A stretch of DNA of 64,000 nt, from the NCBI RefSeq assembly GCF_024521635.1, contig NW_026250413.1, positions 806,001-870,000 on the forward strand, read 5' to 3'. Made by a program: the position numbers and the translations under genes. Of this stretch, positions 1-64,000 are shown one piece after another. The notes beneath the pieces are model-generated. The model had not been told where the DNA came from. It saw only the letters and a program-made list of their open reading frames with translations, and did not search any database. The stretch is from Tricharina praecox (taxonomy: Eukaryota). Each line of letters begins with the position of its first letter. Position 1 is the first letter of the stretch.

Positions 1-855
1 GTGCAGGAGCTGGGCGGGCGGCTTGACGTCCTCGGCCGTCAGCACCTTGCTGAGGAGGTACTGCGAGATCTTCCCGCTGTTGGGAAGACTGGGAAGTTCC
101 AATCCCGTGCGCGGCATCTTCCAGCCCGTCGCCTCTCCAGGCGGCGGAGACTCGGGCTCGAAAACGCTGCTCTCCTCCAGCGCGGCCGGGTCAATCTCCC
201 TCTCAGGCAACGGTGGCGTTAGCAACGGCCGCGAGTTCGTCAACCGTAGCAACAGCAGCCTGCACAGCGCCTTGACCGTCTCGAGCACAATAACAACATG
301 CCAGCGCATCTTCTTCCCGCGGCGCTTGGCGGCCATCTCCCACAGCAGCTCGGTGTACTGGATCATGGTGATCAACAGCGCGACGCGACGGTAGGAGGGA
401 CTGCGCGTCGTCCAGAATTTAGTGTAGCGATTATGCGGGGAGGGTTTTTCGCGCGGCAGGGAGGACGAGGCAGCAGCGTTGGCGAGCGCCGGCGAGCGCG
501 CGAGCAGCGAGTCGTGGTATAGCGAGAGGAGCTGGATCCCGCTGTGGAGCGACTCCGACGCGAGTTCGACATCTTTGAAGCGCGCTGTTGGTGTGGGGTG
601 GGATAGTTAGCGGTCATGATCACCATTGTCAAAGCGGGCAAATGACGGTCGCGTGTGAGAACGGGGGGCGGGGATGTATGTATCTAGCTGGGATATGGAA
701 CGGACGGACGGACCAGGAACTATATATGTCAAGCTTCTGAGCGCACTCTCGATCTGCGATACCGCGCCCGCGTTCTTTGTGATGAAGTCACCATACATGT
801 CCGTGTACGGTCGGAAGCTCTTCTTCCCCGCTGCCGCCGGTGGTGAGGCGTCCAT
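1..855 (-). CDS. PEX16: Peroxisomal membrane biogenesis protein Pex16 (5' part; continues off the left edge; intron ~585-713)
   Basis: Exon 1 YGDFITKNAGAVSQIESALRSLTYIVP, spliced (GT..GCTAAC..CAG) to RFKDVELASESLHSGIQLLSLYHDSLL, the typical fungal Pex16 N-terminus. Confidence 0.88.
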
Positions 856-1535
856 TACGACGAAGGATGCGATGGACCAGACTAGTTAAAGGAGTATGTA
901 GCTTGGATGGCGAATATGTGCCGTGGAAAAATACGCCGGTCGGGTCGAGTGAGGGCGGGGATAGATCGATGTGAGATAGGAATGGGATGGAGCGAGAGGT
1001 GGTGTGTTGGTTGCGTGCAATTAGGTGGGAGCTGCTGCTTGTTTGCGAGGCGAGGTAACAACACAAGTAGCGCGCCGGGGAGGGGGCCCATGGGGCCAAC
1101 AAGCGGCAACCTCGGCATGTGCTAGTTGTGCCGGTGGCATTCTCTAATGCCGGCGATTGGCCCGAGGCCTTCTGCAGCTCGGAAAATGAAACCTCACCAG
1201 TCAAGTGAACGCTCGCTGCGAAATCGCTCACGAGTGACAGCGCATGGACGGCTGTACAATTCTTCGCAAGCCCATTACATTACATGCAGACTCGACGCTC
1301 CCATACAAACTCATTGTCATCTCATTCATCCATCTACTTTTGAAAATGAACCAGAGCGAAACTAACGGCCGAAAAACGCAACAGAAGTACGATCCTCCAG
1401 ACAAAATGTGAGGTAACCCAAACGAACACAAGAATCATGGTCATATCATACACCACTGTGAAAGAGCAGAAAATAAAAGAGATGTAAGGAGAGTAGTGTA
1501 ATGCAGGTCATGACGTCAACTGTACCCTCCCAAGT

Positions 1536-4500
1536 TTACCGCTTCCTGTTCTTCTTCTTTTCGTCGCCGCCGTTAGGACGCGCAGTCTTCGCTTCCTTCA
1601 TCTCGGCCTCTTCTTCCATCTCGTCCCAGTCCTCTGTAAAATATATCAGCTATCGTGTGATGGGGAGAATGAATTCGGATGTTACTCACCACCAGAATCG
1701 ATATCAGAAGCCTCGGAGCCCTCGTCAGCGCTGGCATTACCATCGCTGAACTCTGACTCATCCGAAGCACTTCCGTCCGATTCCTCGCCGAAGTCGGAGG
1801 CTTCAAACTCAGACTCTTCCTCTTCGACCTCTCCGTCGTCGTCGTCCGAGTCGGTGCCCAAAAAGCTCCAGCCTCCATCTTGGAAGAAGGTCTTCGGATC
1901 CTGAATGACAGTCTTCATAATCGTGGGCCAGTTGAGATTCAACGGTCCCTCAGAGTATGCGATGTTACTCGAATCCAACCATTCCTTGACATTATCTAGG
2001 AGTTCCATAGGGATGGAGTTGATGTGGGTCACCGGCCGAGTGTACTCCTTGTACACGCAGACGAGATCAAAGTTCTTGAGTCCGAACTACAGTTTCTTGT
2101 CAGCATCAGCTCTCCAAAATGTGTCGTAAAGTGACATACCTGTACACGCTCCAGATGGGCAATCTCAATCTCATCCAGAGTGATAACCAGGAACGGCATA
2201 TCCGTCAGGGAAACCAATGCGTCCGTAGTAGGTGCACAAAGGACATTCGCACGGAACGGGACTCCGCTAAAGCCGAGCTCACGATATGGGACATCAACAT
2301 CAACACCAGCCTCGATCTTCTTGGCGGCTTCGGAGATCTTCTCGGCAAACGCTTTGAACTCCTTGTCCAACTCGGCCCTCCTTCTCCGTTCCTCCTGCTC
2401 CTGCTCGAATTCTTCCTCGTCTCCGTATCGGTACTTCCTCTTCCTGTTTCCAGTCTCATCGAATTGAATGTCGGTAGCCTCGCGGTAGAATTGAACGTCC
2501 TTTGTCTTCTTCTTACCGATCATGATAGGATCTTTAAGGTGGACATGAATGAGAACAATCAACTCGTGAGCGCAAGGCTGGAAGAAGAGATGTTTGACAT
2601 TGCTGAACAGGATATCGACGCGGTGATCGTTGCGCAGGGGTGATTGATATCGCAGACCGTTCTCGTGGATCTCGAGCTCTCCGGGAACACGCTTGCCGTC
2701 CATGCCGGGCCGAATGAAGACGTCGGGCAAACGCTGGGGGCGACGGTTGCGCATCTCCCGGAGGTTGTCCTGAGTGACAACATCCTCCATCTCCTTCCGC
2801 TCGTTTTCCTTCTTGGTGGCATTCTTCTTCATGTCCGTGATGCTGTCGCAGATGGAAGCGATACGCTCATTATCGGTGCTGCGGTAGGTCAAACTTCGGA
2901 GGAAGTGAGCATTGGGATCCTCAAACGGCAGATCGTCTTTTCTTCCGACACCCTGACCAGGCGACAGCAGATTGATGCGCAAGTACGTGAAATCGTCTTC
3001 CTCCGTCTTGCTGGCGTTCTTGATGGTCGCGATATGGAAAGGCACGGGGCGTCCAAAGACAGGAACGATGATGGTCTGGTTCCTTGCGTCAACGACGATT
3101 TTGAGATCGCCTACAGCGAGAGGCAGCTGGTTCTCCCTCTTGTAGGACTCGAATCGCTTGATCGCACGCTTGCCCTTGCCATCGCCCACAGTGCCGCCCT
3201 CAGAGAATCTCTCGAGACCTCGAGATTGCAATGTGGCCCGCAGCTCGGCTTGATGCTCTTTGCGCCTAGCTTCGGCGCCATCATCGACCGTACCACGGTC
3301 ACCACGGAGCTTTGACTTCATGATGACAGCCGTGCTTCTGGGAGGCGGAGCCCGGATTTGCTTCTGCTCGGGCTTCGGCTTCACCTCGGGCTCATCGTCC
3401 TTAAAGTAGAAAGCCGCTTCCTTGAGGTCTTTGGGGCAACCTCCAGTAAAGACAAGAGGGTCTGAATTGGTAACCTTTACGGTATCCGTCAACAACAAGC
3501 TGTAAATTTTGCTCTTGGCATCCTGGGGTTTTGGGTTTTCGAGATCGCTGAAGCCAACGGTGACACAGAGAGTCATTCCGTCCTTCAGCACTCTTGTACT
3601 CTTGGCGTTAATTGTCAGGCAACTATCGCGGGCCTCGATGCCGATACCGAATCCGATGGTCTTGAGGAAATGCTTCTCGACTTCAGGGTATTTGGACTTG
3701 ACGTTTTGGAGAGCCTTCTGATAGATTTCTTTGCAAACCGCACCATCTCGCATCGACTTGAGTACTGTCCACTGGAGCTCGATCAAAAAGCTGTAATACT
3801 TCTCTTGGGACTATCGGAGCGGTTAGAAGAGATATCTATCAGTAAATCAGCGGGGCGTACGTACCTTGCTTGGATCTATCAAGTAAGTCCTTCCAATCTG
3901 AGCAGAGTAGGACTTGTACCGCCAGCCCATCGAAGCCAGGATGATACCCGCGTGAAGTGGGTTATCGTCAGCCTGAGCGCTTTGCTTCAAGTCGTACTTG
4001 CCACCACTCTGGACAACGGGCCCAACCGTCCAATCCAGCTGGGTAACATCGAAATCATCCCCGAGCTTCAAAGACTTGGCCTTGAAGAATTTCTGGTCGT
4101 CGATCTTGGCTTCGATCTTCCGTGAGAGCGCCTCATGAGTGACCTTCTTCTCCTCGTCGATGATCTTTGACATTTCGTCGATGAAGTAGTCCTTCATGAC
4201 CGCCACGAGTGCCCTGGAAGACGTGCGCATGGTCTTCAATTCTGCATCATCTTTGACCGCCATGCAGTGCGAGAATGCGAGCGACACATCCACCTCTTGA
4301 ACACCAAGCCCCTCCGCAGAATAGACTTCCCGCCACGCCTTAGGAAACGGGCCGTCGGCCTGGTCTTTCGCAAGGACACCGACCTTGTTTCCCGACTTTT
4401 TGATGGCATCGCAGATCGTTTGGAACTGTCTCTTGTTCTCCGCTTCGTCTTTGCCCCTCATCAAGAACTCAACGGGAATCTTACCCCCCTTGAGTGGCTC

Positions 4501-4893
4501 CAGATGTCTCGCTATCAAGCAACCGCGTCAGCGCCACCTAACACACAGCATCACGAACACAATGATTGACTCACCCTTCTTTGGCGTCGTGACGACGTAA
4601 AACTTCTCTGGGGTAACCAAGAACAGTGTCGCCGGGAATTCGTAACCGAGTAGCCAGAACTGCACAAGTCAATTGTAAGCTTGCCACATTCCTGACAACG
4701 AGCGAAATCGGGGTGCACAAACGTGTAGCGACAAGGATTTAGAATACGGGCCCTCTGCGGTCTTTCCCATCACCACCAAGATGGATCCAGCTCCAGCAAA
4801 CGCCTCATTCTTCTTGGGATCCCTCCATGTCGATACGAGGTTGCTCAAGCGAGTGTGGAACTGCTGCTTGTCGATCTTGACTTCGTCGCCCAT
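1536..4893 (-). CDS. SPT16: FACT complex subunit Spt16 (multi-exon)
   Basis: ORFs 4669-4893, 3847-4518, 2029-3786 and 1682-2056: aminopeptidase-like N-domain, [32 protein letters not shown] and an acidic C-tail. Confidence 0.97.
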
Positions 4894-5643
4894 GTTTGTT
4901 GCTAGTTTTGGGGATGGAGTTGAGTTTGTGCTCTTGCACTATGGGAAGTGGATGTGGCGATGATAGTTGTAGGTTTGCTCGAGCTGTGGTAGAAAAAAGT
5001 GTCCGTGGACCGATATGTATGAGGTGGACGAGGCTCGCGGAATGGACGCGACGCGATTACTATGGCCGCTGCGAGTTGTTAGGGCAACGTTATTTCCTAA
5101 GCTGCTTCGTTGGGCGCGAATGCAGCTCTGAGGTTGATAGATGACGACGGACCTCGTAAAAAGTGAGGGAAGAGTGAAGTGAAGTGGAAAATGAGAGGAA
5201 AGGAGAGCAATCGCGTTTCGTCAGAATGTCGGTCGCGTAAAGAAGCAAGACAGGTGTGTGCCAAGACATATTCTGCTCAATTAGCACGGGTCGCTCAACG
5301 TGGCCGATCACTATCAATCACTCACCGTTGCTCACAACAAACCGGGCAAATTGCAAACGGCAACAACCCGTTTCACCATAGTCTAGAAAGGCTGTATGCG
5401 AAAAAAAAAAATTGATCTTCACGCACACTCTTGGTAGCAACCCGAGATGCTCGGGCGAAAAAGTTGACGATAAGATCACAAAGCAAAAAGCTTGAAAGGT
5501 GACCATGAATTAGGTAGGAAACGCGAAAGAATAAGTGAGTGATCTGCAAATAATTGTACAAGTATAGCGACAATAGACACATTCCCATCCGAGTCCTCCT
5601 AAATGCTCCATACCTTGGATAGCATAGTCTCCTATCAAAATCT

Positions 5644-7867
5644 TTAATAATCCCTCATTATCATCACGATCCGATCCAACCTCATCAGCTGTGCCAACAT
5701 TCGTTCTTCCCGTGACCTCCAGATATCCAACTCCTTCTTCTCGTTCTTCGACATATACTCTTCGTAGTTTGCCTTGACGTCCGAACGCTCGCTCTTTTCG
5801 ATGAGATGCTTACGTTTCTCCTTCTCGGCCATGGTCCGTTGAATATTCCTACTCATAGCTTTGTAGACGTCCGAGAGCAGTAGAGCATTGGCCCGTGCCT
5901 CGTCGAAGAACCATAGGAAGTATGTCCTCGTTGCTTGCGGTGGGATAGATTTGGGAACCTCCTGGAGCTCAATGTGACCGCACTCGTGAAGGCCGGAGAG
6001 AACAGCGCGGATTTGGTTCTGCTTAAGTAACGCTATGTTGGCGATCTGTTGAAGTCAGTATGCAGACTTTGTAAACAATAGCAAGACCGGTTACCTGTTT
6101 CTCATCCAGTTTTCCCTTGTCCTTGATGATCCTAAGTAACCGAGTCCCTGTGCTTTCAAATCGTTCTTCAACAATCTTCTCGAGCTCTATGCTTCGCATC
6201 GTCTTTCCCAGCTCCTTATAATTAACACTCCACTCTCCCATACCTCGGTTGCCTTCACCGATCAGGAACTTGAAAGAGTCTTCCTGCAGGAGCAGCAAAT
6301 GCTGCTTTATCAGCTTTATGCGTTTTTGCTTCTCGAGTGCCTCGGGTTCCATGTCTTCGTCCACCTCGGCCCACTCGTCTTCTTCTTCCTCCTCCTCGGA
6401 TTCTTCCTCGGATTCATCTGAATTGTGACGGCTCTTGCCGTTCGGTTTACTACTGCCATTCCTGCGGGGTTTGTCATCGTCAGAATTGTCGAGTGATCGT
6501 TTCCGTGTTTTCGATTTGCTTTCATTGGGCGCAACAGCAATGGAGCCTTCCAGCTTGATGTCTTTGTTGAAGTTTTTCGCTAAATCGCGGCAGCTGAGTT
6601 TAATCTCTGTCATGTAGGTCAGCTCCTGAAAGACGTATAAATGGTAGGTGAGCAGCAAACTCTTTAAAGGCTTGTCTTCGTCTTCTTGTACCCCTTCGTC
6701 TCCAATGTTGTCCTTGCAGCGGAAGATATGGGGCTCAATCATGCTCAGGAACTCTGCGTAGACCTGCGCAGTAACTTTTCCGAGTCGCTGTTCGGCAAGT
6801 GATACCAACTCAGCATTTCGGAAAACGACGAGAAACTTATCGTGGTTGATTCGTAGAACCAGGTTCTCCTACAGACACCGAACATCAGTTAATCAGCTTG
6901 CAGTGGAAGCGGCTCCACTTCAGGTCGCGAGCTTACATCGACCTCCCAATCAACATCCTCTTCTTCGTCGTCGTATATTGACACCTTCTTCCGCTTCTTG
7001 GACCTTCCGCCCGGCTGAGCAGCCTTCCTCTTCAATCCTGCGTTCTCCGATACGTCGCCGATCTCCATCTCCTTCAATCTGATCTTCATTTGCGCGTTGA
7101 CCTCCTTCATCAACTTCAATTCACTGCTGAAGTTCTTGTGCAACTTCGAGATGAGCTCGGCGCGCATGCCGTTTTCTATGTCGGTCCTCGTATGGACGTG
7201 GTGTTGCTTGACTTCGACCAGAAACCTCTCGCGCAACATATTCGTTATGACCTCCTTCAGCGTTTCGACAGAGGTGATCGGTGTGTCGGCCTCGATGACA
7301 GCAGAAGGATCGCTGTCCTTAGCCTTCCGTGCTTTCTTGGTCGAAATACCGTAGGCCGCCAGAAAGTCGCTAACCCTCGCGTGGCCCAACTGGAGCAAGT
7401 TGCTGGCGATCAGAGCGCCATCATTGCCAAAGAGCTCCTCGATCGTCCGAATGATCCGCCCCGCGTGTAGCAACTGGTAGGCCTGAGTCCAGTTGCAATC
7501 GTAGTAACAGACAGGGTTTCCTCCCTCATTGTGCGTAAAGTGAACGACGAGGTGCTGCTGAATCAATACCACGAGTGTCTGCTTGACCGTCTTCTGTGGC
7601 AGCGCAGTGTACTGGCAGATTTGCAGGAGAGGTAATCGACCGCGCTCGAGAAGGATACTGACGACTTTCTGGGATTCAGTGAGTGAAAGCACTCAGGCAC
7701 AGGACTGGGAAATGCCAACCGAAGACACTTCTCCATATATGTCTTGAACAAGGAGCGTGCACAACTCAGCTGCTGTTGCCTGGGAATTGTCAGCGAGCGG
7801 TCTCTCTCCTGACAGAACTCATCGGCGTCGGGAACAGCAATGACGAGAGATTGCGTACTTGCGACAT
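5644..7867 (-). CDS. RPC82: RNA polymerase III subunit C82/Rpc3 (multi-exon)
   Basis: ATGTCGCAA micro-exon spliced to ATAAELCTLLVQDIYGE; winged-helix repeats (LVVLIQQHLV, RLLRIIKDKGKLDEKQ, ELQEVPK..RTYFLWF). Confidence 0.9.
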
Positions 7868-8369
7868 TACATAACCCGGTTTCGTAGAAAAAGAATGGTG
7901 TTATTGGAAGTCTGAAGGTGTCTGGAAGATGCGCATGCAAGAGGGATGCTGTTGAAGTTGTGTCCTGGATATTGACTTCAAGAGATGAGGGAAGGCAAAT
8001 GCTAGCGCGGACTAATATTTTGTGTTGTGTGAGTCGCGCTCTGGCGATCACAGGACTCACTCGACCCCACCGAGGCTGAAGAAGAGCCGCATGAATGGTA
8101 GCTCAAGAGCGCCACTGGGGCTGAAGCCGAGCCGCAAGCCTAGCAACTGCTGCCAGGATGAAGAAAACTCACGCTCGCCACACATCTCAGACCAGATCCG
8201 AGCCAATCATAGCTTCTCTTTGTCGAATCACACACTCCCGCTTTTCTCCGTCTGCCCAATTCTCACGATACCACAAGTTACCGGTTTCGCCAAACCAACC
8301 CCACCACCACCACCAATACAAATACCCCACCCTCCGTCACCACAACCCATCCCCCCCACGTTTTTCGAC

Positions 8370-9907
8370 ATGCTCGCGAGGTCTTCCATCGCACGGGGCC
8401 TTCCCCAATGCTGCGCCAAAGCCGCTCCCTCGGCCCGCCGGGGTATGGCTGCCGCCGCAAACCCTTTCCACTACTCGGTCGGCAATGCGGGCGGCGTTAA
8501 GGTCGCATCCCGGGACGACGGTGGACCAACTACATCCCTTGCCGTTGTTGTGCGGGGTGGAAGCAGATACGAGTCGTCGCCAGGTCTCGCCCACGGATTG
8601 GCATCCTTCGCATTCAAGGTACCCCGACAACTTCGGTGATGGGAAGGGGAGACGAGAGACCTTGGAGGCATAGGGGTGCTGATTGGGGTATCAATTATTG
8701 ACAGAACACCACAAAACGCTCGGCACTGCGCCTGCAGCGAGAGTCGGAGTTGCTCGGAGGGTCCTTTGGCTCGACCTTGTCCCGCGAGAACATCGTCCTG
8801 AGGGCGAAGTTCCTCCGTGACGACCTCCCATACTTCGTTGAAGCTCTCGGAGAGGTGATGAGCAAGACCAAGTACATCCGTAAGGATGCCTATCGATTTC
8901 CCACCGCTCTTCGTTGCGCCTGACGTTTCCTACCAGACTATGAATTCCAGGAAGAGGTCGGTCCTATCATGATTACCGAACTCAGCAAATACTCGCACAA
9001 CCCCGCGGATGTCGCCCTCGAGCACGCCCACAACGTCGCCTTCCACTCCGGACTCGGTGGTCACCGTCTCGCGATGAGCAACAAGTTCTCTTCCTCGCTC
9101 ATCCCTTCATACGCCCAGCAGGTGTACCAGAAGGGCAACATCGCCGTCGTTGCTTCTGGTGCCGCCCAGGCCGAGCTCGAGAAGTGGACCGGCCAGTTCT
9201 TCACTGATCTGACTGAGGGTTCCGGTCTCCCCTCAAACGTCACCAAGTACTACGGTGGTGAGAACCGCATCTACAACGATCATGGTGATGCCATCGTTAT
9301 CGCCTTCCCCGGATCGCAGGGTGGTCCCAACTTCAAGGCCGAGTTCAGCGTACTCGCCTACCTCCTTGGTGGTGAGTCGTCCACCAAGTGGAACCACGGC
9401 ACCAGCGCCCTGTCCCAGGCCGTCTCTCAGATGGCCGGTGTCAAGGCCATTGCCAAGCACGTCGCCTACTCGGATGCTGGCTTGCTGTCCATCACCGTCA
9501 CCGGTCCCCAGACCGCTCTTCACCAGGCTGGCGCAGAGGTCGTCAAGGCCATCAAAAGTCTCGCTTCCGTGAAGCCCGAGGACGTCAAGAAGGCCATCGC
9601 GCAGGCCAAGTTCGATGTCCTGGCTGCTGCTGAGGACCGGTCCGTCGGTCTGGAGCTCATCGGCCAGAGCGTCATTGCCTCTGGCAAGGCTCCTCAGGTT
9701 GAGGGTGTCATCAAGGCTTTGGAGGGTGTTACCGTTGACACCGTCAAGAGCGTAAGTTTCCATCTTCTCCATTCCCTGTTATTTCTCTCCTATACTAACC
9801 TACATCTACAGGCCGCGAAGAAGCTTCTGGACGGCAAGGCCACATACACCGCCGTTGGAGACCTGCATTACCTCCCCTTCGCTGCGGACATCGGCCTGCA
9901 GGTGTAA
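8370..9907 (+). CDS. QCR2: Ubiquinol-cytochrome c reductase core subunit 2 (M16 family, 3 introns)
   Basis: Mitochondrial presequence [46 protein letters not shown]-terminal [17 protein letters not shown]. Confidence 0.95.
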
Positions 9908-10473
9908 ATGACTGCATGGCGAGGGAGGACGGGGAGGGGTTGTTAGACTACTATTGGATAGCGTGTCATGATAGCGGAAAAGGCGGTGCAAAAAGCAATA
10001 GAGCTGGGGGTGTGTCAGAGACCATGTAAAGAAGCCCTTATGTTTGTTGTTTATCTGATACATACGCTCGACTTAATCGTAACCTCGTCAACACGCTGCA
10101 CAGAGGAGTATCAATGAACAAAGAATTGCACCTCATCCTCAGTGGTTCGTGGCTAGCAGTGGAACCCGAATGGCATACTACCTATACCCCTTTTCATGAT
10201 GGTTCCCTCCTTCCCACCTTACAGCTTAGTGCCTGCCGTCCTTACTATCACAGCTTTCCTGCTTGGTATCCAAGCCTTCGAACATTCGATGCCGGATATA
10301 TACGCCGAGTAGAACAGGCGTCGTTACACGAGCTAGATATCATGACGTTTCAGTCTTTGCTCTGCACTGATATCACTCGTCTTTTGCCACATTTTTGTCA
10401 TTATTTGCCATTTCGCCATTTTGCCCATTTTTCAGATACCATGATCCTTAACTCAAGTACTAGGAAGTATCTA

Positions 10474-11422
10474 CTAACAAATATCCTCCACCTTGAGATT
10501 GGCCTCAAACGGGCCAAGATCCGACTTCAACGTCCGTCCGAACTGCTCCAGCAATATCTCAAAACAGACCTTCGTAATCGCCGGATCATACCTATTCTTC
10601 GAGCTCTCGTCTCGGATGAATCTGCGCCAATATCAGCCCAGTACATTACCTAGCCAGCCAGTCAGTAGGGGGTGGAATTGGTGGGTGCATACGCATGTTG
10701 GCTCCACGCCAGCTCATAGAAGCTAAACACGACGCCCGCCTCATGGAGGGACTTCCTGATGAGATCCCTCCCATCAGCAGGAACATGATTATCGAGTTTC
10801 CCAAATATCATCGCGACCTCCGCGTGGCCGAGGTCTCCGGCCGTGACCCGTTGCAGCGAGTTGTCCTGCTTCCCGGCGCCCAGGCTGTGGCTGTGAATGT
10901 CCGTCGCGAAGTAGCACACCGCGCTGGTCACGCGCGCGTCCATCGCGCACCGGAACGCAAGGTGCCCCCCGAGACACATTCCCGTCGCCCCGATCGACCC
11001 GTTGATCGTCGGCAGGGAGAGCAGCAGGTCGATCGCGAGCGTGGCGTCTTCGTCGTAGGAGGCCACGGACTGCACATCCCCCCTCATTAGCTGCCGCATA
11101 CCCACCCACCAACCACCCACCAACCACATACCTTAGTAACCTTCAATTCATTCCCGCGATCGGTCCCTGGGCCATCATAGGCGAGGGGCTCTGGGCCCTC
11201 AAAGCCATGGAACGAGCTGGGGGCCGCGCAGATGTAGCCCTGGCCCGCGATCTGCCGCGCGAACCGCGCGACTGGCCCCGTCACCTGGTAGATCTCGGAG
11301 AATACTACTACGCCCGGGAATTTGGCGTGCGGATGGTTCGGGATCGATGGGTGCGTGATGAAGATCCGCATTGTCTCGCCTGAGGCCGTAAGGACGTCTT
11401 TGTGGAATTCTTTGATGAGCAT
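10474..11422 (-). CDS. Dienelactone hydrolase family protein (multi-exon)
   Basis: PGVVVFSEIYQVTGPVARFARQIAGQGY and nucleophile motif GMCLGG; D-N-H-V-P and AWSQHA motifs. Confidence 0.9.
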
Positions 11423-11699
11423 GGTGATGGTGGTGGGTTGGTGATGGTGATGGTGAATGGAGGATTGAGGGAGGTGGAGTTGGTGAGATGCGGACTGTGG
11501 ATTGCGGGGTTCGTATGGATAATGGCGGGGTCGCTTTGGGTTATATATACCTCTATGATCGCGGGGTTACATGTTACATCTGCAGGGCTGATGATCATCC
11601 CGCTTCTACCGCATTGTTTAACGCATGCGCAAATTGACTCTACTATGGGCCCACGATCCTAACCTCGACCTCCTCCTCCAACCCATACATTGTCCTCCA

Positions 11700-12673
11700 G
11701 TCCACTAACCAATTGAACAGCCCACTCTCGAGTCCCACTGGCCATCTGCATACCCCCAAAACAATTCACCTCCACCGTCTCAAGAGTCAACAGCCCACTC
11801 ACCCTCTCTCTCAGTGCCGCGTGCACATCAAGCACAAACTTGGTGCCCAATCTCTGGTATCGCAATACCCTCAGCTTCCGCACACTTCCTATGTAAACAT
11901 CTCATTGCATTCCAAAGTCCTGAGCACCACCTCCCTGAGCCTCTTATATCCAACCTTCCACTGTCATCCCCAGCCCACCAGCCTCTCCGAATACTGCGAA
12001 ACATCCCGCACCCATCCATACTCCGGCACGAAGACCCGCAGGCCGCGGGCAGCCACTCGTTGTTATTAGTATCCACAACCTCCCTTCTCCCTCCACGGCA
12101 GACAATGCATCACCTCTCCCTCCTCCTCCGAGTTCGGCAAAGCCCTGAATACCCACTGGCCGGCGAGAAGGTAGACTCGGCACCACCGCTGCGGCATCCT
12201 TGAAGGATGGAGCCGATACCGTCCTTGCTTGCTGAGGCCTTCCTCCAGGCGCATGGAATATTTCTCTCCGTTTCTATTGCAGCAGCAACGGGAGTAGTAG
12301 GTCCTCATACATCTCGGAGATGCGGCCAGTCTGTATTCTGATCTCGATCTCGGCCGCTGGCGGCAGCGCTGCGCTGCGCATAGCTGCTGGAACAACGAGA
12401 GATGGCCGGTGAGGTCTTCGGGGAGGGAGCGCGTGCCCGTCGGCATATTTTGCTGCGAGATTAGGTAGGATTGACCGTCAGCGGGAGAAGCGGGTTTGCC
12501 GCAGGTTGTGGCGGTACCTATGTAGGCGGTTAGTGGGACTTGGGAGTGCTCGAGGGATTTCAGGGCTGTGGGGAGATCGGCGAAGGCGTGGTTGCTGGTG
12601 TTGTAGTTATAGTTTTCAGGGTTGGAGAGGATCTGGGACAGGGAGAGTTCGATGATTCTGAGGGGGGCGGCAT
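11700..12673 (-). pseudogene. Possible decayed intron-containing orphan gene
   Basis: Coding-like frame LRIIELSLSQILSNPENYNY..AYI out of phase with the ATG across a C6 run; canonical GTACC..GCTGAC..CAG intron (~12452-12517); downstream frame interrupted by several stops. No recognisable homology. Confidence 0.3.
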
Positions 12674-13097
12674 TGCGAAGGTGGGTACCTACCTCCTAGA
12701 GAGGTAATGTGAGAGGTTCCCGAGCTCTTGCACGAAGCTCAAGAGTCAAGTACGGTGAAGCTATGGTCCAAAGACGAGCTGACATTATTCTACCTACATT
12801 CCTTTGCTGGGGGTGAATGAGACTTCCGGCTTTATAGCCTCTAACTTTACTCGCGTGTTCTCACCCATGGACCGTATGTATAATAATTTTTCAGGCCGAG
12901 GATCGCCGGAGCTGAGCCCGAGCCCGAGCTTGAAGCTGAGCTGCACCCTGCCGGCGGCCGCAGCAGCTCACCATGCAGAAGCTAGAGTAAACCCACAAGC
13001 GAGCCCTGTCCTGACCTTAATCCCACCTCCCCCCTCCTCCCCCCAGTGCCCCCACCATCCTCACCCCACCCAGCACCCCCAGCAACCCCCAGCAACA

Positions 13098-14205
13098 ATG
13101 GCAACCCTCACCAACCCGCGGCGCATCCTCCTCGTGGGGACGCCGAACTCCGGCAAACTCACATTTTTAAAATGTACCTCCCCCTTCGCCCCCCTCCCCC
13201 TCCCCCTTCGCCCAAACCCATCTACCTATGCACCAGCTAATGCGTGGATGCGTGGGGGAATAGCACTTACGGGAACTCTCCCGCCACTGCCGGACGCGAC
13301 CGGGCCGCATGCGGGGCTGTCGCATGAGTATCAGATAAACACGCCGTACTACAGCGCTACCGTGCCCGTGTGGGTTGATGAGCTGCCGGCTCCGGGGGCT
13401 GTGGGGGTGAAGGAAGAGGAGTCGAAGAAGGAGGGGGAGGGGGAGAAGGAGGAGGGGGAGGGGGAGAAGGAGGATGCAGCGGCAGCGGCATCTGCAGGGG
13501 GGGAGTCCTCTAAAGAAGAAGAAGCCCCCGAAACACTCCAAACCTGGACGACCTCCTACCTCTCCGCCTCCGCGTCGGAGGTGCTGAGCGTTCTCGGCAG
13601 CCTAATCCTCACATTCCGTTCCACCTCCGAGCTTTCCTTGCTCCTCAGCTCGCTCCACCGCATCGTCAACAAGATGGGCATGATGTGGGACGGAGTGTGT
13701 CTAGCCGTCGCCATGGCGGACGGACCGCTGCCGGAGGGAACAGAGGATACGTGCTTGGGTTACGGGTTTGAGTTGGTGGAATATAATGGGGGAAGGAGAG
13801 GGGGTAGGAATGAATATGGAGAGGCGACGGGCATGGATAGGGTTGTGGAGGCTCTTGCGGCCGGGGATTGGGCCGGTGATGGGGGGGATGATGAGGATGA
13901 GGATGAGGATGGCGAGGATGAGGATGGCAAGGACAAGGAGTGGTTAGATGGGATTGGCGGTGAGATGGAGCGGGAGATGATGGGGTTGAAGGTGGAGCTT
14001 GCTCGGGAGGATAGGGGCGAGGGCGAGGAGGAGGGCGGCGTGGAGAATCTTGAGGCTGTGTTGGCGCGGCTGCAGATGGTCAAAGGTGTGTGGGATGTGC
14101 TCTGTGCTGCGGGACTGGCTGACGTGCGTAGACATGGGCGACGAGCTGCCGATGGCCGAGCGCCGGAAATTGGCCGCAAAGGTACTCGCCGATATCATGA
14201 AATAA
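13098..14205 (+). CDS. IRC6: Irc6/AAGAB (p34)-like adaptin-binding protein (2 introns)
   Basis: PRRILLVGTPNSGKLTFLK P-loop-like start, INTPYYSATVPVWVDE, RNEYGEATGMDRVVEAL, C-terminal LPMAERRKLAAK. Confidence 0.8.
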
Positions 14206-14341
14206 AAATGACATCCTCCTCCTTCAATCCACCCAGAATCGATGTCTGAAGATCCAAGAAGTATGTACACAACCGTAGAAAACCAAAACGCCAAACAGCC
14301 AACCAATTACGCATCGCATCCCCATCTATAGTACCGAGTAT

Positions 14342-17022
14342 CTAGTCATCCTCCATCTCCATCGCCATCTCCAATTTATTCCTCAGATCCCCAATCTTCC
14401 CGGCCAGCACGGAGCGATCATATTTGATAGCGACCTTGACCGCCATATCGAGCGTGCGCTTCTGCCTGAACAGCCCACAAATCTCGAGAGCCTTCGCTCC
14501 CTGATCCTCTTCTTTACACGCTATCATCAGCAGCTGCAGCAGAGCACGATCGATGCCGTTCTCGCGGTCGACGATTTCCATGCGCTCCTCAGCGCTGAGA
14601 GTCCTTGCCGTCGCGCTGTCACGCTGAAGGGATAGCAGTATGCTGTTGCGCACGTATGTCTCCTCCAACACATCGGTGCCCTTGGGCTCTGCAGCGGTCT
14701 CGGCCGGTTTTCCAACCAGCGGGATCTTGAAATCGAATTCGCTCAGCAACGGCCGCGGGAAGTACGGGTATTGTTCTCCGCCCTGTATGTAATCTGTCAG
14801 ATCATATCACGGACGTCATCGGGAGAAACATACCTTGAGGATGATGCAGTGAAATTTATCCTGCGCGACCGCAACGGGCCAGTACTTCTCCTCGCGCCTG
14901 CCTCCAGCCAGCCGCTCTAGCGTCCTCGTATCCAGCAGCGGCGTCCAGCGGGCCTGTCCCACCTCGCGCCAGTGCTGCAGCACCAGCAGCACGCCGTCGG
15001 AATCGTAGATCGCCGGATCACCGTTTTCCGAAAAGAACACGCTCTTTAGCTCACCGCCCGGCGGCAGGGCCACCACATCGTTGCTCTGCAGCGTCTCGTC
15101 GCGCGCGATGTTCTCGAGCGTGTATGTGAGCTGCGTCTTCCCGTCGGCGCCCACCGCGCCGTTCCCCAGGATGAGCACGTAGTCGCGGTAGCTGGCGCAC
15201 GTCACCACCGGCGTGTGTTTCTGCCTGTAGATCCGGAACGGGATGCCAAAGAGCGTGAACACCCGGACGTACCCCGTGTTGGTGCACGCCACAATGTAGT
15301 TATCCGACAGCGCGATGCTAGTGATCTCCTCGCCGTCCGGGAGACTGGTGCGCCAGTCGCCGCGGTTGGCCCAGGACTCGTGCGGGCGGTAGTAGAGCAT
15401 TGCTGGGCTGCCGCTTTCGGCCTGCGGCTGGCACGAGAAGAGACCGCCTGTCTCGTTGAGACACGCTTTGTCGTACAGGAATTGGTCGGTGAAGTGCACG
15501 TCGCGGAACGACTCGCGGTCGTGGAACTCGACCGTCACAGTGTTGTGCGTGTCCTGGTCGACCGTCCACACGAACCCGACCATGTTGAGACACAGGTAGC
15601 GACGCTTTCCGCGCCACGGCGTGGCCGAGGGCTGGAACGGCTCGTGGATCGTCGGTGTCCATACGTAGGCGGGACGCTTGGGCTCGCGGCCTCCCACGAC
15701 GATCCCCGTGGTGTCGAGTTTACGCTTGCTGGCCACGTTGGGCCCCCGGTCTGAGTCGTTGTCGTCGTTTTCTATCCAGTCGAACACTTCCTCGTCCCCG
15801 TCTAACTCGCCTTCGTCGTCTGTCCCGGCACCAAGAATACCGTCCAGCGGATCCGGAGATGCTCGGCGACCGGGTCTTCCTTGCCCGCTGCGGACGGCTT
15901 TGGTAGTGGTCGAGGCAGCGTCGGAGTCCTCTATCAGCGGGGCCGGTCGTGTGGAAAGCTTCAACCTTCCAGCGATCTCGCCGGGCACGACCCCGGGGAG
16001 GGTATACAGCCTGCCCTCTGTAGTTGTGAACGAGATAGTATTCTCACTGGGATGCCACGCCAGCGCGCAAACATTCCTATGCAAATACGTCGCGACGACG
16101 GTCTGGCCGGCGGCCTCCCACACGACAATCTTCCCATCCTTCGCAGCACTGACCAAGAACGCACCATTCGGGCTCCAAGCAAAATCCGTGATCTCAGCTG
16201 TATGCGCTCCCGCAAAGCTCCTCTGCCGCTTCCACTCCCGGCAGTCAACAATAACGACATCCCCCGTCGCCGTCGGCGCCGCAAACGCGCGGCCATCCGG
16301 ACACCACGCGACCTTTGCACTTGCCTCGCCCGCCGCCTCCACCCGCAGAATCACCCCGTCCACCGTCTGCACCAGCTCCGGCTCCGGCTCCGCGCCAGAG
16401 AGCGTGTACACGTACACCGCCCCGTCCGTGCACGACACTGCAATGTACTTCCCCGAAGGGTCGTACGATACGTGCTTATTGCTGTTGCTCTGCCCGCGCA
16501 GCGTGAGCACGCGTGTTGGGTCCGACAGGTTGACGAGCTTCACCACGCGGTCGTCGCTGGCTACCGCGAGCCAGCTGCCGTCTGGGGAGAGCGCGAGGCC
16601 TCGTGCCGGCAGGTTTGTCCGCAGAAGCAGCCGCTCGGGAGTGTTGGTCGCCGAGGAGAAGACGCTGACTGAACAGTCCTCGCTGCAGGAAATGATTTTG
16701 TCATTCTGCGGAAGTTTGTGTCAGCGAGGGGAACAGCGTGGGTGGGTGGCTTGTACATACGGTAGCCACGATCCCCGTGTTATCCGCCGTGGTATCGATC
16801 GTCACCGGCTCGTCCTCTGACGCGGTGGTGTATTTCCTTATGAACGTATTCGTGCCGGCGGTGTAGAGGTATCTGCCGTCGGGGGAGTAGTTGACGATTG
16901 TTTGGCCGGGCGGGTCTGCGAGCTGTGAGTATTTTCCGGATACCCACTAGGCAGATTAATTGATTGAGTGGCGGTTTGGACTCACGCGCGAAGAGCGGGC
17001 CTTGGAGTTGTGTACTCGTCAT
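14342..17022 (-). CDS. CTF4: Ctf4/Mcl1/SepB WD40 replisome adaptor (multi-exon)
   Basis: N-terminal WD40 repeats; SepB domain PFQPSATPWRGKRRYLCLNMVG, TVTVEFHDRE, KYWPVAV; C-terminal helical region IDRALLQLL. Confidence 0.95.
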
Positions 17023-18414
17023 GTTTTTTCTCTGTGTCTGGGCGATGGAGGGCTGCGAGATTGGTGGGTATCTGGGGCGGACCGTTGGAGGGCGAGCGAT
17101 CGAAGTGTGAATTTCGAGAGAGTCGAGACACCTGGTACTGGCTGCTGGCTGCCTGGCCGTTCCTGGAAAACGCGTTGGAAGTCGCGTTAATTGGCCAAGG
17201 ATGGGCCGCGCTAACTGACTGGGGGCGTTCCGAAGGATCGATTGAGTCCGCTTGAGCACGCACAACCCACTCGAAAAAAGATATCTCGTAACTATTGCAC
17301 CCAGGTTTCAGAATTTGAAGAAACTTGTAAGATATCAGGGCGACGACGAAGCCGTTCCTGTAACTTGATGAGAAATGTAAGGCATCCGCTGCTTTTCGCA
17401 CTTAAACGGACACTCTACGGTACAGAAAGCATCGAGTAATGAACTTGCCATTGCTCACCCAGCTGGGAAGCGGGAGGGTACCTAGGATATGTAAGAGTGA
17501 GGAATGACTCTGCCCGAGAATTCAGCGTCCTATTCCACGGTGAAAGGTGGTGCCTCAATTCCCGAGTAGGTATGATGGGTAGACCATATCGTTCCCGGAA
17601 CCACTATATCTCACTCTACACATCTTCAGCTTGTTTGTAGGATCATTGCAGTATCCACTGTCCACTGTCCACTGTCCATAGAAGCCAAGTCCGTTGGATA
17701 CATACGCGGAGTGAGTCTTGCCGTGACATAGTAGACATGTGCAATATGAACCATCACCATCTCTATGAGCCCTACTCGTACACACAAGGTACTAATTATA
17801 TCTCACCCAGAGAGAGTGATACAGATCAATTCATTCCGCATACACCCTTTCCAGACTACCCAGCTGTATGGCGAACACTAATGAAATCTTTCCTGCCCTT
17901 CAGGTGTCACCTCACCCAATAAGTTGTAACTTATAACTTGTCTTCGGCACCGAATCGAAATGCGGTGTGAGTGACCGTTCATGTTTCCCGTACTCCCTGT
18001 GTCGTCCCTGCCGAGTCCCGACGAGTTTACTCTACACTCTGGGTGGGTGGATAAACCACATGCAGTGGTGACAGTTTGTATATACATCCTAATGTACATA
18101 TATCATGCACTCTGAAGCTCCAAACCTCGGTATCGGCCCCTGCAAGGCTGCACCATCGCCGGCGACACCCACTTACATATGTGCAGCAATAACGGTTTGT
18201 GTAGGTATCTCATCAATTCGTCACATATGTAGTATGTAGTCGTAGGCTTGGAATACAACCCGCATTCACTCACTCACTCACTTGCTCGAGAGTCAAGTCA
18301 AGTCAAGACAAGACAAAACAAGAAGACCATTCCAAAAGCAGACCAATTTTAACGGCGAGAAGATAAAAACAAAGCACCTTATCCTACACCCTCCACGGCA
18401 CACACGTACTCTAT

Positions 18415-19562
18415 CTACTTCTTCAGCAGCAACAGCTTTGCCGCCTGGGCGCGGCGATTCCTCAGCGTCGCCTGGGCGACCTTAAACAGGGCGTCCTTAA
18501 ACGCGAACAAAAACGCAGCGGTAATAACGCTCTGTACGAGTTTCGGGGCGATGCCACCATAGAGGCCGCTCCATCCCTCCTCCTTAACGATTTTCCTCAG
18601 CGCCGTGAGCACCGATACGTGCTCATTCTTGCCCGCGACGTGCATGCGGGCCTTGACAGTGATGTAGGGGTACGTCAGCCCGGTAGCGACGAGCTTCCCC
18701 AGCGCGCCGAGCCAGAACGCGTCCGTGGGTGTGACGCTACGCTTGCGCCGGCGCTCGAGCAGGTTCTTGAGCTGTTCGAAGATCGTGTATTGCAGGATGG
18801 GATTGATGACGAGCACGAGCGCGGGCATGACGCCGGCAAAGAACGCGCCGATGCCGCCCTCCTTCAGCAGCGCTTTGACTTCGCCAATGGTCGTGGGCGC
18901 CGCGGGCCGTGGCGTTGGCTCTGCCAGTGTAGGCTTGAGGCTCGGAGAGGGCGGGGGAGCTCCCCGCTTGCGCGCCGTCATACGTGTGTTCACTACCCAG
19001 ATCGGGTTCGTGATCAGAACGGTCGCGGACCCAGCAACCGCACCGGCGATCATCGACTCCACTGTCGATAGCTTCCGGCTGCGACCGGCCTTCACGGCGG
19101 CGTTCTCGAACGCTGCGCGAGACCATTCGTACCCTGGTTTGCGTCAGCACCGAGCTACACACACACACGGACACACACACAAACACACACACACGAAACC
19201 AGCCAGGTGAGACAAACAGTAGTAGTATACGAAGTTCGTGACCGAGATCCCGAAGACGGCGGAGTCGAGCCCGGCGTAGAGGCCGCTGAAGCCCTCGCGC
19301 TGGATTATGTGACGTGTTGCGTCGAGGACGGTGGTCTGTGCTCGCTTGGACTCGACTTGCGAGCGGGTGGAGAGCGTGATTAGTGGGTACGTCAGGACCA
19401 TGGACAGGACGCCGCCGCCTAGAGGTGGGTGTTAGTGCTGCGCGATAATCGTGGAACGAGAGGGGAGAGAGTACCGGCGCCGGCTACTGCGTGGAGGACC
19501 TGTGGATTGTTAGAACGGCCTTGTTGACACGGACGGGGAGAGGGACATACGTTGTCAGACAT
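18415..19562 (-). CDS. Peroxisomal mitochondrial-carrier-family transporter (PMP47/PMP34-like) with two 5' micro-exons
   Basis: Three carrier repeats TYPLITLSTRSQV, TNPIWVVNTRM, TYPYITVKARMHV; ALVLVINPILQYTIFEQLK. Confidence 0.88.
19156..19193 (+). repeat. Imperfect (CA)n microsatellite inside a carrier-gene intron
   Basis: tacacacacacacggacacacacacaaacacacacacac. Confidence 0.8.
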
Positions 19563-21561
19563 GGTGTTGAAGTCGTTCGATTGATTGAAGCTGAGCTCAG
19601 GTACGGGGGCAGTTGGAAGAATGCAGGAACAGGAACAGGAACAGGAGTCGTAAGAGTAGAGTATGTAGAGAAGGGAAGAGAAGGGACTTTATTATTGCAC
19701 GGGTATTTTATTCACAAGTATGATTTGTTGTCTCGGTATTATCGGCTGGTAGGGTCGGTGGTGGAGGAGGAGGTGTGGTGATCTGATGACTGCCCAGCTG
19801 GTTGGCTGGCTGGCTGTAGAGAGGTAGGCGTGTTTCGTGATTTGGCATGTGCATGTGAGCGTGGTCTCGACCGAACCGGACACTCCGACTGGGAACCGAG
19901 GTTGCGGGGAAGACAGACGGACAGTGGGGAAATGACCCGCGCGTGAAGTTTCTTCTGGTACAAAGAGTACTCCCTCGGTCCCTGATGATTACGTAGCATT
20001 GGGAAGAAAGAAAAAGACTGTTTATTCACAGGCGCGCTCAGAAGACGGCCACCGTATGGATGAGGAGAAGCTCGTGAAATCGAGCACGCGAGCAAATCGT
20101 TAGCTGTCGATTACCTACCGGCGTCAGGACGGCCCCACAATTAGACATTGGTCCTCACTCGCGGCATCCTCGCGCCTGTGGATGGTGAATCTCCACCATT
20201 AAATTGTGTCAAAGTCTTGCAATGGGTATCGGTTTTCGATACTGTCCCAAGAAGTCTGGAGTTAGAGTGCCGTACATGACTAAACAACTATCCGCACGTC
20301 CCAGCACGCGGCGGCCGGCGACCGCTGTACGGGCCCACTATCCGACCACAGGCCGCGAAGCGAACACAGAAGCAATAAGATTTTAGAAATGCATGGGGAG
20401 AAATCCTATGTACATAGAGCTTCCGCCCGTCGTTCCATCGTCAAGCATGGCCTCTCACTCGGTGCATATTGGTTTACCCGCAGCTCGAGCCCACCATCGA
20501 AGTTTTTTCGATCGCCAACGGTTGAGCCAAGCTGGCCGCGGAAGAATCGGATGGCCACGCTGTGAAAGCGAGCATGGGCTCATCCGGATGTTCCTGACAA
20601 CGCATCTCAGGAACTGCTGGTATGTACCGAACGGTACTAGTAGGCAGTCCATCAAAAGCCACAGAGTCGAATGGCTTCAGGACAACGAGAGATGCGGGAT
20701 GCAAAGCTTGCCTCTGCTCTAAGCGGCGAATCAGCGACAAGCGGAAGGAAGTCCCCGGGCGGTCTCTCTCGTGCAAGGACTGGGGATTCGACACCAAGTG
20801 GCCTTCCGGGGGAGCCACGGAGACGGGTCACCACCCAGAGTAAAGTGGATCAACCAGCGAGAGAACGATCAATGCCAACGACATGGTCCGCATCTGTTAG
20901 GCTAGACAGACTTGTATGAGGCGGATGGTGATCGCACCAGATCATCACTTCTCTCCCACGTGATTAACGATGAGCCTCGTTCCTCGCCTAAATCCACTAG
21001 CCACTAGGCGCCTCACACTTGTTGCTAGTGGCTGATCCAACGATGATCTGCACAGTCACTCGGGCCGCCGGTATGGCTGTTGAGTTCTCGAAGTGGCTGG
21101 TGAAGGCTTGAGCCTACCTATGGCGGCCACAAACCCGACCTTTCCTGCCAGCTCCGTAGGCGTGCGGCCAGACCGGCGAGGAGTCTCGCAGGAGTACGTC
21201 CATTCCAACCCACCACCGCAATACAGCACCTATCCCCGCGGCACCACCGTCTCCGCATCACCAGCCCAGCCCAGCCCAGCCCAGCCCCGCTGCAGTAGAC
21301 AGAATCCATCTCGACGATCCAAGGGCTGCAAAATCGACCTCAGCTCGTACAAAGCAGATAGGTAGTATATAAGCAAGTAAGCATCTGCATACTCTGCATT
21401 GAAATACCTACCCTGGTCCTTCAGGCTTCCCTCCCATCAACCCCGCCATACCCATTACCCCACTACCCGCCGCCTTAACTACCCCACTACCCGTCGCCCT
21501 ACCCGCCATCCCGCCCGCCCGCCCCCCAGTGCCCCCACCCACCTAAGGGCTGCTATATACG

Positions 21562-23583
21562 ATGCCGGCCACCGATGACTACATCTACCTCTCGTCGATG
21601 CAAGTGTGTAACTACCCGCTCCGTCTTCGCGGGCCCCATCCTCCCCATCCTCCCCATCCTCCGTATCCACCCTAAACCCCATCCCAGGAACTAGCCGACT
21701 GGCGCCCTGAATCCGCGTCCACACACAGCAGCAACATCTCGAACACGCCGTTATGCCCACGGGCCCCGGCCCCGGCCCCGGCCACCTCACCCCCGGACAC
21801 CAAACTCAGCCGCGTACTCCTCTGCCACGACTACCGAGGCGGGCACCACCCTACGGAGCGTACACAGGGCGTAACAAACCCTGAAGGCAGCGAGGATCCC
21901 TACACGGCAGAGTACCTTCACCTCGCCACGGACTTCGCATACTTCGCGCACTATCGGGTAGTGGTGCCTCCCGCGCCCTGGACGAACGTGTGTCACCGGC
22001 ACGGCGTGCGCTCGCTGGGGACGCTGCTATTCGAGCACGACGAGGCGTCAGCGGACGCTGGGCGCCTGTTCGAGAAGGGCTCCGAGGGCGAGTTTTTCTT
22101 CGCCACGCAGTTGGTGCGTATGGCCGAAACCTACGGTTTCGATGGGTGGCTCGTTAATGTCGAGGCGGAGCTGCCGCGTGAGAAGTGGCGGGTGGGGGTG
22201 ATGCAGGCGTTTTTGGGGGAGCTGAGGGCGGGAATAAAGGTCAAGGGCGGGACCGTAGTCTGGTATGATGCTCTCACGGTGCTGAATAGTGTTCACTACC
22301 AGAATGGACTCACGCTCTTGAATGCACCCTGGCTCCATGTGACCGATGCGCTGTTCTCGAATTATTGGTGGAGGACGAGGGAGCTGATCGCCACGAAGCG
22401 GGTGGCAGAGGCCATGGGCAGGACGAAGGATGTGTTCATGGGAATCGATTGTTACGGCCGCGGCAGTATGGGCGGCGGCGGGTTTGGAGTCGGTGAGCCG
22501 CTGAAGGAAGTGAGGAATGCGGGGCTGCAGGCGACGGCGCTGTTTGCGCCGGGCTGGACGTGGGAGCACTTTCAGGGCCTGGGGTTCAGAGGCGTGGAGA
22601 GGAAGTTTTGGGGCGTGGTCGGGGAACATGTTGTGGCACACCCGGCGGGCTCGAGAGATGGATTCTATACTTGCTTCAATCGCGGGTTTGGAGATAGGCT
22701 GTTTATGAAGGGAAAGGTACTTCTCTCCCCCTCCCCCGCCCCTCCTACTCCTGTCTCAGGAAGCTAACATCACCAGCTGATCTCAGAAACAAAATGGATC
22801 CACCTGGGGGCGCAATCGCTGCTCCCACACTTCCCCTCCACAACAGAGATATCTCACAGTCTCGACAGCACCAAAGCGTGGACCGGCAGCTGGTCCTTAA
22901 AACTCGCTCTAACCTCGGCCAGCAGTCCATCCACATCTCCCACCTTCGCGCCGCTCTTCCGGCTCTCCGTAGCGCTAGACCAGAACCTCCTCATGACGTA
23001 CAAGTTCCAAAGGGCGGCCACGTCGTCCACCGCAGGTGTATACTGGGACATACGGCACCCTTCCACCGGCGCAACCTCGCGGCGCACGTCTCCATTGGAG
23101 GCGCACTACCCGGGGCGGGTATGGGGCAGCGGAATGCCAAATCTCGCCGAGGACGGCGATGCAGACGGCAGCACAGTCGTGGAAATGGGCGTGTTCTTTT
23201 CCGGCGGTGCGCTGGCGGGCGAGGAGCTGTGGCTGGGCGAGGTGCTCATGTCGACGCTGGAGAAGGACGGGCTACCGGACTCGACTATCAGCAGCGTCGT
23301 GGTACGGCCCGCCGCTGAGGCTGGGAAGATGAAGCTCAGCTGGAGCGTGTATCCCGGCGGTAGGAGGAGGGGAAAGGGCATGTGGAGCGAGCAGACGAAG
23401 GAGTTTGCGTACTTCCTGGTCTGGAAGGGGGAGCAGTTACGAGGTGCGGCGTATGCGTGCGAGTTTGTGGCTGGTGCTGCGGAGGCAGAGGGGGGGGAGG
23501 AGTGGAGAGTCAGCGGTGTTACGTGGGACGGGAGGAAGGTCATTCAAGGTTCCGCCCCATCTGCGGTGGAATCGTCAGCGTAA
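21562..23583 (+). CDS. GH85 endo-beta-N-acetylglucosaminidase (ENGase); start exon tentative
   Basis: RVLLCHDYRGG..FAYFAHYRVVVPPAPWTNVCHRHGVRSLGT, catalytic GFDGWLVNVE, VVWYDA, FSNYWW, ALFAPGWTWE. Confidence 0.9.
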
Positions 23584-23668
23584 GAGGTAGATATATACCT
23601 GCAGTTAGACGAAGCTATTATGCCACCGCTCGCTCTATTGGATATCCATGCCAACTACAAGCCCTATC

Positions 23669-26185
23669 CTATCTCCCTCTAACAACCATCTCCCGCGCCC
23701 TTGCCCTCTCGTCGACCTCAAGCCTCCACTCAACGCCACTATCGTCCATCTCGCCCTTCCGCAGTATCCCGCCGACCTCGTCCTCCTCCATATTAACGAC
23801 CAAGCAGATCTGAGAGCAGCGCACAAACGTATCCCTGACGCCGTAGCGCCCGCCTCTAACCACAACGCCAACTATCCCCGCAATATCCCTCTCGAGCCTG
23901 ATAGCCCCCAGCTCATTGATCCGCCCAGAATACCCCCAGATACGCTTCTCCAGGAGCTTCGAGAAGTAATTTGCCGTCGTGGCGAGGAGGCGCGTGTACG
24001 CCTTATCGGTGAGGATACGTTTCAGCGGCGTCATGAGTGCCTCCCAGCCCTCCCTGAACCTTCGCTTGACGAGCTCGGCGTTGTCCGCAGACTCGTCGCC
24101 ATCCATCATCATCATTCCGTCGTCTGCTGCTGCCGCCTCCTCGTCGGAGACTACGTAATCGACGTCTCTAAACGCATCCGCCAGCAGCGGGCGAAGCCGC
24201 GGCTTCACCACCTGGTTGAAAACGACCATGATCCCGTCGTTGATCAGCTCGCCGGTCTTGGCCTCGAAGCTGACGGCCATGTTCCTTAGCGCCTCGCGGA
24301 CCGAGTCCGCCTCGCTCTCGAAGGGGAAGAGGTCGCGCAGGTCGTCGCCGAAGCCGTCGATTATCCGGTGCAGGTACTCGGACGCCGTGTCCAGGTTGTT
24401 GATTAGCACGAGGAAGCTGAGGACTTTTTCGTCGGACGGCGGCGTGTTCGAGGATGTGGACCGCGGGTAGCTCTCGTCCCGCATCTTCCGTTGGATCATC
24501 CCTACGAAGTCGGAGCCGAGGACTCGACCGACCGTGGAGATCACGCTGGCTACGAGCGCCCGCTGTGAGGTCTCGATGGAGCGTTGGAGGAGCTTGTTGA
24601 CGATGTACATCACGTCGTCGACCGCGGAGGTTATGTAGGGTGCGTTTGAGGAGGTGGAGGGTGGAGAGGCGAGGGAGAGGGAAAGGTCGGTGGGTGCTTC
24701 GTCCAGCTGGAAGGCTTTTTCGACGGAGCGGCGACAGAAGAACGTGGTCATTATGTTGAACGAACTGACAAGTCGGTCCTGTACTTTTTGGGAGAGGTTA
24801 GAGTTCGCAATCACGGCCGGGAGAGATAGGAGGCCTGGCTGTCCTCCATCCAATGGCTCCAGTTGGGTCTACGATGGATGAGTTAATACGCTCACCGGCA
24901 CAAGAGTACGTGCTGCTCACCTGACACTTCCTGGCGAGGAAGCGGCAGTATAGTGACCACCGTCCAAGCATCACGCCGATTTCTGTCAGGAGAATGTCAA
25001 CTTCTTTGACATCCACCCCCTCATCCTCGTTATCCGGTGCCGCTATTCCGCCAGGTGCAGGTGAGTTCGACCTCGACGCCCCACCGAGCGCAGCCCGCGG
25101 GCCCGGGAGAAACGACTGCACTAGGAACGAGAAGGCGTAGGATTTGATATCGGTAAGCTGGCGATCCTCAGCAACTGCATCCCAGTAACAGCGTGGAAGG
25201 CAGTAACTACCTTCCTATCCATTCCCCTTTCGTCCATGAACGTGTCGATGATGATGCCACCTTGTGTGTCCGCCTCTACCTGCAGCCGCTCAATCACTTT
25301 CACCATCTTCCCTGGGCCATAATGTCTGTCCACGAGAGTACCGTGCTGCTCTACGATAGTCGCGATGTGCTCAAAGAGTCTCGTCATTGCTGTCGCATAG
25401 AAGAAGTCCCCCACTGTATCCTCCGGCTTATTTGCGAGTGCCGCCCTCGCCCGTGTCGACACCCCTCCACAAACATACTTCCCATAGACATCGAGCCCCA
25501 CACTGGCCTTCCCAATGAGCGGAAACAGCTTAAAGAACCTAGTAACCTTCTCCCCATCCGCATTCGCCGCCGCCTTCTCAAACTCCCTCAAGAACAGTCC
25601 GCACAAGGACTCAGCGGCATTCTCCAGAGTGACCGCAGGGGGATCCGGCACCTCAGCACTAGCGACCATCTCCTCGGCGAACTCCCCAGCCGCGATTTCC
25701 CTCGGGATCTTACTAGCACGGTGGAGGTAGCTCGCGGCGGTCTCCCAATCCTGGGGCGCGCCCATGGACCCGGTAACGCCCAGCACACAAGCCTTCAGCT
25801 CCGAGATCTGATCGACGACCTCGAGCGTAGCCTTCACACGCGACTGCTCAGTATCGAGCCGCTTCACGGCGGAGGAGACACGGTTCGCGGTTGTCGCCGC
25901 GGTGGAGAGGATAGTATTCGACAATGACCGCGCGGCGACGACCTGCGTGCCCAGGTGCGCGCGGATCAGGTCCAGCCGCGAGATCGAATGCGTCAGCTCC
26001 GATTGCGTAGCGAGGAGTTTCTGCAGGCGGGAGGCGACGAGGTGTTCCTGAGCGTTTAGGTACGCGAGCGCGAATTGGAGCTCGGCCACCGTGGTGCAAG
26101 AATTGACGGCCGGCGGCGGCGCGGAAGTCTCGTCGTCATCGGGATTGGGGGTATGGGAGACGGCGGCGTGGGCTGTCGAGGGCAT
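23669..26185 (-). CDS. COG4: Conserved oligomeric Golgi complex subunit 4 (2 introns)
   Basis: ELKACVLGVTGSMGAPQDWETAA, RFFKLFPLIG, RSVEKAFQLDE, LGAIRLERDI. Confidence 0.95.
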
Positions 26186-26692
26186 TGCGGGGGTTGACGG
26201 TGCTGCGAGACATGAGCTCGACGTAACTAGTGTCTAACCTACAACTGTGGCACAACCAGCTACCGGTGCGAGTGCGTAGCGATGAGGCGGTCGGGGGCAG
26301 GGGTAGGGTAAGGATGAGTGCGGTTAGATTGACAGCCGCGATCAACGACAACCCACCGCCAGATGTGAAGAGCGGTCGTATTTTTAGCTGTCCAAGTCCG
26401 GATTCTTCGGCGAGTAATTAGCCTTCACATATGAACTCTGCTTGCAGCTGAACCAGATACAAATACGGTTCTGGAGGTTGGCTTGTGGTCACCCTCTCTA
26501 CTGATCGATCATTTCGCTGCGGCGTATTGATCAATTGTACCGATGGGTGACCAGTGGGGGAGTTGTGGTAGGTATTAGAACGATCTATGACTTATATACA
26601 TACATTCCTAATAACTCATGGGCGTGAAAACAGATATCAACCATAGCATCGTAAAATTGTCATTACACCGCCTCTTCTGCGTCTCACTATCC

Positions 26693-29600
26693 CTATCCAA
26701 GCGGCGGCGGCGCTGCCATGACCCCTTTCCCGAAGAAATCCGCCACGACTCCAAACTTATCCTTGCCGTCACTAAGAGTACTCTTGAAGTAATCGTGTCT
26801 CTCCGCCGCCTCATCCTGGCTCCTTTTGAGCGTGCGAATGGTCTGGTTGGTTGGCGCACACGCAATACACTCGAGGTTCTCGCCGTCTGTGGCGTTGAGA
26901 CACCGTTGGTGGAACGAGTGTTTGCACAGGAAGTGCACTGTGGGGAGATCCAGGGTTAGACTACAGGCCTGACAGCGCTGCGCTTGAAAGACGGTTGGTT
27001 TCGACCCGAGTTCACTGATCTCGAAGGTTTTCTTTGTCGTTTCCGAGCGGTAGGTTTCGATCATTTTGCGGTTCTGGGTGAGATATTAGCTGGGAGTGGG
27101 GTGAGGAGGAAGAGAGGGAGTACATTTTGAATTTCTCGTCGCTCCCGCTCAATGGTATCACCGAGGTAGCGCTTTACCATTCCTACTGTGGCGACGGCAT
27201 TGCTGCTGAGTGTCTGCACTACCTGTAGAGGTTTCATCAGGCCCTGCTCGTCGATGACCTTGAGGACGCGCTCCAGCTCCTCTTCGCCCACGTCGCGGAG
27301 GACCTTCGGCGAGCTAGTGAAGTATGAGAGTGCGGCGGGGTAGAGCTCCGGTTCTTCGGAGCCGTACTTCTTGAGTGCCCGGACTGCACCGGCTGTGTCA
27401 CCGGCAGAACAGCATGAGCGGAAGATGTCGAAGCGGAGGCCTTGCTTTTCTCGTACGAGGGTGGTGCCGTCCTTGAAATCTGCTAAATGGGAGAGCAGCA
27501 ATACGTTGGATGTATCTACCAGCGCCTGTGGTCGAGAGTTTTAGTTCAACAAATTCGTTTGATCTAAGGATTCGAACAGTACCTCTTTGCTCTCAATAAT
27601 CTTTTTCGCCTTGGCCTCCCACTTCCGTTTCTCCTCCTTATTCTTCGTGGCGTTCGCACTGTGCAGGTATATCTCAAACAGCGTGCTGTAGATATCAACC
27701 CTATCATTCTCGGCAAGTTTCCCAGTGCTCTCTCCATCCTGTACGATCCGTTCAAGGAACTCGATAAACTCGGCCGGATGATCCACAAACGATGAGAACG
27801 CTGTGCGTGGCTTCGGGAGCGGGTACTGCTTTGGCAATACAAGTGGCACAGTTCCACCTTCTCCTGGCGACTCCGTCGGTGCTGTTCCCGAGGCCGAGCC
27901 ACCATTTCGGGTTGGAGTGTTCGATTGTGAGTTGCCACCCATGTACGGCAGCTGCTGAAGCAGCGAGGTATTCAAGTACGACTGGAAGCCGCCGTCATTC
28001 TCCCTTTGCTGCGGCTCAGTAGTCTCGAGCACTGGCTTCGTGCGCGGAACATATTTGCCACTATAATACTCCACCAACATTTCCGTAGTCGGCTGCGGCG
28101 CCTTCTGCAGGAACACCCTAGAGTACCTCATCATATTCGGATACGCGACGTCAGGGTCGAGTCTCTGGATATAAGTGAGAGCACCATTGATATTCTCAAG
28201 ATTCTCGACCATGATGCTAACGACGATGTCGTGTTCCTGCTGTTTCTCGGCGAGATACACCGCCTGCTCGTAGTATCCAGCCTGTCTGCACATGCCTATC
28301 GCCGTGTCGACATCGAACTTGAGGCCTTCTTCAGGGGACTGTTTTATGAATGCCTCAAGTTTGTCGATATCTTTTAGCTTCGCGTAGCAGTTGAGCAGTA
28401 GCGTTGTGTGGTCGGATGTCGCGGCATCGTGCTTGTGTAACTCTTCGAGGTACTCAATCAGGTTGTGGATTCGCTGGGTATCCAAGAACTTGCGGATGAC
28501 GGTGCTGACGCCTTCTTCGTTTGCTGGGCCGAGGGATTTGATGTACCACTGCATCGAGCCGTCGTAATCTCCCTTGCCGTAGAGATAGTCTGCATACCGC
28601 CGGAAGATACCCCGCAATTTCGACTCCTTGATGCCAGCCTTCGAGGCCAGGTTGATGGCGAGAACATACAGATTCCTTGAGTAGAGAATATCGAGTTTTT
28701 CCTGCAAACCGACTTCATGGTACCGGTAAAGCTTCCCGTCCAGCGTGAGAACGAAAAAGTCATTGCAGGAGATGAACATCTCCTTCACACCCGAAATCAA
28801 CCTCTCCGAGTGCGCAATGAACTTGAGTTCCGTATCCAGCAACGTAAACTTCGTAGTCTCAAACAACTCATCGGATGCTGAATTCACAGGTGACTTTCCG
28901 ACCAGCCGCCTGAGCGTATCCGAAACACCCTGTCCTTTGCCGGTTGCCATGGCAGTTGATGGCCGCGAAGCCGGCGGCTGCACGAGTGCAATGTAGTTTT
29001 TGAACACCTTCACCGATTGCTTCGGCCCGTCGTAGGAGTAGCAAGCGCCTCTCCCATTCGGCCCATAGAAGTATAGCGCATCGTCTCTAGCGACCACGAT
29101 ATCGCCTCCCTCATGGACTAATCCTCGCTCATCGGACGTAAGGTCCAGCGCTGGGGTCATGCAACCCACTCCGCAGCCCTGCGACTCGAGCACCTTCGCC
29201 GGATGACTCGCCTTCCCCAGCGTAATGAGTGTAAGGATCCTCGCCGTGGTAGAGACGTAGAGAGTTTCTCCCCCCTCGCTGCCTGGAATCCCTCGATGTC
29301 CCTTCCCACCATCCACAGGCGGCGAAAAGCAAAGGTTCGTAATCGGCTCCTCGGACTCGAAAATAATCCTCTGTTTCGATCCACGGTCGTGTACCAGATC
29401 GCCGCGTATCAGCGTAATTGTCCCATTCGCGAAGCCGACCGCACACAGCGCGAGCGAAGGAATCGCCGCAAAAGCTGTCGTCTGTCATTCCCTTCCATTA
29501 GCCCCCTCCCCATCACCGAAACTCCACTCGAAGTACCCACTGGAAAATATTTCCTCCCATTCGTAATCGTGAGCGAGCTCGTACACCTCGGATCGCCAGT

Positions 29601-30074
29601 TTTCTTATCGATCTGATCGAGCGCCCAGACTTTCAGAACGGGCTCCGAGGATAAATCCTCACTGATGGTAACGAGTAATGACGTTCCCTCGATCTGTTTC
29701 AGGTGCGTGATGGCTCCGCCGCCCTGTGTGAACCCCGCTTCCGCCGTGGAGAAGGTGCGGATGATCTTGAACGAGGAGTTGACGACGTGTACTTTACTGT
29801 CAGACGTGCCGAGAAAGAGGTTGTCGGAGCCGGCGGCGAGTGAAGTTATGTCCACGCCCTATACGACGTCAATTCGTGTGCGAGGCGACAGATGAGCGAA
29901 CTGGGTGGACCGGACCTCAAATGGCGGCGGAGCATTTTCGGGCTCGTCAGCTGCGCGGACACTTGTCACGGCGAAGAAGTTGAAGGATTTCCACTGCGAT
30001 ACGATCCCATGTCAGTTCTGGAGCTTTGAGGAGCTTTTGGGTGTGGAGTTCTTTCGTACTGAAGTCAGCGCCAT
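26693..30074 (-). CDS. VPS11: Vps11/Pep5 HOPS-CORVET subunit (multi-exon)
   Basis: MALTS/WKSFNFF start, beta-propeller, clathrin-repeat KFLDTQRIHNLIEYLEELH, C-terminal RING CQACSLTLDLPTVHFLCKHSFHQRC. Confidence 0.96.
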
Positions 30075-30385
30075 TGCATGTGGTTGGCCTTTAGAACACA
30101 CGCGGGAAGGTCCACGACGACGTCAAGCTCAAGGTGTTTGGGCCCATGCACGCCAAGCGTTGGGGACTCTCGCTTCGCCGGGATCATCCACCTCATCAAC
30201 GCCGAACTTGTGAAACATTGATATTCTGCAATAGAAATCGAGCACAAGCACAGCGCATTTGTTCGATGATTCTATTGAACTCCTCGGGAGGGTGATACAT
30301 CCCCATCCCCGTCCCTACTAACTAGTACAAGTTTAACGGCACATACGGTATTACATCTATGATCTCCTTCATCCTGATACATTCA

Positions 30386-33300
30386 CTACGCATATCCAAA
30401 CACCTCACCAACCGCCGCCCAATTCCATCTCACACCTCCAACACCAACAATAATACACACGATTTCTGTCACAAGCAATGTAACACCGCCCAACATGAAC
30501 CTTGGACTGAAGATGCGATACAACATCAGGTGCCTCCTCAACCACCCAGCACAAACCATGCTCGCCCCTGCTATCGTTGCCTGGAAGAGCATATATGTGG
30601 CACTTGCCCGAGCTACTCTGCCCAATGCACCCTCCTCATCGTCCTGTGCCTTCTTTGGCGGCGCCTTCCACAGCCCGACTAGCGGCACTGCGATTGCCGT
30701 GAGAATCTGCGGACCGAGTGTGTTGCCCACCACTAGGAGCGGCGACCATGGGTACCGGATTGAAGTGAGGGGGATGAAGGCGGACTCCCACTGAATCGAC
30801 GAGAGCGTAGCCTGGTGACCGGTGGAGAAGAAGTGGGAATTGCCCAGCAGCGCCAAAACCACAGGTCCAATCGAAGAGGATGACAGGTTGTTGACATCAA
30901 TGAGCTCCAGCACCGTCAGGATCTGCCACAACAAGATACCCATTGAGAGTCCACCCATCGGCTTCTGGAGGAGGATGAGGGCCAGAGCCCAACAAACAAC
31001 CAGGAGAAAGTATCGGCTACCGTGGGCGTTGGCATAACCGAGGATTGTGACGGTACGCCCACTGGCGGACATCACTTTCTTTCCTTCTTCCGGCTTTACC
31101 TCGTTGTCTTGGACATCGATGTCAAGGCAAAGGGACGACCATCCAAACCCGACATGGCCAGCGACCAGGGCCACAGCCAGCACAATTTGGGCAATGACGA
31201 TCTTTGTACCCTTGATCATCCCGTCGTATTGTGGGAACCAGGAACCGTTGTCGGCAGAATCAAGAGTCCAGAAAATCGCGATCAAGAAAAGTCCTGCACG
31301 GAAAGCCCAACCAATGAAGAATGGCGCCGGTCCTTCGTACGATCTGCTGCCGGTGTAAAATGACCTGACGATCGACGGAAGCACCAGGGCCATGACGAAC
31401 AGCATGCCCAAAGTCCATGGAGCCGATACAGAGGACGTAGCAGAAGCATAGAAGGTGCTCTCGCAAAAGGGCATCTGCTCCTCTCTGCACAGTCGTGAAA
31501 ACGAAGCCGCACGGGTGAGGATGAGGAGCATGATGGAGTGGTAGGTTCCCAAAATCCGGCTCGCAGAGTCATTAATTCTTTGCGAGGCAACGAAAGTGGC
31601 AACTGCAAAGGTAGCGATGAAGTACGTGAGCGTTTTGTCCTCCCAGATGGTGAACGAATTGGAGCCAAACATGATCGAGTTGAGGACTGTGAGGAGAAGG
31701 GAAAGGAATCCCCAGCCAGAGGTTGGTAGGACGGATGCAAGCCTATTACGGACTTGAATGCTAGCGAAGAGAAAGCCGAGAATAGCCCCCATCGCCGTGC
31801 CAAACAGAATCGCATGCAGTTTTGGAACTTCCAGTTTTTCACTGAGAGTGAAAGCCACTGGCAGGGAAGCAAGAGTGCCAACACTGAGTCCATTGCAAAT
31901 CCTCTTAAGAAGCGCATCCGTGAGCTCCATGTTGTCGCCCACGAATCCCCTAGCGTAGATCGCCAGGACCAGAATGCTGCCGGCCAATACAGACACGCCG
32001 GCGCCCATGCTAACCAAATCAAACCTCGCCCAGAGGTATTTGCAGATGCGAAGAGTCTCTTGCTGAAGGGTGGAAAAGTCCCTGTAGATGCCCTGCCACT
32101 CGTCTCCGGTGACCTTCCACTTGCCTCGCACGCTGTTCCACTTGGCCTGACCGTCATCCCAGGAAGCTTTCACCAGTGGATCCTCCTCCGAATCCGGCCC
32201 GGCGTACTCTCGTTGGTACCGCTTGATTTGGGCAGACGTCAACCGGGAGACAGTAGCCAAGTTCTTCATCCCTTCGTCGCCTCGCTTTCCGAGGAAAGCT
32301 TCCGCAATGGGTGCTCCCAGGTTGTTGAACGGGATGGGTGCTCCCAGGAGAAGCGAGAGTGTGGGAACAAGATCAATTTGAGCTACGGACCGAGGTTCGT
32401 CCTTGGGCAATAGAGCTTCCGGTAGACGTCCAAATATTGGCTTCTTGGAGTACATCCACAGCGCGGCCTCAATCTCGCCCTGTGACTCTCCACCGTGATC
32501 GCCCTTGGGATCCATGCCGTGGTCTCCCATGACAATCAGCAGGGTCTCGTCATCGATGCTGCTAACCAGCCGCTGGATAATGCCGTCCATCTGGGTCAGT
32601 TTCTCGGTCATGGCGAAGTGATCGGGGCCGTATCTGTGGCCGGCATGATCCACACCGAGATAATGCGCGAACAGAACATCCCATTTCGTCGAGTTCTTTG
32701 GGTCCAGAAGGGGGAAAATGTGTTCGTTCACGCCGTTGTCGACAGTGTGAAGATCCCAAACGTTCAGACTCTCATACGGGTGGTTCATATCGTCTTCAAA
32801 GTAGCCTGGGAAGAGCGCCATCCACGTGTCGTCGCCCATGAAGGCCATCCGCTTGCCCAATGACTTGAGCTGCGCGATGACATTGTCCTCTTCAATAGCG
32901 GTACCGGCAAAGTTGCTGCCGGCGTCGATAAACGTAGGGAGCGTGCCGGTCGTGAGCCCCTTCAGACGCTGTAGCGTGGTAGTGGGCGGGTCAGCGATGA
33001 ACGGGAGAAGGACAGAATTCTCGGGATGTTTGGAGGTAATCTCGTATGGCGTCGTGAAGGCGTTGTGGCAGTGGAGAGGCAAGCTCGAGTTGTCTTCCGA
33101 AACGAACGGAACGGTAAAGTCGTATCGCAGCGCATCGACAATTACCACAACCGCCTTGTTGAAGGTCTTCGGATGCCAACAGCCATTTTCTGAGTTGATA
33201 AGCGGCGCATCCCCGTATGCCTGAAGCGGTGAGATCTGGCAGGAGGATTTGTGCTCGAGCACCAGCCGCGTCAACAGGAAGCCCTTAGTGAAAAGGAACA

Positions 33301-33544
33301 ATCCCACGCCGTGTAAGTAGAAGAAGCTCAGCAGTAATGCGACGAGAAGGCCATGGTTGTATTTGAAATTGGTCAACTGAATTGCGCTCCGCTGTTTGAT
33401 CTGTTCACTGGAGCGTCCGGATGCCGCTTCCCGTGCTTGTGTTTCCTTTGCAGCAGCGAATTGACCGGCGATCGATTGATACTCCGAAGGTTTCTTCTTC
33501 TGCTGCGGCTGTTGTTGCTGTTGTTTCTGCGACCGCGTGGTCAT
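30386..33544 (-). CDS. GPI13: GPI ethanolamine-phosphate transferase 3 (PIG-O)
   Basis: Single 1052-aa ORF: DALRYDF, ADPPTTTLQRLKGLTTG, HYLGVDHAGHRYGP, multi-TM C-terminal half. Confidence 0.96.
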   Translation of the reverse strand: MTTRSQKQQQQQPQQKKKPSEYQSIAGQFAAAKETQAREAASGRSSEQIKQRSAIQLTNFKYNHGLLVALLLSFFYLHGVGLFLFTKGFLLTRLVLEHKSSCQISPLQAYGDAPLINSENGCWHPKTFNKAVVVIVDALRYDFTVPFVSEDNSSLPLHCHNAFTTPYEITSKHPENSVLLPFIADPPTTTLQRLKGLTTGTLPTFIDAGSNFAGTAIEEDNVIAQLKSLGKRMAFMGDDTWMALFPGYFEDDMNHPYESLNVWDLHTVDNGVNEHIFPLLDPKNSTKWDVLFAHYLGVDHAGHRYGPDHFAMTEKLTQMDGIIQRLVSSIDDETLLIVMGDHGMDPKGDHGGESQGEIEAALWMYSKKPIFGRLPEALLPKDEPRSVAQIDLVPTLSLLLGAPIPFNNLGAPIAEAFLGKRGDEGMKNLATVSRLTSAQIKRYQREYAGPDSEEDPLVKASWDDGQAKWNSVRGKWKVTGDEWQGIYRDFSTLQQETLRICKYLWARFDLVSMGAGVSVLAGSILVLAIYARGFVGDNMELTDALLKRICNGLSVGTLASLPVAFTLSEKLEVPKLHAILFGTAMGAILGFLFASIQVRNRLASVLPTSGWGFLSLLLTVLNSIMFGSNSFTIWEDKTLTYFIATFAVATFVASQRINDSASRILGTYHSIMLLILTRAASFSRLCREEQMPFCESTFYASATSSVSAPWTLGMLFVMALVLPSIVRSFYTGSRSYEGPAPFFIGWAFRAGLFLIAIFWTLDSADNGSWFPQYDGMIKGTKIVIAQIVLAVALVAGHVGFGWSSLCLDIDVQDNEVKPEEGKKVMSASGRTVTILGYANAHGSRYFLLVVCWALALILLQKPMGGLSMGILLWQILTVLELIDVNNLSSSSIGPVVLALLGNSHFFSTGHQATLSSIQWESAFIPLTSIRYPWSPLLVVGNTLGPQILTAIAVPLVGLWKAPPKKAQDDEEGALGRVARASATYMLFQATIAGASMVCAGWLRRHLMLYRIFSPRFMLGGVTLLVTEIVCIIVGVGGVRWNWAAVGEVFGYA

Positions 33545-33988
33545 CGTAGCGGATTCAAGGGTGCTGCAACCGCGCAGCGTGCATTCGGTGAAGGGAAACG
33601 AAATGTAGAGAGCAAAAAGGGAAGCTTAGGGGATTAAGGAGTTAGGGAACGATGGTAGGAGAACATGGAGCGAATGAGGGACTTCGACGTAGATGGGAAT
33701 CGGGTGGAGCGGAATAACTACTCTGTCTACCTAAGAGACTCAAAGGGGGAAAGTGTCAAGAGTAGCCGGTCTTGATATGGTCCCGAATCAAGGCCTCGTG
33801 GCGGTTGGTGCGTATCGCTCCCCCAGACGTTCCTGTCCCTATGCCGGGTAAATAAAATGATCTCAGACACACAGAACACGCACCTTCTTTGATTTCGACT
33901 TTGTTGGATCGCGCACCAGGCACCACACGTCAACCCACTTCACGTCTCAACCCCTCCACTTTCTCACACAACACCGCATATTCTCATC

Positions 33989-35523
<1,535 letters not shown>

Positions 35524-35827
35524 GCGTGTTTTTGTATCTTCTTTTGCTATATCTCGTTTACGTTCTGGGATGGCGCCTGTTTTTCTGTCTTTCGTCTTGT
35601 GTTCTCTCACCGCAGACTTTTGAGTGGTAGAGAAAAGCTGAGAATTTGTACTTTATAATGAAAATGACAGTACCAATCACTCGTGCTCTCACTTTTCAAA
35701 CTCTCAGAAAACAGTCCATGTACTCCAGCTAAATAATGTGATCTACCGAATTACACGCTCCAGAACGTAAGGGACATAAAATTAAAGAGAAAAAATCCGT
35801 TTTTCTTTTTAGATATAGAAAGCGTCT

Positions 35828-36951
35828 CTAGAAGCAGAAAACCTGGTGGTCGAGCTTGGAAACGGGCTTCGCCGGCTCGAAGCCGAGCGCAGTGGTAGCC
35901 TTCTTCATGGCGCTGACCATGGGTGGAGGACCGCAGATGAGGACCTTAACGTCCTTTGCGGGGCCGGGGCACCAGTCCTATTATTCCATTAGCATTAGCA
36001 AAAGGAACTCAATCAGGGGGAATGGATGCATGCGCGTACCTTGATCATATCAGCAGTAACGAAACCAACACCGCCCTTCCATCCCTCAGGGGGGTTGTTC
36101 AGGACGTAGTGAACACGGAAATTGTCATGGTTGGCCGCAAGCTCATCCAGGTCCTCCCTAAGGAGGATATCTTCCACATTGACGTTCGCAAAGATGAGGT
36201 CGACCTGAGTCTTATCGTCGGGGTTCTCGGTGATGGCGCGGACAATCTGGAGCATGGGCGTGATTCCGGTTCCTCCGGCGATCATGGTGAAGGCGCGCAC
36301 CATGTTGGAGGTGTACACGAATTGTCCCTTGGGGCCGCGGCACTTGATGGTCTGTCCGATCTTCATGTTGGCGACGTATTTGGAGATGTTGCCGGTCGGG
36401 TAAGACTTGATCAGGAGGTTGAAGTGGCCACGATCCGCATCCGAGGAGGTAGGGGTGTACGAGCGAACGATTTCCTTGCCGTCGATGGTAGCGGCCAGCG
36501 AGACGTGCTGGCCGATGGGAAGGCCGAGGATCGCGTTGGGGTGAGGGAGGGTGAACTTGTAGCTACACCGCCGTCAGTAATCGGTCAATGGCAAAGGCAA
36601 CACCAGGGGGGAGAAGTACATGGCGACATTGTGCGAGATCACGGTCTTGTCCGCGAGCGCGAACTCCTGGAACTGGTCAGGCTTGAGGACTTTGGAAGGC
36701 GCTGTTGGTGATCACATTAGCTCTCCGAGATCTCAGGAACGAGTAGGCCACCGAGTCGACAACGATTCGGCGTCAAGGGCGGGTGATCACTTACTTCCTC
36801 GCAGCACCTTGAAGCCACCCAACAAGACAGCGAGACCGATGGCGTACGGAACATAGTACCGGTCGATGATTGCCGCACCGAGGATGAGGAGTCCTGCGGG
36901 AATGTAGATTCCGTGTAACGGGGTGCTGAGGATGTTCTGCTTCTTCGCCAT
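35828..36951 (-). CDS. CBR1: NADH-cytochrome b5 reductase 1 (3 introns)
   Basis: N-terminal TM anchor; [33 protein letters not shown], ends QVFCF. Confidence 0.93.
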
Positions 36952-37959
36952 GTTTTTTTTCGTGTCGTCGTTAGGTTCCGGTGGTTGGAGTTGAGAGGAG
37001 AAGAGAGAAGGAGAATGAGAGAAAGTCGGGGGACGAATGGGATATGTAGTCTCAACGTTCTATCGCGCGGGTAGCCCGGGCGTGAATGATCTGAGCTGAT
37101 GCAGGGCGAAGGGGGATGGGGACCATTGGGACGGTAGTGCAGCCAACAATTGTTATTTGGGCAAAATAATAGTGGGATTTTTTTTGATGAGGCGCTTCTC
37201 CCAGATAGGATAGGCTTCTTTCGGACGACCAAGGGTGCGGCTGAAGAATAGCACTCTTCACCCCCCGAGACGTGTTCTATGTACCCAGCTTACGACAGAT
37301 AGACCGCTGAAAAGGGTCTCTAGACCGCTGAAAAAGACCTATGGGATTTAAATGGCCCGTAATTCCTGTAGACGACGAGACCACTGGCGGCGGTGGAGAT
37401 CGCTGGGCCTGGAGAGCTTGCTTTAGATCTTCTAGATATCTCCGAAGCACGGATCAGAGTATGTAACACAGACGGTGCTTATGATCTACATACGCCCGAG
37501 ACATCTCCGCCGAGCCTGGGAGCACGTTCCGCACTGTTTTCCGTGCTCGGCTCTTTCGGCCTTCTCCACAATCAAACACCGTCGCATCCGCACCATCGGT
37601 CCCCTCGCCATGTCGAATTCAAGAGAAACGATGAGAAGACCGCCTTTCCCTCTCTTTTTCTATTGGCTATCACCTACCTAGGCTCCTACTTGGCTAGCGG
37701 GAATAGCCTCGGGAGAGCATTTCTCATATGTGGGGAATAGTCAAGCTTCCGAGCCCGAAATTCCGGCGGAAAGAAATTCTCACCGGAACACTCCCGCCTG
37801 TGCAGGGTTTTGCATGTGGCATGCGGGAACATGCGGACCTTTGTGGTGGGGCACGGTGTATATTTGCCGAAAAAACGATGAACAAACGTATATGCATGGT
37901 TATTCCGACAGTAGGGTACCATGTATAGTAGAGTACCGCCGTTCCACCTAGACAGCACA

Positions 37960-38290
37960 AATTTTGAGATGACTGCACGGTCACCGTGGACGAGGAACTC
38001 GCAGCCAGCGCGCACGCAGTAGGCCCACAGCCCCAGGGCTCTCGATGTACACAGATGTATCCCGTATGGACTCCAGAGCAGCCGGCTACACTGTTGTCTG
38101 GCGTCGCGGCACTCAATGGAAGAGACGCAAGGTCAACATGGGACTCCAGCAGGAGGCGTATGATGCGTAATGGGCGGCTATTGCCCGAGCACTGGAAGCA
38201 GTGGCACGCCCTTAGCAGAGTCATCATTCAGGCACGGAAGCACATCGCCACCCTCCGCCACACCTATGGGGTGCCATTTCGGGACCACGT
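37960..38290 (+). mobile_element. Degenerate RNase H fragment of a non-LTR (Tad1/I-like LINE) retrotransposon
   Basis: Frame from 38045: MYTDVSRMDSRAAGYTVVWRRGTQWKRRKVNMGLQQEAYDA*WAAIARALEA (cf. YTDGS..G..EAYDAE.AI..AL); QARKHIATLR follows in another frame. Confidence 0.7.
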
Positions 38291-40907
38291 CATGTCGAGT
38301 CACTCTAGGACAATCCACAACGCAACGGGGTCTATTTTCACCTGGGTGATCACCCAGCGCGAGTACCGTATACCTAAAGTACCCTAACGACTAGTACCGA
38401 TTAGAACCAGCGGTTTTTATTCAGCGAATGTCCGTACTGCTTCTCACGGCACTGAACCACACTTGTAATGCGCCGGTACCGGGAAAACCCTCATCGGAGC
38501 ATAGACACGGTACAGCGTAGGGTCGGTCGGTACGGGACGGTCATCGCCGGTACTGTTCACGCGGTACAGCCAAAGGTACCGTTCCCTTCCACCGAGTTTG
38601 ACCGCCGCCTCCCAACCGATTTTGACCGCCGCCAGCCAGCGGTCAATTCTCCATCAAATTTATCATTCATATGCATCTACTTCATGGTAGATTACTTCAA
38701 GACTATGATATGAGCATTATGGATAGTATATTACCGCCCAGCACTGATAGTTCATGGTGAAATAGGTGTTCTTCCGGTAGGATAAGTTGGAAACTCTCGG
38801 ATAACCACAGGGGAGCAGTGCAGGCAGACCATCCTAGACTTCCTCTCTTCCACTGATGTGGGCAGACGGATCCCAGAGGCCGCTGAGGAAGATGCAGCAA
38901 GAGGTGTCCGAGTGAGAGCTCGGTGAGCGAGCAGAGAGGGAATCAGAGCTGAGGCGAGAGGAGGAGGAGGGTGCTGATGTCGAGGAGCCGGAGTCACTCC
39001 AGCTGTTCCTCCCGACACCATCTTTCTTGGCATATCCTGTGGAAGAGGCAAAGGGCAAAGCGGGGTAGTAAGGAGCGGAAGCTGCTTTGTCCTAGTACCT
39101 ATCATTTCCTCGGTGCCCTCTAGGTACTTCTATCATGGGACAGGCCAGGGCGAAGGGGGTGGGGAAAGCCACATCAGGCCGCTCGATGAAAGTCGTGTTG
39201 GACAGTGGTGTGGAATCGGAGTGTGTATATATATTGCCATGATCCGTTTAGGTCGCAAGCAATTAATGATTAAACAAAAAGTGCACTGCATGGTGAGAGT
39301 GCGGGGTATTGACCGAGGACAATGAGATTATGAGCATTACCATCGCCTAAAACCATGTCCTACAGTTACTGTTAGTTCTATGGCTGGACATAATTTCTGT
39401 CCAAAACCGTCTCGTATGGCCCGACGGCTGGGGCATCAAACTTACTAGATAGCAGTATCTCGGACGAGGCCGACTGCAAAATCTAAGCGGCAGCACTGCA
39501 GAAATTTTACGGTCGAAGGTAAAATTTCCACCAAATATCGCTTCAGCTCCCTGTTGTCGGACGTTCCGGTAGCATAATGGTCGTTTAAGTTGTTCTGACT
39601 ATGATTGACTGCCCGGCGACCGGCACCAGGCCCTCACAGCATCTGATGATAGATTTCCCGGCATTCGACCGCGGTGGCGGTCATGGGCTACGGGACACCG
39701 ATTCTGCGCAGTCTGAGCTGGCTCCCGGTAAATAGCAGCCCATATTGAGCATGGAGCTTCCGATGGCACTGCAGAGCCGTCGCTGAAGTTTCGGAGGGGG
39801 GGCTGGTGCACGGCTTCCAACCTCCAGACCATGGGTGGTCACTCAAATGCCCCGAGTCCCTGTGGATAAGCCGTCTGGAGTGTACCAACCCTGGACGAAA
39901 GGGGGCACGATTTCCAATTGAGTGTTGTGGCAGTCGTGCTTCATTCATGGTGCGAGACAGCCAGGAGGGACTTCTGTGAATACTAAGAATCTTTGTTCAA
40001 CTGCGGTATCAAAGAGGTAGGCTACCACATGCCTCCATCAAGCCCGGTGAAGGTATTGAACCGGTTCGGGTAGCGACGCAGTTCTACACTACGTGGAGGA
40101 AGCCGGTGGCATCATCAAGCCTGTACTTGCTCACGCTGCGGAAGAGAAGTTGCATATACTTTCGTGACTCCGGGGGAGTGGAGGAATGCGCTGGAGCTTC
40201 TCGTTCGTGTGCTCTTCAAAACGAGCGGCATAAGGCCGAGATGTCGTGAAAGGCTGTTCGGAATTGCCAATGTGGAATGGCTAGAGAAGTTTAAGTAACC
40301 GAGTCAACATTTAGCGGAACGTGGGGGGCCGGATCAACGGCATCGCGCAAGCCCGGCGGCTATAAACTGGAATAGTCCGAGAAGACGCATAGCGGGAGTG
40401 TGACGGCGGGCTGTGGTCCGGCAAGGCGGGGTGTTGGGTTTCTATCATGTCACTCACCGTGTCCAGGGTGTCACTTGTGGAACGGTTGGTCGGTCTTCGG
40501 GCGGGGCGAGGTGCGGCCTACCATCAGGCACGACAGTAAAGAAAGGAAGAGATTAAAATGAAATATGAGCTCCCTCACTCGGAAGACAGACCGACAAAGC
40601 CGTAATGCTTGCCAGCGATGGGGCGTAGATTGTTCCATATTGACGATCTACACGAGTGACATCAATTGACGTGATTTGTACTAGCCGAAAAATCCGTGTC
40701 GGAGCGAAATATAGCGAACAGTAGCGAGCGAAAGAATGGCTCTGGTAAGGTATTATTGAACCATCCATATGGCGGTTTACCAGCATCTATGACAGTAACC
40801 CAGCCTCATTTCGAGCTTGAAATCAGCTGTCATTTATGAGTGAGAGGCTGTGATTGGGGTTCGGACAAGTCATTGCTGACATAAGAACGCGACAAGGCAG
40901 GGGTGTA

Positions 40908-41095
40908 CTCACACGGCCAGAGATTTTGCCCCCCCTCCCGCAAAGATAGTATCTGAGATTCGATCAGTGGCTGGGGGTGGCTCAGTCAATTAAATCTATT
41001 GTTTGACATAGGGTTGATTGCTTATTCTCAGCCACAGATCTAATCTCAAATAATGTTTTTGTAGGTAAGGGGGGCAAGATTTCTGATCATGTGAG
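40908..41095. mobile_element. Fold-back MITE with TA target duplication (Tc1/mariner type)
   Basis: TA|CTCACACGGCCAGAGATTTTGCCCCCCCT ... AAGGGGGGCAAGATTTCTGATCATGTGAG|TA; inner arms are also complementary. Confidence 0.8.
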
Positions 41096-41159
41096 TAGTT
41101 CTGTCGTTGCACCAAGAGTCGTGACCACCCATCGTACCAAAAATGAGCGTGTGAATAAT

Positions 41160-41388
41160 TGTTACACCCCAACAGACGCTCACGTAGTTACAGCAAGAGC
41201 GGTTCGTTCGGAAGTGATTGAAACACAGTAATAGATAGTCATAGCATAGAGACGATTAGGGAGGAATGAGCAAATAAGATGCAGACTCTACACAGTGATC
41301 AGTGATGCGGGCGATGCACATTAAAGTTCGATACGGCTGAGACAGCCTGAGGCAGTGCATCATGGAACACCGCAAAAAGATACGCTGA
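41160..41388 (+). mobile_element. 5' part of a diverged family-B-like LTR (LTR-E), outermost visible layer of the nest
   Basis: Starts TGTTACACCCC (B: TGTGACACCCC); block GAGCAAA..CAGACTCTACACAGTGATC..GATGCGGG aligns with the B and C LTR U3. Confidence 0.7.
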
Positions 41389-41560
41389 TGTAACGGCACA
41401 GTCGGGCAAGGCTCCAGTTAGCGTAGTCGGGCGGGGGATCGGGTTCTGGGTTCGGCAGAGGCAAGACGGGTTCAGGGGACAAGGTGAGGCAGGGCTCAGT
41501 GCAGACGGCAACTGAGAACAGAGGCAGGGACAAGGACTACGGCGCAGACGGCAGCCGAGG
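41389..41560 (-). mobile_element. Truncated family-A variant LTR (U5 end), interrupted by TRIM-D
   Basis: TGTAACGGCAC..GGCAGCCGAGG matches the first ~170 bp of 41974-42483, with variant alleles shared with LTR 63059-63568. Confidence 0.9.
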
Positions 41561-41973
41561 TGTCACAGTTCAGAAATCCTGGCCTTAAGTAGCTACTGGG
41601 ATGATGGCCATCAGCCATCAAAATACCTTTTGGTCGAGTGGTATAGTACTTTCCCAGTGTACTTTATTACAGTTTGATGGCTGCAAAGGTCATGAGTTCA
41701 ATTCCCACTGTGAGCAGTTACATTCCTCTGCTGCAGCGTTGTTCAGGAATTGCATGGCTTACAGTGAGTGACGGTTAATGATTCTTATCATGAACTGTCA
41801 CTCATTGGGGGTTAACTACTTGAAAGCTTCCTGGAGTAAGCCCCTAAAGAGGGGATACTGTCACAGTTCACAAATCCTGGCCTTAAGTAGCTATTGAGAT
41901 GATGGCCATCAGCCATCAAAATACCTTTTGGTCGAGTGGTATAGTACTTTCCCAGTGAACTTTATTACAGTAG
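41561..41973 (+). mobile_element. TRIM-D: non-coding miniature LTR element with tRNA-type Pol III promoter boxes in the LTR (LTR1 41561-41722, internal 41723-41858, LTR2 41859-41973 truncated)
   Basis: Direct repeat starting TGTCAC, LTR1 ending GTTACA; PPT AAAGAGGGG-ATAC immediately before LTR2; box A TGGTCGAGTGG 41631-41641, box B GAGTTCAATTCC 41694-41705. Confidence 0.8.
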
Positions 41974-42380
41974 TGTAACGGCACGGTCGGGCAAGGCTCC
42001 AGGTAGCGAAGTCGGGCTCGGAATCGGGTTCTAGGTTCGGCAGAGACAAGACAGGTTCAGAGGACAAGGTGAGGCAGGGCTCAGTGCGGACGGCAACTGA
42101 GAACAGAGACAGGGACAAGGACTACGGCGCAGACGGCAGCCGAGGCAAGGACAGAGGTAACAGTGATTGAATTAACAAGTTGTTGCGTGAAGAACTAAGT
42201 ACAGAGGGGTAACGGCCCGTTTATATAGGAAACCCTCCACTTCTTCTCGCCACCTGACAATAACCGTGGGCGTGTGCCAGACCCTGAGAAATCCACCTTG
42301 CCAATACCCCGCTTCCGTGACTCATACCCTGCGCAGCCGCACTACCCCTGCTTACTGCACACAGCCCCAATTCCTCCGGC

Positions 42381-45300
42381 TCATTCCTGCATTGCGGCCC
42401 GCGCAGCCCCTTGCACTGCCCCCGCGCTGCCTTCCCACCCCTGTTCCGACTCTTCCTCGAACGTCCCGTCGCGAGCCGTGACAGTAGCCCCTCCTAAGGC
42501 TCGAGTTCCCACGAGAGCAAGTTGAACTGGTCCAGGCTTCGTTGGGTAACGTTGGTGGAAGTCGTCCACTGCCTGTACGTCCACAAGGTTCTCCTCAGGT
42601 TCCCACGTCGGTGCCGTGAAACCCCTCCACTTGACTAGGTACTGGAGTCTTCCCCTCAGCGTTCTGCTGTCCAGCACTTCCTCCACCTCCCATTCTTCTT
42701 GGTCGTTCACAATTACCGGTAACGGTGGCGGCAGGATCTGGCCGGGGAGGGGGTCGTCGGCCGATGCATGGAGGAGGGACACTGGGAAGGTGCGGTGCTT
42801 TTGGATGGTGTTCGGGATGTCCAGTTCGTATGCGTGGGTTCCGATGGCTCGGGTAATCCGATAGGGTCCGTGGTGTTTATTTTCCAGTTTTCGGCTTGGT
42901 CGCTCCGTCCGCCAGTTTCGGCCGTCCACCCATACCATGTCTGTGAGACTGGGACGGGTTTGTGTCGTCGGAGTCTATAGTAAAATCGAGGATAGAATAA
43001 AAGTCAGGGATTTCGATAATTCACAACGGAATAATCTTAAGGGTGTTTGTTCGATGGTTTGTTCGGTGCGATGATTGTAGTTTGTTCGGTTGCCCGCTCG
43101 GTTCGACTTATAGTCGTCCCGATCCTCAGCACGTGATTCCTCTAGAGTGCGGCCTAACGTGGCTCCGTTGCTTCCTTTGCATCGGAGTTCCGCGGCCTAG
43201 CCTTGAGTCGTCGTCAGCTCTCTTCGGATAGTCTTCTCGACTAGGCAGGTGGTAAACACCACGCGCCCAAGATAGATCGGAGTTTCCGAGCAATTATCTC
43301 CCTCATGCGCCGGCAGAGTTCTTCGCTCGTAGTTGTCTGCCCCCATCGGTCGATGTTCGATTCTCTCGTCATAACAGTTTTTTCCTGGATCGGAGTTCCT
43401 ACTGCGGGGCCCTATGATCGGAGATCTCAAAGTCCTCTGGACTGTTATCCCGATCTCCCGCATCTCCGATCACTGTCTAGACTCTGGAATCCGTTTGCTC
43501 CCTCCTTCCTATCCTGTCCTTGATCGCTTCTAACTATCCTTTCGGCTCGCAACTCTATTCTAATCACCCGAACTATTTAATCACATCTCTTGCGACCGTC
43601 GTGACCTCCGATACCTATCGGGGTGTCACAATGTCTCCAGGCTGGAAGGCCGGTGCGTGGGTTCGGTGCCGGTCCGTGTTGTCCTGCTGCCGTGCTTGGG
43701 CGTAGCGCATCTCACTTCGGGCAACGTCGTGGATCTGTTGGAGTCGCTCTGCCGCTGTCTGCGCCTGTCGCTCTTCGTTCGTGTCGGTTCGGATGTCAAG
43801 CTCGAAGTCGCAACGGGGGTGGTAGCCTAGGTTAGCAAAAAACAGGGACAGGGTAGTGGTGCCGGATGCCTGGTTGTTGCCAGCGAACTCTGCTAAGAAT
43901 AGGTAGTCGACCCAGTCGTCCTGCAGGTAGCTCACGTATGCCCGGAGGTGTTGTTCCATTACCGCATTCATCCTCTCTGTTTGACCGTCTGTCTGCGGGT
44001 GGAACGCCATGGAGAGCCGTGCGTCGATCTTGAGGCAAGAGCATAGATGTTTCCAAAATCGTGAGGCAAACTGGGGGCCCCGGTCCGATACGATGGTGTC
44101 GGGTAGTCCGTGGTATCTGAAGATCCGATCGCAAAATAGTTCGGCGAGTCCCTCGGAGGTGATGGTCGTGTTGCAGGGGAGCAGGTGTCGTTGCTTGGTG
44201 AGGCGGTCCACAAATACGCAAATGGCATCGAATCCTTTTGAGGGAGGGAGTCCGGTTACGAAGTCGACGGATATATGTTGCCAGGGTTTCTCGGGTACTG
44301 GGAGTGGGCGGAGCACACCGTAGGGGGCGTGTCTTGTTGCTTTGGTTCGTCTGCAAGTGTGGCAGTTCCTCACGAATCAGTCAACGTCCTTCCGCATCTG
44401 GGGCCATTAGTAGTTCCGGGCCAGGAGTTCCAAGGTTTTTGCTCTTCCGGGATGGCCCATAGCCGGCGGGCCGTGGTGGTCATGGATCAGGCGAAGTCTG
44501 AGTGGGTCGTGTTCAGGAACGTAGAGGCAATCGTGGTAATGTAATTGTCCGTTGACTTCGCTGCAGTCGGCGAGCGAGATGTCCTTTGAGTGGCGTGTTC
44601 CGTTTCTGAGCAGTTGGAGGATCTTGTTCGGCACTGGATCTGCCTGATATGCTTTGGTTATCAGGGTAGAGAGTGCGGGACGGGGTACTTCCAACGGGTT
44701 GGTTGCTGACAATCTCAATTCTTCCGGCAGGTTTTGGGGCTTGAGGACTGCTTGTTGGTTCGCCAGCAGTCTTTCATCCCCCTCCTTAGGGAGGTCTCCG
44801 GACCTCCTTGTCAATGCATCCGGTTTCCCTCCTGCTTTACCAGGTCGATAGACGATTTTGAAGCCGAAACGCGACAGGAATTCCGACCATCGTGCTTGCC
44901 GGCGGTTGAGCAACTTGGTTGACATGAAGTATTCCAGGTTCTTGTGGTCGCTCAGGACTTGGATCGGGTGCGCGGCTCCTTCAAGGTGTGGTCTCCATTC
45001 TTCAAAGGCCCGAACAATCGCCAACAATTCTTTGTCGTAGATTTCGTAATTGCATTCCGCCGGGGAGTGTTTCTTTGAATAGAAGGCAACTGGATGCAAG
45101 ATTCCATCGTCGTCGTACTGGGAGAGGATACCGGCCGATACGTAATCCGAGGCATCAGTTTCCACCACTATTTCTCGGTCGTAGTCGAAATGTCGGAGGG
45201 TCGGGGCGCTAGTGAAGGCAGTCTTGAGAGTGTCGAAGGCTTGCTGTTGGTCAATACCCCATTCGAAGGGGACGTACTTCCCATTTTCCTTTTTTGTCAT

Positions 45301-47060
45301 TGCCGTCAGGGGAGATACCACCTTAGAGTAGTCCTGGATAAAGCGTCGGTAGAAGTTCGCGAAGCCCAAAAAACACTGCACATCCGTTACCGTCGTCGGT
45401 TTTTCCCATTCGAGTACGCAAGAGACTTTGGCAGGATCCATCTTAATACCCTCCGTGGTTATGATCAGGCCCAGGTATTTGACCTCCGTCTGGTGGAAGT
45501 GGCATTTCTCCGGTTTTAAATGCAGTCCGGCCGATGAAAGGGCGCGTAGCACTTTGGTGACCTGTGTTCGGTGTTCTTCCAGTGACGCGCTGTAGATAAA
45601 GACGTGATCTAGGAAGCGGTACAGAAGCCGTCCAGGAACGGTCGTAAAACGTCGTTGATCAGGGCTTGGAAGTCGGCTGGCGCGTTGGTTAGCCCGAAAG
45701 GCATTACCAATGATTCGAAAAGTCCGTAGCGGGTCCGGAAGGCCGTTTTCCATTCCTCCCCTTCTGCCATTCGTACCAGGTTGTAAGCACCGCGGATATC
45801 CAGTGTTGTAAAATACTTTGCACCGGACAGTCGCATCAAGGTTTCCTGGAGCAGGGGAAGTGGGTAGCGGTTCTTGATGGTTCCTTCGTTCAGGCCTCGA
45901 TAGTCCACACACAGTCGCAAGGAGCCGTCCGACTTTTTGACAAACAGGATCGGTGATGCCGCTGGTGATGAGGACGCACGGATAAATCCCTTGCTCAGAT
46001 TGTCGTCAAGCCATTCCTTGAGTGCGACCAGCTCGGTTTTGGAGAGCGAATAGAGGGGTCCGTAAGGGGGCACAAATCCTTCCTTTAGTGGGATCTTGTG
46101 GTCGTATTGCCGATGGGGTGGTAGGTTCTGCGCCAACCTTTCGGAGAAGAGGTGGAGAAATTCGTGATATTCGGGAAGAATGTGGGCGGTTGAGCTCTGT
46201 TTTTCTTCAGATAGAACTTCATTGATCTCCCTCAGGGTCGTGGTGAAGATGGTGAGGTTCTCCTTTTCTGCCATCTGCTGGAAAGGCTTCATTCGGAGGG
46301 CTGAGATTCTGACCGTGGGTTTTCTCTGGTTAGCATCCTGCTGGTGTTCATTGATCTGGGGAGACGTAACGCATCGGGCCACGATGTCGCCGGCCCCCGC
46401 GCTTACCGCTGGCTCCTCCAGAGCTACGTTTGGTGCGAGAGCGTAAGGTAGTTCCGGTGGGTCTGTGGTGATACCGTGGGCTACTGTGGGTACCGTATTG
46501 CAGTGTGCAGTGCAATATTGGGAACCAAAGGTGAGGGTGCGTGAGCTGAATCGGATGGCCACGTCGTGTAGGTCCGTCCAGGGAATTCCGAGTACGATTG
46601 GGTAGTGCCCCAGTTTGGTGACGAACATCGGGAGTTCTTCGTGGTGCTCTTGGATTGACAGGGTGGTGGTGGCAACGTGTGTGATGTCGCCGGACTCGAT
46701 GGGGCGGCCGTCGATGACCTCAAGGGCGCGCGGGGATTCAAGGGGTACAAGGGGTAGGTTGTGATGGCGGGCGAAGTCTTTGTCTACAAAGGCGATTCCG
46801 GTTGCTCCACAATCGATCAGCGCATGCGTGGCAATGGTTTTGTCACCAAACGAAAGGTTACATAGTACAACGAGATGTTTTCCTTCCATTGATGATTCCT
46901 CCACTACCATCCCAGACACTGACAAATTGGACAAACGAAAATGAGTAGAAAAGGGAGAAAAAGACTTATCCTGGGTACGACCAACAACGGTGCCATCAAG
47001 CAGTTGTTGGTCTAGGCTTTTCCCGACTGCCCTTGGTTGTCGCCACAATTCTGGTTGCAA
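42381..47060 (-). pseudogene. pol: A1 pol (PR LIDCGA, RT, RNase H, integrase, GPY/F, chromodomain), broken by a frameshift ~45610, stops at 44407 and 44377, and a solo LTR
   Basis: ORF pieces 45609-47060, 44407-45912, 43615-44373, 42381-42938. Confidence 0.95.
42942..43630 (-). mobile_element. Solo LTR of family B inside A1 integrase
   Basis: 689 bp TGT..ACA, near-identical to 48826-49514 and 55506-56193; TSD ATGTC at 42937-41 and 43631-35. Confidence 0.97.
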
Positions 47061-48202
47061 TTGTGGTATGGGTGGTCGGGGGTCAGGGTTCCAGGTTGCT
47101 CGTGCATCAGCTGTGCAGCTGCGGCACGAAAAGGGTTCCGATTCTTGTTCGGGCAGTGTCGGGCCATGTGGCCACTGCCTCCACAGTATAGGCAGCGACC
47201 CTCGCGGAGACGCGCAGCTCGTTCTTGATCAGAGATCTTGCGACTGTTCGCGCTGAGGTCCATAGCCCCTGGGGCTGTTCCGGTTGCAGTGGTTGCCGGT
47301 GGTGTACTGTTATGGGTTTGATTCCTCGGCGGAGCTGGAGGTTGCGGGGTGTGGTTTTGTCGCGGGGGGTTGCGGCGGCCTTCACGGAGTTTGAGGGCAC
47401 GTAGCTCGGAATCGAGGCTCTGGCAGAGAGCCACGAACTGGTTGTAGGTGAGTCCCTGAGTGCGGCCCACCAGTTGTCGGTGGAGCTCGATGGAGACTCC
47501 TTCGCGGAGTGCATCGAGTTTGGCATGCTCGTCCCAGTTCAGCTTGGACACGAGTCTTTGAAACTCCGCAAAGTAAGACGTAAAGTCCTTGTTCCCTTGC
47601 TTGAGGCGGTGAAGTTCGGCGCGTGCGGTGGCTGCTGGGTCGGGATCGCCGAAGGCGTTTTCGAGGATGGTGACCATGGCATCGGCGTCGGTCAAGCTGA
47701 TCACGTTGTTCTGGATGTACGGCAGTATCTGGGCTTGGGCACGGCCTTCGAGACGGTTGAAGGTGTAGGCCATTCTAAGTGCTGGGGACGGGAAATGGGT
47801 AGGGTCGCTGTATAGTTTGAGTCGAAGCTGGGCAACGAACCCTTCGAGCTTCTCTCGAGTGCCATCGAACATGGCTGGCTCCGGGACGCGCTCGGCGCGG
47901 CCCTGGGGTTGGGTTTCTAGTGTGGCGAGACGGTTGGCGATACGACGGGAGTTGGCAAGTTGTTCTTCGAGGTCGTCTATTCGCCAGGTGGGTGCTGCTG
48001 TGGGGGATTGGGTGATTGCACGGGCTATGATTTGGAACTGGCTATACAACCCCGACAGTGTTGCATTGTTGGCGGGTGAGTCGTGGTTAACGATGATCTC
48101 GAGTTGTTCGTAGACGGTGGCGGGAATTTCTCGACAGTAGGGGGGTGCCACCAGTACTTCCTCCTGCTGGGGAGGGTCTGGTGCTGGGGTATTGGTGGCC
48201 AT
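47012..48202 (-). CDS. gag: A1 Gag (396 aa, CCHC knuckle)
   Basis: PEPAMFDGTREKLEGF, LKQGNKDFTSYFAEF, CLYCGGSGHMARHC; open ORF. Confidence 0.95.
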   Translation of the reverse strand: MATNTPAPDPPQQEEVLVAPPYCREIPATVYEQLEIIVNHDSPANNATLSGLYSQFQIIARAITQSPTAAPTWRIDDLEEQLANSRRIANRLATLETQPQGRAERVPEPAMFDGTREKLEGFVAQLRLKLYSDPTHFPSPALRMAYTFNRLEGRAQAQILPYIQNNVISLTDADAMVTILENAFGDPDPAATARAELHRLKQGNKDFTSYFAEFQRLVSKLNWDEHAKLDALREGVSIELHRQLVGRTQGLTYNQFVALCQSLDSELRALKLREGRRNPPRQNHTPQPPAPPRNQTHNSTPPATTATGTAPGAMDLSANSRKISDQERAARLREGRCLYCGGSGHMARHCPNKNRNPFRAAAAQLMHEQPGTLTPDHPYHNCNQNCGDNQGQSGKA

Positions 48203-49656
48203 GGTTCTTCGCTAGGTGGAGAGATGGGCGACGCAACAAAATGTAACGGCACGGTCGGGCAAGGCTCCAGGTAGCGAAGTCGGGCTCGGAATCGGGTTCT
48301 AGGTTCGGCAGAGACAAGACAGGTTCAGAGGACAAGGTGAGGCAGGGCTCAGTGCGGACGGCAACTGAGAACAGAGACAGGGACAAGGACTACGGCGCAG
48401 ACGGCAGCCGAGGCAAGGACAGAGGTAACAGTGATTGAATTAACAAGTTGTTGCGTGAAGAACTAAGTACAGAGGGGCAACGGCCCGTTTATATAGGAAA
48501 CCCTCCACTTCTTCTCGCAACCTGACAAAAACCGTGGGCGTGTGCCAGACCCTGAGAAATCCACCTTGCCAGTACCCCGCTTCCGTGACTCATACCCTGC
48601 GCAGCCGCACTACCCCTGCTTACTGCACACAGCCCCAATTCCTCCGGCTCATTCCTGCATTGCCGCCCGCGCAGCCCCTTGCACTGCCCCCGCGCTGCCT
48701 TCCCACCCCTGTTCCGACTCTTCCTCGAACGTCCCGTCGCGAGCCGTGACACCGTGCTTGGGCGTAGCGCATCTCACTGCGGGCCACGTCATAAATCTGC
48801 TGGAGCCGCTCTGCCGCTGTCTGTATGTGAGACTGGGACGGGTTGGTGCCGTCGGAGTCTATGGTGATATCGAGGATAGAATAAAAGTCAGGGATTTCGA
48901 CAATTCACAACGGAATAATCTTAAGGGTGTTTGTTCGATGATTTGTTCGGTGCGATGATTGTAGTTTGTTCGGTTGCCCGCTCGGTTCGACTTATAGTCG
49001 TCCCGATCCTCAGCACGTGATTCCTCAAGAGTGCGGCCTAACGTGGCTCCGTTGCTTCCTTTGCATCGGAGTTCCGCGGCCTAGCCTTGAGTCGTCGTCA
49101 GCTCTCTTCGGATAGTCTTCTCGACTAGGCAGGTGGTAAACACCACGCGCCCAAGATAGATCGGAGTTTCCGAGCAATTATCTCCCTCATGCGCCGGCAG
49201 AGTTCTTCGCTCGAAGTTGTCTGCCCCCATCGGTCGATGTTCGATTCTCTCGTCATAACAGTTTTTTCCTGGATCGGAGTTCCTACTGCGGGGCCCTATG
49301 ATCGGAGATCTCAAAGTCTTCTGGACTGTTATCCCGATCTCCCGCATCTCCGATCACTGTCTAGACTCTGGAATCCGTTTGCTCCCTCCTTCCTATCCTG
49401 TCCTTGATCGCTTCTAACTATCCTTTCGGCTCGCAACTCTATTCTAATCACCCGAACTATCTAATCACATCTCTTGCGACCGTCGTGACCTCCGATACCT
49501 ATCGGGGTGTCACACCATCTCCCCTCCCACGAGGCTTCGGCCCGAAGCACCCAAGTCCTCGCCTTTATCCTAACTTGATAACTGTGGATGAAGTCCTCCA
49601 ACCCCTTCATCCTACTACCTGCCCGAGTTCGAGAAAAACCATATGGGAAAAAACTC

Positions 49657-52600
49657 TTACTCATCTGTGAGCCGGTAGTCCCTCGGCGCATCGGGATTTT
49701 TGCGATGAAACTCGCGTAGCTTTTCCCGACCGCCTACTGAGAAGTTGTCGAATGGCTCGTTCGTCCAGCCCCGTCGTTCGGGGTAGTTGAGCCATTTGAC
49801 GAGGTAGAGCACTCGTCGACCTTTCTTCGAGCTGCCCATAACCTCATCGACGTCGTATTCTTCGTTGCCTTCCACATCATCGGCCTCTCGTAAGATTTGA
49901 GAGGGATCCGGTGGTGCTCGGGTGCCGGCTCGGAACGGTTCAACGAGCGAGACGTGAAAGACATTATGAATCTTCCACTTCCTTGGCAGAGTGAGCTTGA
50001 CAGCGAGCGGCGATACGATCTTCTCGATTTGGAAGGGACCATGGTTCTTGTGGTCCAACTTCCGCGAGGGTCGGCGGGTTTGAATGTTCCGCCCATTGAG
50101 CATTACCAAGTCTCCTACTTGATAAGCCGGTGCCTCCTGACGATGTTGATCTGCATACTTGCGCATTCGTTCGCGCGTTCGTTCGAGGGTCTTGATGTTT
50201 TCCTCGTGGACTGTATGCATCCAGTGAGCGTAGACCTTGCTGGCGGGGTTGAGAGAATTTGCCGCAGCAGGGTTTCTCGCCGACGGGTGGTATCCGAAAT
50301 TCGCATAGAAGGGCGACATTCCGGTTGCCGATGTAACCGAGTTGTTGTAGGCAAACTCAGCCATCGGTAGGAGATTCACCCAATCGTTCTGTTCGTAGTT
50401 GACGAAGGAGCGGAGGTATGCTTCGATCGTCTGGTTGAGGCGTTCGGTTTGTCCATCCGTCTGTGGGTGGAACGCTGTTGACATCCGGGGCTTAATGCCT
50501 AGCAGCCGGATGAATTCTTTCCATGTACCCGAGGTAAACCGTGAGTCTCGGTCCGACACTATGTCTGCTGGTAATCCGTGAAAGCGCCATATCTCGCGGG
50601 CAAAAATCTTCGCGAGATCCTCGGCTATCTTTCCATCCTTAGGTAGGGGGATGAAATGCGCCATCTTGGTGAAGCGGTCGACGACCACCCATAGCTGGTC
50701 GCATCCGTTGGATTCCGGTAGGTCGGTAATGAAGTCCATGGCTATTGATTGCCATGGGGTGTATGGTAACTCGAGGGGATTGAGTAGTCCATACGGCTGG
50801 TGCCTTGTTGCTTTGTCCTTCTGACACTGCGCGCAACTCCGGACGAAGTCTATAATCTGCTCGTCCATCTTTGGCCACCAGAAATTACGTCGGATAAGTT
50901 CGATAGTCTTGTCCTGGCCCATATGCCCCGCGACTTTCGTATCGTGTTCCGACTCGAGGATGTGTCTGACGAGTTCCTTATCGTCTGGTACCCATAGCCT
51001 TTCTTTCCTATACAGGCACCCCTCTTCCATCCTCAAAATCCTGGCCTTTCGGCCCATCCTGCCAGAGTCCCTACTCTCGGCGGCCAGTTCCCAGGCCTTT
51101 CGGCCCTCCGACTCAGTGTCCTTCTGAGCCGCGTCCTCGTTCGTGTCCTTGATGCTGCTCAGAGCCTCCTGATACCCAGCATCTTCCTTTCCTGCCTTCC
51201 TGACCCAACCCAGAAATTCTTCATTCCACTTTGGCACGGGGATTGAATGTAGCCGAGTTGACGAAACCAGAAACACGGTGCTCTCGCCTCCGGTGCTGAT
51301 TGATGAAACTCTCGGATCGCCGCCTGCAAAGTGTGATTTATGCAGGATCGTCGTAATCGGCTGATCTTCACCCCCCCCTTTTTCAGGGCGGTACTCCGGG
51401 CGCCTGGATAATGCGTCAGGCTTGCCGTTCTGGCTGCCGGGCCGGTAGTAGATTTTGAAGTCGATGCCAGCGAGTTCTTGTGCCCATCTCGCCTGCCGTC
51501 GATTGAGTACTTTCGTGGTTGTGAAGTACTGAAGGTTCTGGTGGTCGCTGTACACCTGGATCTGGTGTTTTGCTCCCTCAACGTATTGCCGCCAGCGTTT
51601 GAAAGAGTCTACTATCGCGAGTAGTTCCTTATCGTGAATCTCAAAGTTGATTTCGGCTGGGGTAAACTTTCTTGAGTGGAACGCAACTGGGTGTAACTTC
51701 CCATCCTCTGTCCTTTGAGACAGGACCGCGCCCAACGCGAAGTCCGAAGCGTCGGATTCCACCACGACAGGTAATTCTGGGTTGAAGTGCCCGAGAATCG
51801 GTGCCGTGGTGAACCTAGACTTCAGCTCCTCGAAGGCCAGTTCCATCTCCGCTGTCCATCTCCAATCCTTCCCTTTTTCTTTTGTGCTCTCGGTCAAGGG
51901 TCTCGTGATCTTTGAGAATTCCTTGATGAAGCGCCTGTAAAAATTGGCGAACCCAAGAAAGGCTTGTACTTCCTTCAGGGACCGCGGCGCCTCCCACGAG
52001 AGCACAGATTCCACCTTGTCCTTAGCCATCTCAATTCCATCTTGGGATATCACGTATCCTAGGAACTCGACTCTCCCTGTCGACCAGACACACTTCTCTG
52101 GTGAGATTGCCAACTTATTTTCTTCCAACCTCTTTAGTACCTCGATGACTATCTTGTCATGCTCCTCGTGCGTCTTCGCATAGACGAGGAGGTCATCGAT
52201 GTACGCGACCAGTCCCAGGTCCAACATATCCCAAAATATGTGGTTAATCATGTCCTGAAACGTCGCTGGAGCGTTGGTCAGCCCAAACGGCATGACCAAA
52301 AACTCAAACAGTCCGTATCGACAGCGGAAAGCCGTCTTCCACTCGTCACCTTCTTTGATGCGGATAAGGTGATAGCCATTCTTCAGATCAATCTTGGTGA
52401 AGACTTTCGCACCCCTGACTCGGTCTTGCAACTCTGCCATGATCGGGAGTGGGTAGCGATTGGCTACGGTAATCTTGTTGATACCGCGATAGTCGACACA
52501 CAATCGGAGACCCCTGCCGTGCGCCTTTAGTACAAATAATATCGGCGCCCCGGCTGGTGATTTGGATCTTCGAATCTTGCCTGTCTGGAGCATCTCCTTG

Positions 52601-53466
52601 AGCCACTCCCTGAGGGCCTCAAGTTCTTTCTCTGACAGGGCATAGATAGGACCCCATGGAGGAGTCTCTCCTTCCTTGAGATCGATTGCGTAGTCGTAGG
52701 ACTTGTGGTCGGGAAGCTTATCGGCTGCTTCCTTGCTCATGATGTTGGCATATCGTCTGAACTTCTCCGGAAGCAGATTCATGGGTGGATCTGATTCCGG
52801 CCCAGCTGAGACGTATCCAATAATGCGAGCCTCCGAATTGTGAATGACAGACGTGTCAAGTTCCATCGGAAAGCTGGTTGCTTGTTGCAAGGTGCATTGT
52901 TCCTTGCATCGGGTGCTGGTGAAGCGAATTTTCTGTGCTTCATTCTTCCACAACCCTGTCGGTTCATGCTTAGCCATCCACCAATACGGGAGGTAGGCAT
53001 CGCAGTCGTCCAAGGGAGCCACTTCAAAGGTTTCGTTGGTGTAGTGGCTCCGGTGTTGAAGGAGCATCGGCATTGTATAATATTCCCCGGCTCCTTCCAC
53101 TATGGTTCCGTGGAAGTCCTTGATTTCCACCGGCTTGGGTCGTTGAATGAGGGGCAACCCAAGTTCTCGTGCAAGGCTTCGTTTGATGATCGGAATGGCA
53201 CATCCTGTGTCAAGGAGTACTCGGATCCGTCGTCGCTTGTACTCAGACCAGAGGAGCATCATTTCTATGATTGGTTGTGGTCCGCTGACAGGTTTTGGGG
53301 GCTTACACCCTGAGGCGCTCGGCGCGGTTGGACTCGTAGAAATAGGTTGGTCCGTTCGTCTTCGCTTATCTCTGGATTCGCTGTCGATATCCTGAGGCCG
53401 TGGTCTCTTCGTTCCGCAAACATATACACTTGGCCGTCCAGTCTGCGGAGTGCTGGGGCCGCTCAA
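49657..53466 (-). CDS. pol: B Pol (PR, RT, RNase H, integrase, chromodomain), probably expressed by -1 frameshift
   Basis: LLDTG; AYIDD; ESDASD; H..H..CAQC; MDFIT/SDRD/TERLN; YLVKW chromodomain; no ATG at ORF start (TTG). Confidence 0.96.
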   Translation of the reverse strand: MSGPSTPQTGRPSVYVCGTKRPRPQDIDSESRDKRRRTDQPISTSPTAPSASGCKPPKPVSGPQPIIEMMLLWSEYKRRRIRVLLDTGCAIPIIKRSLARELGLPLIQRPKPVEIKDFHGTIVEGAGEYYTMPMLLQHRSHYTNETFEVAPLDDCDAYLPYWWMAKHEPTGLWKNEAQKIRFTSTRCKEQCTLQQATSFPMELDTSVIHNSEARIIGYVSAGPESDPPMNLLPEKFRRYANIMSKEAADKLPDHKSYDYAIDLKEGETPPWGPIYALSEKELEALREWLKEMLQTGKIRRSKSPAGAPILFVLKAHGRGLRLCVDYRGINKITVANRYPLPIMAELQDRVRGAKVFTKIDLKNGYHLIRIKEGDEWKTAFRCRYGLFEFLVMPFGLTNAPATFQDMINHIFWDMLDLGLVAYIDDLLVYAKTHEEHDKIVIEVLKRLEENKLAISPEKCVWSTGRVEFLGYVISQDGIEMAKDKVESVLSWEAPRSLKEVQAFLGFANFYRRFIKEFSKITRPLTESTKEKGKDWRWTAEMELAFEELKSRFTTAPILGHFNPELPVVVESDASDFALGAVLSQRTEDGKLHPVAFHSRKFTPAEINFEIHDKELLAIVDSFKRWRQYVEGAKHQIQVYSDHQNLQYFTTTKVLNRRQARWAQELAGIDFKIYYRPGSQNGKPDALSRRPEYRPEKGGGEDQPITTILHKSHFAGGDPRVSSISTGGESTVFLVSSTRLHSIPVPKWNEEFLGWVRKAGKEDAGYQEALSSIKDTNEDAAQKDTESEGRKAWELAAESRDSGRMGRKARILRMEEGCLYRKERLWVPDDKELVRHILESEHDTKVAGHMGQDKTIELIRRNFWWPKMDEQIIDFVRSCAQCQKDKATRHQPYGLLNPLELPYTPWQSIAMDFITDLPESNGCDQLWVVVDRFTKMAHFIPLPKDGKIAEDLAKIFAREIWRFHGLPADIVSDRDSRFTSGTWKEFIRLLGIKPRMSTAFHPQTDGQTERLNQTIEAYLRSFVNYEQNDWVNLLPMAEFAYNNSVTSATGMSPFYANFGYHPSARNPAAANSLNPASKVYAHWMHTVHEENIKTLERTRERMRKYADQHRQEAPAYQVGDLVMLNGRNIQTRRPSRKLDHKNHGPFQIEKIVSPLAVKLTLPRKWKIHNVFHVSLVEPFRAGTRAPPDPSQILREADDVEGNEEYDVDEVMGSSKKGRRVLYLVKWLNYPERRGWTNEPFDNFSVGGREKLREFHRKNPDAPRDYRLTDE

Positions 53467-55466
53467 AAATCCTCCGGCTCACTCTCATTCCTTTCCCAGA
53501 ATGGAGGGGCCTCCGTCATTGCTTCATCCTCCACCACAACCGCCGCAGCCTTGTGTTGCTTGGACCTCGGTCGAGTGGGTTCGGCATCCTGGGTGTCCCG
53601 CTTTCTCTTTGTCACGGATGACACCTTTGGACTCTCGGGGAGTTCGGTACCCGCGACTGTTTTTCTGGCGTAGCATTGGAAGGTTCGGTGGCCGTCTCGT
53701 CCGCAACGCCAACAGTCGCACTTGGATGCTTTGTGGGCATCGATCTCCTTCTGGGGAACCCCTACCAGAGCCTCCTTTGCTCCTGCGTAGATGTCCCCTT
53801 CCCTTGTCCTTCCCTTCCTGACTCCTGTTGCTTCCTTGGCCTTTCGGCCCTCCGGGGACTCCCCGCTTTCCTTGCGGCCCCCGGGGTCTCTTCCCTTTCC
53901 TTGGCCCTGCCGGCCGTTGCCAGGTCCCTTCCGGTCGCCGCCGGAACCCTGGCTACCCGATCCCCCTTTCCTCATTGCCCTTGCCTTTTTCAGCGCGTCC
54001 CGTCGTTCCACATGGTTGCCAGCCCTGAGCACCGTTTCCAGGAAGTCTTCATCGTCTTCGTAGGGTCCATGGTGCTGGTTGAAGCACATATCAACGATGT
54101 CGGTAGTCATGGCCTGGTTGACTATGTCTTGTAGCGGTTCGCCGGTGGCGCGAGCGATCATGTTGAGCGATCGGAAGGAGGTCATGTAAGCCTGAATGTC
54201 TCCTTTGTATTCGAGGGCCCACATCCTTCTTAATGCGTTCGCTCCTTCCTGCGTGTCGCGGTACGCCTCCTTGAGTGCCTCTTGGTACGCCTGCCAGGTA
54301 TCTTCCAAGTGTAGCTGCCTCAGGCTTTTTCGACGGGCCTGATGCCATTCTGCCGCTGTCCCTTCCAGTCGGGATCCCACCCACACTATCTTCTGCTGCT
54401 CGTTTGTCTCTGGGTGGAACTCAAGATATTCTTCAACTGAGTCCCACCATGGACGGAAGGCTGTTCTTTGCTTGCCATCGAACGGCTTGGGCTCTTTAAT
54501 TTTAAGCTTGATGGCCCTCGGGTTCGATGCGGAGACGGCAGCAGCGATGATCCGAGCGAAGCGACTCTCTTCGTCTTCGTCGTCTTCTCTTGGTAGCGGA
54601 GCGTGTCGGTGACGGGGCGGCGAACGACGCGGCAAGGGGATGGAATCGTCATCATCCGATGGTCCCTCATCCGAGGGATCACCTCCAAGGTTAGTCACCG
54701 GACGTCTTGGGGGTGGAGGAGGAGGGGACATTCCTGCACCTGCCGGAGTTTCCCTTGTTGCTGACCTTTCTGCCCGCGATCCTCCTCTTGGGGTAGTGTT
54801 TACCCACTCCGGGGCCTTTTCCTTCGCCTTCCCTGTCCTTACCTCTACAGCCTTCAATTTTTTCTCTGCTCGAGCGATTTTTTCCTTGATTCGCTGTTGC
54901 TCCTTGTAGAGGTATTCTGCCTTCTCTTCCTGTTTCCCTGCCCAAATTTCCACGTTGCGGTTGTACACCGCTTGCTCCCTGCGTTGTTCGACTTGCGCCG
55001 TTTCGAGGAACACGATGGCGTCTTGTAGCCGAGCGTTTGCGACGCTTTGCAACTCGCAGTTGTCTTCGTCTTTCTGGTTACGTTCTCGAATGACTGCCCA
55101 TACGTCGCTGCTCAGGGCGTGCGTCGCGTTCGCTACCGTTGACACCTCGGTTCGAAGCCATTCTGTATTCATTTCGGCATTGTGAGCGTAGAGGTTGTAC
55201 ACATACTTGACCCCATCGCAGAGTTGTTCGTAGTTCCTTCTGATTTCCTGCATTCGGGAGTCCTCTTCGTTGAACTTCTGATCGCATGCTTGGTAAAGCT
55301 GGCGCAGGTCTCTTTGTGCCGTTTGGTATTGGTGGTTCATCAGCCTGAGCCAGGCTGCCGGGTTTCGTACTTCGACGGTTTCGGATGCTTGCGGGATGCT
55401 AACGAGCGCATTGCTCAGGGTCTGAGAAAGTTCGAGGCGGAGCATGTCGAGGTTTGAGGAGGACAT
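53463..55466 (-). CDS. gag: B Gag (667 aa; coiled-coil N-extension, CCHC knuckle)
   Basis: IKEPKPFDGK, SRLEGTAAEWH, CWRCGRDGHRTFQC. Confidence 0.93.
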   Translation of the reverse strand: MSSSNLDMLRLELSQTLSNALVSIPQASETVEVRNPAAWLRLMNHQYQTAQRDLRQLYQACDQKFNEEDSRMQEIRRNYEQLCDGVKYVYNLYAHNAEMNTEWLRTEVSTVANATHALSSDVWAVIRERNQKDEDNCELQSVANARLQDAIVFLETAQVEQRREQAVYNRNVEIWAGKQEEKAEYLYKEQQRIKEKIARAEKKLKAVEVRTGKAKEKAPEWVNTTPRGGSRAERSATRETPAGAGMSPPPPPPRRPVTNLGGDPSDEGPSDDDDSIPLPRRSPPRHRHAPLPREDDEDEESRFARIIAAAVSASNPRAIKLKIKEPKPFDGKQRTAFRPWWDSVEEYLEFHPETNEQQKIVWVGSRLEGTAAEWHQARRKSLRQLHLEDTWQAYQEALKEAYRDTQEGANALRRMWALEYKGDIQAYMTSFRSLNMIARATGEPLQDIVNQAMTTDIVDMCFNQHHGPYEDDEDFLETVLRAGNHVERRDALKKARAMRKGGSGSQGSGGDRKGPGNGRQGQGKGRDPGGRKESGESPEGRKAKEATGVRKGRTREGDIYAGAKEALVGVPQKEIDAHKASKCDCWRCGRDGHRTFQCYARKTVAGTELPESPKVSSVTKRKRDTQDAEPTRPRSKQHKAAAVVVEDEAMTEAPPFWERNESEPEDF

Positions 55467-56995
55467 TTTCGATAGAAATCGGTGACTGTAACCTTAAGAT
55501 TATAGTGTGAGACTGGGACGGGTTTGTGTCGTCGGAGTCTATAGTAAAATCGAGGATAGAATAAAAGTCAGGGATTTCGATAATTCACAACGGAATAATC
55601 TTAAGGGTGTTTGTTCGATGGTTTGTTCGGTGCGATGATTGTAGTTTGTTCGGTTGCCCGCTCGGTTCGACTTATAGTCGTCCCGATCCTCAGCACGTGA
55701 TTCCTCTAGAGTGCGGCCTAACGTGGCTCCGTTGCTTCCTTTGCATCGGAGTTCCGCGGCCTAGCCTTGAGTCGTCGTCAGCTCTCTTCGGATAGTCTTC
55801 TCGACTAGGCAGGTGGTAAACACCACGCGCCCAAGATAGATCGGAGTTTCCGAGCAATTATCTCCCTCATGCGCCGGCAGAGTTCTTCGCTCGAAGTTGT
55901 CTGCCCCCATCGGTCGATGTTCGATTCTCTCGTCATAACAGTTTTTTCCTGGATCGGAGTTCCTACTGCGGGGCCCTATGATCGGAGATCTCAAAGTCCT
56001 CTGGACTGTTATCCCGATCTCCCGCATCTCCGATCACTGTCTAGACTCTGGAATCCGTTTGCTCCCTCCTTCCTATCTGTCCTTGATCGCTTCTAACTAT
56101 ACTTTCGGCTCGCAACTCTATTCTAATCACCCGGACTATCTAATCACATCTCTTGCAACCGTCGTGACCTCCGATACCTATCGGGGTGTCACACTGTACC
56201 TGTTGCTCTTCGTTCGTGTCAGTTCAGATGTCAAGCTCAAAGTCGCAACGGGGGTGGTAGCCTAGGTTGGCAAAAAACGGGGACAGGGTGGTGGTGTCGG
56301 ATGCCTGGTTGTTGCCAGCAAACTCTGCCAAGAATAGGTAGTCGACCCAGTCATCCTGCAGGTAGCTCACATATGCTCGGAGGTGTTGTTCCATTACTGC
56401 ATTCATTCTCTCTGTTTGACCGTCCGTCTGCGGGTTGAACGCCGTGGAGAGCCGTGCGTCGATCTTGAGGCAAAAGCATAGATGTTTCTAAAATCGTGAT
56501 GCAAACTGGGGGCCCCGGTCCGTTACGATGGTGTCGGGTAGTCCGTGGTATCTGAAGATTCGATCGCAGAATAGTTCGGCGAGCCCCTCGGAGGTGATGA
56601 TCGTTTTGCAGGGGAGCAGGTGTCGTTGCTTGGTGAGGCGGTCCACTAACAAGCAAATGGCATCGAATCCTTTTGAGGGAGGGAGTCCGGTTACGAAGCC
56701 GACGGAGATATGTTGCCAGGGTTTCTCGGGTACTGGGAGTGTCACGGCTCGCGACGGGACGTTCGAGGAAGAGTCGGAACAGGGGTGGGAAGGCAGCGCG
56801 GGGGCAGCGCAAGGGGCTGCGCGGGCGGCAATGCAGGAATGAGCCGGAGGAATTGGGGCTGTGTGCAGTAAGCAGGGGTAGTGCGGCTGCGCAGGGTATG
56901 AGTCACGGAAGCGGGGTACTGGCAAGGTGGATTTCTCAGGGTCTGGCACACGCCCACGGTTTTTGTCAGGTTGCGAGAAGAAGTGGAGGGTTTCC

Positions 56996-57003
56996 TATAT
57001 AAA
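56996..57003 (+). promoter_or_regulatory. TATA box of the family-A LTR
   Basis: TATATAAA, present in all four full A LTRs, 39 nt upstream of the predicted self-primer/TSS. Confidence 0.65.
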
Positions 57004-57288
57004 CGGGCCGTTGCCCCTCTGTACTTAGTTCTTCACGCAACAACTTGTTAATTCAATCACTGTTACCTCTGTCCTTGCCTCGGCTGCCGTCTGCGCCGTA
57101 GTCCTTGTCCCTGTCTCTGTTCTCAGTTGCCGTCCGCACTGAGCCCTGCCTCACCTTGTCCTCTGAACCTGTCTTGTCTCTGCCGAACCTAGAACCCGAT
57201 TCCGAGCCCGACTTCGCTACCTGGAGCCTTGCCCGACCGTGCCGTTACATTTTGTTGCGTCGCCCATCTCTCCACCTAGCGAAGAACC

Positions 57289-58479
57289 ATGGCCACCAAT
57301 ACCCCAGCACCAGACCCTCCCCAGCAGGAGGAAGTACTGGTGGCACCCCCCTACTGTCGAGAAATTCCCGCCACCGTCTACGAACAACTCGAGATCATCG
57401 TTAACCACGACTCACCCGCCAACAATGCAACACTGTCGGGGTTGTATAACCAGTTCCAAATCATAGCCCGTGCAATCACCCAATCCCCCACAGCAGCACC
57501 CACCTGGCGAATAGACGACCTCGAAGAACAACTTGCCAACTCCCGTCGTATCGCCAACCGTCTCGCCACACTAGAAACCCAACCCCAGGGCCGCGCCGAG
57601 CGCGTCCCGGAGCCAGCCATGTTCGATGGCACTCGAGAGAAGCTCGAAGGGTTCGTTGCCCAGCTTCGACTCAAACTATACAGCGACCCTACCCGTTTCC
57701 CGTCCCCAGCACTTAGAATGGCCTACACCTTCAACCGTCTCGAAGGCCGTGCCCAAGCCCAGATACTGCCGTACATCCAGAACAACGTGATCAGCTTGAC
57801 CGACGCCGATGCCATGGTCACCATCCTCGAAAACGCCTTCGGCGATCCCGACCCAGCAGCCACCGCACGCGCCGAACTTCACCGCCTCAAGCAAGGGAAC
57901 AAGGACTTTACGTCTTACTTTGCGGAGTTTCAAAGACTCGTGTCCAAGCTGAACTGGGACGAGCATGCCAAACTCGATGCACTCCGCGAAGGAGTCTCCA
58001 TCGAGCTCCACCGACAACTGGTGGGCCGCACTCAGGGACTCACCTACAACCAGTTCGTGGCTCTCTGCCAGAGCCTCGATTCCGAGCTACGTGCCCTCAA
58101 ACTCCGTGAAGGCCGCCGCAACCCCCCGCGACAAAACCACACCCCGCAACCTCCAGCTCCGCCGAGGAATCAAACCCATAACAGTACACCACCGGCAACC
58201 ACTGCAACCGGAACAGCCCCAGGGGCTATGGACCTCAGCGCGAACAGTCGCAAGATCTCTGATCAAGAACGAGCTGCGCGTCTCCGCGAGGGTCGCTGCC
58301 TATACTGTGGAGGCAGTGGCCACATGGCCCGACACTGCCCGAACAAGAATCGGAACCCTTTTCGTGCCGCAGCTGCACAGCTGATGCACGAGCAACCTGG
58401 AACCCTGACCCCCGACCACCCATACCACAATTGCAACCAGAATTGTGGCGACAACCAAGGGCAGTCGGGAAAAGCCTAG
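57289..58479 (+). CDS. gag: A2 Gag (396 aa)
   Basis: Differs from A1 Gag at only two residues (S/N, H/R). Confidence 0.95.
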   Translation: MATNTPAPDPPQQEEVLVAPPYCREIPATVYEQLEIIVNHDSPANNATLSGLYNQFQIIARAITQSPTAAPTWRIDDLEEQLANSRRIANRLATLETQPQGRAERVPEPAMFDGTREKLEGFVAQLRLKLYSDPTRFPSPALRMAYTFNRLEGRAQAQILPYIQNNVISLTDADAMVTILENAFGDPDPAATARAELHRLKQGNKDFTSYFAEFQRLVSKLNWDEHAKLDALREGVSIELHRQLVGRTQGLTYNQFVALCQSLDSELRALKLREGRRNPPRQNHTPQPPAPPRNQTHNSTPPATTATGTAPGAMDLSANSRKISDQERAARLREGRCLYCGGSGHMARHCPNKNRNPFRAAAAQLMHEQPGTLTPDHPYHNCNQNCGDNQGQSGKA

Positions 58480-61400
58480 ACCAACAACTGCTTGATGGCA
58501 CCGTTGTTGGTCGTACCCAGGATAAGTCTTTTTCTCCCTTTTCTACTCATTTTCGTTTGTCCAATTTGTCAGTGTCTGGGATGGTAGTGGAGGAATCATC
58601 AATGGAAGGAAAACATCTCGTTGTACTATGTAACCTTTCGTTTGGTGACAAAACCATTGCCACGCATGCGCTGATCGATTGTGGAGCAACCGGAATCGCC
58701 TTTGTAGACAAAGACTTCGCCCGCCATCACAACCTACCCCTTGTACCCCTTGAATCCCCGCGCGCCCTTGAGGTCATCGACGGCCGCCCCATCGAGTCCG
58801 GCGACATCACACACGTTGCCACCACCACCCTGTCAATCCAAGAGCACCACGAAGAACTCCCGATGTTCGTCACCAAACTGGGGCACTACCCAATCGTACT
58901 CGGAATTCCCTGGACGGACCTACACGACGTGGCCATCCGATTCAGCTCACGCACCCTCACCTTTGGTTCCCAATATTGCACTGCACACTGCAATACGGTA
59001 CCCACAGTAGCCCACGGTATCACCACAGACCCACCGGAACTACCTTACGCTCTCGCACCAAACGTAGCTCTGGAGGAGCCAGCGGTAAGCGCGGGGGCCG
59101 GCGACATCGTGGCCCGATGCGTTACGTCTCCCCAGATCAATGAACACCAGCAGGATGCTAACCAGAGAAAACCCACGGTCAGAATCTCAGCCCTCCGAAT
59201 GAAGCCTTTCCAGCAGATGGCAGAAAAGGAGAACCTCACCATCTTCACCACGACCCTGAGGGAGATCAATGAAGTTCTATCTGAAGAAAAACAGAGCTCA
59301 ACCGCCCACATTCTTCCCGAATATCACGAATTTCTCCACCTCTTCTCCGAAAGGTTGGCGCAGAACCTACCACCCCATCGGCAATACGACCACAAGATCC
59401 CACTAAAGGAAGGATTTGTGCCCCCTTACGGACCCCTCTATTCGCTCTCCAAAACCGAGCTGGTCGCACTCAAGGAATGGCTTGACGACAATCTGAGCAA
59501 GGGATTTATCCGTGCGTCCTCATCACCAGCGGCATCACCGATCCTGTTTGTCAAAAAGTCGGACGGCTCCTTGCGACTGTGTGTGGACTATCGAGGCCTG
59601 AACGAAGGAACCATCAAGAACCGCTACCCACTTCCCCTGCTCCAGGAAACCTTGATGCGACTGTCCGGTGCAAAGTATTTTACAACACTGGATATCCGCG
59701 GTGCTTACAACCTGGTACGAATGGCAGAAGGGGAGGAATGGAAAACGGCCTTCCGGACCCGCTACGGACTTTTCGAATCATTGGTAATGCCTTTCGGGCT
59801 AACCAACGCGCCAGCCGACTTCCAAGCCCTGATCAACGACGTTTTACGACCGTTCCTGGACGACTTCTGTACCGCTTCCTAGATCACGTCTTTATCTACA
59901 GCGCGTCACTGGAAGAACACCGAACACAGGTCACCAAAGTGCTACGCGCCCTTTCATCGGCCGGACTGCATTTAAAACCGGAGAAATGCCACTTCCACCA
60001 GACGGAGGTCAAATACCTGGGCCTGATCATAACCACGGAGGGTATTAAGATGGATCCTGCCAAAGTCTCTTGCGTACTCGAATGGGAAAAACCGACGACG
60101 GTAACGGATGTGCAGTGTTTTTTGGGCTTCGCGAACTTCTACCGACGCTTTATCCAGGACTACTCTAAGGTGGTATCTCCCCTGACGGCAATGACAAAAA
60201 AGGAAAATGGGAAGTACGTCCCCTTCGAATGGGGTATTGACCAACAGCAAGCCTTCGACACTCTCAAGACTGCCTTCACTAGCGCCCCGACCCTCCGACA
60301 TTTCGACTACGACCGAGAAATAGTGGTGGAAACTGATGCCTCGGATTACGTATCGGCCGGTATCCTCTCCCAGTACGACGACGATGGAATCTTGCATCCA
60401 GTTGCCTTCTATTCAAAGAAACACTCCCCGGCGGAATGCAATTACGAAATCTACGACAAAGAATTGTTGGCGATTGTTCGGGCCTTTGAAGAATGGAGAC
60501 CACACCTTGAAGGAGCCGCGCACCCGATCCAAGTCCTGAGCGACCACAAGAACCTGGAATACTTCATGTCAACCAAGTTGCTCAACCGCCGGCAAGCACG
60601 ATGGTCGGAATTCCTGTCGCGTTTCGGCTTCAAAATCGTCTATCGACCTGGTAAAGCAGGAGGGAAACCGGATGCATTGACAAGGAGGTCCGGAGACCTC
60701 CCTAAGGAGGGGGATGAAAGACTGCTGGCGAACCAACAAGCAGTCCTCAAGCCCCAAAACCTGCCGGAAGAATTGAGATTGTCAGCAACCAACCCGTTGG
60801 AAGTACCCCGTCCCGCACTCTCTACCCTGATAACCAAAGCATATCAGGCAGATCCAGTGCCGAACAAGATCCTCCAACTGCTCAGAAACGGAACACGCCA
60901 CTCAAAGGACATCTCGCTCGCCGACTGCAGCGAAGTCAACGGACAATTACATTACCACGATTGCCTCTACGTTCCTGAACACGACCCACTCAGACTTCGC
61001 CTGATCCATGACCACCACGGCCCGCCGGCTATGGGCCATCCCGGAAGAGCAAAAACCTTGGAACTCCTGGCCCGGAACTACTAATGGCCCCAGATGCGGA
61101 AGGACGTTGACTGATTCGTGAGGAACTGCCACACTTGCAGACGAACCAAAGCAACAAGACACGCCCCCTACGGTGTGCTCCGCCCACTCCCAGTACCCGA
61201 GAAACCCTGGCAACATATATCCGTCGACTTCGTAACCGGACTCCCTCCCTCAAAAGGATTCGATGCCATTTGCGTATTTGTGGACCGCCTCACCAAGCAA
61301 CGACACCTGCTCCCCTGCAACACGACCATCACCTCCGAGGGACTCGCCGAACTATTTTGCGATCGGATCTTCAGATACCACGGACTACCCGACACCATCG

Positions 61401-63161
61401 TATCGGACCGGGGCCCCCAGTTTGCCTCACGGTTTTGGAAACATCTATGCTCTTGCCTCAAGATCGACGCACGGCTCTCCACGGCGTTCCACCCGCAGAC
61501 AGACGGTCAAACAGAGAGAATGAATGCGGTGATGGAACAACACCTCCGAGCATACGTGAGCTACCTGCAGGATGACTGGGTCGACTACCTATTCTTGGCA
61601 GAGTTTGCTGGCAATAACCAGGCATCCGACACTACCACCCTGTCCCCGTTTTTTGCTAACCTAGGCTACCACCCCCGTTGCGACTTCGAGCTTGACATCC
61701 GAACGGACACAAACGAAGAGCGACAGGCACAGACAGCGGCAGAGCGACTCCAGCAGATTCATGACGTTGCTCGCAGTGAGATGCGATACGCCCAAGCACG
61801 GCAGCAGGACAACACGGACCGGCACCGAATGTGACACCCTGGTCGCAGTCGGCCCGACTTCAGAGTCCGGCTGCTTACCAACGGGAGTTCAGGAAAGATA
61901 GTTAGATAGATCGGGGAACAGGAGGGGATTTTTTAGATTAGTCGTAGCTAGTCAGAGACGAGATAGGAAGGAAGGAAGCAAACGGAACCAGAGTCTAGGT
62001 GGGATCAGAGGCGCAGCGATACGCACGAAAAGTCCGATACAGTCATCCTTGACTTGAGGCAGGCGAATCGCGGAACAAGCGCAGAGGAAACTCTGATCGG
62101 AGAAAAACCACTATGACGAGTGTTGCCCCTCTTCTCGCGTCTTAAGCAAATAAGAGCCGTGCCGAAAGGCGCAGCCGTTGCCCAGCGGAGAGATAGCTGA
62201 AACCGGACTATGCTCGGGTAAGGATTGGTGCGCCATACCTGCCTAGTTTGTATAAACTATCCTGAAGGCTTACGACGACTCTGATGACATGGCGGAGAAA
62301 GTCTCCGCACCAAGTGCAGAGATTTCACGCCAGGGGTTCCATCCGGCAACAAACTACGGCAACGGCTGGCACGTGACTCGATCACATCACCCAACTATAT
62401 AGACTTCCGACGACACGACGAAAGATTCATCATCAGAATCAGCGACCAGAAAACCATCGACACTACCCCTTAAGATTATTCCGCTTGTGAAAGAAAGAAT
62501 ACTATCTATCTTCATTCTTATCCTATTCTATCAATCGACTCCGACGACCGAAATCGTTCCAGTCTCACACCGAACCCACGCACCGGCCTTCCAGCCTGGA
62601 GACTTGGTATGGATGGACGGCCGAAACTGGCGGACGGAGCGACCAAGCCGAAAACTGGAAAACAAACACCACGGACCCTATCGGATTACCCGAGCCATCG
62701 GAACCCACGCATACGAACTGGACATCCCGAACACCATCCAAAAGCACCGCACCTTCCCAGTGTCCCTCCTCCATGCATCGGCCGACGACCCCCTCCCCGG
62801 CCAGATCCTGCCGCCACCGTTACCGGTAATTGTGAACGACCAAGAAGAATGGGAGGTGGAGGAAGTGCTGGACAGCAGAACGCTGAGGGGAAGACTCCAG
62901 TACCTAGTCAAGTGGAGGGGTTTCACGGCACCGACGTGGGAACCTGAGGAGAACCTTGTGGACGTACAGGCAGTGGACGACTTCCACCAACGTTACCCAA
63001 CGAAGCCTGGACCAGTTCAACTTGCTCTCGTGGGAACTCGAGCCTTAGGAGGGGCTACTGTCACGGCTCGCGACGGGACGTTCGAGGAAGAGTCGGAACA
63101 GGGGTGGGAAGGCAGCGCGGGGGCAGTGCAAGGGGCTGCGCGGGCGGCAATGCAGGAATGA
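58431..63161 (+). pseudogene. pol: A2 pol with the same frameshift (~59875) and stops (61082, 61112) as A1, plus solo LTR-C
   Basis: ORF pieces 58431-59882, 59579-61084, 61118-61834, 62570-63161. Confidence 0.95.
61830..62569 (+). mobile_element. Solo LTR-C (740 bp, distant relative of LTR-B) inside A2 integrase
   Basis: TGTGACACCC..CCAGTCTCACA; TSD CCGAA at 61825-29 and 62570-74; shares CCTTAAGATTATTCCG and CCTGCCTAGT blocks with B. Confidence 0.93.
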
Positions 63162-63607
63162 GCCGGAGGAATTGGGGCTGTGTGCAGTAAGCAGGGGTAG
63201 TGCGGCTGCGCAGGGTATGAGTCACGGAAGTGGGGCACTGGCAAGGTGGATTTCTCAGGGTCTGGCACACGCCCACGGTCATTGTCAGGTTGCGGGAAGA
63301 AGTGGAGGATTTTCTATATAAACGGGCCGTTGCCCCTCTGTATTTAGTTCTTCACGCAACAACTTGTTAATTCAATCACTGTTACCTCTGTCCTTGCCTC
63401 GGCTGCCGTCTGCGCCGTAGTCCTTGTCCCTGCCTCTGTTCTCAGTTGCCGTCTGCACTGAGCCCTGCCTCACCTTGTCTCCTGTACCCGTCTTGCCCCT
63501 ACCGAACCCAGAACCCGATCCCCAGCCCGACTTCGCTACCTGGAGCCTTGCCCGACCGTGCCGTTACACTTTGTTGCGTCCCCCATCTCTCCACCTAGCG
63601 AACTACC

Positions 63608-64000
63608 ATGGCCACCAACACTCAGGTACCCGACGCCCCCCACCAGGACGAAGTACCGGTGGCTCCCCCCTTCTACCGAGAAATTCCCGCCGCCATCTAC
63701 GAACAACTCGAAATCATCGTCAATCACGATGCACCCGCCGACGATGCAACCCTGATGGGGTTGTACAACGAATTCAGAATCCTTGCCCGCGCAATCACCC
63801 TGTCCCCGACAGCGATACCAACCTGGCGATTCGACGACCTCGAAGAACAACTTGCGGATGCCCGCCGGATCGCCAACCGCCTCGCCACCGTCGAAGCCCA
63901 CCCTCAAAGCCGCGCTGAGCGTGTCCCAGAGCCCGCCATGTTCGACGGAACACGCGACAAACTCGAAGGGTTCGTTGCGCAACTTCGACTCAAGCTATAC
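63608..64000 (+). CDS. gag: Gag of a diverged family-A variant (A3), in tandem with A2; runs off the right edge
   Basis: MATNTQVPDAPHQDEVPVAPPFYREIPAAIYEQLEIIVNHD..PEPAMFDGTRDKLEGF, preceded by the A-type leader TTGTTGCGT. Confidence 0.92.
   Translation, partial: MATNTQVPDAPHQDEVPVAPPFYREIPAAIYEQLEIIVNHDAPADDATLMGLYNEFRILARAITLSPTAIPTWRFDDLEEQLADARRIANRLATVEAHPQSRAERVPEPAMFDGTRDKLEGFVAQLRLKLY

Follow-up and report, generated by a model that had tools for sequence, protein, structure and literature searches.

A complete TRIM with a putative Tf1-type self-primer in a nest of chromoviruses in Tricharina praecox

The stretch 41561-41969 of the window (the whole 64 kb of Tricharina praecox DNA analysed here) is a complete, real TRIM of 409 bp, made up of two 111-nt LTRs and a 187-nt interior. 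Its longest open frame is 60 codons, which agrees with the original prediction of a miniature non-coding LTR element. Like other TRIMs, it has short terminal direct repeats, a short non-coding interior with its primer-binding site (PBS) plus a polypurine tract (PPT), and LTRs that outnumber interiors. Unlike them, it has a PBS that is complementary to its own LTR and not to the 3' end of a tRNA. A target-site duplication (TSD) is absent at this copy, the letters being CGAGG on the left and GTAGT on the right; apart from this, 41561-41969 has the structure by which TRIMs are defined. It is probable, in our judgement, that this TRIM primes its own reverse transcription and is served in trans by a Tf1/sushi-like chromovirus, most likely the family called A below or a close relative of that family.

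The limits of the element can be observed directly. Comparison of the window with itself reveals two direct repeats (113 nt, 96%), one beginning at 41561 and the other 298 bp further on, at 41859. The pair 41561-41671 and 41859-41969 agrees at 107 of 111 positions; the similarity continues for 2 nt past 41671 and 41969 and then stops. Elsewhere in the 64-kb window the repeat does not occur, nor is there another copy of bases 41674-41722. The repeated part is 111-113 nt and not the 162 bp that had been proposed. Nor is the second repeat cut short by the neighbouring element A1, as had been supposed: it is complete and ends in ...ATTACA at 41969, the same point at which the first repeat (41671) and contigs from other runs end. 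The interior is indeed free of ORFs, but the length of 136 bp given for it has to be raised to 187 nt. The parts of the element are listed here; X1, X2, X3 and X11 denote four public runs, whose contigs were aligned to 41000-42600.

41561..41671, plus strand: 5' LTR of 111 nt, TGTCAC...ATTACA, delimited by its identity to 41859-41969 and by contig borders in X11 and X1
41612..41622, plus strand: predicted self-primer of 11 nt, LTR positions 52-62
41631..41641, plus strand: motif resembling box A, within R/U5 of the LTR, putative in function
41673..41683, plus strand: putative self-priming-type PBS that begins 2 nt past the LTR, recognised by complementarity and fold
41692..41716, plus strand: T-arm-like hairpin plus 8 nt, in the interior, with a box-B-like motif at 41695-41705
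41762..41807, plus strand: strong hairpin in the interior (15 + 5 bp), from the fold of 41723-41858
41846..41855, plus strand: polypurine tract AAAGAGGGGA, followed by TAC (41856-41858) and the 3' LTR, from reading the sequence
41859..41969, plus strand: complete 3' LTR of 111 nt, delimited by identity to the 5' LTR and by a diverged X1 contig
41970..41973, no strand: 4-nt joint GTAG between the TRIM and A1, from reading the sequence

The priming of the element, which the original prediction had left unexplained, seems to be accounted for by its own 11-nt self-primer/PBS pair in a layout of the Tf1 type. Bases 41612-41622 are the exact 11-nt reverse complement of 41673-41683, which begin 2 nt past the LTR. 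Complementarity of at least 11 nt to the first 15 post-LTR bases is reached by only 1 of 20000 shuffles of the LTR. As RNA, 41612-41683 has a minimum-energy fold of -26 kcal/mol (z -5.6), and none of 200 shuffles is as stable. In this fold, the 11-bp stem between primer and PBS closes a U5 stem-loop. Complementarity, its rarity by chance and the fold are all direct observations. A further 6-bp pairing is possible between 41625-41630 and 41685-41690; a stretch shifted by one base folded to 5 pairs at -3.6 kcal/mol. We count against the self-priming explanation that the U3 of the TRIM would be 51 nt long and has no clear TATA box. One X1 contig joins 41622, the last base of the self-primer, through TT to the LTR start at 41561.

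The remainder of the interior is also strongly folded (41723-41858: -53.1 kcal/mol, z -4.9). The 3' arm of the hairpin at 41762-41807 contains ACTGTCAC, 8 nt that correspond to the last two spacer bases and the start of the LTR. A role in packaging or dimerisation is conceivable for this hairpin, which may alternatively be what is left of an LTR end. Its match to mir-5728 in Rfam was rejected, at 27 bits against a cut-off of 100, and five further hairpin-type Rfam matches of the 121-nt query, at 12.6 bits or less, were likewise rejected as family members.

The first 41 kb of the window are unique, gene-dense DNA with eukaryotic housekeeping genes (SPT16, Mcl1, VPS11, RuvB-like, COG4 and GH85). 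The host looks fungal, and in an atlas look-up of one of its genes Ascomycota are the most frequent phylum of the top cluster. The unique DNA is followed by a nest of LTR elements that extends from 41389 to 64000 (22.6 kb), as delimited by self-BLAST. Besides the TRIM, the nest contains:

41389..41560, minus strand: older family-A LTR (last 172 nt), antisense to the TRIM, 93-95% identical to the four other A LTRs in the window
41974..48751, minus strand: A1, a family-A Ty3/gypsy chromovirus with 510-bp LTRs that are 99% alike, from self-BLAST and minus-strand ORFs
42938..43638: extra family-B LTR copy inside A1
48826..56193, minus strand: family-B chromovirus with LTRs of 688/689 nt, TGTGAC...TCACA, and two ORFs of 676 and 1273 aa
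56740..63568, plus strand: A2, a family-A copy, from self-BLAST; its 3' LTR is at once the 5' LTR of the next copy, which leaves the window

Both families belong to the Ty3/gypsy chromoviruses and carry gag, RT, RNase H, integrase, an SH3 domain of the Tf2-1 type and a chromodomain. For family A, the domains were scanned on A2, which is 99.5% identical to A1 over 5091 bp. The family-A copies in the window are frameshifted and fall into four ORF pieces. In family B, all these domains are found on the two long ORFs, and this family looks more intact than family A.

Families A and B share the self-primer/PBS layout of the TRIM, and family A looks self-priming, as had been suggested for the putative helper. 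In family A, the pair is 9 nt long (LTR positions 296-304 against post-LTR position +3), a length attained in 47 of 5000 shuffles, and the self-primer lies 39 nt downstream of a TATA box. The family-B pair is 12 nt long (LTR positions 588-599 against post-LTR position +3) and is reached by none of 5000 shuffles. The R-U5 fold of family A is not unusually stable (z +0.53; 141 of 200 shuffles), which counts against the self-priming explanation. The PBS of the TRIM differs from that of family A at 5 of 11 aligned positions. Three of these differences fall inside the 9-nt pairing of family A, and there the self-primers differ in the complementary way.

One contig of X11, a run whose type we guess to be RNA, ends right after 42177-42179, in the 3' LTR of A1, in sequence that we take to be an Illumina adapter. 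This end is 1-3 nt from the complement of the family-A 9-nt self-primer (42180-42188). It would agree with cleavage by RNase H after the primer, or with a transcript that begins just downstream.

The likeness between the TRIM and family A is concentrated at the junctions, where it can be seen directly. The PPT/LTR-start junction, aligned on the LTR start and taken as 16 nt on the PPT side and 10 nt of LTR, shares 21 of 26 positions with family A and 13 of 26 with family B. For the LTR-end/PBS junction, 12 of 22 positions match family A and 10 of 22 match family B. The interior beyond the PPT has no significant similarity to either family in local alignments, shuffles reaching the observed scores in 78/200, 88/200, 22/40 and 22/40 cases. 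The original prediction was right to call the PPT similar to that of family A, since AAAGAGGGGA-TAC precedes the second repeat, and to call the LTR ends similar, given the LTR-start junction and the TTACA end (GTTACA in family A). Because the TRIM copies the PPT/LTR-start junction of family A together with this TTACA end, an A-like helper is likely, and so is mobilisation by an A-like element, as had been proposed for a user of the family-A machinery. The A copies in the window being frameshifted, an active helper, if any, would be located elsewhere.

The arrangement of PPT and PBS around the repeats also bears on another origin, namely a local tandem duplication of 298 bp (1.4 units), unrelated to retrotransposition. 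Such an event would agree with the 298-bp period, with the missing TSD and with the rearranged nest of transposable elements. It is opposed by the TG...CA ends of the repeat, by the PPT directly before the second repeat and the PBS directly after the first, by junctions that resemble those of family A and by the presence of the LTR alone in other contexts in other runs. We consider it very improbable.

For the self-priming TRIM, we infer the following course of replication. Transcription would begin in the 5' LTR, at 41612 or slightly upstream of it, and would cross the interior and enter the 3' LTR. The first ~11 bases of the RNA (41612-41622) would fold back on the PBS (41673-41683). RNase H of the helper would then cut after the paired stretch, and the freed 3' end would prime minus-strand DNA, as in Tf1. 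The plus strand would be primed by AAAGAGGGGA (41846-41855). Reverse transcriptase, RNase H and integrase would all be supplied in trans by the Tf1/sushi-like chromovirus.

The model for this scheme comes from the Tf1/sushi elements. As described in passages of PMC10085805 and PMC4600332, a self-primer at the RNA's 5' end pairs with a PBS located just past a 5' LTR that ends in CA. Two flanking duplexes complete a three-duplex 'pretzel' RNA, and an RNase H cut frees the primer. In the fission-yeast element Tf1, priming of this kind has been demonstrated by experiment. A passage of PMC6934838 lists Maggy, Skippy, Cft-1 and Boty as self-priming, and whole clades of coding elements are predicted to be so in a passage of PMC6317226.

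As in Tf1, Tf2, Tj1 and other Tf1/sushi chromoviruses, the PBS of the TRIM follows closely on a 5' LTR that ends in CA, and it has a complement of ~11 nt within the LTR, downstream of the promoter. The minimum-energy fold shows a central duplex and a U5 stem-loop, and a second duplex of 6 bp is possible; these may answer to parts of the 'pretzel' as it is described in words. Unlike the Tf1/sushi elements, the TRIM codes for no proteins (no gag-pol and no chromodomain integrase) and is ~12-17 times shorter, and both the cleavage and the 5' end of its RNA are putative. Since it is without coding capacity, it could only be a non-autonomous user of the Tf1/sushi mechanism.

Full-text searches of the literature turned up no account of a self-priming TRIM; such families may be present in Repbase and in the supplements of PMC10886601. 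In the relevant passages of a paper on bivalve TRIMs, self-priming is mentioned only as a possibility that cannot be assigned (PMC6934838). TRIMs are usually recognised by a PBS of the tRNA type, and self-priming ones are easily missed or wrongly delimited, as happened in the first reading of this DNA. The LTR ends, the self-primer/PBS pair, the hairpin and the PPT may together approach the minimum of cis signals needed by a reverse transcriptase and integrase of the Tf1/sushi type. A TRIM of 409 bp would be a compact substrate for self-primed reverse transcription and for the question of how non-autonomous elements track their helpers.

The identity of the transcribing polymerase is a separate matter. 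The original prediction assigned to the LTR a tRNA-derived Pol III promoter, which would make the element a Helenus-type TRIM (TRIMp3), transcribed by Pol III from tRNA-derived boxes A and B. Both motifs do exist. The box-A-like motif at 41631-41641 has one mismatch to the box A consensus, and the box-B-like motif at 41695-41705 has two to that of box B. Set against the conserved Helenus boxes TRGCY..YGG and GGTTC, the former has T instead of C and the latter reads AGTTC. Pairs of this quality are uncommon: both strands of the window (128 kb) hold 2, the present pair included, and 5 Mb of Markov sequence hold 79, or ~0.0065 per 409 nt, with motif thresholds that were set after the sequence had been seen, which weakens the argument from these counts. 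Counted from the first base of the self-primer, box A begins 19 nt further on, and the distance from box A to box B is 64 nt, start to start. In tRNA genes, 19 nt upstream of box A is a plausible distance for a Pol III start. The U3 is very short, and an internal promoter would help the element.

The placement of the motifs is less favourable. Because the LTR ends at 41671, the T-arm-like motif (41692-41708) lies in the interior and not in the repeat to which it had been assigned. The box-B-like motif is 24 nt beyond the LTR end, so that the LTR does not hold a full promoter. The length variant found in two of the public runs is without the box-B region. Runs of four T occur only at 41628 (41628-41631) and 41926, which in each LTR is between the putative start and box A; this also speaks against transcription by Pol III.

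Nor do tRNA models recover a tRNA here. ARAGORN at default settings finds no tRNA gene in the 64 kb, which bears out the earlier statement that this is not a tRNA gene, and in the TRIM region it finds none at default, 95% or 90% thresholds. At 80%, it draws a tRNA-Ser-like fold at 41627-41715, which straddles the LTR end; this can be cited in favour of a tRNA origin, but at that threshold random sequence yields 141 calls per 200 kb. ARAGORN at 50% (4 calls in 501 nt against 1582 per 200 kb of random sequence) is uninformative and was set aside. Rfam gives no tRNA match at E<=10 with either a 1001-nt or a 121-nt query. With box B outside the LTR, no Rfam tRNA match and an ARAGORN call only at 80%, the claim of a tRNA-derived Pol III promoter in the LTR is not supported.

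Comparison with known Helenus elements leads in the same direction. In the parts of Kojima 2024 (PMC10886601) that describe them, Helenus/TRIMp3 elements measure 311-1263 bp, and both boxes lie within the LTR as part of a recognisable tRNA-like sequence. The fungal examples described there are from Pucciniales and three Agaricomycetes, with Copia partners and PBSs that match a tRNA anticodon loop or 3' end. Complementarity between the tRNA-like part of the LTR and the PBS is, in the same parts of PMC10886601, stated to be lacking. The TRIM is similar to Helenus in size, in having box-A-like and box-B-like motifs and in the existence of fungal examples. It differs in that its box B is outside the LTR, tRNA models fail, its partner would be a gypsy chromovirus and its PBS is self-complementary. 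Descent from a tRNA and membership of Helenus are not supported, although transcription of the TRIM by Pol III is possible in view of the motifs. As an account of the element, a Helenus-type TRIM appears unlikely to us.

Cassandra, a plant TRIM that contains 5S-rRNA sequence according to passages of PMC10886601 and PMC10853983, is alike in being a non-autonomous miniature LTR element, and tandem LTR-interior-LTR arrays are known in such families. It is unlike the TRIM described here, in which Rfam detects no 5S-derived sequence.

It can also be imagined that both ideas are correct, Tf1-type self-priming being combined with a split tRNA-like Pol III promoter that has box A in R/U5 and box B past the PBS. 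We give this combination little credence. If it were true, transcription would be confined to a 5' LTR that has the interior behind it, with the self-primer as the start of the RNA. The element would then be a TRIMp3 that primes itself and depends on gypsy, outside the fungal groups for which Helenus has been reported.

That the TRIM is not confined to the window is directly evident from the public runs. Sequence of the form LTR-interior-LTR is present in all four. The depth of the LTR exceeds that of the interior in three of the four, by 10-20x in two, where each depth adds up contigs that may stem from several organisms and does not represent a copy number. In X1, the depth is 2832 in the bin 41594-41647 against ~180-210 in 41702-41863; in X2, it is 545 for the LTR against 25 for the interior. 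Zero depth on parts of the A LTR in X11, and the missing cover on the unique flank in X2 and X3, are not interpreted.

The LTR also behaves as a unit of its own. Contigs of X11 and X1 begin or end at 41560/41561 and at 41671/41672 with other flanks, and in contigs 13 and 14 of X11 (1187 and 568 nt) the segment 41561-41671/2 is embedded in other sequence. Joints at 41671 and at 41559-41561 connect the LTR unit to varied positions of A-like LTRs. A diverged 878-nt contig of X1 aligns with 41620-41969 and continues with unlike sequence, which places the end of the 3' LTR at the same point. The diverged X1 copies (records 2 and 3) have ~84-87% identity, with 55 and 35 other letters over ~350 and 270 nt. 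In a length variant shared by X1 and X11, 41681-41807 is replaced by 32 other letters, and the box-B region is absent.

Contigs of 328 nt in X3 and 327 nt in X11 each consist of one 298-bp period plus ~30 nt. This fits a closed cycle in graph assembly, either by collapse of LTR-interior-LTR sequence or from tandem arrays. An X2 contig joins 41673 through AC to 41561, giving LTR-GTAC-LTR. Here GTAC equals the 1-nt spacer G after the LTR plus the TAC that follows the PPT. A junction of this kind would be expected from joined unprocessed cDNA ends, be it the junction of a 2-LTR circle or a genomic relic, and we take it as a sign that reverse transcription occurs.

These contigs also bear on whether there is a propagating TRIM family at all. 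The copy in the window might instead have arisen, once or rarely, by internal deletion from an autonomous element with the same 111-nt LTR. The 10-20x deeper LTR in X1 and X2, the occurrence of the LTR in contigs that have no interior and the much recombined state of the LTR elements in the window, with shared LTRs and missing TSDs, would agree with this. However, the interior is found with both LTR junctions in four of four runs, diverged copies of ~84-87% identity included, and its length variant occurs in two runs. Solo LTRs alone could account for the excess of LTR depth; for other TRIMs, counts of 529 LTRs against 144 interiors and of 1114 against 151 are given in a section of Kojima (PMC10886601). 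A deleted derivative is, in our estimation, an improbable explanation, and the self-priming TRIM served in trans is retained as the preferred one. Outside the four runs, a metagenome scan with a 20-nt word from the LTR gave 0 matches, and viral contigs gave 0 matches; a scan of metagenomes with the gapped primer...PBS pattern found 8 loci, none of which (0/8) is related beyond the pattern itself.

To the left of the TRIM, the 172-nt piece of A LTR stands at the border with unique DNA and adjoins the TRIM at 41560/41561. On the right is A1, which likewise has no TSD. Neighbouring A copies have LTRs in common, and it follows that recombination has reshaped the nest. For a copy that has no TSD and lies in such a nest, integration is a putative origin.

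The joint between the TRIM and A1 (41969-41974) reads ...ACA GT AG TGT.... Speculatively, it could be composed of the U5-side spacer of the TRIM and, in reverse complement, the CT spacer found after the LTR that A2 has in common with the next copy, as though two unprocessed cDNA ends had been joined head to head. At the other border of the nest, an X1 contig passes from the unique flank at 41253 through 28 diverged letters to the start of a family-A LTR. In this related genome, the A LTR seems to be located ~107 bp closer to the genes than in the window.

Follow-up and report, generated by a model that had tools for sequence, protein, structure and literature searches.

Nested Ty3/gypsy chromoviruses in Tricharina praecox with a local cluster of insertions in family-A integrase DNA

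The window, which is the whole 64,000-nt stretch of Tricharina praecox DNA that we analyzed, contains a 22-kb nest of three Ty3/gypsy chromovirus families (designated A, B, and C) beside 37 kb of housekeeping genes (Table 1). The Pfam domains of the family-A copy A2 follow the order Retrotrans_gag, RVT_1, RT_RNaseH, Integrase_H2C2, and rve, and those of the B pol ORF follow the order aspartyl protease (weak), RVT_1, RT_RNaseH, Integrase_H2C2, and rve. A Chromo domain (PF00385) was matched after SH3_Tf2-1 in both families, with an E-value of 1.1e−12 in A, above the curated cutoff, and of 3.5e−4 in B, below the cutoff. Judged from domain order and the C-terminal chromodomain, families A and B are Ty3/gypsy chromoviruses. 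Family C is known in the window from a solo LTR alone, and no full-length C copy lies there; the last ~120 bp of this solo LTR are 75% like the B LTR.

Table 1. Elements, relics, and related features of the nest, in window coordinates.
Feature	Coordinates	Strand	Remarks
A1 3′ flank	41389..41971	-	not A0
A1, family-A Ty3/gypsy chromovirus	41974..48751	-	6084 bp without insert
Solo B LTR inside A1	42942..43630	-	689 bp, A1's orientation
A0 relic, distal piece	48752..48825	-	equals A2 61728-61801, one TSD copy included
Full-length B chromovirus	48826..56193	-	7368 bp
A0 relic, proximal piece	56194..56739	-	equals A2 61187-61732, ~94% identical to A2
A2, family-A copy	56740..63568	+	6084 bp without insert; inverted arm to A1
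Mosaic patch	61432..61786	+	355 bp, 22 of 26 A1/A2 differences, ends just before insertion sites
Cluster	A2 coordinates 61728-61829 and 62575-62605	+	133 bp, minus solo C and one TSD copy
Solo C LTR inside A2	61830..62569	+	740 bp, A2's orientation
Chimeric A2 3′ LTR, then A3	63059..64000	+	LTR is 63059-63568

The A0 relic measures 615 bp, has an A LTR end on either side, and encloses the full-length B element between its two pieces. The LTRs of this element (48826–49514 and 55506–56193; 689 bp) are 97.8% alike, and its frames are open, encoding a gag of 676 aa and a pol of 1273 aa (PR-RT-RH-IN-SH3-chromo). It is flanked by the TSD TACAG on the minus strand (CTGTA on the plus strand) at 56194–56198 and 48821–48825; the equivalent site in A2 reads CACAG at 61728–61732. 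Within A1, whose own LTRs (3′, 41974–42483; 5′, 48242–48751; 510 bp) are 99.0% alike, the B sequence is 98.1–99.0% identical to both LTRs of full-length B, which identifies it as a solo LTR, and its TSD is GACAT on the minus strand (ATGTC on the plus strand) at 42937–42941 and 43631–43635. The solo C LTR in A2 ends in TGTGACACC...GTCTCACA and is flanked by CCGAA at 61825–61829 and 62570–62574. A1 serves as the empty site for the insert of A2, and A2 for that of A1; in addition, the empty site of solo C was found in contigs from three of four public runs, as a joint skipping exactly 745 bp. In other words, full-length B, solo B, and solo C each combine TG...CA termini, a 5-bp TSD, and an empty site, and the three TSDs are perfect and mutually unrelated.

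A1 and A2 each show an exact 5′ LTR end in A0 and no matching 3′ flank. At 48752, A0 ends in ...CAAGCACGG and is followed directly by the first base of the A1 5′ LTR (TGTCACGG, 48751). The A1 3′ LTR is followed by CTAC and then by an unrelated repeat, and A0 contains no second A1 junction. The A1 3′ flank includes the last 172 bp of another A LTR (41389–41560) and a small LTR-like unit of X-Y-X form, with 113-bp direct repeats (41561–41673 and 41859–41971) around 185 bp. Because this flank is not A0, A1 has no matching TSD, and only three events are therefore fully documented as insertions. At 56739/56740 (61187 in A2 coordinates), the proximal piece of A0 meets the A2 5′ LTR at its first base; this is a fifth LTR-end junction, again of an A LTR in A0, with A2 pointing the other way.

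The original prediction placed four independent insertions, in three host copies, within one short segment of family-A integrase, and self-BLAST and junction print-outs reproduced all of its coordinates and TSDs. Projected onto A2, full-length B entered A0 at the site equivalent to 61728–61732, the A1 5′ LTR junction in A0 falls at 61797–61801, solo C lies in A2 at 61825–61829, and solo B lies in A1 at 62601–62605, 31 bp past the C site. Three inserts have TSDs on both sides, and A1 contributes a single junction; A0, A1, and A2 are all present as hosts, but they amount to the short relic and two near-identical inverted arms. The local cluster of three clean insertions and one further element end within about 130 bp is real. 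Each of the four inserts is oriented as its own host, and no motif shared by the four target sites was seen by eye. The gag-RT-RNase H region of A1 and A2 had been described as untouched, and this is so, since the two copies align without gaps over 5091 bp of LTR, gag, RT, RNase H, and IN core.

We located the cluster on the integrase using Pfam and a structural model. In A2, rve spans ~61199–61495 and SH3_Tf2-1 starts at ~62598. An AlphaFold model of an 84%-identical relative, built from a 44-sequence alignment (mean pLDDT, 77.8) and superseding a single-sequence fold of P0001 (pLDDT, 33.8), has a single long helix at residues 207–243 and SH3-like strands from residue 256, and the four sites project to residues 212–255 of this relative. 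The cluster thus encodes the predicted linker helix from CCD to SH3 together with the following loop, and all four sites are predicted to lie in DNA for the long helix that connects the integrase core to the SH3/GPY-F domain, in agreement with the position originally proposed.

A1 and A2, which lie as inverted arms, match at 99.9% of positions over 4.7 kb, and they share an RT frameshift (near 59876 in A2) and an in-frame stop (between 61084 and 61115). The few differences between them are unevenly placed, with 4 in the 4693 positions of 56739–61431, 22 in the 355 positions of the mosaic patch, and 2 in the 453 positions of 62606–63058. Within the patch, nearly all of the 22 differences share one codon position, and 19 of them are transitions. 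A0 was considered as the donor of the patch and was rejected, because its bases match those of A2 at 13 of the differing sites and those of A1 at 7. The A1 3′ LTR has five private changes, against almost none in the rest of A1, which excludes clock-like decay. The A2 3′ LTR is chimeric: compared with the A2 5′ LTR type, it shows no differences at positions 1–172 (setting aside a change at position 69 that is private to the A2 5′ LTR) and 21 differences at positions 173–510. It runs directly into the PBS and gag of A3, another A copy that is 82% identical to A2 in gag. That a chimeric 3′ LTR is followed by a second A interior supports deletion by LTR-LTR recombination, and the tandem int-LTR-int layout accounts for the lack of a 3′ TSD at A2.

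The history of the nest can be ordered as follows. A0, an old family-A copy, received three elements: full-length B, A1 (oriented like A0), and A2 (oriented against it). Later insertions, of a B element into A1 and of a C element into A2, have each collapsed to a solo LTR. LTR-LTR recombination with neighboring A copies would then have removed the outer parts of A0, and this loss would explain why neither A1 nor A2 has a matching TSD. An inversion between A1 and A2 was also considered as the cause of the missing TSDs and was rejected, as re-pairing the flanks (GGGAG with CTACT, and CACGG with the A3 interior) yielded no TSD.

Gene conversion between arms keeps palindrome arms alike, and LTR-LTR exchange yields recombinant or tandem LTR elements. 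The 5-kb inverted arms of A1 and A2 resemble such palindromes in being nearly identical except in the patch beside heterologous inserts, and A2 and A3 resemble recombinant elements in sharing one chimeric LTR. These processes raise the question of whether the insertions were once spread more widely, with those elsewhere erased by A1/A2 conversion and LTR-LTR deletions; the survivors would then be those in the stretch where two different insertions block conversion, together with the A0 piece trapped between A1 and A2. Such a retention bias would fit the concentration of A1/A2 differences in the patch adjoining the insertion sites, the common frameshift and stop, the private changes of the A1 3′ LTR, the chimeric A2 3′ LTR, and the absence of TSDs at both A1 and A2. 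However, conversion leaves unexplained why the surviving inserts lie 31 bp apart when 6 kb were available, a conversion tract covering both sites could still swap one insert for the other, and the segment beyond the inserts (62606–63058) is again 99.6% identical. Moreover, conversion is suggested here by the pattern of differences only, and the identity would be accounted for equally well if a single defective master had recently transposed twice, with a recombinant patch in one of the products. We consider retention bias a distinctly unlikely source of the cluster.

A mis-joining of near-identical repeats, such that some junctions are absent from the chromosome, is highly improbable. The locus is hard to assemble, since it contains inverted repeats of 5 kb that are 99.5% identical as well as three B LTRs, and the A1/A0 junction had no read-level check among the contig pieces listed. 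Mis-joins, however, do not produce the exact LTR termini and perfect 5-bp TSD found at each insertion. A contig of run X5 also starts exactly at 61185, where the A0/A2-LTR junction and ordinary A copies part, with a 2-bp overlap, although this is weak support, as the window may have been assembled from the sample of that run.

Whether the cluster exceeds chance was assessed by simulating uniform insertion on a 6.08-kb element with a span of 128 bp, for a sample of 3–5 events in one window that was picked for its striking look. Three TSD-flanked insertions fell within 128 bp with P = 1.3e−3 and four junctions with P = 3.8e−5; when B was confined to the surviving 617 bp of A0, since its position is partly fixed by how much of A0 survived, the value for four junctions was 1.8e−4. 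The only pair on fully observable targets (solo C in A2 and solo B in A1, ≤31 bp apart) gave P = 0.010. Roughly uniform insertion into dead A copies, in a window noticed for its close ones, is possible as an explanation but doubtful. It gains from the modest P of this pair, from the small contribution of the two A0 events after correction for survivorship, from the very many windows scanned, and from the scatter of other junctions of the same families. The latter come from the contigs of the public runs, among the 15 joints listed out of 53: the C LTR start is joined to B internal sequence at 52675 and 53737 and to A gag at 58106, the B LTR end to the A LTR at 63404, and the A LTR start to the B LTR at 49359, and the same LTR families are also joined at 63285 and ~63421 of the A LTR. 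The 6–7 further nested junctions found among these listed joints are all outside the cluster. Chance is opposed by the combined conditional P of ~2e−4 and by the host orientation of all four inserts; furthermore, the uniform null is itself unlikely, because non-uniform nesting is documented in a survey of plant genomes (PMC6911290). Loose contig ends, as judged by eye among those listed, were mostly diverged homologues and not insertion junctions; two of those listed, at 57569 and 60573, look like real breaks.

Non-random nesting is a known kind of phenomenon that has been described in plants. In 12 plant genomes, for which 1491 nested pairs were surveyed statistically (Jedlicka et al. 2019, Mob DNA 10:50; PMC6911290), nested LTR retrotransposons are placed non-uniformly, at sites with higher predicted nucleosome occupancy and no strict motif. 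The same survey names Phygy into Tcn1-type chromoviruses as the commonest repeated nested pair in Physcomitrella, where six nested elements among the repeated pairs lie between INT and CHR, four of them host-oriented, and where sites in similar copies are close, yet at least 50 bp apart (PMC6911290). There, the integrase domain is among the least-hit regions in plants and the 3′ UTR is the most hit (PMC6911290). The present nest is alike in that Ty3/gypsy elements nest mutually and in older copies of their own family, favoring particular host regions, and unlike in that it comprises 3–5 events in one window of a fungal-type genome, with three LTR families in one 133-bp stretch. In the part of the Einkorn centromere paper (PMC11302176) that was searched by term, nesting positions were not found.

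Beyond the insertions, which are demonstrated events, a targeting step draws on the in-window statistics and the published plant precedent. Regionally non-uniform integration inside silenced elements could have placed four of the five LTR-end junctions within 133 bp. The chromodomain-bearing integrase may be tethered to heterochromatin at a kilobase scale, and the fine position may be set by local accessibility, such as a nucleosome-sized window or DNA shape, with no involvement of a sequence motif. Such a regional preference, in line with the targeting hotspot originally proposed, is plausible, if unproven, and falls just short of probable. It is favored by clustering that is improbable under uniform insertion, the lack of a shared motif, the chromodomains of A and B, and the orientation of the four inserts; it is weakened by the small sample from a single window chosen for its striking look, the low insertion frequency of the integrase domain in the plant survey, the absence of a second junction for A1 in A0, the conditioning of B on the 615 bp of A0 that survive, and the joints of the same LTR families elsewhere among the 15 of 53 listed for the public contigs.

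The two scales of this proposal have separate parallels. The chromodomain reportedly directs integration into heterochromatin, as the MAGGY chromovirus experiment ascribed to Gao et al. in 2008 is said to indicate. In line with this, the integrase SH3 is followed by a chromodomain in A and B, and both families sit inside other, presumably silenced, elements; however, chromodomain tethering fits a preference at the scale of kilobases or domains and leaves a 133-bp window unexplained. In yeasts, integration is tethered for Ty3 at Pol III start sites, for Ty1 upstream of tRNA genes, and for Tf1 at Sap1-bound promoters, and it is a bound protein or nucleosome, rather than sequence, that defines the windows involved, which measure tens to hundreds of bases. 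The present cluster is similar to these in its grouped independent insertions with unrelated TSDs but differs in that it has no Pol III gene or known binding site and its target is inside a retrotransposon coding region. ARAGORN found no tRNA genes in the window and Rfam gave no matches in 40000–64000; on these grounds, tRNA/Pol III targeting was rejected, and the tRNA-like appearance of the X-Y-X unit received no support. A central polypurine tract was also rejected, as the PPT is AGGAGGGG and similar purine runs occur at 59726 and 60704, not at the cluster. GC content at the site (0.63–0.64) is in the top 4–5% of 147-bp windows and the highest in pol, yet the GC percentiles of 12 known junctions, from the window and the public contigs, are mixed (0.25–0.91), so GC as a nucleosome proxy was set aside. 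The GC and motif checks therefore supply no independent reason for a hot spot, which agrees with the chance explanation.

If a fine-scale hot spot is real, it would provide a defined 130-bp substrate for what chromodomain integrases read beyond H3K9 methylation, with nucleosome position, DNA shape, or a bound factor as candidate cues, and would bear on how nests of mobile elements grow without striking neighboring genes. That elements accumulate inside one another next to 37 kb of housekeeping genes is explained by purifying selection alone. A bolder and, in our judgment, unlikely reading is that the linker-helix DNA is a nucleosome-sized, orientation-biased landing pad for at least three chromovirus families and also a local recombination hot spot, of which the patch would be the footprint; a fixed fragile or accessible site in silenced copies would then channel both integration and ectopic repair. 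As an example of nested chromoviruses, the locus is clean and well resolved, and in it LTR-LTR exchange, tandem elements, and near-identical inverted arms erase TSDs and mislead LTR-based dating.

We also looked for the family outside the window. Copies from the same species were found neither in viral contigs nor in a protein collection (139–443 aa range), in which the best identity was 84–85%. Related elements were examined as the best 80 loci of 230 relatives in metagenome contigs; these are ~73–76% identical in DNA and, at only this level of identity, come from another species. None of the 80 is interrupted at the site, in a sample that is biased to an intact query region and has little power; as the query required an intact core and linker, this result was not counted against a hot spot, and the expectation for the unbiased 36 bp is only ~0.05 events across the related elements. 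Chain analyses of the 80 relatives identified four true nested insertions, all away from the site, at ~59.2, 60.48, 60.57, and 60.8 kb in A2 coordinates. An apparent interruption at the site in locus L030 proved to reflect a tandem int-LTR-int arrangement rather than an insertion, and this locus has the same int-LTR-int-LTR layout as A2 and A3.

Compact housekeeping genes (SPT16, Mcl1/WDHD1, VPS11, COG4, the RuvB-like TIP49, RPC82, and a GPI transferase) occupy about 37 kb of the window, and a block that begins at 41.4 kb and continues to the end of the window is made up exclusively of LTR retrotransposons. The GC content is approximately 0.50–0.60 all along the window; ARAGORN detected no tRNA genes in the whole window, and Rfam gave no match within 40000–64000. 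The elements were mapped from self-BLAST, junction print-outs, and pairwise difference counts. Families A and B are both Ty3/gypsy chromoviruses: in each, Pfam recognizes gag, RT, RNase H, zinc-finger, rve, SH3_Tf2-1, and Chromo domains. The C LTR has its termini in common with the B LTR, the last ~120 bp being 75% alike. Although its LTRs are 2.2% different, the full-length B has both frames open (gag, 676 aa; pol, 1273 aa) and may still be autonomous. Both A1 and A2 are dead, and they have the frameshift (~59876) and the in-frame stop (61084–61115) in common. Because only two pieces around the full-length B remain, A0 is a 615-bp relic; it is ~94% identical to A2 (A2 equivalent, 61187–61801). 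The gag of A3, a further family-A copy, shares only 82% identity with that of A2.

Retrotransposon features in the window and nested insertions in related metagenome loci
Feature	Position	Strand	A2 equivalent	TSD or remark
A1	41974-48751	minus		510-bp LTRs
Solo B LTR, 689 bp, within A1	42942-43630			TSD GACAT (minus-strand reading)
A0 piece, 74 bp	48752-48825			older A copy
Full-length B	48826-56193	minus		TSD TACAG
A0 piece, 546 bp	56194-56739
A2	56740-63568	plus
Solo C LTR, 740 bp, within A2	61830-62569			third family; TSD CCGAA
A2 3' LTR	63059-63568			continues directly into PBS and gag of A3
2.8-kb insert	L039 and L047		~59.14-59.32 kb	same site in both loci
B-like solo LTR, 719 bp	L030:2345-3063		~60477
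B-like solo LTR, 743 bp	L046:8475-9217		60573-60577	TSD CCAAG
LTR element, 7.2 kb	L028		~60.76-60.84 kb

The original prediction held that four insertions had struck the same ~130 bp of the family-A integrase gene, and this clustering was confirmed, within 133 bp in A2 coordinates (61728–61829 and 62575–62605). B entered A0 at the equivalent of 61728–61732, exact to the base in the junction print-outs; C entered A2 at 61825–61829, and 31 bp past that site the solo B entered A1 (equivalent, 62601–62605), both likewise exact to the base; the three TSDs are perfect and mutually unrelated. The 5' LTR end of A1 lies in A0 at the equivalent of 61797–61801, again to the base; because A1 has no second junction in A0, this event is documented as an exact LTR-end junction rather than as a TSD-flanked insertion. 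A fifth junction, in the opposite orientation and again partnerless, joins the A2 5' LTR to the other end of A0 (56739/56740, equivalent 61187). The A1/A2 alignment is gap-free over the 5091 bp of LTR, gag, RT, RNase H, and integrase core, and the gag–RNase H region is untouched, as had been claimed. The 3' flank of A1 reads CTAC, followed by an unrelated small LTR-like unit, X-Y-X (41561–41971), beyond which lie the final 172 bp of a further A LTR (stretch 41389–41971). X-Y-X consists of 113-bp direct repeats, 96% alike and with TG...CA-like ends, flanking 185 bp; it lacks a TSD and matches nothing else in the window or in 80 related loci, and neither a tRNA nor an Rfam match was found in it.

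According to Pfam, the four sites follow the rve core (~61199–61495) and extend as far as the beginning of the SH3-like domain (~62598). An AlphaFold model of P0001, an 84%-identical relative (44-sequence alignment; mean pLDDT, 77.8), has a single long helix at residues 207–243 and SH3-like strands from residue 256, and the sites correspond to residues 212–255. Their placement in a helical segment between the core and GPY/F is thus supported by prediction. No motif common to the four target sites was apparent by eye. No other 147-bp stretch of pol is as rich in GC as the cluster (0.63–0.64, top 4–5% of windows), but the GC percentiles of 12 known junctions, from the window and the listed public-contig joints, are spread over 0.25–0.91. 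All four cluster inserts match the orientation of their host; with the listed public-contig joints included (strands as read), eight are in the same and three in the opposite orientation, which is not significant. A role for the polypurine tract, AGGAGGGG, was rejected, as the runs that resemble it (59726 and 60704) lie outside the cluster.

In simulations of uniform insertion into a 6.08-kb element, three TSD-flanked insertions fell within ≤128 bp with P = 1.3e-3 and four junctions with P = 3.8e-5, or P = 1.8e-4 when B in A0 was confined to the surviving 617 bp; for at least four of five junctions, P = 1.8e-4. When only the solo C and the solo B were counted, the sole events with fully observable targets, P was 0.010 for ≤31 bp. 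The cluster is thus unlikely under uniform insertion, but the events behind this conclusion number three to five, and the survival of A0 conditions two of them. These P values are small, yet they come from one window chosen for its striking look, and chance combined with such ascertainment is a rather unlikely explanation, though one of real weight.

A1 and A2 are the arms of an inverted repeat, 5.1 kb long (43662–48752 and 56739–61829), and an 8-kb spacer lies between them. The arms differ at only 4 positions over 4.7 kb (56739–61431) and at 2 of 453 in 62606–63058, but at 22 in the 355 bp adjoining the insertion sites (61432–61786). Nearly all of these 22 differences fall at one codon position, and the patch is mosaic relative to A0, which agrees with A2 at 13 sites and with A1 at 7. 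The A1 3' LTR has five private changes and the rest of A1 almost none; therefore, the copies have undergone no simple post-insertion decay. Either each arm converts the other everywhere but next to the two heterologous inserts, or A1 and A2 both derive recently from a single defective master and one of them has a recombinant patch. The distribution of the differences fits gene conversion between the arms that these inserts block, or a recombinant patch that came from a different A lineage. A bias in which insertions are retained, arising through conversion and deletion, would account for the cluster with low probability. The A2 3' LTR matches the A2 5' LTR type at positions 1–172 except at position 69, which is private to the 5' LTR, and differs at 21 sites (6%) over positions 173–510; the A3 interior follows this LTR. 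Such a chimera is the signature of an exchange between LTRs, here with a copy lying downstream, which would have removed the A2 3' flank. A2 and the diverged A3 have one chimeric LTR in common, as a tandem int-LTR-int (63059–64000). Metagenome locus L030 (1185–11842) is also int-LTR-int, with interiors only ~70% alike.

The stretch is present in public runs, and contigs of four of them were aligned to 48700–64000 at 90% likeness; the joints described below are the 15 listed out of 53, and the loose ends the 24 listed out of 480. A1 is the empty site for the insert of A2 and vice versa, and an exact 745-bp skip at the solo C site occurs in contigs of three of the four runs. One contig of run X5 starts exactly at 61185, the point at which the A0/A2-LTR junction ceases to share words with ordinary A copies; this weakly supports the existence of the junction outside the assembly. 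Mis-assembly of the nested block is highly improbable. Among the joints listed, the C LTR start (61830) also meets B internal sequence at 52675 and 53737, A gag at 58106, and, with 33 letters between, the A LTR at about 63421. Further joints connect the end of the B LTR (55506) to the A LTR at 63404, the start of the A LTR (48751) to the B LTR at 49359, and an A LTR end to the A LTR at 63285. None of the 6–7 extra nested junctions listed falls in the 133-bp cluster, so the three families are not restricted to this site. The loose ends listed were, by eye, mostly diverged homologues rather than junctions. In a contig of run X5, only two letters separate the last base of an A LTR (57249) from an A LTR first base (56740), an arrangement resembling the junction of a 2-LTR circle or a pair of LTRs that abut. 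In the small run X17, 26886 of 126171 contigs fall on the 15-kb stretch; therefore, its library is strongly enriched for the three families.

Tethered integration windows are a feature of Ty1, Ty3, and Tf1, and the chromodomain of MAGGY reportedly directs integration into heterochromatin, a finding ascribed to Gao et al. in 2008. A regional, non-sequence-specific preference of chromoviral integrases for sites inside silenced copies may explain the cluster, a reading we hold tentatively and at slightly below even chance. Jedlicka et al. (2019; PMC6911290) describe 1491 nested pairs in 12 plant genomes, with non-uniform nesting along the host element and higher predicted nucleosome occupancy at insertion sites; young and old Ty3/gypsy pairs are alike in pattern, which the authors take as evidence for targeting. 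Repeated pairs were commonest in Physcomitrella, led by Phygy in Tcn1-type chromoviruses, and six nested elements of repeated pairs, four of them host-oriented, lay between INT and CHR, with sites in similar copies always at least 50 bp apart, an arrangement very close to the one seen here (PMC6911290). The plant integrase domain proper was among the least-hit regions. In the open-access literature, we found no fungal study of where LTR retrotransposons nest within one another or of hot spots for such nesting. The cluster is a further example of an already known phenomenon, and interest would arise only if other copies, genome-wide, showed hits in the same 133 bp.

Scanning metagenome contigs with the integrase core-plus-linker peptide yielded 230 relatives, of which the best 80 loci (836 kb) were analyzed; viral contigs yielded nothing, and the protein collection no same-species copies in the 139–443 aa range. 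The 80 loci show 78–89% protein identity and ~73–76% DNA identity, which places them in other species. None is interrupted at the cluster site, although the query itself required an intact core and linker, leaving only ~36 bp of the cluster outside it. Two chain analyses and junction print-outs established four real nested insertions elsewhere in these loci; at that rate, the part of the cluster free of this bias would be expected to hold ~0.05 events, and the sample therefore has no power against a hot spot. An apparent insertion at the site in L030 proved to be its A2/A3-like tandem. The two B-like solo LTRs lie ~96 bp apart at the RNase H end of A-like copies, and a loose end from run X7, in the window's own family, breaks at exactly 60573 with unrelated letters before it; ~60477–60577 may be a second nesting cluster, or a coincidence. 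A 29-bp stretch of the B LTR (55575–55603; LTR positions 591–619) recurs with 100% conservation at 14 places, spread over 11 of the 80 loci, including L001, L013, L016, L017, L037, and L046 (two places); in one more locus, 27 bp match perfectly. Outside this stretch, the B LTR does not align between the species, and the stretch is a candidate conserved cis element.
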